In this document: positions 1 through 64,000 of the stretch, in pieces
Numbering within the stretch: position 1 is the first letter of the stretch
Layout: every line of letters starts with the position of its first letter
Source: Paraspadella gotoi
Lineage: Eukaryota > Animalia > Chaetognatha
Direction of reading: 5' to 3'
Assembly (NCBI GenBank): GCA_051294375.1
Contig: CM119265.1
Span: 348,328 to 412,327 of the forward strand
DNA length: 64,000 nucleotides
Made by a program: the position numbers and the translations under genes
Notes under the pieces: generated by a model
Database searches by the model: none
What the model saw: the letters and a program-made list of their open reading frames with translations, nothing else
What the model was told of the DNA's origin: nothing

Positions 1-63
1 CCTAACCCCCTAACCCTAACCCTAACCCTAACCCTAACCCTAACCCTAACCCTAAACCCTAAA
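1..63 (+). repeat. Telomeric repeat (CCCTAA)n, tract 1
   Basis: About 10 CCCTAA units at the window start. Confidence 0.95.
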
Positions 64-67
64 CCAC

Positions 68-940
68 CGTAGATTCGAACCCCGATATTATTTTAATCCA
101 CAAGTGTGACACATGCCAGTTAATGGCCATCTCAGATCGATACAGACCTTTTTCTGAACTCATATTTATACTCGAATCGATTTTATAATAATAATAATAA
201 TAATAAAAAGAGGCGATGGACTGGTCTCGAACTCGGGACCTTCGATCCACGAGCGGCGACTCTACCAGCATCGCCACTCAGTCCGATGACATTAGAATGT
301 TAATCTAACTTATATAACTTGTATAACTCATTCGTTATATAATCAGATTGCTCTTTTATTGTTTAGAACAAATGATCATTTATATTTTATTTTAAACATA
401 TGTTTTTACTTTGTTGTTTCCACAAGGTCTGGAAAATCTTTTAATCAGTTTAAACAAAATTATTCACATCGAAAAGACTCGTTAAAATTATTGTTAATCG
501 GTTTTACTACTTCATTATTATTCATTTAATTGCATTTTATTGCTCATATAGATATTGCAATTACTAATTAGTAAATGGAATATCTATATGCTTTGATTAT
601 TTTATTAAGGTTCCATTTTAATCAATAACCAAACAAAGTTGGTTAGTCTTTTTAAAAACATTCAATAAACAAACATCACGCCACGTGCGTCAACGCCAAC
701 GTCAGCGTCACTTCCGGTTTGGGTTAAAAGGCTAATAACTCTATCAAATCCTACCTCTGGTCTTCCCGAGTCACGCCATCCAACTTCATTGACCTCTCGC
801 GACGCCAACGGCCGCGCCAGAAGCGACGCCAACTCGAAGGCCACGCCCACTTTCGTTCGATCGACTCCATTCACTCGCCGATCGACTCATCATCAGGTGC
901 GTCATCTCGTCAACAAAGTGAGTTGTTTACGCCATCTACA
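68..940 (+). repeat. 5' LTR of copy A (left boundary approximate)
   Basis: Starts (C)GTAG after the telomeric tract and ends CTACA immediately before the PBS. Confidence 0.7.
218..285 (-). promoter_or_regulatory. tRNA-like Pol III A/B-box cassette in LTR A
   Basis: Minus strand TGGCGATGCTGGT ... GAGTTCGAGACC with tRNA-like spacing. Confidence 0.6.
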
Positions 941-941
941 T

Positions 942-979
942 TGGTGATCCGCGACGTCGGACTCCCTCAACCTTCTGAT
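942..979 (+). promoter_or_regulatory. PBS (tRNA-Trp type) plus second tRNA-Trp-complementary box, copy A
   Basis: TGGTGATCCGCGACG at 942; CAACCTTCTGAT at 968-979. Confidence 0.75.
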
Positions 980-994
980 AAATCAACTATATCA

Positions 995-3900
995 ATGAGC
1001 GACTCTCGCGAGACGCGACAAGCCGCCCGACAACGCCAGCAAGCAAGCCCTAAACGTGCCCGCTGGATTCGGTCGTGGCCGAAACTCTCGTGAAAACTCG
1101 CCATCGAATCTCGTTAGGCGCCTCGCCGCGCCAATCTTCAACAACCCACCGGCGCAACGGAACCAGAAGTCTTTGCTGACGCCGAGGACAACGATACTGG
1201 CTAACGCCGCCGCCCTGGAGCGAAACGCGGAAGCTCTCCGTCGACCGCCCTCGCCACCGCACCTCGCCGCTCTAGAGAAGAAGAGGAAGCCTGACTTCCT
1301 CACTTCGATCCCAAAAACATCGACGTCTGGCCCGCCGAGTCGAAGCGGTTTATGTTCGATCCAATATTCGCGACGCTAAGGAGAAATTTGCTCACTTAGA
1401 GTCTAAGATGACGTCAATCTTAATCCGCGCGTCAACGCCTTTCTCTACGGCGAGCAAATCGGACAGACGCTGGAACGAGTTCGTCCTCTATCTTCAGAAA
1501 GAGTATGAGCTCCACTCCGCGCCAGCAGGCGGCCGTCTTACTCGATGGCTTTTGGCCGCGACGGCCTCAGACCATCGCAGCACCTCGCACGATTGGAGGA
1601 AAAGATAAAGGCTTAACCATCGATGATCTAAAGAAGGAACGGTCATTAGAGGACTCCCCATTGAAGTCCAACGCCTCCCTCGAGGGAAAAGCCGATTCGT
1701 TGACGGCGCAGAGTTGGCCGATGAGGCGACAAGTTCTTTGATCAAGACGGACGTCTACGACTGGCAGCTCCATCATCGACGATCAACGCGCCACTCTCAA
1801 ACAACTCGTCGACGACGACATAAGCGACAGCGACGACGAGGCAGAGATAAACGCTGTAGGGGGACAGCGCCGCGACCGCAGCCGCCCGTCAAACGGGAAC
1901 TGGAGGTCCAATGCAGCGAAGCCTCCCTCAAGCAGCGCCAGACCGCCAAGTGGCTCGTCAACGAATCCCCGCCCGGCCAATCAAAAGCTTAAGCAAATCT
2001 GCCGCTACCATCTCTAAGTTTGGCGACGCCGCTTTTAAATGCGAGCGCGGTTGTGCCCGCAGAAACAGATTTTATGGAAAGACGACGATTCAAAGCCGGG
2101 AAACGGAACAGCGGGCCCGCGCAGGTGAACGCGGTGCCCCGCTCAGACGACGACTCACCCGACTTTTCCTTCTTCCGTCGTAGACGCCAGTGACGGTCGT
2201 CAGCTGGCTAGTGGATGGTGGAGCTCTGCTTTCCCTCATCCTCCGACGCCGGAGCAGAGAGCGGCGGGTCCAACTGGAGCACAATTACAACGGGCCAAGC
2301 CGGTAAGTCCAATAGCATGTTACGGCATAGCCCTCGACGCATTACGCTCGGCCCAAGAATATTTCCTTTCGATGTACTAATAGCCGATGTTACTCAAAGC
2401 ATTCTTGGGCCGACTTTGCTCGCGAATATTTATCTCGCCCCGAATCAACCGCGATGGCTTATTGTTGGACTTAAAAGGACTACTCGACCATTCCGTGCGC
2501 AGTTACACCGCGCAAAGCTTCCGTCACAGATCAACTTCGTCGATCAAAAGGAGAACGTATCTACCAACTCCTCGACAAATACCCATCGCTCTCCAAACCA
2601 AGTTTTGAGCTGAAGGAGCCTAAACATGGAGTTCGGCACCATATTCCCAACAGAGGGCCGCCCATGTCAAGCACGAGCTCGGCGCCTCGATCCGAGAAGC
2701 TGGCTGTGGCCAAAGCTGAATTGGAGAGATGGTGGCGCTTGGCATTGCCAAACGTTCCAAGAGCGCCTGGTCGTCACCCATCCTGTGTGCTACCCAAGTC
2801 AGACGGCGGCTGGAGAGTCTGTGGCGACTTTCGACGCCTCAACTCCAGTGACTAAAGACGACAAGTACCCGGTGAAGTTATTAGCAGACTTCAACGCCCA
2901 ACTCGCCGGGAAAAAGAGTCTTTTCAAAAGTCGACTTACTGAAGGGATACCACCAATCCCAGTGGCGGACGAGGATGTGGTAAAACGGCCGTAATCACGC
3001 CCTTCGGCCTGTTCGTCTTCCTGAGAACCCCGTTCCGACCTTAAAACGCCGGACAGGATTTCAGCGAATGATGGACGAATCCTGGGCGACGTCCCCCACA
3101 CTTACGTGTATCTGGACGACATCCTCGATCGCCAGCGAGACGACGAGGAACAGCACGTGCTGACCTCGAACAGGTCTTCAAGGCCCTCTCGAGCAACCGG
3201 GCTCGTCGTAAACAGAAGAAGTGCGAGTTGGGGAAAAATCACTCGAGTTCCTCGGCTACCTGGTGGACGCGTCAGGCGTCAAGCCTCTTCCCAAGAAGGT
3301 CGACGCAATCCGCGCCACCAATCCGCCAACGACGATTAAGGAGCTCCAGCGGTTCTTGGAATGGTGAACTACTATCGCCGTTTCCTTCCAAGGGCCGCCC
3401 ACCAACGCCGCACGCCCTCTACGACGCATTAGCCGGCAGCCCAAGCAGCCTTATGTACTGAATGGGCTGTGTATATAGGCTTCAACGCAGTGAAGAGGCC
3501 CTGGCGAACGCGCGCTTTGCTCCGTCACCTCCGAACACGCCCAGCTTTCTCTATACGACCGCGCTTCCGACATCGGGCCGTCGGCGCGTCCTTGAGCGCG
3601 CAGCGGCCGATGGATGGGAACCCGACATGCCTTCTTTTCGGCCAAGTTAGACGAGGCTCAGCGAAGATGGCCCGCCCGTTCATCGGGAGCTCTATGGCGC
3701 ATTTAGACAGTGCGTCATTTTCGACATTGGCTGGAGGGTCGGACGGCTTTTAGCTGTTTTATACCGACCACCAGTCATTATTCACGCTCTCACAAACTTG
3801 TTCCGGAACCCCCAAACTACTCGGCATAATTTCAGTTATCCGTGATCTCCGAGTTTCACGCCGCGACATCGACGACACGTGGGCGTGGAAAGGCCAATGT

Positions 3901-5170
3901 GGTGGCCGATGCCCTCTCCAGGCCAACCCACCTGCCTTCAATCGCCTCCGTCGACAAACCAAAAGTCTCCGACGAAAAAAGTCGAAGACCTCAATCGGGC
4001 ACTATCAACGCGATTGGGCAGGAAGGAATCGACCTTCAAGAGATGGCTCGCCACCAGGCCCTCGACAGAGACTAGCCAACGCCTCACTAAGGACGCAACG
4101 AACTGGGCTGAGCTTCAGAAAAATTAAACTCGGCGACCAAGAATCTACTCGTTGACGTTTCGATACGGCCCCGCCCGCCGCCTTCGTCCAGAATCATGGC
4201 GCCCGTCGAATCTTCGACGTCCGTTCATGCCTGGGCCATCCGGCGTCGCTAGGACACAGGGAAACAATATCCTCTAAATTCGTCTGGCCATCAATCCGAG
4301 CGGATAGCGACACGCTGGGCGAGAGAGTGCATCCTTGCCAGGCAGGCGAAGGTGACTCGCCACGTCACGCCCAATATCCGGCGATTCAACTCCCTGCTCG
4401 CGCTTTCAACATCTGAATGGTAGATATAACGATCATGCCAGCGTCAAACGGCTTCGGCTATCTCCTCACTGTCGTAGATCGTTTTTACCAGATGGCCGAC
4501 GCGCTACCCATGAAGAACATGGCTTCGACCACCGTGGTCGACACCCTCGTCCCGGATGGATTGCGACATTTGGAGTGCCCTCAGACATCACTACAGACAG
4601 AGGCGCCCATTTAGTTCGTCAACATGACCAGCTCGCGCAAATATGGGCATCCACCACCATCAACTGCAGCGTATCATCCACAAGCGAACGGGCTTGTGGA
4701 GCGCTTTCACCGGCGACTCAAGGAGGCGCTAATCGCCTAGCGGCAGAAGACCCTCACCAATGGTTCTGGCGTCTCCCTCGGCCTTACTCGCCATCCGGAC
4801 GACCATAAAGCCCGACATCGGCGCATCTCCGGCCGATTCGTTTTTGGAGAAGGTCCACCGTCCCTGGCGCCTACTTCTCCAGCTCCACGGACGATCAACC
4901 TTCGGCAAAGCGTCGTATCGTTGCGAAATAATTTACGCGTCGAATAGAACGTTAAACCTACCGAAACGGTCTACGCATCGCCGCCAACGTGTATCTCCCG
5001 ATTCGCTCGTCCAGCCACCACGTATTCGTACACGCCCGGCGTCATAACCGCCCCCACAGCGCCTTACCAGGGGCCATTCCGCGTTCATCTCGCGGATAAA
5101 TTTGAACTTCGTACGATTCCTGGGTCGAGGCGTCGAGACGGTAGCGATCGCCAGAATCAACCAGCGACAA
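995..5170 (+). pseudogene. Frameshifted gag-pol of copy A
   Basis: Homologous to the intact copies but broken into many short ORFs; slippery GGGAAAC at 2098-2104. Confidence 0.8.
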
Positions 5171-5521
5171 TATGGAGAGTTCGACGGCTACATCCCCCGC
5201 TGTTGGAATATAAGGGACTTAAATATTTCAAAAATACTTCGTTGTCGTCTAACGTGTGATTGAAAAGTATGATGATAAATCTTAAAATATTACTATAAAA
5301 AGGGGTTTTAAAATTGACGATCTGATTCACTTGACCGACTTTTCTTCTGACGCGGATCAATAAGCAATAATAATCAATTCGTACGAGTACGAAAAAATGT
5401 ACAAAAATTCAAAAATGTTGTAAAATTCAAAACAAAGAAATATAGGCCATAATACTGGGTAATTACAAATAATATGCGACTGTTGTAGCGCACCGCGCTG
5501 GGTGACGCTTGGCGGAAGAAA

Positions 5522-8500
5522 CTAAAGACCGGTTGCAACAGTCGATCTAGGCTTAGGCCTAACAGCGGGGATTTTGTTTTCTGTTTTTGTATCGTTGTTG
5601 TTTTTTGTTTCTGTATTATTGTTTTTGTTGTTGTTCTCCCCCGCTTGGCGTTTTATCAACTCTTTTAGAACTATAGCATAAGTTGGGCGATAAGGCTTGT
5701 TAGAAAAATTTTCAGGTGTTGGCCTAGAAAACCTACACGTTGGCTCATTTCTCAGGTTTTCTTTATCGCTCGGTTGAGATTGTTCTTTTGGGGAATGAGT
5801 TGAATTGCTTGTCGGCCGATTTGGAGGTGTTGCAGGTGGTCCAGGTTCCTGAAATGATGGGGATGGGTCGGGGGGGGGATGGGGTAGAGGGGAGGAGGGT
5901 GAAGGAGGCGGAGGAGACATCGACGGAGAAGGAGAGGCCGCTCTCAGGTGCTGCCTATGAGTAGTCGATGAATCTGAAACCCGGTTTTTCGATCGAGTAG
6001 TCCTTGAAGTTGGAACCGGGTTTCTCGTTCTTGGTCCTGGTCGTCGGCCTGGTGGTCTCTCTTCGCGCGGTTCTGGGTCATCGATTTGCCTGTCGTCTTC
6101 GCTGACCCAGGCTGGCTTGACCCTGGCGATGTTGACCGTTTCATGACCTTTGCTGGGGATGTCGATCGTCATGTTGAGGTTATTGCGATGCACTACCCGA
6201 TAGGGACCTTCATAGGGAGGAACAAGAGGAGGGTTAACGCCGGCTCTTCTAATAAATACATACTTGGCTGTATTTAAGTTTGATGGGATGTGTATCGCCG
6301 GTTGACGATGAGCCGATGTCTGCGTGGGTTGAAGTCGTGCCACTTCGACCCTTAGTTTCGATAGCTGCGATCTTCTTTGTCGATTGAGATTTTCGTCGTT
6401 GACTTGGGCGTCACCTAGCATAGAGCCTGGGACGCCAATCCCTTCGCCGAAGACCAGATCAGCTGCTGACGCTCCTATGTCTTCCTTCACAGTTGTTCTG
6501 ATTGCAAGCAGCGTGAGGGGCAATCTCCAGAACCAATTTTCTTTTTCATCATTTGCTAATGCCATTAGGGACTCCTTTAGTCTTCGATGAAATCTCTCTA
6601 CCATCCCGTTGGCCTGTGGATGGTATGCTGTTGTTGTTTGGTTCTTGATTCCCCATGTTTTGGTCAGCTGCTGCCACAGATTTGAGGTAAACTGGCTACC
6701 TCTGTCGGTTGTGATTACAGATGGTGTCCCAAAGATGCTAATCCAGTTTAGACTTAGTGCATCTAGAATTGTTGGAGTCAATGTATTTTGCAGAGGTATG
6801 GCGGCAGGCCAGCGTGAAAATCTATCGACTATTGTCAATAGATATGAGAATCCGTTTGACCTGGGCATTTTGACGAGGTCAATGTTTAGATGCTGGAACC
6901 TTCGCGCTGGGACGTTGAACTCGCCTATTTCTGGGACGGTGTGCTTGGAGACTTTGGCGCGCTGACAATCTAGACAGTCTCGAGCCCAACGCGACACATC
7001 TTGGCGCATCCCTGTCCACACAAACTTGGCGGCGACGGCTTTTCGCGTGGCTTCGACTCCTGGGTGGCCGAGGCCGTGAATAACGTCGAAAATTTTGCGC
7101 CTCCATGACTTGGGAACGAATGGGCGCGCTGGTCCGTTGGAGATGTCTGCGAGTAGTTCCTGGTTACCAACCCTGATCTTGCGAAATGTGAGACCAGTCC
7201 TGGCGTCGTCGGCGAGCTTCTGGAAGTCGGGATCTAAGGCCTGCTCTTGAGCCATTTGCTCAAAGTCGACTTCGAAGTTTGTCAATGACGCTATGACGGC
7301 GTTGACGTCGTCGAGGCGGTCCTGCTTGATAGGGCGGTCCTCCTGACTCTCGACTGGTTGCTCGTTTTCTGCAGGAGTTGCTGGAGTCGTTGTAGGCCGT
7401 TTGCTCTTGGTGATCGGAATTGTTTTTGTTGACGCTGTCTCGCTGGTAGTCTTGTTGTCGTTGACGCCGGCGCTGACGCTTGTTGCAGCTGGTGGCGGGG
7501 CGTTAGGGCGAGACAGGGCGTCTGCCACTACATTGGCTTTACCCTTCAAATATCTGACGTCTGTGGTGAATTCGGCGATTGCCGATAACTGGTAAGACTG
7601 TCTTACTGTCTGGGGTTCCGATTTTTTTCGAATCGCCGATACGAGACTCTGATGATCTGTATAAAGGGTGAAGGCCCTGCCTTCCACCCAGTGGCGAAAA
7701 TGTCGTACGGCTCGAAACGCTCCGAAAAGCTCTCGGTCAAAAGGTGGCCATAGCTTTTGGTTTTTAGCCAACTTTGCCGAGAAAAAGGCTAAAGGTTCCC
7801 AACCTTTTGGGCCTCTCTGTTCAAGTACAGCGCCCACCGCATGATCCGAAGCGTCGGTTGTGATACAAAGCTGCGCTCCAGTGCGGGGGTGGTGGAGTAG
7901 GGCTGCAGAAATGAGTCCTTCCTTTATTGCTTCAAAGGCTGTCTCGCAGTCGTTTGTCCACACTAAGGCTTTGGGCTTGCCGCTCAGTGCTTCGTATAAA
8001 GGTGCGCATCGGTGGGCCACCTTTGGTATGAAGCGCCTGTAATAGTTTATCATGCCAAGGAATCTCTGCAATTCCTTGACAGATGTTGGCCTTGTCGTTT
8101 CCTGGAGGGTCTGGACTCTGGCGGGAAGTGGACGGACGCCATGCTTGTCGACGAGAAAGCCAAGAAATTCTAACGATTCTTGGCCTAACAAGCATTTTTT
8201 GGTGTTCACCACCAAACCGTTTTCGTCGAGCGCTTTAAAGACGCGTTCCAGGTCCTGTAGATGCTCCTCCGGCGAAGAGGATGCCACCAAAATGTCGTCC
8301 AGATAGACGAACGTGTGGGGGACGTCGCCCAAGATTTCGTCCATTAGCCGTTGAAAATCTTGACCGGCGTTCTTCAAGCCGAATGGGCAGCGTGGGAACA
8401 CGTAGAGCCCAAACGGCGTGATGACGGCGGTCTTCTTCACGTCTGCCGGATTTACCGGGATTTGGTGGTATCCCTTGAGTAAGTCAATTTTCGAGAAAAT

Positions 8501-9373
8501 TGACTTACCTTCGAGTTGCGCATTGAAGTCGGAGAGTAGTTTGACCGGATAGCGGTCGTCGACGGTCTGGGCATTTAAACGGCGGTAGTCGCCACAGCAC
8601 CGCCAACCTCCATCCGGTTTAGAGACGACGTGTAAAGGGGAAGACCATTCGGACTTGCCCCTCTTGGCCACTCCGAGTGCCACCATCTTCTCCAGTTCTC
8701 TCTTCGCAACCGCAAGCTTTTCTGGATCCAGTCGACGGGCTCGTGCCTGGCAGGGTCTGCCCTCCGTCGGGATCGAGTGGGTTACACCATGACGAGGCTC
8801 TTTTATCTCGAAAGTCGGTGTTGAGAGCGAGGGGAAAGATTCGAGCAACTTGTAGTATTTTTCCCCCTTTCTGTCGACAAAGTTGACGTGAAGTGCAGTC
8901 TCCTTGGAGGTAGATCCTGCAATTGTCGAAAAGTTTTGGAGGTCAATAAGAAGGCCGTCTCTGTGATTCGGTGCTAAATAATTGTCCGCTAAAAAGTCTG
9001 CGCCTAAGATATTTTGCTTGACGTCCGCCACGACGAAGCAATAGTTGAACTTTCTATTTCCTAATTGCACAGTCTTTTCCACTGTTCCATAACACGAGAT
9101 TGGCGAGCCGTTTGCTGCCTGTAATTTCATTAACGGATCGGCGCCTTTACTACGTTGTTGTGGAGTGGGCGGGATAATAGACAAGAGAGCGCCTCCATCT
9201 ACTAGCCACCTCGTTCTATCCCCGGCGTCCCTTATGAAGATGAGGTCGTTCGACGCCGGTGATGTTGAAGAATCTTGGGGGACGGCGTTCACCGTCGACG
9301 GCCCCCTCGAGAGTTTAAATCTTTCTTCTTTTGAACGTCGTTGAATCGCGCGCATCCGGGGTCGCACGACCAT
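5522..9373 (-). CDS. pol: Pol polyprotein (PR-RT-RNaseH-IN) of copy B, probably entered by -1 frameshift near 9314-9320
   Basis: 1283-aa ORF with WLVDGGA, CGDYRRLN, YLDD, ADALSR, HHCC zinc finger, DDE ([13 protein letters not shown]) and PYEGPY. Confidence 0.95.
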   Translation of the reverse strand: MVVRPRMRAIQRRSKEERFKLSRGPSTVNAVPQDSSTSPASNDLIFIRDAGDRTRWLVDGGALLSIIPPTPQQRSKGADPLMKLQAANGSPISCYGTVEKTVQLGNRKFNYCFVVADVKQNILGADFLADNYLAPNHRDGLLIDLQNFSTIAGSTSKETALHVNFVDRKGEKYYKLLESFPSLSTPTFEIKEPRHGVTHSIPTEGRPCQARARRLDPEKLAVAKRELEKMVALGVAKRGKSEWSSPLHVVSKPDGGWRCCGDYRRLNAQTVDDRYPVKLLSDFNAQLEGKSIFSKIDLLKGYHQIPVNPADVKKTAVITPFGLYVFPRCPFGLKNAGQDFQRLMDEILGDVPHTFVYLDDILVASSSPEEHLQDLERVFKALDENGLVVNTKKCLLGQESLEFLGFLVDKHGVRPLPARVQTLQETTRPTSVKELQRFLGMINYYRRFIPKVAHRCAPLYEALSGKPKALVWTNDCETAFEAIKEGLISAALLHHPRTGAQLCITTDASDHAVGAVLEQRGPKGWEPLAFFSAKLAKNQKLWPPFDRELFGAFRAVRHFRHWVEGRAFTLYTDHQSLVSAIRKKSEPQTVRQSYQLSAIAEFTTDVRYLKGKANVVADALSRPNAPPPAATSVSAGVNDNKTTSETASTKTIPITKSKRPTTTPATPAENEQPVESQEDRPIKQDRLDDVNAVIASLTNFEVDFEQMAQEQALDPDFQKLADDARTGLTFRKIRVGNQELLADISNGPARPFVPKSWRRKIFDVIHGLGHPGVEATRKAVAAKFVWTGMRQDVSRWARDCLDCQRAKVSKHTVPEIGEFNVPARRFQHLNIDLVKMPRSNGFSYLLTIVDRFSRWPAAIPLQNTLTPTILDALSLNWISIFGTPSVITTDRGSQFTSNLWQQLTKTWGIKNQTTTAYHPQANGMVERFHRRLKESLMALANDEKENWFWRLPLTLLAIRTTVKEDIGASAADLVFGEGIGVPGSMLGDAQVNDENLNRQRRSQLSKLRVEVARLQPTQTSAHRQPAIHIPSNLNTAKYVFIRRAGVNPPLVPPYEGPYRVVHRNNLNMTIDIPSKGHETVNIARVKPAWVSEDDRQIDDPEPREERPPGRRPGPRTRNPVPTSRTTRSKNRVSDSSTTHRQHLRAASPSPSMSPPPPSPSSPLPHPPPDPSPSFQEPGPPATPPNRPTSNSTHSPKEQSQPSDKENLRNEPTCRFSRPTPENFSNKPYRPTYAIVLKELIKRQAGENNNKNNNTETKNNNDTKTENKIPAVRPKPRSTVATGL

Positions 9374-10350
9374 GCGTCGTCCCCAAATTTAATGTGTTTG
9401 GCACACAACGTGGTCAGTTTCCCTTTGGTCTTAACCTTCTGATGCGGAGTAGGTCGTCGTTTGGCGCCAGTGGATCGACGTGGGCGATTGTCGACGGAGT
9501 TGATGGCGTCTTCCTCTTCAGAATCGCTTTCTATCTGCTGATGACGCTCTTTGTCCACGTGGCTCACTAGCGATGTTGCCTGGCGCAGCTTCACGTTACC
9601 GTCACTATCGAAGTGGCGGTCGGCGAGTTGGCAGAGGTCGTGGGCGCTGAGGTCATCCGCCTTCTCCTCGAGTTGGCGGCGAATTTCGAGAGGGATTTCG
9701 CGCAATATTTTTTCCTTTCGGATGTCGTCGAGCGTAAGAGTTTTTGTCTTTTCCTCCAGTTGTGCAAGCATTTTGGAGGGCTTTGCAGTGTCGACGTCGA
9801 GGGCGTCGAGGATATGTGCTGCTTGTTGGCGACGAGTTAATCCGTATTCTTTCCTGAGATACGCAATAAACTGTCGCCACGCCTCCTCTGAAGGTTCTCC
9901 GAATAAAAATTTGTTGATCGTGGGATCGACGCCAATTGCAATCTTCGATTCGAGATGCGCAAACTTGGTCTTCGGTGCTGTGATGCCCGCTCTGGTGTAA
10001 GCGGCTTCAGTCCTCTTAATCCATATTTCGATGTTAGCTACATCGAAGTCGGGCAAGTCCGGTTTTCTGTTTGACGCCCTTTCCAGCGCTCGAGTGGCCG
10101 CGGCGAGCGCCGCGCGAAGCTCGTCATTTTCGTCCTGTAGGCCTCGCGAAGGGGCGTCGGCCGTTGCCATGCTGTCGCTTCCGGTATTAGCGCCTCGAAA
10201 GTTGAATTCAGGCGCGGCGTCGGTGAATGCCGGAGACGGTGAGCGTGAGCGGAGGCCGGCGCCGAAGCTGAAGGGCAATTCGAGTCTTGTCGAGTCGCTG
10301 GCGTCGCGCTGGGCAGAGCGGAGTCGGGACCGAAGGTCTGAGCCACTCAT
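9289..10350 (-). CDS. gag: Gag of copy B (CsRn1-like, CHCC knuckle)
   Basis: LPDFD..NIEIW capsid-like start; C-x2-H-x9-C-x3-C (CAKHIKFGDDAWSCDPGC); overlaps pol in the -1 frame. Confidence 0.9.
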   Translation of the reverse strand: MSGSDLRSRLRSAQRDASDSTRLELPFSFGAGLRSRSPSPAFTDAAPEFNFRGANTGSDSMATADAPSRGLQDENDELRAALAAATRALERASNRKPDLPDFDVANIEIWIKRTEAAYTRAGITAPKTKFAHLESKIAIGVDPTINKFLFGEPSEEAWRQFIAYLRKEYGLTRRQQAAHILDALDVDTAKPSKMLAQLEEKTKTLTLDDIRKEKILREIPLEIRRQLEEKADDLSAHDLCQLADRHFDSDGNVKLRQATSLVSHVDKERHQQIESDSEEEDAINSVDNRPRRSTGAKRRPTPHQKVKTKGKLTTLCAKHIKFGDDAWSCDPGCARFNDVQKKKDLNSRGGRRR

Positions 10351-10536
10351 TGATTTCGTTTTGGCTCCGTTGGGCCGTCGGGGAACGTTTGCAATAAATA
10401 GAAAGGGCAAGCGTGAGCGGAACGGGCTATTAGCTTAATTCCCAATCTCTTCACCCGTTCTTACCTGGAAAACGGTGATCTTTAGCTGGTTCCCCTGTTT
10501 TTGAAGTTGGAAGCGTCCTTCGTCGAGCTCACCATG

Positions 10537-11185
10537 TGTGGCAAGTACATAAGTAGACGCCACAGTTGACGAAGACTTGGCAGCGTCAGCGTCACGTGAC
10601 TAAAGCATTGGCGCCACGAATATGAGGATGGCGTTCGATGTTGCAGGGAAAACGGGCCGAGTTAAGATTCGTTTTAATCGTTTTAAATTTAATGTTTCAT
10701 GAGTTTATAGAGATTAATCGATGAGATTAATTCAGTTAATTCGATGAGATTAATTGATGACATTAATCGAGTAAAAACATTATTTGAGATTCACGAGTTT
10801 TTCTCCAATATATCAAAATGTATTTTCTTACATTAAATATTGAGAATTAAAAACGATTTTGAGTCAGAAAACGAAAATAATGTATTCTTCATGAAAGCAA
10901 AACAAGACTGAAAACAATCTGTTTTTCAGATTTGAAAGTAAACGTCGTCGAACAAAAGGTTTAAGAAACAAACGCCATCTTGTTTTATCAGAGCAATTGA
11001 AAACGGTTGAAACAAAACAAAAGATGAATCGAGTTAAAATCATTAATCAAGATTTGAGTTCAGAATTTTAAGCCGCCCGGATGGCAGTGGGCACTTAGCC
11101 AGGCGTCCCGGACTCTCGATACCGGGTTCGATTCCCGGAGCGGATTGATGATTTATAAAATAAATACTCTTCGTTCGACGGCTAC
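10537..11185 (-). repeat. 5' LTR of copy B
   Basis: Lies between the PBS and a telomeric tract; its terminus matches the 3' LTR remnant. Confidence 0.85.
11073..11143 (+). promoter_or_regulatory. tRNA-like cassette in LTR B
   Basis: TGGCAGTGG A-box-like; T-arm CCGGG-TTCGATT-CCCGG; CCGC/GCGG acceptor-like pairing. Confidence 0.7.
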
Positions 11186-11253
11186 CAACCCAACCCTAAC
11201 CCAATAAACCCTAACCCCTAACCCTAACCCTAACCCTAACCCTAACCCTAACC
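11186..11253 (+). repeat. Telomeric repeat tract 2
   Basis: CCCTAA units. Confidence 0.9.
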
Positions 11254-11720
11254 TGTAGGTGAGACAGCAGGTGGCACGAAAAAGGAATTAAAAACAGAAT
11301 GGTGAATCCGGCCAACAGGGCTATTTAAAGAGTTTCAATCCAAGATGTCTGCCAACAGGCGTTTTAAATCCAAACAGTCATTCTAGATGGAAGATGGCTG
11401 ACAAATGAACATCGACAGTCTCCTTTGATATTAACTTGTTTCCAAACGTTAATAAGGTTGAATTAAGATATTCATTCAACAAGTGCCCGGTGGCATAATG
11501 GTTAAGACTTCTACTGTCGTCCATTAGGTCGCTGGTTCGAATCCAGAAGTATTCAGTTATTTATAATAATTAAATATGGCTCGGATTCGATATAAAGTAA
11601 GATAATATTATTCGGTGCCACTAACAATTAATACTACTACTAATATTAATAATAATAATTAGTTAAAGCTTGCGCGAACTGATTAATAATTAAATAGATT
11701 AATTATTTTACTTCGCTATA
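11254..11720 (-). repeat. 3' LTR of copy C
   Basis: Matches 17268-17732 apart from small indels. Confidence 0.92.
11483..11553 (+). promoter_or_regulatory. tRNA-like cassette in 3' LTR C
   Basis: TGGCATAATGGT A box; GGTTCGAATCC B box. Confidence 0.8.
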
Positions 11721-12122
11721 CGCCCCCCAGTCGAGAACGGGGGAAAATTTTTAACACGTGAACGACTAAAAAGCTTTTCGAAGAAAAAATATGATTTCCA
11801 CTACGGTTTGAAACGGGATTAGAGAAACACTCCTGAGTGTTAAAATGTAAATAAACATAACTCCGGATATAAAATTCGTAGACGATTGATTTTTGGTAAA
11901 TCAACAACTTGTTTAGAGAGGAATCGATTGGCTATTAAACATTGTTAATATTGTTTTTGCTTCGAGAATTACGGGTCACTACTGTGAGTGATCTAATATA
12001 AAGTTATGGGAAAACTGAATCGAGTTCGAGTAGATCGAGATTTAGATCGAAGAAAAAGTGAGTTTAAGAGATGAGTTGAAAGTGACTAACCCTCACTCCT
12101 CCTGGAGCGTGCCGAGGCGGAG

Positions 12123-15100
12123 TTATCCGGAGGTGGAGGCGGTCTCCTGAAGGAGGCGGGCCAGGACCTGGGCGTAGGAAGGGCGGTCGTTCGTCTCGAT
12201 GTTATTTAGATTCGATCTCTTCGTTGCTCGGTAGGAGAAATTATCCGGTGTGGGGCGAGAGAAACAAGGGATTCGCGTGGATGGATTCGAAGAGGCGGGA
12301 GGTGAGGGCGGAGGTGGGTGAGCGACTGTTTCCTCGTCGTTACGCGAATTTGAATTGTTTTCAAGTAAATTTTGATTCGAATTTCGATTTTCCTCATGAA
12401 TTAATTTGTTTCTCCCTTCGTTTTCGAATTGGGGGAAAAGGGGAGAAGGAGAATGAGGAGATCGGGGAGAGAGAGATTGTTGGGGAGAGGGAGACGGAGA
12501 GGAGTTGGGCTGGGGGAGAGGAGGAGGAGGAGGAGGAGAGGAGGGTGGTTGAAATGAGTTAGAAAGAGGGGGAGGAGCGGGCGAGTTTTTCGAAGTTGCT
12601 GATCGAAGAATTCGCGATGTTTTTTCAGGGATTCGCGTTCGTATGCCCGGCGGTCGGCCGGGAGGTGGAGGCGAGGGTGGCGGCGATGGCGTTGACGGTC
12701 GGCTATTGGCGTCGACGTCGTCGTCGTCCGCCTCCCACGCTGGTTTTACTCGAGAGATTGAGATTGTCTCTGTTCCTCTTCCGGGGAGTTCGATTTTGAA
12801 CGTTAAGTCATTACGTGAGATCACGCGAAATGGGCCGAGGTAAGGAGCGGAGAGGGCGTTGCCGGAGGCGCCGCGGCGGACGTAGACGTGCGTGGCGCGG
12901 CGTAACGCTTCCGGAAGTTGNNNNNNNNNNNNNNNNNGGGTCGATGTTTTAGTCGGTTGTAATCTGGCGACCTCGAGACGGAGATTCGCTAGCGTGCGGC
13001 GGCGTTGACGATTTTCCTCGGCGTCACTTCCGGTCCAGACCGGAAGTAGGTCTCCTGGGATGGCGACGGTTTCGCCGAATACTAATTCGGCGGGTGACGC
13101 CCCTATGTCGGGTTTCAGCGTAGTTCTTATCGATAATAGAGAGCAGGGGAGTTTCCAGAACCAGTCGCCGCGATGATCGGCGCCGAGGGCGATGAGAGAT
13201 TCTTTCAAACGGCGGTGGAACCTTTCCACCAGCCCGTTCGATTGTGGGTGGTACGCTGATGTTGGTTGATGCTTTATTCCCCAGGATTGTAGGAGTTGTT
13301 GCCACGTTGCCGATAGAAATTGAGATCCTCTGTCTGTAGTGATGATTGATGGGACGCCAANNNNNNNNNNCCATCCATGTACAAAGGCATCGGCTACGGT
13401 TTGGGCTGCTATGTCCTTGAGGGGGATGGCCGTAGGCCAGCGAGTGAATCGGTCAACGATTGTGAGGACGTAGCGAAATCCATTGGATGGGGGAAGTGAG
13501 ACAATATCGACGTGTAGATGTGAGAAACGTCGGTCTGGGGTTTCAAGTGATCCGATCTCGGGTATAGTGTTTTTTATCACTTTAGCCCTTTGACAATCAT
13601 GGCACTCTCTTGCCCATTTTGTCACATCTGATCTCATGGATGGCCATACGAATTTTTCGGATATGGTTTGACGTGTGCGTTCTATTCCCGGATGACCCAG
13701 GTTGTGGATAGCCTGGAAGACTTTTTTCCTCCAATTGTAGGGAACGAACGGTCTTAGTGGGCCGTTACTCACGTCTACAAAGATCTCCTGTGAGCCGATG
13801 GGAATTTTTCGAAATCGGAGACCTGATTGTGGCTCTTNNNNNNNNNNGGTTGATCTTTGGCGAGTTGTTCTAGGTCAAGGCCGTGATCTAATACCGAATT
13901 AATGATGCAGTTGAAGTTTTCTTGTTTGTCCTCAGCCACTGGCTTTGACACCGCTGCGATTATGGGCGGGAGCGAATTTGGAGCTTGGACGTTAGAGAGA
14001 GAAGGGAAGAGAGGAGGTGGGGTAGGGCTTGGCGGCGGAGGAGAGGGCGGAGTGACGATTTCTGTCGGCGTTGTCGTTACATTTGGACGAGATAGGGAAT
14101 CTGCAACGACATTTGCTTTCCCTGCCAAATATCTTATGTCGGTGGTAAACTCCGCTATCCCTGATAACTGGTAAGTTTGTCTAGCGGTATGCGGTTCTGT
14201 TTTTTTAGATAGAGCCGGGATGAGAGATTTGTGGTCAGTATATAGCGTGAAGTTTTGACCTTCAATCATTGGCCTAAAGTGTCGTATGGCTCGAAATGCA
14301 GCAAACAATTCCCTATCAAAGGGTGGCCATTTCTGTTGATTGCTTTGCAATTTCGCCGAAAAAAATGCCAATGGTTCCCATCCAAGGGGGCCTCGCTGTT
14401 CGAGGACGGCGCCCACTGCTGTGTTTGATGCATCTGACGTTACTGCCAGTTGAGCGCCTGCTCTTGGATGTCTGAGGAGAGCTGCTTGGGCTAGAGCTTG
14501 TTTTGTGGCTTCGAAGCTTTTCTGACAGTCGTCAGTCCATTTAAGTGTTTTGGGCTTGTTTTTTAAAGCTTCAAACAGATGGAACATGTGTTGAGCGCTC
14601 CTGGGAATGAACCTGCGGTAATAATTAATCATTCCCAGGAAACGCTGTAACTCCTTAATTGTAGTTGGAGGAGTGGTTTCCATTACTGCGTTGACTCTCT
14701 CTGGTAGTGGGGCGATGCCTTTTGCATCAACTCTGTAGCCTAAAAAGTCGACGGAGTTTTGTCCCAAGGAACATTTTTTCCTGTTTACTACCAGGCCATT
14801 TTGATGCAGTGCATCGAAGACCTCTTTAAGGTCTTGTTGATGTTGCTGTGGATTCTCAGATGCAACTAATATGTCGTCTATGTAGACGAACACGTGGGGT
14901 AGGCCTTGCAAGATTTCGTCCATTAATCGCTGGAAATCTTGCCCAGCATTTTTAAGGCCAAATGGAGTGCGAGGGAAAACAAATAATCCAAACGGGGTGA
15001 TTACTCCCGTTTTTTTTATGTCCTCTTCAGCAACGGGAATTTGGTGATAGCCTTTTAATAAGTCTATCTTGCTGAAAATTGTTTTCCCGGATAGATTGGC

Positions 15101-15910
15101 GTTAAAATCGTTTAGTGTTTTAACCGGGTATTTGTCATCGATTGTTGCATTGTTAAGGCGACGGAAGTCGCCACAGACTCTGTATCCGCCATCTGGTTTG
15201 CCTACTACATGGAGAGGCGATGCCCAATCGCTTTTTGCTCGTCGCGCGATTCCCAATTCGCAGAGTTTTTCTAACTCTGCACGAGCGACTTCTAATTTTT
15301 CAGGCGACAAGCGTCGAGCCTTTGATTGGATTGGCCTGCCCTCAGTTGGAATAAAGTGTTTCACTCCGTGTTTTGGTTCTTTGGGCTGAAAAGATGGGGT
15401 GCATAAATCTGGGTATGAGTCTAGTAGCTTGTAAAAAGGATCATCAGCTTGATCCACGAAGTTCACTCTTGGAGGATGTGGGATTGTTGTTGGACATGCT
15501 TTGAGGGTTGTAAAATCGGTGAGGTCGATTAAAAGGCCGTCACGATGGTTGGGAGCCAGATAATGCTCAGCGAGAAAATCTGCTCCCAGGATCGGCTGTG
15601 AAACTTTGGCTATCGTCACGGTGAATGGAAATATTCTACCGTCGAGATGGACCTCTACATCTCGGTAGCCAAAACATTGTATTGGGGTGCCGTTGGCTGC
15701 CTGCAATTTGACTCCATTGGCTCCTCTAACTATATCTGCTGCTGTTGGGGGAATTATGGAAACTAAAGCGCCCCCGTCGATTAACCATTCCAGTTTGTTT
15801 TTGTTGTCGTGAATGTAGAGGAGCGATCCATTGTCTTTATTCTGGCCGGATGGGACGGCATTCACATCCGTCCTCCGGCCGAGGCGTTTTCCGGCTTGAA
15901 TCGGAAACAC
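12123..15910 (-). CDS. pol: Pol of copy C (split at an N gap into ORFs 13775-15910 and 12123-13772)
   Basis: WLIDGGA, YIDD, RNase H, IN HHCC/DDE, PYLGPF. Confidence 0.9.
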
Positions 15911-16921
15911 CCTGCCGCGCAGTTCTTGGCTTTATCGCCAAACATCTTGTGATAGTAGCAGATGTTGACAGTAGAAGTAGTTGTGCCGCTGTTTTGTGGT
16001 TTCGGGTTTGTCTTTGTTGTAAATGGTTTTTTGTTGTTGTTGTTATTGTTTGTAATTGTTCTTGAGGCCGTACGATTCTGTATTTTTCCTCGATTAATTG
16101 CGTTGACCTCCTCGAATTGTCCTTCCTCTGGCATTAGTGGAGGGACGGCTGCATTGACGCCTGATGATGTCGTTGGATGAAGGAGTTTTCCATCCCTGTC
16201 GAAATAAGAGTCGGCGAGATCGGCGGTTGTGTCGGCGTCGAGTTTTTTCACTCTCTCCGTGAGGCTGCGTTGCACCTCGACAGGGAGACGTCGTAGAAGG
16301 CTCTCTTTGAGTATGTCGTCGACTGTGATGTCGCCGGCGCGATCCTTCATGATTGCCATCAGCTGAGATGGACGTCGACCGTCGCGATCGATGCCGTCGA
16401 GAATAGACGCCGCTTGTTGTGTTTTAGTACGACCATATTCGGCGTTTAAATAAGCGATGAATTGGTTCCAGCGGTCTTCAGTTGGTGCTCCATACAGAAA
16501 TGCATTTATTCGAGGATTATCACTGACGTTAAACTTGTCCTCAAGGTGAGCAAACTTTTCTGGCGCCGTCGAGATGTTTGCACGCACGTAGGCCGCCTCT
16601 ACGCGGCGAATCCAGATCTCCACGTTATCTGCATCGAATTCTGGGAGTTTGGGTTTCTTTAGTGCTGAGAATTGAGCTGAGAAAGCGCGCGTGAAGTCCG
16701 CGTGTGGATCGGGCGCCGTCGCCATCGTTCTGGCGTCGGAGAAGTTGGANNNNNNNNNNGGTGTGAAGGTGAAGACTCCGGGAGAGCCTCGAGCCGATGG
16801 CGAGATTGATTTCGCTCGTTGGCCGCGGCCGNNNNNNNNNNGGTAGCGTGAGATGACTTTGAGAGGCGTCGCTTTCTGACCCTTGGCGTCGCGCCGTTTG
16901 TCTTGTGACGATTGAGCTCAT
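15862..16921 (-). CDS. gag: Gag of copy C (N-terminal part crosses N gaps; second Met at 16725)
   Basis: KLPEFDADNVEIW; CYYHKMFGDKAKNCAAGC CHCC knuckle. Confidence 0.88.
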
Positions 16922-17267
16922 CCGGCGTCGTTTGTGATGAGGAGGGTGTTGGGTGAGTGGGAGGGAAGGGGGAGAAGGGGAGAAGTGGTTAGAGATGGCA
17001 AGGAATCGCCAAATATCTCTCACACGCCTTGCCTACCTGAGGAAAAGGCGAATTTCGTTGAAGCTTCTCCCTTTTGATGTCGACGCCCTTTGTTTTGATT
17101 TGTCTTAGATTTGTTTTGAAGGTAAAGTTCAGAGATTTTGTCGAATTGAATTTACAGTAACAGGAGAGGCTCAGAAAACAGGTTGCCTAGTTTTAAGTTT
17201 TGATGAATAAGTGCTAACAGTTGAGGTTTCAGAAGGTTGGTTTATTTTCAGAGTTGGGATCACCACT

Positions 17268-17732
17268 TGTAGGTGAGACAGCAGGTGCACCGAAAAAGGA
17301 ATTAAAAACAGAATGTGGTTGAATCCGGCCAACAGGGCTATTTAAAGGTTTCAATCCAAGATGTCTGCCAACAGGCGTTTTAAATCCAAACAGTCATTCT
17401 AGATGGAAGATGGCCTGACAAATGAACATCGACAGTCTCCTTTGATATTAACTTGTTTCCAAACGTTAATAAAGGTTGAATTAAGATATTCATTCAACAA
17501 GTGCCCGGTGGCATAATGGTTAAGACTTCTGACTGTCGTCCATTAGGTCGCTGGTTCGAATCCAGAAGTATTCAGTTATTTATAATAATTAAATATGGCT
17601 CGGATTCGATATAAAGTAAGATAATATTATTCGGTGCCACTAACAATTTATACTACTACTAATATTAATAATAATATTAGATTAAAAGCTTTGGCGATTA
17701 ATAATTAAATAGATTAATTATTTTACCTTACG
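17268..17732 (-). repeat. 5' LTR of copy C
   Basis: Direct repeat of 11254-11720, 2 nt from the PBS. Confidence 0.92.
17501..17572 (+). promoter_or_regulatory. tRNA-like cassette in 5' LTR C
   Basis: Same A/B boxes as 11483-11553. Confidence 0.8.
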
Positions 17733-17897
17733 CCTAACCCTAACCCTAACCCCTAACCCTAACCCTATAACCCTAACAACCCTAACCCTCTAACCCTAAC
17801 CCTACCCTAACCCTAACCCTAACCCTACCCTAACCCCCCTAACCCTAACCCTACCCTAACCTAACCCTAACCCTAACCCTAACCCTAACCCTAACCC
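17733..17897 (+). repeat. Telomeric repeat tract 3
   Basis: CCCTAA units with indels. Confidence 0.95.
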
Positions 17898-18335
17898 TGT
17901 AGATAAGAGATATCCTGGCGCCATGTGGACATGAGCATGAGTGAGGACAGAACCAAATCATTCTCCTTTAAAGGTAACAATCACCTGCTGCTTCACAATC
18001 AGCAGCCATCTTGTGTTATATGATCGATGACGACTAATTAAGGAACTATGTTAAACAAAGGTCATCGATGGAGATCAGTAACATAATAAAACCAGGTTTT
18101 GGTCGTTTCCAGATAAAAGCGCTTAACAGTATAATGGTTAAGACGTCGGACTGTGGATCGCTGGGCTCGTGGTTCGAATCCAGAGAGGTGAGTGTTATTA
18201 TTAATTTATAATATTAATCAGGAGACTCGATATGATCTAAAATATCATTATCGATAATTACTTAAAAATTAATATTGATTTGGTTTCGATTAAAATTAAT
18301 TATCATTAATTTTGGCGCCAGGTACAAAGGCTATA
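17898..18335 (-). repeat. 3' LTR of copy D
   Basis: Matches 24519-24942. Confidence 0.92.
18118..18190 (+). promoter_or_regulatory. tRNA-like cassette in 3' LTR D
   Basis: CAGTATAATGGT A-box-like, CTGTGGA anticodon-loop-like, GGTTCGAATCC B box. Confidence 0.78.
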
Positions 18336-18737
18336 CGCCCCCTAGAAAAAATTAGGGGAAAAAATTTTTCGCTTAATTTTATCTAAAAATAAGCTTGCCT
18401 TTGTTTCGAATTTGTGTACTAATTTACAAGTTAAAGTGAACACAGAAAATAGAAAAATAACACTTATGTGTTCAACGGAAAAAAACGGTAATGAAAATTG
18501 ATGTAAAATTGTAAATACGTTGGAGTTAGTATTCATTACTAACAATTTTGATGATATATACATTAACGAGTTGATTTCGGTGATTAATTGGTGATAATTA
18601 ATATCGAGGTGATTATCGGGTGATTAACGAGTTGATAATCGATAGTAACGGTAAAATTTGAATTAAAATTGAAATTGAAAGATTTCAAAGTAAAGGTTAA
18701 AGTTCGAATGAGACTTTAAAAGGGGATTGTTTTTTTT

Positions 18738-21700
18738 TTAAAATGACTGACCCGTTCGATTTGATGCTGCAGTGTTTTTCTCTTCGCCGATTTGCTGTAG
18801 CATGTGTGATAGGACAGCGGCATATGATGGGCGGATTGAATTAATATCCGTTGGTGACGCTTGATTCTTCGCCTTTCGATAGGAGAAGTTTTCGGGGGTG
18901 GGTTTGGAAAAAATGTGGGGGGGAGGGGGGCGAGTAGGGGAAGGTATAGGTTGTTCTCCGGCCTCCGGATCGCCTCGCTCGTTATCTGAGTCTAAATCGA
19001 CGTCGTTGGGATTATTAGCTTCTTTGTTGTTTTGATTTTCCCGTTTGTTTACATTATTGTTTACATTTTTACTCGGTTTGTTTATTTTGAGATTTAGAGG
19101 GGGAAAATCGCTAGAGGGAAAGAGGTTTTGGGTCGGGGGTGGAGCGGGGATGGGTGGGGGAAGAGATTGGGAGGGGGGGGGGGAGGAGGAGGAGAGGAGG
19201 AGGAGGAGGAGGAGAGAACGAGTTCTCCGCTATATTTGATCGAAGGACCCGATTTGACGGAGTCGGAAAACGGGTTCGAATTCCGGGTCGACGGCCCGGG
19301 GGAGGCGGAGAGGGAGGTGGTGACGGCGTCCTGGGCGGGCTGGCGCCGCCGCTGGCGCCGGCGTCCTCGTCGTTCGCCTCGTACGCTGGTTTTAAACGCG
19401 AGATCGAAACGTTTTCATTTCCTCGCCCGGGGATTTGAATTCTAAACGTTAGTTGATCGCGGCTGATGACGCGGTACGGTCCGAGGTAAGGCGCCGCGAG
19501 AGACGGCGCCACGCCCCCTCGGCGAACGTAGACGTGAGAGGCGTGGCGCAGAGTTTCCGGTAGATGAATTTGAGGGCGACGATGAGTAGAAGTTGGGACA
19601 GGCTGGAGGCGGGCTATTTCGAGGCGTAAGTTGGCGAGTGTGCGACGTCGTTGATCGCGCTCGCTGGCGTCACTTCCGGTCTGGTTTGAAACGAGGTCGC
19701 CAGGGACGGCGATGGGTTCACCGTATACCAATTCAGCCGGAGAGGCGCCGACGTCGGGTTTCAGAGTCGTTCTGATGGCGAGTAAAGCGCAGGGGAGTCG
19801 CCAATACCATTCTCCCCTTGTATCGGCGCCGAGAGCGATGAGGGACTCCTTTAAGCGACGGTGGAATCTCTCGACGAGCCCGTTCGATTGTGGATGATAG
19901 GCCGTCGTGAGATTGTGGGAGATTCCCCAAGACGCTAACAATTGTTTCCACGTTGAGGACAGAAACTGAGATCCTCGATCTGTCGTTATTGTGGCGGGGA
20001 CGCCGAAGGAACTAATCCATCCGTGGACGAGGGCGTCGGCGACGGTTTTGGCGGCGATATCCTTCATTGGGACCGCTATTGGCCACCTGGTGAATCTATC
20101 GACCGCCGTTAGAATATAATTGTAGCCGTTTGAGTTCGGTAGAGTTACAATATCCACGTGGATATGGTTGAAGCGCCGCTCAGGTAACTCAAAGGTGCCG
20201 ATCTCTGGCACGGTGTTGCGAGTAACTTTGGAGCGCTGACAATCATGGCATTCGCGGGCCCATTTGGATACATCGGCCCGCATCGAGGGCCATACGAATC
20301 GTTCACTGACGGCCTGACGCGTTCGCTCGACGCCGGGATGGCCGAGGCTGTGTATGGTGTTGAAGACGCGTTGGCGCCAAGCGAATGGAACGAAAGGCCG
20401 GGGAGGGCCGTTACTGATGTCCACCACGATTGAAGTTTCGCCTAAGGGTATACGACGGAAGCGGAGGCCTGAGTTGGCGTCGTTTGAGATTCGGCGGTAC
20501 TCGGCGTCGAGAGGTTGGTCGATGGCCATTTTTTCCAAATCGACGCCATGTTGCAGAATCGATGAGACAAGTTGATTTAAACTCTGTTGTTTTTCCTCCG
20601 GTATTTCTTTGTCGATTGATGATATTATAGGGATGGAAGTGGGATTGGGGTCAGAGAGAGAAGGGAAGAGAGATTGAGGGGTGGGGGAAGGGGGTGGGGG
20701 AGATGGGGGAGGATTGGGATCTGGATTTTTTTCTATATTTGGACGAGAGAGGGAATCGGCGACTACGTTGGCCTTACCAGCGAGATATTGGATATCAGTT
20801 GTAAATTCGGCAATGCCGGCCAACTGGTAAGTTTGTCTCGCTGTATGGGGTTCCGATTTTTTCGCCAATGCTGGTACTAATGACTTATGGTCTGTGTACA
20901 AAGTAAATTGGCGGCCTTCGATCATCGTCCTAAAGTGTCGAATAGCTCTCCAAGCCGCCAGGAGCTCTCGGTCAAAAGGAGGCCAGAGCTGTTGGCTTTT
21001 CTGGAGCTTAGCCGAGAAAAATGCTAATGGCTCCCATCCTCGAGGTCCTCGTTGCTCAAGGACGGCGCCGATCGCTGTATTGGAGGCGTCCGAGGTGACA
21101 GCGAGTGAGGCGCCTGGGCGAGGGTGAGCGAGCATTGTAGCTTGGGAGAGAGCTTGTTTGATAGCCTCGAACGATTGTTGACAAGCTGGCGTCCAGTCCA
21201 GAGTGCGTGGCCTCGTCTTTGACTTCAGGGCTTCAAAGAGTGGGTAAAGGTGTTGAGCTGCTTTAGGCACGAATCGGCGATAATAATTGATCATGCCTAA
21301 AAATCTTTGAAGTTCTTTTATGGTGGTCGGAGGTGTCGTCTTGTTGATGGCTAGGACTCGATCAGGGAGTGGAGAGATACCGTTGGCATCGACGCGGTGG
21401 CCTAAGAATTCGAGAGACGATTTCCCTAGCACACATTTTTGTCGATTGACGACTAAGCCGTTGCTGTGAAGGATGTCGAAGACTTCCTTGAGGTGCTGCT
21501 CATGCTCCTGATGATCTTTGGAGGCGACTAAGATGTCGTCGATGTACACGAAGACATAGGGAAGGCCATCCAACAGCTCGTCCATCAGGCGCTGAAAGTC
21601 CTGTCCCGCGTTCTTCAATCCAAATGGAGTACGCGGGAACACATATAGACCAAAAGGGTAATTACCCCTGTTTTGGCTACGTCGTCGTCGGCCACTGGTA

Positions 21701-22560
21701 TCTGGTGGTAGCCTTTGAGAAGATCGATTTTACTAAAGACTTTTTTGCCACACAGATTGGAATTGAAATCGTTTAGAGTTTTGACTGGGTATTTGTCGTC
21801 CAGGGTGGAATTGTTGAGGCGGCGGAAGTCTCCACATACGCGGTATCCGCCGTCAGGTTTGTTGACCACTAGCAATGGAGATGCCCATTCGCTCTTCCCT
21901 CGACGGGCAATTCCAAGGTCGCAGAGTTTGTCTAATTCGCGCTTCGCCACCTCGAGTTTGTCGGGGGCCAGGCGACGGGCTCTGGACTGAACTGGACGAC
22001 CTGTTGTTGGGATGTGGTGTCTAACACCATGTTTGGGCTCTCTGGGCTGAAACGATGGGGTGCAGAGATCATGATAAGTGTCTAAGAGTTTGTAGTATGG
22101 ATCGTCGGCTTGTTCGACGAAATTCACTCTGAGTGGTTGCTGCTTATTTGCTCTAGATGCAGATATAGTTGTAAAATCCTGCAGGTCGATTAAAAGACCA
22201 TCACGATGGTTCGGGGCTAAAAAATGCTCAGCTAGAAAGTCTGAGCCTAAGATGGGTTGAGTAACATCCGCTATAGTTACAACAAAGGGAAATTGCCTTT
22301 TTCCTAAGCGGACCTGCACGCTTTTGTAACCATAGCAGGAGATGGGTGATCCATTTGCAGCTCTGAGTTTTGTTTTTGATTCGCCTCTTTCCCTCTCTTC
22401 TCTATTTGGGGGAATAATTGAAACGGTTGCCCCGCCGTCGACGAGCCAATTCAATTTGTTGCGATTGTCGTGAACGAAGAGGAGGGTGTTGCTGCTGTCG
22501 AGGTTTGGGCCGGTCGGGATGGCGTTCACCTCCGTCCGCCGGCCCGGCCGTTTTCCGAGG
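18738..22560 (-). CDS. pol: Pol of copy D (frameshifts near 21650 and ~19150-19200, probably homopolymer errors)
   Basis: WLVDGGA, YIDD, RNase H, IN, PYLGPY; the C-terminal [11 protein letters not shown]...SYAAVL continues in another frame to a stop at 18738. Confidence 0.88.
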
Positions 22561-23609
22561 AGTAAGGTAGCAGACTTTTTCGCATTTTTCGCTGATTCGC
22601 CATATTTTCGATGGTAGAAACAAATTTCTACTTTTTGCGTTTTCTGCTGAGGCTGTGAGGTGCTCGATGCTGGCCTCTCATTGAAATTCTGTCGGCGAGG
22701 TGCATTGGGAGGTCGACGAGCGGTTTGACCTTGGCGCTGACGATTGATTGCATTGATGTCGTCGAATTGTTGCTCTTCTTCTTGCATCAATGGCGGTATT
22801 TGTGCGTTGACGGAGAAAGCCGCCGCCGACGTCGAGGGGTGCAGCGGCTTGCCATCCTTGTCGAAGTAGGAGTCCGCCAATTGGGCGGCCGTCTCGGCGT
22901 CGACGGTCTCCACTCGCTCGGCGAGGCTGCGTTGGACTTCCGGAGGTAACTCGCGTAGTAGTAGCTCCTTTAAGATGTCGTCGACGGTGACTTTGCCCGC
23001 CTTCTCCTTCATGACGGCGAGTAGTTGAGAAGGGCGTTGTCCTTCGCGACGAGTTCCATCGATTAAAGATGAAGCCTGTTGTGAGCGAGTTCGTCCATAC
23101 TCGACTCTCAGATACTCCAAAAAGGCCGTCCATCTCGATTCTGTCGCCTCTCCGAATAGAAAGGCGTTAATCCGGGGGTTGAAACTGACCGGAAACTTGT
23201 CCTCGAGATGAGCAAATTTCTCTTTAGGCGTGGAGATCGTTGAGCGGACATAAGCTGATTCGACGCGCTGAATCCATAATTCGACGTTGTCGGCGTCGAA
23301 GTCTGGGAGTTTGGGCTTTCTCAGCGACATGTTCTGAAGTGATGCTGAGAGAGTGGCGGCGAGAGCGCGCACTAGCTCCGCCTGGGGATCTGGTGGCGCC
23401 GCGGTGGCCATTGGCGTCGATGATGGAGTAGACGCGGGAAAGTTGAAATTGCCTTGCGCTGCGTTGTAATTCGGGGAACGGCGTCCTCGACCGAATCCGA
23501 TAGGAAGAGGCGCCGCTAGGCTGCCAGGGTCTTGAACGCCGGGAGAAGCGTCGCCGGAGTTGCTCGTCGACGCGAGTCTGGCGCGAGTATTGTTCGCCGG
23601 TCCACTCAT
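22525..23609 (-). CDS. gag: Gag of copy D (indel in the zinc knuckle makes an apparent fusion to pol)
   Basis: KLPDFDADNVELW; CFYHRKYG... with CEKVC in the adjacent frame. Confidence 0.85.
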
Positions 23610-23986
23610 TCGCCGGTTGTTGACGTTGATAGGGATTAGTGGGGGGAGTGAGGAAAAAACGCGGTCAAAGATAGGCAAGGAATTAAGCCTAATTTATTCA
23701 CCTTCTTGCCTACCTGAGGGAAGGTTTGCATCCGCTTGAAGACCGGTTTGGCGAGGTGTGCTTCGAAATTTGTTTGCTTTGACTTTTAGAGTTGAATAAG
23801 TATTGCTTGCAGCTTAGTTTATAGACTATTAATTGTTTAGAGGGTCGAGATAGTTAGTTTCAAGGCTATTTGTGATGAATAAGTTTTCTAAGGCCTGAGA
23901 GATAGTTATCAGGATAGTTATCAGAAGGTTGGATTTAATTTTCGAGAGTTGGGCTCACCAGTTGTAGATAAGAGATAGAGAGAGAT

Positions 23987-24493
23987 AGGTAAACAAAGCT
24001 TATACTACTATTTAAAATATTCGGTTTAGCTAAATATAATTAATAATAATTATTACATAATTATTTTGGTGCCTGGATCGAAGGCTACACGCCCCTAGAT
24101 AAAATGGGGGAAAAATAATTTCGTGTAGTTTTATCTAATGTGAAAAATTAGCCTTTGAGACTAATAAATATAAATTTCGACTTAACGAGATACTTTAAGA
24201 GTATAAAAATCGAATGACGAATTAAATAAGTATCGTCCAACGTTGAAAAGTATAAAAAGGCGTTTAACGTGTGAAATAATTTAACGAGGGGAAATTAGAT
24301 GATAACGAGGGGAATTTTGATTCTGTTCGAATCTGATTGTTGATTAAGAACGCGTCAACAGAGATATGATGATACTGAAGATTGAATCAGTAATAATGAG
24401 TAAAAATGATCTACAAATAGTTTAACGATTTAAGGAATCGTTTTCGATTAAAGTTTTGAAAGATACAGTAATGATAGAGTTGAATCAGAAAGT
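23987..24493 (-). mobile_element. Displaced fragment: LTR end, PPT and 3' UTR of another copy (probably G)
   Basis: 23987-24089 matches 38119-38222 and is followed by a CGCCCC PPT and an AT-rich 3' UTR ending at an N gap. Confidence 0.75.
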
Positions 24494-24518
24494 NNNNNNN
24501 NNNNNNNNNNNNNNNNNN

Positions 24519-50875: not shown

Positions 50876-51569
50876 TGTGGTGAGGCATATGAGTTGAACC
50901 ACAGCGCGACGATTGCCTTAACACACTGTGTGACATAGTGCTGAGCATCATGACGATCTTAGTCTTTAGCGTTAGACGGTTAGATGGCGCGAGAAAAGTA
51001 GGTCACATGATGTGAGATTAATATTGAAACGTTATAATTAATATTTAGAAGCGAGATTAAATATTCGAGATTAATATTAAACGTTTGTTTATTAAGATCG
51101 TTGTGAGATTATAATTCGAATGAAGAATAATTAATTGAAGATTAATTTATTTAATTGAGATTAATAATTCAACTTTGTTGTAAAATCGAGTTCTCATCAT
51201 TTAATGTACTCAATACATTTTGAGATAGATTTAAAACAAGTTTTTAATGTTGGTTTTAACATTATATTAACGAGATCAAAAACAAGAGTAAAATGAATCA
51301 GACTTCAATCATTGAAGTAAACAGTTAATAAACAAAAGCAGTTGAAATGGCGGGTAAGACATCTCTAGTTGAGTTCTATTAATCTAGGGAAAAACAAAGG
51401 CTTCGTTTCTGGTTTAAAGCTTTAAAACAGGTTTTAATCTGGCGATAAAACATGGCCTCTTGGTGGCTGAGAGGTTAAACTCGAAGCGTCCCAAGGCTTG
51501 AGTTCGAGGTTCGAATCCCAGGCTGGGATGAATTATTTCTCACCAGATAATTCGCTCAAGTTGGCCGCA
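50876..51569 (-). repeat. 3' LTR of copy J, with tRNA-like cassette 51454-51527 (+)
   Basis: Direct repeat of 57035-57732; TGGCTGAGAGGT A box, GGTTCGAATCC B box. Confidence 0.92.
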
Positions 51570-51827
51570 AGCCCCCCTTTATAATATAATCTCAAAAAAT
51601 ATTATAATAAAAATTGTTGTCGTCCAACGTGTGTGATTGTATGAGTGTGAAATAATATTACTAATTGGGTTTTAAAATATGTACAAAATATCGAAGTGGT
51701 TTGACAACCGGTTTAAACATGTAAAAGAAAAATTCAAATCGTTGCATACAAATTCCATAACAAACATTTCATAACAACAAAAATTTACAAAACAACAACA
51801 AATCGTTACATCTTGAATCTTTAATAA

Positions 51828-54800
51828 TCAAGGTTGACAGTCGGAGCGATGGAGACGGGAGGAAGACCGAGGATGCCGGGCGAAGATGCTCCGACTGTCG
51901 ATCAGGCCGACAGGGGGGCTTTTGTCTTTTTGTTGTTGTTGTTGTTTATCGTTTTGCATCTTTTGCCGCTGGAGCATCTCTTTGAGGACCACAGAGTATG
52001 TAGGACGATTCGGACATCTACTTGAGAAGTCGCTGATCGTTGGCCTCGAGAATCTCTCCCGATTCGGATCGTTTTCATCTTTTTGCTTGTTGTTGTTGTT
52101 GTTTTCTTCTCGATCCTTCGTTTTCGAACCTGTATTGCGTGGAGGCTCGGGAGAATGGGAAGGAGGGAGGAAAAAACGTAAAGGGGAAGGTTGGGGGTCG
52201 GGAAGGGGTTGGGGTATATTGGGGGAAAGTTGGGAAGCGGAAGGAGGAGGAGGAGGAGGAGGAGGAGGAGGAGAAGGAGGAGGAGGAGCAGGATTTGGCG
52301 ACGCAGCTCTTTGATTGCTCGAACGTGTCGTTCTTGATGTCGGAGCTGGGACTCTTGTTCTCAGGCCGGGTGGTCGGCCTGCTGGGCGTCGTCGGGGATG
52401 CTCCTGGTCCATCTCCAGCGTCTCGTCGCTTACCCACGCCGGTTTGACGCGAGCGATGTTGATTGTTTCCCTTCCGCTGCTGGGGATCTCGATGGTAATG
52501 TTCAAATTGTTTCGATTGACGACTCTGTAGGGTCCCTCATAAGGCGGAACGAGTGGTGGATGGACGCCTGCGCGCTTCACAAAGACATATTGCGCCGAGT
52601 CGAGATTACTGGGCAAATGAATTGTCGGTCGATGATGAGCGGAAGTGGGCGTTGGTTGCAATCGAGCAACCTCGATTCGAAGCTTCGCCAGCTGATTTTT
52701 TCGCTGTCGTTGAAGGGCGGCGTCGTCGAGCTGTGCGTCGTCGAGGATGCAGCCGGGGACGCCGATTCCCTCGCCGAAGACTAAATCGGCGGCGGAGGCG
52801 CCGATGTCTTCTTTGACGGTTGTCCTGATGGCGAGGAGGGTCATCGGCAGTTTCCAGTACCACTCTTCTTTGTTTTCTCGAGCTAGAGCTATCAGGGACT
52901 CCTTGAGGCGCCTGTGAAACCTCTCGACGAGGCCGTTCGCTTGTGGATGATACGGCGTCGTCATCTGATGTTTAATTCCCCATTGTTTCGTGAGTTGGCG
53001 CCAGAGTGCAGAGTTAAATTGTGTACCCCTGTCTGTTGTAATCGTTGCTGGCGTCCCGAAAACGCTGATCCAGTTGTGGCTAAATGCGTCAAGGATGGTC
53101 GAGGTGAGAGTGTCCTTAATTGGAATGGCCGTTGGCCATCGAGAAAATCGATCAACTATTGTTAATAGATTAGTGAATCCATTCGAAAGTGGCATTTTCA
53201 CTAGATCGAGGTTAATATGTTGGAACCTTTTTTGAGGAACCTTAAACTCTCCAATTTCAGGGATTACATGCCTTGTGATTTTCGCTCGTTGACAATCCAG
53301 GCAGTCTCGAGCCCATTTGGTAACATCTTGTCGCATGCTGGTCCACACGAACTTAGCAGCGACCGCTTTGCGTGTAGCCTCAATTCCGGGGTGTCCAAGT
53401 CCGTGGATAACGTTGAAGACCTTCTTGCGCCAAGACGCCGGCACGAATGGGCGCGCCGGTCCGTTTGATATGTCGGCTAAGAGGTCATAATTCCCTATTT
53501 TGATTTTTCGAAACGTTAACCCCGATCGAGCGTCTTCTGCTATTTTTTGGTAATCTGGATCCAGTGTTTGTTCTCTCGCCATGCTTTCAAAGTCTATTTC
53601 GAAGCTTGTCATAGAAGCAATCATCGCTTCTGCGTCCTCTAAGCGATTAGATTTGATCGATTTTTCACTCGTTTCGCTTTTCGTTGTCGACGACGCTGAC
53701 GGCGACGATAATAGCGACGACGGCGACGGCGAATGCGACGATATTTCGAACGACACTACTCCCGGCGTTTTTGACGCTGCTGTTGCTTCTTTTGAAGGCG
53801 GAGTTGTCGTCGAGGGTACTAACGGTGACGCCGGAGACGATGGTGATGTCGACGATGACGTTGGCGTCGACGTTGTCGTCGTTAGCGACGATATTGTCGA
53901 CGATGTTGGCGCTGGCGCTTTTTCCGTCGATGTTGACGTTGTTTCTGGTGTTGGCGTCGTTGTAGGCGTGGCGTTGGGTCTTGAGAGAGCGTCTGCAACG
54001 ACGTTCGCTTTCCCTTTCAGGTAGCGAACGTCCGTTGTAAATTCTGCTATAACAGACAATTGGTAGGATTGGCGCATAGTCTGAGGCTCTGCCTTCTTTT
54101 TTATGGCCGTTACGAGACTTTGATGGTCCGTATATAGCGTAAATGACCTCCCTTCGACCCAGTGACGGAAATGTCTGACCGCTTTGAATGCTCCGAATAA
54201 CTCTTTGTCGAAGGGCGGCCAGAGTTTTTGGTTTTTAGCTAGTTTGGTGGAAAAAAAAGCTAAGGGTTCCCAACCCTTCGGACCTCGCTGTTCCAGAACT
54301 GCTCCCACCGCTTGATCAGAGGCGTCCGTTGTTATGCACAATTGGGCGCCAGTTCTGGGGTGATGGAGGAGGGCGGCCTGGATCAATCCTTCCTTGATCG
54401 CTTGGAAAGCCTGGTCGCACTCTTCCGTCCACTCTAGCGTTTTTGGTTTCCCGCTGAGGGCGTCGTAGAGCGGCGCGCAGCGGTGAGCGACTCGCGAGAT
54501 AAACCGTCGATAATAGTTTATCATTCCTAGAAACCGTTGTAGTTCCTTGATTGTCGTGGGGCGAGTCGTCTCTTGCAGGGTCTTCACGCGTTCCGGAAGT
54601 GGTCTGACGCCGTGCCTATCGACGAGGAAGCCCAGGAATTCCAACGATTCCTGGCCCAACAAACATTTCTTGGTGTTAACGACCAAGCCGTTAGCGTCGA
54701 GTGCTTTGAAGACTTTTTCGAGGTCGTTGTAATGCTCCTCGGGTGTCGACGATGCCACGAGGATGTCGTCCAGATACACAAACGTATGGGGGATGTCCCC

Positions 54801-55793
54801 GAGGATTTCATCCATGAGCCTCTGAAAGTCTTGTCCGGCATTTTTCAAGCCGAACGGACAACGCGGAAAAACGTAAAGGCCGAATGGGGTTATAACCGCC
54901 GTTTTTTTTACATCTTCCGGATTGACGGGTATCTGGTGATACCCTTTTAGAAGGTCGATTTTCGAGAATATAGTTTTGCCTTCTAATTGGGAGTTGAAAT
55001 CCGTGAGAAGCTTGACGGGGTATTTGTCATCGATTGTTTGCGCGTTGAGGCGACGGTAATCGCCACAACAACGCCAACCTCCGTCCGGCTTCCCTACAAC
55101 GTGGAGTGGCGACGACCATTCCGATTTACCCCGTTTAGCAATGCCGAGGGAGACCATTTTCTCCAGCTCCCTTTTCGCGACGGCAAGCTTTTCCGGGTCT
55201 AAACGGCGTGCTCTCGATTGGCAGGGCCTGCCCTCCGTTGGGATCGAATGCGTTACTCCATGGCGCGGCTCTTTTAATTCGAAAGTGGGCGTGGAGAGAG
55301 ACGGAAACGAGTCGAGTAATTTGTAAAATTTCTCCCCCTGCCTGTCGACGAAGTTGACATGGGAAGTAGTCTCTGCTGCTGATGATGCTGCGATCGTCGA
55401 ATAATCTTTGAGATCCAGTAACAGCCCGTCTCTATGGTTTGGCGCCAAATAATTCTCGGCTAGAAAGTCCGCGCCCAAAATATGCTGCTTCACATCTGCA
55501 ATGACGAATTCATATTGAAATTGGCGGTTTCCGAGTTGCACTACTCTTTTCGTTGTCCCATAGCAGCCGATTGGCGAGCCGTTGGCCGCTTGAAGGCGAA
55601 TCTTCGGGTCAGGGCCGCCTTGTCGCTGTGCTGCCGTTGGCGGAACGATCGAAAGAAGGGCTCCCCCATCCACGAGCCACTTCGTGCGGTCTTTGGCGTC
55701 GCGGATGTATAGGAGGTCACTCGACGCTGGTGATTGATTCATCTCCTGGGGGACGGCGTTCACCGACGTCGTCCCCCTTTGGAGTTTCCCTCC
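51828..55793 (-). CDS. pol: Pol of copy J (intact)
   Basis: 1311-aa ORF with WLVDGGA, YLDD, RNase H, IN and PYEGPY. Confidence 0.95.
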   Translation of the reverse strand, partial: GGKLQRGTTSVNAVPQEMNQSPASSDLLYIRDAKDRTKWLVDGGALLSIVPPTAAQRQGGPDPKIRLQAANGSPIGCYGTTKRVVQLGNRQFQYEFVIADVKQHILGADFLAENYLAPNHRDGLLLDLKDYSTIAASSAAETTSHVNFVDRQGEKFYKLLDSFPSLSTPTFELKEPRHGVTHSIPTEGRPCQSRARRLDPEKLAVAKRELEKMVSLGIAKRGKSEWSSPLHVVGKPDGGWRCCGDYRRLNAQTIDDKYPVKLLTDFNSQLEGKTIFSKIDLLKGYHQIPVNPEDVKKTAVITPFGLYVFPRCPFGLKNAGQDFQRLMDEILGDIPHTFVYLDDILVASSTPEEHYNDLEKVFKALDANGLVVNTKKCLLGQESLEFLGFLVDRHGVRPLPERVKTLQETTRPTTIKELQRFLGMINYYRRFISRVAHRCAPLYDALSGKPKTLEWTEECDQAFQAIKEGLIQAALLHHPRTGAQLCITTDASDQAVGAVLEQRGPKGWEPLAFFSTKLAKNQKLWPPFDKELFGAFKAVRHFRHWVEGRSFTLYTDHQSLVTAIKKKAEPQTMRQSYQLSVIAEFTTDVRYLKGKANVVADALSRPNATPTTTPTPETTSTSTEKAPAPTSSTISSLTTTTSTPTSSSTSPSSPASPLVPSTTTPPSKEATAASKTPGVVSFEISSHSPSPSSLLSSPSASSTTKSETSEKSIKSNRLEDAEAMIASMTSFEIDFESMAREQTLDPDYQKIAEDARSGLTFRKIKIGNYDLLADISNGPARPFVPASWRKKVFNVIHGLGHPGIEATRKAVAAKFVWTSMRQDVTKWARDCLDCQRAKITRHVIPEIGEFKVPQKRFQHINLDLVKMPLSNGFTNLLTIVDRFSRWPTAIPIKDTLTSTILDAFSHNWISVFGTPATITTDRGTQFNSALWRQLTKQWGIKHQMTTPYHPQANGLVERFHRRLKESLIALARENKEEWYWKLPMTLLAIRTTVKEDIGASAADLVFGEGIGVPGCILDDAQLDDAALQRQRKNQLAKLRIEVARLQPTPTSAHHRPTIHLPSNLDSAQYVFVKRAGVHPPLVPPYEGPYRVVNRNNLNITIEIPSSGRETINIARVKPAWVSDETLEMDQEHPRRRPAGRPPGLRTRVPAPTSRTTRSSNQRAASPNPAPPPPSPPPPPPPPPPSASQLSPNIPQPLPDPQPSPLRFFLPPSHSPEPPRNTGSKTKDREENNNNNKQKDENDPNRERFSRPTISDFSSRCPNRPTYSVVLKEMLQRQKMQNDKQQQQQKDKSPPVGLIDSRSIFARHPRSSSRLHRSDCQP

Positions 55794-56827
55794 TTCTTAC
55801 GCTGAGTGTCGTTGTACCTGGAGCATCCTGGCTCACAGGACCACGCTTCCTCTCCAAACTTAACGTGTTTGTGGCAAAGCGTCGTCAACTTGGATTTGGT
55901 CTTGCCTTTGTGGATCTGGTTGTGCTTCTTTTTGTTGTTGAAGGCCTTCTTGACGTTGGCGCCGACAGCATTGACGGCGTCGTCGTCCTCTGAATCAGAT
56001 TCGAGTCGCTCTACGTTGCTGATGAACGTCGTCGATTGGCGAATTTTCACATTGCCTTCATTATCGAAATGCCTGTCTGCTATTTCGCACAACTCCTTTG
56101 CCGACAGGTCGTCCGCTTTCTCCTCGAGTTGACGTCTTATTTCGAGTGGGAGTTCCCTGAGGACCTTCTCTTTCCGGACGTCGTCGATTGTCAAAGTTTT
56201 TGTCCTCTCTTCGAGCTGAGCTAATAATTTAGACGGTTTTAATCCGTCGGCGTCGAGAGGATCGAGGAGGTTGACGGCCTGTTGGCGTCGCGTGAGGCCG
56301 TACTCCTTGCGGAGATATCCTAAGAAAGCTGACCATGTTGCCTCCGTTGCCTCGCCGTATAGAAACTGGTTAATGCGAGGATCTACCTTGACGCCAATCT
56401 TGGACTCAAGATGAGCAAACTTCGTTTTTGGAGCAGTGATGCCGGCGCGTGTATATGCCGCTTCCACGCGTTTTATCCAGATTTCGATATTATCCTTGTC
56501 GAAATCCGGAAGCTCCGGCTTTCGACTGGATGCCCTTTCGAGGGCGCGCGTGGCGGCGGCTAAAGCGGCGCGAAGTTCGTCGTTTTCGTCCTGGAGGTCG
56601 CGTTGGCTGTTTCCCTCTGACGCCATGTCGGCGTCGACGAAGTTTTCGGCGTTGATTTCTCTGAAGTTGAACGAAGGAGTAGCGTCAGCGAAGACGGGGG
56701 AGGTAGAGCGTGACCTAGCGCCGCGTCCAAAGCCTATAGGGACCTGTAGGCTCGATGCAGCGTTGCCTTGACCTTCAGCGTTGCGCTGGGCTGATCGTAG
56801 GCGGGATCGGACGTCTGAGTCGCTCAT
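55760..56827 (-). CDS. gag: Gag of copy J
   Basis: 355 aa; CHKHVKFGEEAWSCEPGC knuckle. Confidence 0.93.
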   Translation of the reverse strand: MSDSDVRSRLRSAQRNAEGQGNAASSLQVPIGFGRGARSRSTSPVFADATPSFNFREINAENFVDADMASEGNSQRDLQDENDELRAALAAATRALERASSRKPELPDFDKDNIEIWIKRVEAAYTRAGITAPKTKFAHLESKIGVKVDPRINQFLYGEATEATWSAFLGYLRKEYGLTRRQQAVNLLDPLDADGLKPSKLLAQLEERTKTLTIDDVRKEKVLRELPLEIRRQLEEKADDLSAKELCEIADRHFDNEGNVKIRQSTTFISNVERLESDSEDDDAVNAVGANVKKAFNNKKKHNQIHKGKTKSKLTTLCHKHVKFGEEAWSCEPGCSRYNDTQRKKEGNSKGGRRR

Positions 56828-57034
56828 GAGTCGATTCGAAATGCTCGTCGACTAGTGGTGCCGTTTTTTGACTCCGTGTGGCGGTCGAAAATGCAAGGAA
56901 ATAATAGGGGTGTGAGCAATTGGATGATTGGCTTAATAACCCCGATTTCCTCACCCAATCTTACCTCAGGGGAGATTGATTCGCGTTAGACCGCCTGTAG
57001 AAGGTTGGTTGCGTTTTAAGTCGAGTTCACCAAG

Positions 57035-57732
57035 TGTGGTGAGGCATATGAGTTGAACCACAGCGCGACGACGTTGCCTTACACACCTTGTGACATATGT
57101 GCTGAGCATCATGACGATCTTAGTCTTTTAGCGTTAGACGTTAGATGGCGCAGGGAAAAGTAGGTCACATGATTTGTAGATTATATTGAAACGTTTATAA
57201 TTAATATTTGAAGCGAGATTAAATATGAGATTAATATTAAACGTTTGTTTATTAAGATTCGTTGTGAGATTATTAATTCGAATGAAGAATAATTAATTGA
57301 AGATTAATTTATTTTATTGGATTAATAATTTCACTTGTTGTAAAATCGAGTTCTCATCATTTAATGTACTCAATACATTTCGGGATAGATTTAAAACAAT
57401 GTTTTTTAATGTTGTTTTAACATTATATTAACGAGATCAAAAACAAGAGTAAAATGAATCAGACTTCAATCATTGAAGTAAACAGTTAATAAAACAAAAG
57501 CAGTTGAAATGGCGGTAAGACATCTCTAGTTGAGTTCTATTAATCTAGGAAAAACAAAAGGCTTCGTTCTTGGTTTAAAGCTTTAAAACAGGTTTTAATC
57601 TGGCGATAAAACATGGCCTCTTGGTTGGCTGAGAGGTTAAACTCGAAGCGTCCCAAGCCTGAGTTCGAGGTTCGAATCCCGGCTGCTGGATGAATTATTT
57701 TCTCACCAGATAATTCGCTCAAGTTGGCCGCA
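57035..57732 (-). repeat. 5' LTR of copy J, with tRNA-like cassette 57614-57690 (+)
   Basis: Direct repeat of 50876-51569. Confidence 0.92.
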
Positions 57733-57762
57733 ACCCTACTAACCCTTAACCCTAACCCTAAC

Positions 57763-57799
<37 letters not shown>

Positions 57800-57926
57800 C
57801 CCTAACCCTAAACCCTATACCCTAACCCTAACCCTTAACCCTAACCTACCCCTAACCCTAACCCTAACCCTAACCCTAACCCTAACCCTTACACCAACTG
57901 CTAACCCTAACCCTTACCCTTAACCC
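57733..57926 (+). repeat. Telomeric repeat tract 8
   Basis: CCCTAA array. Confidence 0.93.
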
Positions 57927-58774
57927 TGTGGCATAAGGCGCTAAGTGGGCGAAGATGACTATCCGTTAACTCTCTATTACCTCCCTCTAGCAGACCATGG
58001 AACGAGTCCTGGGCTCTTGCGATACAGGCTTGAGGGTTCGCCAACGCCCCCAAGGCCGGCTTACCCGGCCGTCCTCACTCTTCCCGCAAGGTCAGCTACC
58101 GGCGCTTGTGCATTTGAACCCGGCTGAAACCGGGCCTCCTGGTCCCAACGGTGTTTAGCGACCGTCCCTCCCATTTTTGACCTGAATTGTGGTCCATGAG
58201 CCCGAATCGGCGTCTGTAGCTCAAAATGAGCCACCGGGGTCCACATACTTGAAAAGCAGTTCTATGCTTTATAGGCTGGGGGTTTGAACCATTGCAATGC
58301 CCCGACTACATGCCCCCCCAGATTGTCAACCCACCCTGCACTGCTTTCCAGCTGGAGGGAGGGGAGCAATTCGTTCGCGCACGTCATGGGCCTGATTCAG
58401 AAGGTGGGAATACGCATCGACAGGATGCACGGTCTCTCACCAGCTGCTGGGAATAAGGCCGGCTAAGTGGGCGCCTTGAGTTATGACTATTTCCCGTAAC
58501 TTCTTATATACCCCCTCTATGCAGCACAATGGAACGGCGTTCCTGGGCTTTTGCGAACCAGCGCTGAGGGCTTTCGCCACGCCCCCAAGGCGGCCTGTAC
58601 GGCCGTCCTCACCTCTTTCCCGCAGGTAGGTACCGGCGTTGATTGAACCCACCGTAGCCTTAGTGGTCATGAGCTGATGCGCTGTTTACTCAATGAGCCA
58701 CTCGGGTCACACTGAAAGAGGTCATGCTTATACGGCGCGGCACCCTGTGACACCTAGGCAATGCTCGGACTACA
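57927..58774 (-). mobile_element. Non-autonomous miniature LTR element (TRIM-like)
   Basis: Noisy direct repeats 57927-58310 and 58445-58774, both ending GACTACA. The 134-bp interior has a PPT (58313-58319), a TCAGAAGGTG box and a PBS (58431-58442); no ORF. Confidence 0.75.
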
Positions 58775-59189
58775 CCACTAACCCTAACCCTACTTACACC
58801 GCTAACACCATAACCCTAACCCTAACCCTACTAACCCGTACCCTAACCCTAACCCTCAACCCTAACCCTAACCTAACCTACCCTAACCCTAACCCTAACC
58901 CTAACCCTTAACACCCTAACCCTACCCTAAACCCTAAACCCTTAGACAAACCACCTAACCCTAAACCCTAACCCGTAACCCGACCCTAACCTAACCTACC
59001 CTAACCCTAACCCTAACCCTAACCCTGACTAACTCAACCTAACACCTAACCCTACCCTAACCCTAACCCTAACACCTTAAACCTAACCTAACCCTTAACC
59101 CTAACCCTACCTAAACCCTTAACTAACACCTAACCCTAACCCTAAACCCTAACCCTATACCCTACCCACACCTGACTAACCCTAACCCC
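58775..59189 (+). repeat. Telomeric repeat tract 9 (degenerate)
   Basis: CCCTAA array with many variants. Confidence 0.9.
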
Positions 59190-62100
59190 TGTTGGCGCGG
59201 CGTGCATATAGTGGAGCCCCAGACTTGACGAAGCACCGCTACGCCGTTAAGTGTAGTGTCACTAGACTCTTACAGACATTCCAAGCCAGATAATTAATGA
59301 ATGATTAGCTTGGGCCGCAGGGAATCTTTGTGCGCTATTCTGAATGTATATCAGTTTTATTCGCTAGACGGCAGCAGTAGCAATCAGATGGTCCGTCGTT
59401 TAGTCTCTTTCGAATTAGGCACCATTAAGGACGGTTTTAATTTAGCAGTTGAAATTAAACGGAGTTAATGTTAGTTCGAGCATTAAGAATCTTTGAGACT
59501 ACTACCGGTTTTTAACACTTCTTTAATTCAGCCGCATCTGAATCATTCTTTCAGAATTAGCAGCATTCTAATTCTTTAGATTTTATTTCGATTTGATCTT
59601 TATTTTCTCATGTTTTTAATGTAGCTATTTACATTTTAGTGAGAGATTAAATATAAAACAATGAGATCAAATCATTACGTATTCATGTATTATTTGACAT
59701 GAACATTAACAAAACCGCAACCTTGCATTTCAGATCTAGAAAACACAAACTCTCAGAGCGATAACACAATCGATTGCAGCAGCAGCTGGCCGAAATGATT
59801 TGGCGTACCGCCCTCCTGACGGAGGAAACCAACTAGTTTTGTAGGAAACAAATAGATGTACATACGCGAATATCTGTTTTAAATGCTTTAGGTTCGAATT
59901 CGAATTCAATTCGATTTTCAGAAGCCAGTTTAGCGCTTGCGCTATAATCGCTGGGCTTCTCGCACTCTTCACGATACCAGGATCGCAATCCTAGATCGGT
60001 GGCCGCATCTATTTATACAATAGTAGGTCGATCGAAGCATCTTCATCCCCCTTGCTGATTAAATATATAATCTTTATAATATTTACATTAAAATTTGAAA
60101 GTTAATAGAATTAAAATTGTTGTCGCTCCGGTAATGTGCTGTGATTGTGTACAAAATATATAAACCGTATTTCTTAACATTGCGGGTAAATCGTAGTTTC
60201 ATTTCGACGAATTGAAATAAAAAATTGACCTAGATTTCTAGAAATTGACGAAGGTATAAAATCTGTACAAATAAATTATTGTAAAATACTGCTAAATTGG
60301 GTTTTCCCAAGAATACTTTAATATACAAAAACAACCAAAATATTTATTCTAATAATGGCTTAAGGGAGCTCGGCCGTCGAAGTCAATGCCGAGGGTGCGA
60401 TGCTGTCATGGAGGCGAGATTTTCAAGCTGACTGGCTTCGACCGGTTGACCTTAAGGCGGCAAAATTATTTGGTTTCTATTTTCTACTTGGATTTTTCTT
60501 TTGCTGTCCCTGCTTGATCAACTCTTTCTGCAGGAACCTCCCAGCGGCGATGCTTAGGGGCGTTCGCGTCGCACGCTTTGTGACCGCCTTGTTCGAAAAG
60601 TTCGTTGGCAGCGTTTGGCTCTCGAGCAATACGCGCTAATAGCGTTGGTGCTTCATCTTTTTGCTCCTCTCGGCTTAGTTGTGCTTTGTCTGTTGTTCTA
60701 ACTGATTGTCTCTTTTTCTCTCGCTACGTACTGAACGTTCGTTAGCGTTGGTCAATGTCCATCCGTCATGGCGAGGTGCGCTGACAGGTACAAGGAAGGG
60801 AAGGATGGGTAGCCAAAAAAAACGCGCGGGAAGGAGGGGGGTTGTTGCCGGGGAAGTGGGGGAAGGTTTTGGTGCGCCTGCCGGTCGGCGGGAAGGATGC
60901 GCAGGATGCGACGGAGGAGGAGCGAGGGAGGAGGTAATTGGAGGAGGGCACAGCTGCGCGCGTTGGATTTGCTCTATTCGCTGCGGCCGAGGTGAGGTTC
61001 TTGACTGTCGGCGCGTGGCTGCCCTGCGTTCTGACGCCAGCTGTGCGGCGGTCTCGCCCTGGCCTTGCTCTCTGGATGTCCTCTGCGGCGGGTGTCGACC
61101 TCCAACTCGTCGTCACTAATCCATGCCGGTTTTATTCTGGCGATGTTGACGGTTTCCCTTCCCACGTTTGGAACTTCGATTGTCATATTTAGCCCGTTTC
61201 GGCTAATAACGCGGTAAGGACCGTCATAAGGTGGCACCAAGGGGGGGTGTACGCCTGCCTTGCGTACAAACACGTATTTTGCAGAGTCGAGATTTGCTGG
61301 TAAATGCACCGCGGGCTGTCGGTGGGCGGAAGTAGGCGTGGGCTGGAGTCTGGCGACCTCGATACGCAATTTCGCCAATTGATTCTGACGTTGTCGATTT
61401 AGAGAGTCGTTGTCGGGTTGAATGTCGCCGAGTAAGCTTCCAGGGACGCTAAGACCTTCGCCGAAGACCAGATCCGCCGCGGAGGCGCCGATGTCCTCTT
61501 TGATTGTCGTTCTAATCGCGAGTAACGTCAATGGCAATTTCCAGTACCATTTCTCTCTCGATTCTTTTGTCAACGCCATAATTGACTCTTTGAGCCGTCT
61601 GTGAAATCTTTCCACAAGCCCATTTGCTTGTGGATGATATGCGGTAGTTGTCTGATGTTTTATGCCCCAGTTTTTCATTAACTGTTGCCATAATGTCGAA
61701 CAAAACTGACTACCTCGATCTGTGGTTATGACGGCCGGCGTTCNNNNNNNNNNNNNNNNNNNNNNNNNNNNNNNNNNNNNNNNNNNNNNNNNNNNNNNNN
61801 NNNNNNNNNNNNNNNNNNNNNNNNNNNNNNNNNNNNNNNNNNNNNNNNNNNNNNNNNNNNNNNNNNNNNNNNNNNNNNNNNNNNNNNNNNNNNNNNNNNN
61901 NNNNNNNNNNNNNNNNNNNNNNNNNNNNNNNNNNNNNNNNNNNNNNNNNNNNNNNNNNNNNNNNNNNNNNNNNNNNNNNNNNNNNNNNNNNNNNNNNNNN
62001 NNNNNNNNNNNNNNNNNNNNNNNNNNNNNNNNNNNNNNNNNNNNNNNNNNNNNNNNNNNNNNNNNNNNNNNNNNNNNNNNNNNNNNNNNNNNNNNNNNNN

Positions 62101-64000
62101 NNNNNNNNNNNNNNNNNNNNNNNNGAATTATGTTAAATATCTTCTTTCGCCATGCAGCTGGGACGAATGGGCGAGCTGGACCATTAGATATATCCACTAG
62201 TAATTCTTGTTCACCCACGCGGATTTTTCTAAATGCAANNNNNNNNNNNNNNNNNNNNNNNNNNNNNNNNNNNNNNNNNNNNNNNNNNNNNNNNNNNNNN
62301 NNNNNNNNNNNNNNNTTTCGAAGTCAATTTCGAAGCTGGTCATAGACGCTATTACAGCGTTGACCTCCTCGAGGCGGTCAGGCTTGACGCTGCGCTCGAG
62401 GTGATTCTCTCGTTGCTCTTCTGATGTGGTTGTTGAGGGTGATGCTTCCTCCGTGGGTGGTTGTGTTTGCGTTATGGGTGGTGGATTATTTGGTCGTGAG
62501 AGGGCGTCGGCCACCACATTGGCCTTTCCTTTCAGATAGCGGATATCTGTGGTGAATTCCGCTATTGCCGACAACTGGTAGGACTGACGAAGAGTTTGAG
62601 GTTCCGTTTTTTTGCGGATTGCCGAGACCAAGCTCTGATGATCCGTATAAATCGTGAACGCACGACCTTCGACCCAGTGCCGGAAGTGGCGGACTGCCCT
62701 GAACGCTCCGAAGAGTTCCTTGTCGAAGGGTGGCCACATTTTTTGATTTTTGGCTAATTTTGCTGAAAAAAACGCTAGTGGTTCCCACCCTTTGGGACCT
62801 CGTTGCTCCAGAACTGCGCCTACAGCTTGATCAGATGCGTCGGTAGTGATGCAAAGCTGCGCGCCGGACCTTGGATGATGGAGTAGTGCCGCCGAGATGA
62901 GGCCCTCCTTGATGGCCTCGAATGCTTGCTCGCACCCTGGTGTCCAATTCAACGATTTTGGCTTGCCGCTTAAGGCGTCGTACAGAGCGGCGCAGCGGTG
63001 GGCGACTCCTGGAATGAAACGCCTATAATAATTAACCATACCAAGGAAGCGTTGAAGCTCCTTGATAGTGGTTGGGCGTGTCGTCTCTCGAAGTGTCTGG
63101 ACGCGTTCAGGTAGTGGTCGGACGCCGTTTTTGTCGACGAGGAATCCCAAGAACTCGAGGGACTCCTGTCCGAGTAGGCATTTTTTCGTATTTACTACGA
63201 GTCCATTTTCATCCAGAGCTTTGAAGACTCTTTCCAGATCTTCCAGGTGCTCCTCCGGAGACGATGATGCGACCAAAATGTCGTCTAAGTAGACGAACGT
63301 ATGGGGGATCTCACCCAAGATCTCATCCATCAAACGCTGAAAGTCTTGTCCTGCGTTTTTCAAACCGAAAGGACAACGAGGAAAGANNNNNNNNNNNNNN
63401 NGAGTGATTACAGCCGTCTTTTTTACATCTTGAGGATTTACCGGGATTTGATGATAACCTTTGAGCAAGTCTATCTTCGAGAAGATAGTCTTGCCCTCCA
63501 GTTGCGCGTTGAAGTCCGTTAGTAACTTCACTGGGTAACGATCCTCGACGGTCTGGGCGTTGAGGCGACGGTAGTCGCCACAACNNNNNNNNNNNNNNNN
63601 NNNNNNNNNNNNNNNNNNNNNNNNNNNNNNNNNNNNNNNNNNNNNNNNNNNNNNNNNNNNNNNNNNNNNNNNNNNNNNNNNNNNNNNNNNNNNNNNNNNN
63701 NNNNNNNNNNNNNNNNNNNNNNNNNNNNNNNNNNNNNNNNNNNNNNNNNNNNNNNNNNNNNNNNNNNNNNNNNNNNNNNNNNNNNNNNNNNNNNNNNNNN
63801 NNNNNNNNNNNNNNNNNNNNNNNNNNCTTTGAGTTCGAAAGTAGGAGTGGACAATGAGGGAAACGACTCAAGCAGCTTGTAATATTTTTCCCCTTTTCTG
63901 TCTACGAAATTCACATGAGTTGGCTGCTCCTCCGCTGTCGACGCTGCTAATGGTCGAGTAAGTCCCTTTAGATCTAAGAGGAGTCGCGTCTCGATGATTT
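59190..64000 (-). mobile_element. Gypsy copy K (3' LTR and pol; continues past the window end)
   Basis: LTR-like 59190-60045; PPT 60046-60051; pol with YLDD, RNase H, IN and PYDGPY; large N gaps. Confidence 0.9.
60360..64000 (-). CDS. pol: Partial Pol of copy K (gapped, noisy C-terminus; end approximate)
   Basis: ORFs 62197-63531 (RT/RNase H) and 60974-62218 (IN). Confidence 0.85.

What the first reader, a model, noticed from the sequence alone, without database searches (positions are those of the whole stretch)
1..64000. Telomere-repeat-targeting Gypsy LTR retrotransposon system
Seen: about ten CsRn1-like Gypsy copies from two sub-lineages (YLDD group A/B/I/J/K; YIDD group C/D/E/G/H) alternate with (CCCTAA)n tracts, and LTR ends abut the repeats directly. 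Several ORFs are intact and paired LTRs are near-identical (C, J), suggesting recent activity. Known: telomere-repeat specialists are mostly non-LTR or Penelope-like (TRAS/SART, HeT-A/TART/TAHRE, MoTeR, Athena); Ty5 targets silent chromatin, not the repeat itself. Inference: a diversified lineage of integrase-based LTR elements specialised for TTAGGG arrays that makes up most of this region. I know of no described equivalent, but cannot search.
Basis: partly seen in the sequence, partly recalled or inferred. Interest (0 to 1): 0.95.

Follow-up and report, generated by a model that had tools for sequence, protein, structure and literature searches.

The report
Gypsy retrotransposons nested in telomere repeats
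Ten different Gypsy-type retrotransposons and one miniature dependent element alternate with TTAGGG telomere-repeat tracts, ten of the eleven facing one way and most readable ends joined at the same point of the repeat, so they are likely aimed at telomere repeats, a niche otherwise described for retrotransposons that have no integrase.

Summary
Ten distinct CsRn1-clade Ty3/Gypsy elements (RT-RNaseH 66-91% identical among the 8 compared) and a newly found 0.85-kb TRIM alternate with nine (CCCTAA)n tracts. All 13 LTR outer ends with a readable flank touch telomere repeats. Ten of 13 fit one register, TA|ACCC|TA with a 4-bp duplication (6 exact). Ten of 11 elements face the same way. Best reading (0.6): an integrase-based lineage aimed at double-stranded telomere repeats, by a tether (inferred) plus a symmetric cut after TA. 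Genome-wide specificity is untested: no genome was held and junctions were not seen in independent reads. A plain TA-RNNY-TA preference would also explain the lack of nesting here, since 267 of 322 such sites lie in the tracts. The assembly is noisy and locally mosaic. Seven literature searches found no LTR element inserted in telomere repeats; Repbase and GyDB were not searchable. New variant of a known kind.

The parts
1..62 (+). (CCCTAA)n tract 1; joins element A inside its LTR, at no recognisable terminus
63..5480 (+). Element A (YLDD group), the only one on +; 5' LTR to 940, PBS at 942, heavily frameshifted gag-pol, no 3' LTR; meets B tail to tail
5481..11186 (-). Element B (YLDD): 5' LTR 10537-11186, gag 9289-10434, unbroken pol 5522-9388; 3' UTR and 3' LTR missing
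11187..11253 (+). (CCCTAA)n tract 2 between B and C
11254..17732 (-). Element C (YIDD): LTRs 11254-11720 and 17268-17732, gag 15862-16917, pol in two frames around a gap
17733..17897 (+). (CCCTAA)n tract 3
17898..24942 (-). Element D (YIDD): 3' LTR 17898-18335; 5' LTR 24519-24942 with its first bases at 23963; a foreign mosaic piece lies at about 23987-24493
24943..25686 (+). (CCCTAA)n tract 4
25687..27571 (-). Fragment E (protease-RT-RNase H region, noisy), broken inside pol where it meets tract 4
30940..37022 (-). Element G (YIDD): gag 35587-36753, pol 32141-35641, an unrelated ~650-bp insertion (31575-32227) in the integrase tail; PBS present, both LTRs missing in place
37035..37324 (+). 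(CCCTAA)n tract 5
37326..38222 (-). Two unattached LTRs (H1 37326-37749, H2 37777-38222) either side of a 25-N gap; likely the displaced LTRs of H and G (inferred)
38223..38443 (+). (CCCTAA)n tract 6
38444..44064 (-). Element H (YIDD): only the last ~7 bases of the 3' LTR plus PPT; 5' LTR starts at 44035 and runs into a gap
44165..50064 (-). Element I (YLDD): unbroken pol 44510-48241, gag 48211-49368, 5' LTR 49491-50064; 3' LTR in a gap
50065..50875 (+). (CCCTAA)n tract 7
50876..57732 (-). Element J (YLDD): full length, LTRs 50876-51569 and 57035-57732, gag 55760-56851, unbroken pol 51828-55796; ACCC on both flanks
57733..57926 (+). (CCCTAA)n tract 8
57927..58774 (-). Non-autonomous TRIM X: two noisy LTR copies (57927-58309, ~58445-58774), PPT, ~130-bp core, Trp-type PBS and the leader motif of the autonomous elements; same strand and same left register
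58775..59189 (+). (CCCTAA)n tract 9
59190..64000 (-). Element K (YLDD): 3' LTR 59190 to ~60046, gapped pol; runs off the window
11077..11152 (+). Example of the antisense A/B-box module in U3 (B). Others: 11484-11561, 17502-17580 (C); 18119-18198, 24725-24804 (D); 37546-37625 (H1); 38006-38084 (H2); 49957-50030 (I); 51458-51531, 57622-57684 (J); 59931-60007 (K, weak); 221-283 and 58-122 on - (A)
51957..52070 (-). Example of the integrase C-terminal tail motif (J). Others: 5639-5749 (B), 12135-12281 (C), 18783-18929 (D), 31191-31331 (G), 38920-39060 (H), 44555-44731 (I)

Best explanation
These are CsRn1-clade Ty3/Gypsy LTR retrotransposons of ten families, plus a dependent TRIM, that lie inside (TTAGGG)n tracts in one register and nearly all in one orientation, and their integrases are likely steered to double-stranded telomere repeats rather than landing there by chance. 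Shown: normal LTR anatomy (Trp-type PBS, PPT, CHCC gag, PR-RT-RH-IN, no env), 4-bp ACCC duplication (4 modulo 6, since the target is a repeat), element sense strand on the G-strand. Inferred step 1: the intasome cuts just after TA on both strands with a 4-base stagger; the six-base period puts a TA on each side of ACCC, so only one register of the repeat offers this symmetric site. Inferred step 2: a tether, most likely the short conserved motif pair at the end of the long proline-rich integrase tail binding a host protein on telomeric DNA (as Ty5 integrase binds Sir4), brings the complex to the repeats and sets the orientation, U5 end joined to the G-strand. J, whose family is young, sits between internal tracts, so the cue is likely duplex repeat or its chromatin, not the 3' overhang. 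Inferred step 3: the antisense A/B-box module in U3 likely recruits TFIIIC/Pol III as a boundary or open-chromatin aid that lets the element be transcribed amid telomeric chromatin. The four tract ends that fall inside elements would be breaks healed by telomerase or assembly errors.
For: 13 of 13 LTR outer ends with a readable flank abut a tract; none abuts other DNA. Left ends: 3 of 6 exactly TAACCC|TGT (D, J, X), 3 differ only in or next to the C-run. Right ends: 3 of 7 exactly |ACCCTA (H2, I, J), D one C short, 3 noisy. Exact 6 of 13 against 1/6, p 0.013; lenient joint p 2.8e-4, register chosen after looking. The 4-bp length is what CsRn1 elements make (PMC2582038, section 6). Orientation 9 of 10 (p 0.021), the TRIM making 10 of 11. 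Families are distinct (63-75% DNA; 66-91% RT-RH protein), so these are independent insertions. The one clear nested insertion, in G's tail, is unrelated to these families. Tail variants FS[RK]PTx[EDS][ND]FS and RPxY[AS]xVL: 7 of 7 readable window tails across both sub-lineages, 0 of 108 relatives with a tail, although 70 of 108 carry a looser form (patterns drawn from the window). A/B module: antisense in 9 of 10 LTR families, sense in 0 of 10, per-LTR shuffle rate 14-64 of 500, B box exactly 62 bases from the U3 end in B, I and J. Element I is held by 8 DNA runs of 2 studies at 73-92% of words (one may be the source sample). J is covered by near-identical contigs in 4 of 4 runs.
Against: No genome-wide flank count exists and no junction was seen in independent reads or contigs. 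TA-R-NN-Y-TA sites number 267 inside tracts and 55 outside, so sequence preference alone gives about 0.83 per insertion locally and the lack of nesting does not prove tethering. A lies in the opposite orientation. The two sub-lineages are no closer to each other (66-71%) than to outside relatives (69-76%); one clade is not rejected but not shown. The tail motif and a tRNA-like LTR segment may be host-lineage traits unrelated to targeting; no relative with a readable flank was available to tell. The A/B modules are not scored as tRNA by ARAGORN or Rfam and the T-stem shows no covariation; their function is untested. The assembly is noisy and mosaic at 23.97-24.52 kb and 37.0-38.45 kb, so element order is partly unreliable. 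That the window is a chromosome end is not known.
Confidence: 0.6

Rival explanations
1. No telomere specialisation. The integrases simply prefer TA-RNNY-TA sites, insert genome-wide, and copies pile up in telomere tracts because these are dense in such sites and harmless to hit; orientation is sorted afterwards by selection.
For: 267 of 322 such sites in the window lie in tracts, which explains both register and lack of nesting. Known CsRn1 elements show no target preference among copies (PMC2582038, section 6). Two sub-lineages that are not shown to be sisters share the habit.
Against: A strand-symmetric site gives no orientation bias, yet 10 of 11 elements face one way, including a non-coding TRIM. 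Eleven insertions on about 270 sites would imply thousands of copies genome-wide at the same per-site rate (inference). Both sub-lineages share a tail variant absent from 108 relatives.
Confidence: 0.2
2. Ty5-like domain targeting. The elements are tethered to heterochromatin or subtelomeric chromatin in general, and within it the TA-RNNY-TA preference picks the repeat tracts.
For: Precedent: Ty5 integrase binds Sir4 and inserts in silent chromatin near telomeres (PMC4700185 and PMC7175516, passages). A long tail with short conserved motifs fits a chromatin tether. Internal tracts are used.
Against: No CsRn1-type copy is nested in the ~55 kb of neighbouring element DNA of the same domain, which holds 55 such sites (weak: probability about 0.2 for eight insertions). 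No chromodomain among Pfam hits. Orientation would still need a polar cue.
Confidence: 0.12
3. Assembly artefact. A scaffolder or gap filler stitched unrelated elements together through telomere reads, making up the junctions.
For: 16 N-runs, indel-rich tracts (281 of 442 units exact), A and E at raw-read-like quality, a duplicated LTR piece, LTRs displaced around G and H, a tail-to-tail A/B join.
Against: Stitching does not place base-exact LTR termini in one register with a 4-bp duplication that matches the clade. J has matching ACCC on both sides with no N in or beside it. Mis-ordering through repeats presupposes that each element really has telomeric flanks.
Confidence: 0.08

Closest known systems
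CsRn1 clade of Ty3/Gypsy (CsRn1, PwRn1, AgCR1-14; PMC2582038, abstract, passages and section 6 read)
   Same: CHCC gag motif, Trp-type PBS, 4-bp TSD, gag/pol offset by one frame, GPY/F motif, no chromodomain or env, slightly non-canonical LTR ends.
   Different: Known members show no target preference; protease reads DGG instead of DTG/DSG; long proline-rich integrase tail with its own motif pair; antisense A/B box in the LTR; all readable flanks are telomere repeats.
Ty5 of Saccharomyces (PMC4700185, PMC7175516; passages read)
   Same: LTR element drawn to telomeric regions by a short integrase motif that binds a host protein; the model for the inferred tether.
   Different: Ty5 is a Copia element, targets Sir4 heterochromatin (also mating loci) and is not placed at a fixed base of the telomere repeat.
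Telomere-repeat-specific non-LTR elements: TRAS/SART, MoTeR, FoTeR, Tx1-1_ACar, GilM/T, Zepp (PMC10088271, PMC12857005; passages read)
   Same: Several families interleaved with telomerase-type repeats, fixed site and fixed orientation.
   Different: They insert by target-primed reverse transcription with an endonuclease; these elements have LTRs, PBS/PPT and a DDE integrase.
Helenus / TRIMp3 and Cassandra (PMC10886601; abstract, parts 1-2 of 6 and passages read)
   Same: tRNA-derived A/B-box promoter motifs conserved inside LTRs without a tRNA fold; 4-bp TSD and Gypsy partners in animals.
   Different: Those are non-autonomous TRIMs using the Pol III promoter to make their RNA, and the paper expects autonomous partners to lack it. 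Here the module is in autonomous elements and antisense, and the TRIM X lacks it by my pattern. The paper notes that 'not a few' Repbase LTRs resemble part of a tRNA.
Dada DNA transposons (PMC3706591; abstract and passages read)
   Same: A DDE enzyme inserting at a fixed base of a multicopy target.
   Different: DNA transposon, small-RNA gene targets, 6-7 bp TSD.

Membership tests
Ty3/Gypsy LTR retrotransposon | Domain order PR-RT-RH-IN between LTRs with PBS and PPT | tested here: met
   Pfam order in B, G, I, J; LTR pairs, PBS, PPT
CsRn1 clade | CHCC gag motif C-x2-H-x9-C-x3-C | tested here: met
   6 of 7 gags examined; D's frame changes inside the motif; 67 of 70 gag relatives
CsRn1 clade | PBS complementary to tRNA-Trp (TGGTGA[G/C]CCCG[T/A]) | tested here: met
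   TGGTGAGCCCGA in H and close variants in A, B, C, D, G, I, J, X against the paper's motif; host tRNA not available
CsRn1 clade | 4-bp target site duplication | tested here: met
   ACCC on both flanks of J, near-match for D; 4 modulo 6 because the target is a hexamer repeat
CsRn1 clade | GPY/F motif, no chromodomain, no env | tested here: met
   GPY/GPF in translations; no chromodomain or env Pfam hit in 28 ORFs; 3' regions hold no long ORF
CsRn1 clade | Protease DT/SG tripeptide | tested here: not met
   DGG in all readable window proteases and in most relatives; listed in the paper as a conventional motif, not a clade-defining one
CsRn1 clade | Phylogenetic grouping with named CsRn1, Kabuki, Boudicca sequences | not testable with these tools
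   No named reference came back; the tree shows a 100/100 clade with unnamed relatives only
Telomere-repeat-specific element | Fixed site and orientation within the repeat | tested here: met
   10 of 13 junctions fit one register, 10 of 11 elements one orientation
Telomere-repeat-specific element | Copies absent or rare outside telomere repeats genome-wide | not testable with these tools
   No genome held; could not show flanks
TRIM (element X) | Under 1 kb, two LTRs, PBS and PPT, no coding capacity | tested here: met
   848 bp; LTR pair score 272 against shuffled maximum 72 of 300; PBS, leader and PPT
Helenus (element X) | tRNA-derived sequence in the TRIM's LTR | tested here: inconclusive
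   No A/B hit on either strand, but the sequence is noisy
tRNA gene (LTR module) | Cloverleaf scored by ARAGORN or Rfam | tested here: not met
   T-stem 63% paired, no covariation

The most novel reading that the evidence does not exclude
A guild of integrase-encoding LTR retrotransposons has specialised on telomerase-made TTAGGG repeats: a short integrase-tail motif docks on a telomere-binding protein, the intasome inserts at one base and in one direction, a Pol III-type box in the LTR shields the element from telomeric silencing, and a TRIM rides on the system. Chromosome ends in this organism would be built largely from these elements, the LTR counterpart of TRAS/SART.
Probability: 0.4. Interest if true: 0.9.

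Novelty: new variant of a known kind. Interest (0 to 1): 0.74.

Why it matters
Site-specific insertion into telomere repeats has been described for non-LTR and Penelope-like elements; a 2013 paper states that sequence-specific integration is seen almost only in non-LTR elements (PMC3706591, passages). An LTR lineage doing this would show that a DDE integrase can reach base-exact, oriented insertion in a host repeat. It would add a new tethering pair (integrase tail and telomere factor) beside Ty5-Sir4, and give a natural case of chromosome ends expanded by integration rather than by reverse transcription at the end. The conserved antisense A/B box in autonomous LTRs makes the idea of elements carrying their own chromatin boundary testable.

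Tried and rejected
Tandem amplification of one insertion: rejected, the copies are distinct families. Telomere repeats as part of the element: rejected, PPT-side and PBS-side twins fix the LTR ends outside the repeats. tRNA genes in the LTRs: rejected. My first nesting statistic (p 5e-7 to 0.07 depending on assumed tract length) was dropped as evidence for tethering once one search showed that the preferred-site motif is concentrated in the tracts. Flanks from short-read contigs: 0 of 176, 0 of 220, 1 of 126 and 0 of 115 contigs ran over J's outer ends and no listed loose end lay at an LTR boundary, but 339 loose ends were not shown and human-like (TTAGGG) records are filtered, so this says nothing either way. 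No RNA holder listed. Relatives' flanks: of 80 metagenome loci, about 7 are close relatives (59-69%); none holds a TTAGGG run and none gave a readable outer flank (ends of L005 and L008 were cut from the output). Viral contigs gave nothing. A tRNA-like antisense segment seen by eye in L005's LTR was not scored by Rfam or by my model; the resemblance is recalled, not tested. Search with the tail alignment: 2,175 candidates, none at E<=10, weak evidence. No named relative was found, so the host group is not identified. Earlier findings: four look-ups, nothing. Trees: one search used 130 cores; searches used 48 of them, chosen by hand; A and E were left out as too noisy.

Full report
1. Observation. 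The window holds nine (CCCTAA)n tracts, all on the same strand, 2,967 bases in all. Of 442 repeat units 281 are exact and most others differ by one base in a run, the error pattern of noisy long reads (my inference). Self-BLAST gives 63-75% DNA identity for long internal matches between copies and 94-97% between paired LTRs. Pfam finds RT, RNase H and integrase domains in Gypsy order and no chromodomain or env among 28 ORFs scanned. B, I and J have unbroken pol frames. A and E are heavily frameshifted. There are 962 N in 16 runs.

2. The elements are real DNA of the organism. Element I is held by 8 DNA runs from 2 studies at 73-92% of sampled words, and by one further run at 15%; one holder may be the source sample. 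For J, contigs of 4 of 4 runs cover the element with 0-2 substitutions per listed long piece, collapse both LTRs into one sequence and lack the window's extra single bases. J's LTR differences are therefore largely assembly noise and its family is young. These contigs did not show what flanks the LTRs, so the junctions rest on this assembly alone.

3. Junctions. LTR termini were fixed by TG, by the PBS and by the PPT-side twin. Thirteen outer LTR ends have a readable flank and all 13 touch a tract. On the + strand the six left ends read TAACCC|TGT exactly in D, J and X, one C short in C, one C long in K, and with CC before GTAG in H1. The seven right ends read |ACCCTA exactly in H2, I and J, one C short in D, and are noisy or clipped in B, C and X. 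The shared flank is ACCC, a 4-bp duplication (4 modulo 6). Exact matches are 6 of 13 against 1 in 6 (p 0.013); the lenient joint value is 2.8e-4; the register was chosen after looking. The target reads TA|ACCC|TA: on both strands the cut falls just after TA and before a purine, and only this register of the hexamer offers that symmetry. Four other tract ends lie inside elements (A's LTR, E's pol, just past G's PBS, the stub of H's 3' LTR); these may be telomerase-healed breaks or assembly errors. Nine of ten elements run along the G-strand (p 0.021). A is the exception and has no verified integrase junction.

4. Family. Against the CsRn1 features in PMC2582038 (abstract, passages and section 6): CHCC motif in 6 of 7 gags, Trp-type PBS, 4-bp TSD, gag and pol offset by the same one frame in 6 of 6, GPY/F motif, no chromodomain or env. 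The protease reads DGG rather than DT/SG. That paper reports no target preference in known members. The best 120 of 3,693 pol hits are 119 unnamed ENA proteins at 53-67% identity and one EukProt protein. In a 48-row RT-RNase H tree the YLDD group (B, I, J, K) and YIDD group (C, D, G, H) are each 100/100 and sit, unresolved, in a 100/100 clade with the ENA proteins. Their union is not rejected (p-AU 0.32) and not shown: the groups are 66-71% identical to each other and 69-76% to their best outside relatives. The host group could not be identified; an animal is likely from the clade's known range (inference).

5. (a) X at 57,927-58,774 is a TRIM: two LTR copies (score 272 against a shuffled maximum of 72), a PPT, a PBS and the leader motif shared with the autonomous elements and with L001, L003, L005. 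It has the same strand and left register. (b) Nine of ten LTR families carry an A-box/B-box pair, always antisense; none has one on the sense strand; shuffles hit in 14-64 of 500 per LTR; the B box lies exactly 62 bases from the U3 end in B, I, J and 152-187 in C, D, H1, H2 (box consensus recalled; K's hit is weak; the loose pattern also hit 16 places outside LTRs, 15 of them on +). ARAGORN and Rfam do not call them tRNA and the T-stem does not covary, so promoter boxes rather than an RNA fold seem conserved. PMC10886601 (abstract, parts 1-2 of 6, passages) describes such modules in non-autonomous TRIMs, expects autonomous partners to lack them, and also notes that many Repbase LTRs resemble part of a tRNA. 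tRNA genes and TFIIIC sites act as heterochromatin boundaries in fission yeast (PMC4450266, passages), which is the basis of the boundary idea. (c) The integrase ends in a long proline-rich tail with two short motifs; nine columns are invariant across seven tails of both groups. The window-type variants occur in 7 of 7 readable tails (K's is unreadable) and 0 of 108 relatives with a tail, while looser forms occur in 70 of 108. The patterns were drawn from the window, so this is a candidate, not a test.

6. Mechanism. Shown: anatomy, register, TSD, orientation, independence of the families. Inferred: symmetric cutting after TA; a tether to duplex telomere repeats through the tail motif, by analogy with the six-residue Ty5 domain that binds Sir4 (PMC4700185, PMC7175516, passages); a boundary role for the U3 module. 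The main result against a tether is: TA-R-NN-Y-TA sites are 267 in tracts and 55 outside, so the absence of nesting follows from sequence preference alone with probability near 0.2. What that rival leaves unexplained is the polarity (10 of 11, a non-coding TRIM among them), the density of eleven insertions on about 270 sites, and the shared tail variant. The assembly is mosaic in places (a 104-bp, 98% copy of the H2 LTR end inside D; LTRs displaced around G and H; the A/B tail-to-tail join), which affects order but hardly the base-exact register.

7. Prior art. Seven full-text searches on telomere-repeat insertion by LTR elements returned 1, 6, 3, 4, 3, 0 and 4 papers. I read passages of PMC4700185, PMC10088271, PMC3706591, PMC12581995 and PMC12857005; none describes an LTR element placed in telomere repeats. 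The other listed papers were seen as listings only. No supplements were read.

8. Verdict. A real and unusual arrangement; a CsRn1-clade member by its defining features, with a targeting habit not found in these searches. Specialisation 0.6, sequence preference plus survival 0.2, general heterochromatin tether 0.12, artefact 0.08. A flank census on long reads decides it.

Noticed in passing
window 51834-51916 and about 55750-55800: Two short pieces of J draw contigs at far higher depth than the rest (bins at 12,425 and 3,384 against about 150-400 in X1). The first is a long hairpin at the end of pol (-24.8 kcal/mol), with looser hairpins at the same place in I and K. A high-copy relative or non-autonomous element may share these cis-signals.
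   Followed up: partly
window 27572-30940: Non-Gypsy stretch between E and G: low-complexity ORFs with intron-like ends, a 41-bp tandem repeat (29001-29175) and degenerate TTAGGG-like sequence on the opposite strand (30635-30745). No Pfam hit; not identified.
   Followed up: partly
window 31575-32227: About 650 bp of unrelated sequence inserted in G's integrase tail, with GAGGG on both sides; the only clear nested insertion.
   Followed up: partly
window 11714-11720, 18329-18335, 24936-24942: C and D begin their LTR (U3 end) with TA instead of TG, while the U5 end is canonical CA.
   Followed up: partly
LTRs of C, D, H1, H2 (e.g. 17912-17921 with 18313-18322): Sub-terminal inverted repeats of about 10 bp a short way inside both LTR ends in the YIDD group, possibly extended integrase attachment sites.
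   Followed up: no
window 1-70 and 25680-25695: A's LTR and E's pol end in telomere repeats at short GGT/AGGG-like matches on the G-strand, as expected for breaks healed by telomerase; assembly error is not excluded.
   Followed up: partly
window 5460-5520: A and B meet tail to tail, both without PPT and 3' LTR: a deletion-inversion or a mis-join.
   Followed up: no
L005 about 700-770: A relative's LTR has an antisense segment that looks tRNA-like by eye (recalled resemblance; not scored by Rfam or my model), so such modules may be wider in this lineage.
   Followed up: partly
P0002-P0190: A large, diverse CsRn1-type lineage with DGG protease and a conserved integrase-tail motif is abundant among unnamed ENA metagenome proteins and has no named member in the hits.
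   Followed up: partly

What the first reader, a model, noticed from the sequence alone, without database searches (positions are those of the whole stretch)
11073..60005. Antisense tRNA-like Pol III cassette near the outer end of nearly every LTR
Otherwise dissimilar LTRs carry A box + B box (GGTTCGAWTCC) with a T-arm stem: 218-285 (-), 11073, 11483/17501, 18118/24724, 37545, 38005, 49951, 51454/57614, and a degenerate copy at ~59923. The cassette is always antisense to the element, with its B box ~50-180 bp from the LTR 5' terminus. Boxes are conserved while acceptor and anticodon stems have decayed, suggesting selection for TFIIIC binding rather than for a tRNA. Known: tDNAs and B boxes act as heterochromatin barriers in yeasts, and Cassandra TRIMs carry 5S sequences in their LTRs. 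Inference: a built-in insulator against telomeric silencing, or an outward-facing Pol III promoter.
Basis: partly seen in the sequence, partly recalled or inferred. Interest (0 to 1): 0.9.

Follow-up and report, generated by a model that had tools for sequence, protein, structure and literature searches.

The report
Telomere retrotransposons carry backward tRNA-type promoter
A lineage of retrotransposons found stacked inside telomere repeats keeps a decayed, backward-facing tRNA-type promoter in its end repeats, which likely recruits the tRNA transcription machinery to hold the element's own promoter open in a place that would otherwise silence it.

Summary
Observation confirmed. The window is a stack of CsRn1-like Ty3/gypsy LTR retrotransposons inserted in (TTAGGG)n with a GGGT duplication. 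All 12 autonomous-element LTR copies that retain their outer part carry an antisense tRNA-like cassette (one degenerate). B-box columns are 83% identical across nine lineages against about 33% around them; A-to-B spacing stays 43-45 nt; a T-rich motif follows at terminator distance. The cloverleaf is lost and the T stem only partly kept. A profile of the cassette found it, again antisense, in the one complete LTR of the same RT clade from an outside metagenome locus (L012, E 3e-5), and in none of 18 clean LTRs of ordinary CsRn1-like relatives. It is therefore a conserved trait of an apparently unnamed clade, which also has long LTRs, a degenerate primer site and a long integrase tail. Most likely it is a Pol III (TFIIIC) promoter acting as barrier or open-chromatin element (inferred, untested). 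Rivals: antisense RNA, or a Ty3-like second primer site. Closest known: Helenus/Cassandra, which are non-autonomous and sense-oriented. A link to telomeres specifically is not shown.

The parts
205..285 (-). Cassette in 5' LTR (68-939, +) of element E1: A box from 276, B box 233-223, T5 run 209-205
72..82 (-). Second B-box-like motif at the very end of the E1 LTR
11073..11158 (+). Cassette in 5' LTR (about 10537-11185, -) of element A: A box 11082, B box 11125-11135; no T4 before the LTR end
11483..11564 (+). Cassette in 3' LTR (11254-11720, -) of element B; B box 11534-11544
17501..17583 (+). Cassette in 5' LTR (17268-17728, -) of element B; A box 17509, B box 17553-17563
18118..18199 (+). 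Cassette in 3' LTR (17899-18335, -) of element C; A box 18127, B box 18171-18181
24724..24808 (+). Cassette in 5' LTR (24519-24941, -) of element C; A box 24733, B box 24777-24787
37545..37628 (+). Cassette in LTR E (37327-37749, -; outer end in an N gap); A box 37553, B box 37598-37608
38005..38087 (+). Cassette in LTR D (37776-38222, -); A box 38013, B box 38057-38067
49950..50033 (+). Cassette in 5' LTR (49491-50064, -) of element F; A box 49958, B box 50003-50013
51454..51539 (+). Cassette in 3' LTR (50876-51570, -) of element G; B box 51508-51518
57614..57701 (+). Cassette in 5' LTR (57035-57732, -) of element G; A box 57626, B box 57669-57679
59923..60016 (+). Degenerate cassette in 3' LTR (59190-60044, -) of element H; B-like box 59980-59991 with one extra base
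5522..10434 (-). Element A gag (9289-10434, CX2HX9CX3C motif) and pol (5522-9388; RT, RNase H, integrase with GPY and a 234-aa tail)
12123..16917 (-). Element B gag-pol, pol split over two frames in this assembly
19111..23693 (-). Element C gag-pol
32141..36753 (-). Element D gag-pol
38893..43786 (-). Element E gag-pol, broken frames
44510..49368 (-). Element F gag-pol
51828..56851 (-). Element G gag-pol
60974..64000 (-). Element H pol, partial, with N gaps
8..59188 (.). Telomeric (CCCTAA)n tracts separating the elements: 8-62, 11187-11253, 17733-17898, 24944-25687, 37035-37324, 38222-38443, 50064-50843, 57739-57927, 58778-59188

Best explanation
The cassette is a tRNA-derived sequence with the layout of an RNA polymerase III type-2 promoter, kept in antisense near the outer end of the LTR across a clade of autonomous CsRn1-like retrotransposons, and it likely binds TFIIIC, TFIIIB and Pol III to form a nucleosome-poor barrier between flanking chromatin and the element's own Pol II promoter. 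Shown: presence, orientation, position, box conservation, fixed A-B spacing, T-rich motif at terminator distance, loss of the cloverleaf, presence in an outside clade member, absence from outgroup LTRs, insertion of the window's elements in telomeric repeats. Inferred: one ancestral capture of a tRNA gene or SINE head into the LTR; binding of Pol III factors; a short (about 80-95 nt) antisense RNA whose sequence hardly matters; facing outward so that Pol III does not run into the Pol II promoter; protection from silencing in telomeric arrays. I put about 0.75 on 'selected Pol III/TFIIIC promoter' and 0.45 on the whole barrier reading.
For: B box 83% mean pairwise identity over nine lineages against 30-34% ungapped in the neighbouring blocks. 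A-box start to B-box start 43-45 nt in 9 of 9 lineages, the tRNA-gene distance (recalled), although the sequence between is no better conserved than flanks. T-rich motif 11-15 nt past the B box in 8 of 9 by pattern and aligned in 9 of 9 window rows; a plain T4 or T5 run at that place in E1, G5 and L012. An A just upstream of the expected start in 8 of 9. No shared fold, z from -2.5 to +1.2; acceptor stems 1-4 of 7 pairs. Profile R1 finds L012:699-789(-) inside a PPT-to-PBS LTR as the best hit in 462,118 bases (E 3.3e-5; 3.5e-6); L012 nests in the same RT clade (support 1.0), with RT-RNase H identity across the clade down to 63-72%. No hit in a further 275,061 bases or in any outgroup LTR. In fission yeast a tDNA barrier needs A box, TFIIIC and Pol III (PMC2040200, passages). 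All intact outer LTR ends in the window abut telomeric repeats.
Against: No occupancy or stranded RNA data. The A box is weakly conserved by identity (33% ungapped) and L012's B box departs from consensus at two positions. Six of nine lineages have no T4 run at the terminator place, and the motif reads as TATAAAT on the element strand in five window families (A, B, C, E, H). The yeast barrier is orientation-independent, so a barrier alone does not force the antisense orientation. Cassette and telomeric insertion could not be tied: L012 has element sequence on both sides of its LTR, and it is the only complete outside clade LTR (1 of 5 clade loci). The clade also has a degenerate PBS, which fits the primer rival. 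Whether this host silences telomeric repeats, or whether the array is truly terminal, is unknown.
Confidence: 0.45

Rival explanations
1. The Pol III unit matters for its RNA: with weak terminators it would read out of the 5' LTR into telomeric repeats (C-rich telomeric RNA) and out of the 3' LTR into the PPT and 3' UTR, giving antisense RNA that limits the element or remodels telomeres.
For: Explains the fixed antisense orientation. Families A and F have no T4 run between B box and LTR end, and B-E have the first T4 129-176 nt away; B box is only about 50 nt from the end in A, F, G, H.
Against: E1, G5 and L012 have a canonical T run right after the cassette; B-E would stop near the LTR end; the T-rich motif is conserved at terminator distance in all rows.
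Confidence: 0.18
2. The sequence works as RNA on the element's sense strand: a second, 3' primer-binding site that pairs with the T and D arms of the primer tRNA, as in Ty3, making up for a weak 5' PBS.
For: Ty3 has such a U3 site for the T-psi-C and D arms (PMC5371799, passages); Drosophila gypsy has a 3' PBS (PMC1635307, abstract). It predicts antisense orientation and conservation of just these two arms. Clade PBSs carry 1-5 mismatches in 13 nt in 11 of 11, against 0-1 in 35 of 45 outgroup loci with a called PBS (of 92 examined; the outgroup pattern favours good matches).
Against: The cassette follows the generic B-box consensus, not the primer: position 62 is C in 9 of 9 where the primer end read from an 18-nt outgroup PBS has A; positions 59-60 vary; positions 63-73 match in only 3-6 of 11. 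tRNA-length spacing, start-site A and terminator-place T run are not predicted. The host's own primer tRNA could not be read (no genome).
Confidence: 0.15
3. The block is part of the Pol II signals of the LTR: the conserved motif is a TATA box or poly(A) signal on the sense strand and the B box is a TFIIIC site sitting on the start or cleavage site.
For: TATAAAT on the sense strand at fixed distance in A, B, C, E, H; AATAAA overlaps the place in E1 and D.
Against: F, G and L012 have neither TATAAA nor AATAAA there while keeping the T run on the other strand; does not explain the A box and spacing; other promoter-like motifs (recalled YY1-type and E-box words) lie 150-600 nt further in.
Confidence: 0.1
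4. Landing pad: Pol III factors on resident copies (or on the cDNA end) help tether the integrase, as TFIIIB does for Ty3, so new copies pile up beside old ones in the same telomeric tracts.
For: At least nine families share one array; the clade has a long integrase tail (median 258 aa after GPY against 12-136 in 65 outgroup tails) with short conserved motifs in 58 and 79 of 102 clade proteins against 0 and 3 of 65. Ty3 Gag-Pol is the closest solved relative.
Against: Insertions fall at a fixed phase of the telomeric repeat, 43-780 nt tracts away, not at a fixed distance from the cassette or at its start site.
Confidence: 0.07
5. Neutral relic: a SINE head or tRNA pseudogene that once landed in an ancestral LTR, or was spread by LTR exchange among neighbours, with no present function.
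For: tRNA-like pieces are said to occur in 'not a few' Repbase LTRs (PMC10886601, section 3.1); a free SINE family in the host could not be excluded without a genome.
Against: Strongly uneven conservation (83% against about 33%) and unchanged spacing across lineages whose RT-RNase H differ by about a third; presence in L012; no copy outside LTRs in the window.
Confidence: 0.05

Closest known systems
Helenus (TRIMp3; Kojima 2024, PMC10886601)
   Same: tRNA-derived sequence inside LTRs, conserved around A and B boxes, mostly not a functional tRNA, not complementary to its own PBS; animal forms have 4-bp TSDs and are tied to Gypsy.
   Different: Helenus is non-autonomous (311-1263 bp) and its cassette is sense (120 forward against 7 reverse B-box words in the supplement), read as the promoter of the element RNA. 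Here it is antisense, near the outer end, in 5.5-7 kb gag-pol elements; the paper expects autonomous partners not to share such LTR sequence.
Cassandra and Ajax TRIMs
   Same: Pol III promoter from a small-RNA gene conserved in LTRs.
   Different: 5S-derived (boxes A, IE, C), non-autonomous, drives the element's own RNA in Cassandra.
CsRn1 clade of Ty3/gypsy (CsRn1, PwRn1, AgCR; PMC2582038)
   Same: CX2HX9CX3C gag motif, Trp-type PBS, 4-bp TSD, GPY/F, no env or chromodomain.
   Different: Relatives fetched here have 116-389 bp LTRs without cassette, canonical PBS, short integrase tails and varied, non-telomeric target sites.
Ty3 bipartite PBS; Drosophila gypsy 3' PBS
   Same: tRNA-complementary sequence in the LTR/3' end of a Ty3/gypsy element.
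   Different: Those are short boxes matching the primer; this is a whole gene-length unit matching the generic promoter consensus, not the primer.
tDNA and B-box chromatin barriers of fission yeast (PMC2040200)
   Same: A/B-box unit at a junction with repeat chromatin; model for the proposed function.
   Different: Host genes, shown by experiment; here carried by a mobile element and untested.
Telomere-targeting retroelements: Ty5, and non-LTR TRAS/SART, HeT-A/TART/TAHRE (PMC4700185)
   Same: Concentration at chromosome ends.
   Different: Ty5 is copia-type and targets Sir4 chromatin, not the repeat; the repeat-specific elements in that review are non-LTR. Here Gypsy-type LTR elements sit at one phase of TTAGGG.

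Membership tests
CsRn1 clade | Gag CX2HX9CX3C (CHCC) motif | tested here: met
   6 of 7 gag frames; definition from PMC2582038
CsRn1 clade | tRNA-Trp primer-binding site | tested here: inconclusive
   Window PBSs resemble the canonical outgroup PBS with 1-5 mismatches in 13 nt; that this PBS is Trp-type is recalled and fits the PwRn1 abstract; host tRNA not available
CsRn1 clade | PR-RT-RH-IN order, GPY/F, no env or chromodomain, 4-bp TSD | tested here: met
CsRn1 clade | RT groups with named CsRn1 members | tested here: inconclusive
   No named CsRn1 sequence was fetched; the window clade is a long-stemmed group whose position relative to the canonical-PBS relatives has weak support
Helenus / TRIMp3 | tRNA-derived A/B-box sequence in both LTRs | tested here: met
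Helenus / TRIMp3 | Non-autonomous, short (under about 1.3 kb), no coding | tested here: not met
   Elements encode gag-pol
Helenus / TRIMp3 | Promoter oriented to transcribe the element (sense) | tested here: not met
   0 of 13 sense, 11 of 13 antisense; Helenus 120:7 sense
Functional tRNA gene | Cloverleaf with acceptor, D, anticodon and T stems | tested here: not met
Pol III type-2 promoter | A box and B box at tRNA-gene spacing followed by a T-run terminator | tested here: inconclusive
   Boxes and spacing met in 9 of 9; canonical T4+ in 3 of 9, non-canonical T-rich motif in the rest
Pol III type-2 promoter | TFIIIC/TFIIIB/Pol III occupancy and transcript | not testable with these tools
   No raw stranded RNA run listed
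tDNA chromatin barrier | Blocks spread of silencing in a box-dependent way | not testable with these tools
   Needs reporter or chromatin profiling
Ty3-type bipartite PBS | U3 boxes complementary to the primer tRNA's T and D arms | tested here: inconclusive
   No match beyond generic T-loop against the primer end inferred from outgroup PBS; host primer unknown
Self-encoded primer | Cassette 3' end complementary to the element's own PBS | tested here: not met
   Longest match 4-6 nt in 9 of 9

The most novel reading that the evidence does not exclude
An unnamed clade of autonomous Gypsy elements has specialised on telomeric repeats with a linked kit: an integrase tail that aims at one phase of TTAGGG, and a captured Pol III gene in every LTR that insulates the element from telomeric silencing, seeds further insertions beside resident copies and, where its terminator leaks, transcribes the C-rich telomere strand, so that the elements reshape the host's chromosome ends.
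Probability: 0.15. Interest if true: 0.9.

Novelty: new variant of a known kind. Interest (0 to 1): 0.68.

Why it matters
Pol III promoters in LTRs are described for short non-autonomous elements, where they drive the element's RNA; the Helenus paper expects autonomous partners not to share them. Here full-length elements keep one facing backwards across deep divergence, so it must do something else. If it is a portable tDNA barrier, it shows a transposon solving the cost of living in a silent safe harbour, and offers nine natural variants for testing what a tDNA barrier needs in animals. The same elements are LTR retrotransposons inserted at a fixed phase of TTAGGG, which my literature searches did not find described; their integrase tail is a candidate telomere-targeting module.

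Tried and rejected
No host genome is held, so a free SINE family, the host tRNA set and genome-wide insertion sites could not be examined. ARAGORN and Rfam found no tRNA in the window. No RNA holder was listed. Contigs of four runs laid on 5200-11180 show many variant copies of element A in three DNA runs and a contig joining the LTR start to the PPT; run X9, only guessed to be RNA, covered the 3' UTR and LTR positions 11115-11158 but not the rest of the LTR; this fits either a sense 3' end just past the B box or antisense read-through, has no strand, comes from one study and is not used as evidence. A finer read test on a second family and of LTR flanks elsewhere in the genome remains open. 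A 20-nt cassette word hit 90 viral-contig stretches, 80 inside ARAGORN tRNAs of 15 anticodon types: tRNA-like, but no parent tRNA can be named. Viral-contig searches gave nothing, only distant Gypsy elements or chance hits without retroelement genes. Self-priming rejected. A shared RNA fold rejected. No TRFH-type F/YxLxP motif is shared by the integrase tails (1 of 6 window tails, 2 of 102 relatives). IQ-TREE timed out; trees are FastTree on BLAST-anchored columns; E1 and the 25.7-27.3 kb fragment were long-branch artefacts of frameshifts, and the latter was dropped (84 columns). Of 31 auto-called LTR segments, 3 were empty, 9 doubtful (over 400 bp or lacking a convincing PBS) and 1 was L012; 18 are counted as clean. 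Three weak R1 hits in L062 (E 0.014-0.026) lie outside its element. Gag search gave 72 relatives, none named; Atlas hits were unnamed clusters. Earlier scan notes: none by place, sequence or telomere words; two loosely related by words.

Full report
Setting. The window begins in (CCCTAA)n and holds nine telomeric tracts separating LTR retrotransposons, almost all on the minus strand. Pol frames carry RT, RNase H and integrase in Ty3/gypsy order, Ty3 Gag-Pol is the closest solved structure, and 6 of 7 gag frames have the CX2HX9CX3C motif that PMC2582038 (passages read) gives as the CsRn1 signature. I label the elements E1, A-H and a small non-coding element T. Paired LTRs differ by 3, 5 and 12 substitutions in 467, 427 and 712 columns with more gap columns than substitutions: recent insertions in an error-prone assembly. 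Every intact outer LTR end abuts telomeric repeats at the same phase, giving a 4-bp GGGT duplication, clean at 6 of 12 minus-strand junctions. Which internal region belongs to LTRs D and E is uncertain because of N gaps. No host genome is held; an animal host is inferred from the repeat and the clade.

The observation. A B-box pattern, widened after inspection, hits the antisense strand within 200 nt of the LTR start in 11 of 13 LTR stretches and never the sense strand; shuffles hit in 0.1-2.2%. The misses are the degenerate H copy and element T. A sequence-only profile R1, built from nine family representatives, finds 12 window copies at E of 3e-9 or better (nine are training rows, three their sister LTRs) and nothing else below E 0.2. 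LTR remnants at about 5170, 23963, 38445 and 44035 are too short or gapped to hold it.

Anatomy. Over eight window lineages and L012, the 11 B-box columns are 83% identical pairwise, against 30-34% for upstream flank, A-box block, middle and 3' acceptor strand, and 47% for the block at terminator distance (ungapped). The A-box start lies 43-45 nt before the B box in all nine (for G the third candidate is taken). An A precedes the expected start in 8 of 9, and a T-rich motif follows the B box by 11-15 nt; it is a plain T4/T5 run in E1, G5 and L012 and TTATTT-like in most others (that such motifs can end Pol III transcripts is recalled). On the element strand the same motif reads TATAAAT in five families. 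T stems keep 28 of 40 pairs in the window lineages, acceptor stems 1-4 of 7; folds share nothing; ARAGORN and Rfam see no tRNA. So DNA-level promoter features are kept and the tRNA is gone.

Distribution. A pol search returned thousands of relatives; the best 120 are nearly all unnamed proteins at 66-71% identity, and gag found 72 relatives, none named. Scans of metagenome, viral and genome collections gave 78, 14 and 27 loci. Trees on BLAST-anchored RT columns put all window elements, the unnamed proteins and loci L001, L002, L004, L006, L012 in one clade with support 1.0 on a long stem. Only L012 has a complete LTR (PPT at 440, 777 bp, PBS at 1223). R1 hits it antisense at 699-789, the best hit in 462,118 bases (E 3.3e-5), with a B-like box about 265 nt from the LTR start and a T4 run 15 nt after it. 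That L012 comes from another host is inferred from its divergence and source. No hit fell in outgroup LTRs: none in 275,061 further bases and none in 18 clean LTRs of 116-389 bp (several are related, so they are not 18 independent lineages). Ten outgroup elements with flanks are not telomeric, and only 2 of 119 loci hold even two tandem repeats, away from element ends as far as seen. The cassette is thus a clade trait, present on both sides of the deepest splits sampled. The clade also has long LTRs (420-870 bp), a degenerate PBS and a long integrase tail with its own motifs.

Mechanism. Conservation of both boxes at tRNA spacing with a start-site purine and a terminator-place T run is what a working Pol III type-2 promoter would leave. 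It cannot drive a 6-kb element and faces away from it. The product's sequence is not conserved, so the assembled complex is the likelier point. In fission yeast a tDNA barrier needs A box, TFIIIC and Pol III and works in either orientation (PMC2040200, passages). For an element living in telomeric repeats, a complex between the LTR end and its Pol II promoter would hold chromatin open, and facing outward avoids running Pol III into that promoter. This last part is inference (0.45). Against it: no binding or RNA data, non-canonical terminators in six of nine, unknown position of the Pol II start, and no way to link cassette and telomeres outside this window. The read-through rival (0.18) explains orientation better but not the conserved terminator-place motif. 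The Ty3-like second primer site (0.15; PMC5371799 passages; PMC1635307 abstract; a similar tRNA-gene-like stretch in HIV-1 U3-R is recalled, paper not held) gains from the degenerate PBS but loses because the cassette follows the promoter consensus where that differs from the inferred primer. Pol II-signal (0.10), landing-pad (0.07) and neutral (0.05) readings follow. These roles need not exclude one another.

Comparison. Helenus (PMC10886601; parts 1-4 of 6 of the text, passages, and a motif search of the supplement) is the nearest kind: tRNA-derived A/B boxes in LTRs. It is non-autonomous and sense-oriented, so this is not Helenus, though it is built like it. That paper notes that 'not a few' Repbase LTRs hold tRNA-like pieces and analysed only short elements, so related autonomous cases may sit uncommented in Repbase, which I could not search. 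Literature searches for telomere-repeat-specific Gypsy/CsRn1 elements and for antisense B boxes in LTRs (listings only unless cited) found no description; the review PMC4700185 (passages) names Ty5 and non-LTR elements, and PMC5408684 (passages) does not describe repeat-specific insertion for TelKA. The library lacks most subscription papers, so absence is weak. Pol III units in foamy-virus LTRs are a recalled further precedent, not checked.

Verdict. Real, far beyond chance, conserved across a clade and absent from ordinary relatives. New variant of a known kind; interest 0.68. The function is untested, but ChIP, stranded RNA and an LTR reporter would separate the readings.

Noticed in passing
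window 8-59188, junctions listed: LTR elements sit at one phase of the telomeric repeat with a GGGT duplication: clean at 6 of 12 minus-strand junctions, the rest off by a base or two in noisy sequence; E1 is inverted relative to the repeat. Ten outgroup elements with flanks have varied, non-telomeric sites. Arguably as notable as the cassette.
   Followed up: partly
window 38445-38450 and 25684: An LTR cut after about 6 nt, and a pol fragment without LTR, run straight into G-strand telomeric repeats, as expected from breakage and telomerase healing; suggests a true chromosome end, but assembly error is possible.
   Followed up: partly
window 5522-6200 (-) and equivalents; P0003-P0120: Integrase has a long proline-rich tail with two short conserved motifs (FSxP in 58 of 102; an RP-led, probably helical end motif in 79 of 102) nearly absent from 65 outgroup tails; candidate targeting motif.
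   Followed up: partly
window 57927-58774 (-): Small non-coding element with two diverged LTR-like repeats, PBS-like and PPT-like sites, inserted in the telomeric repeat; lacks the antisense cassette but may carry a sense TATA/A-box/B-box-like series (Helenus-like). Sequence is noisy; R1 and Rfam gave no significant hit.
   Followed up: partly
window PBS sites 942, 10534, 17265, 23960, 37022, 44032, 49488, 57032; L002, L004: Degenerate PBS followed 15-45 nt later by a conserved CCAACCTTCT-type word, shared with outside clade members; a splice-donor-like word follows further on.
   Followed up: no
window 17899-18335, 37327-37749, 37776-38222: Short-LTR families have subterminal inverted repeats (CCTGGCGCCA-type words near both ends).
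   Followed up: no
window about 5170-5198: Element A's 3' LTR is cut after about 17 nt and joined to the integrase region of the inverted element E1: rearrangement or chimeric assembly; other copies have an intact PPT-LTR junction.
   Followed up: partly
window 23963-24090 and 37022-37330: Odd LTR junctions: a 128-nt hybrid of a D-type LTR start and C-type end before element C's PBS, and a telomeric tract lying between an LTR and the PBS of element D.
   Followed up: no
window 27300-31100: Non-retroelement DNA with AT-rich microsatellites and low-complexity open frames, the only likely host sequence in the window; no cassette copy.
   Followed up: no
L062 15281-16792: Three tandem tRNA-like/SINE-like units with B box and T run in host DNA beside an outgroup element.
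   Followed up: no
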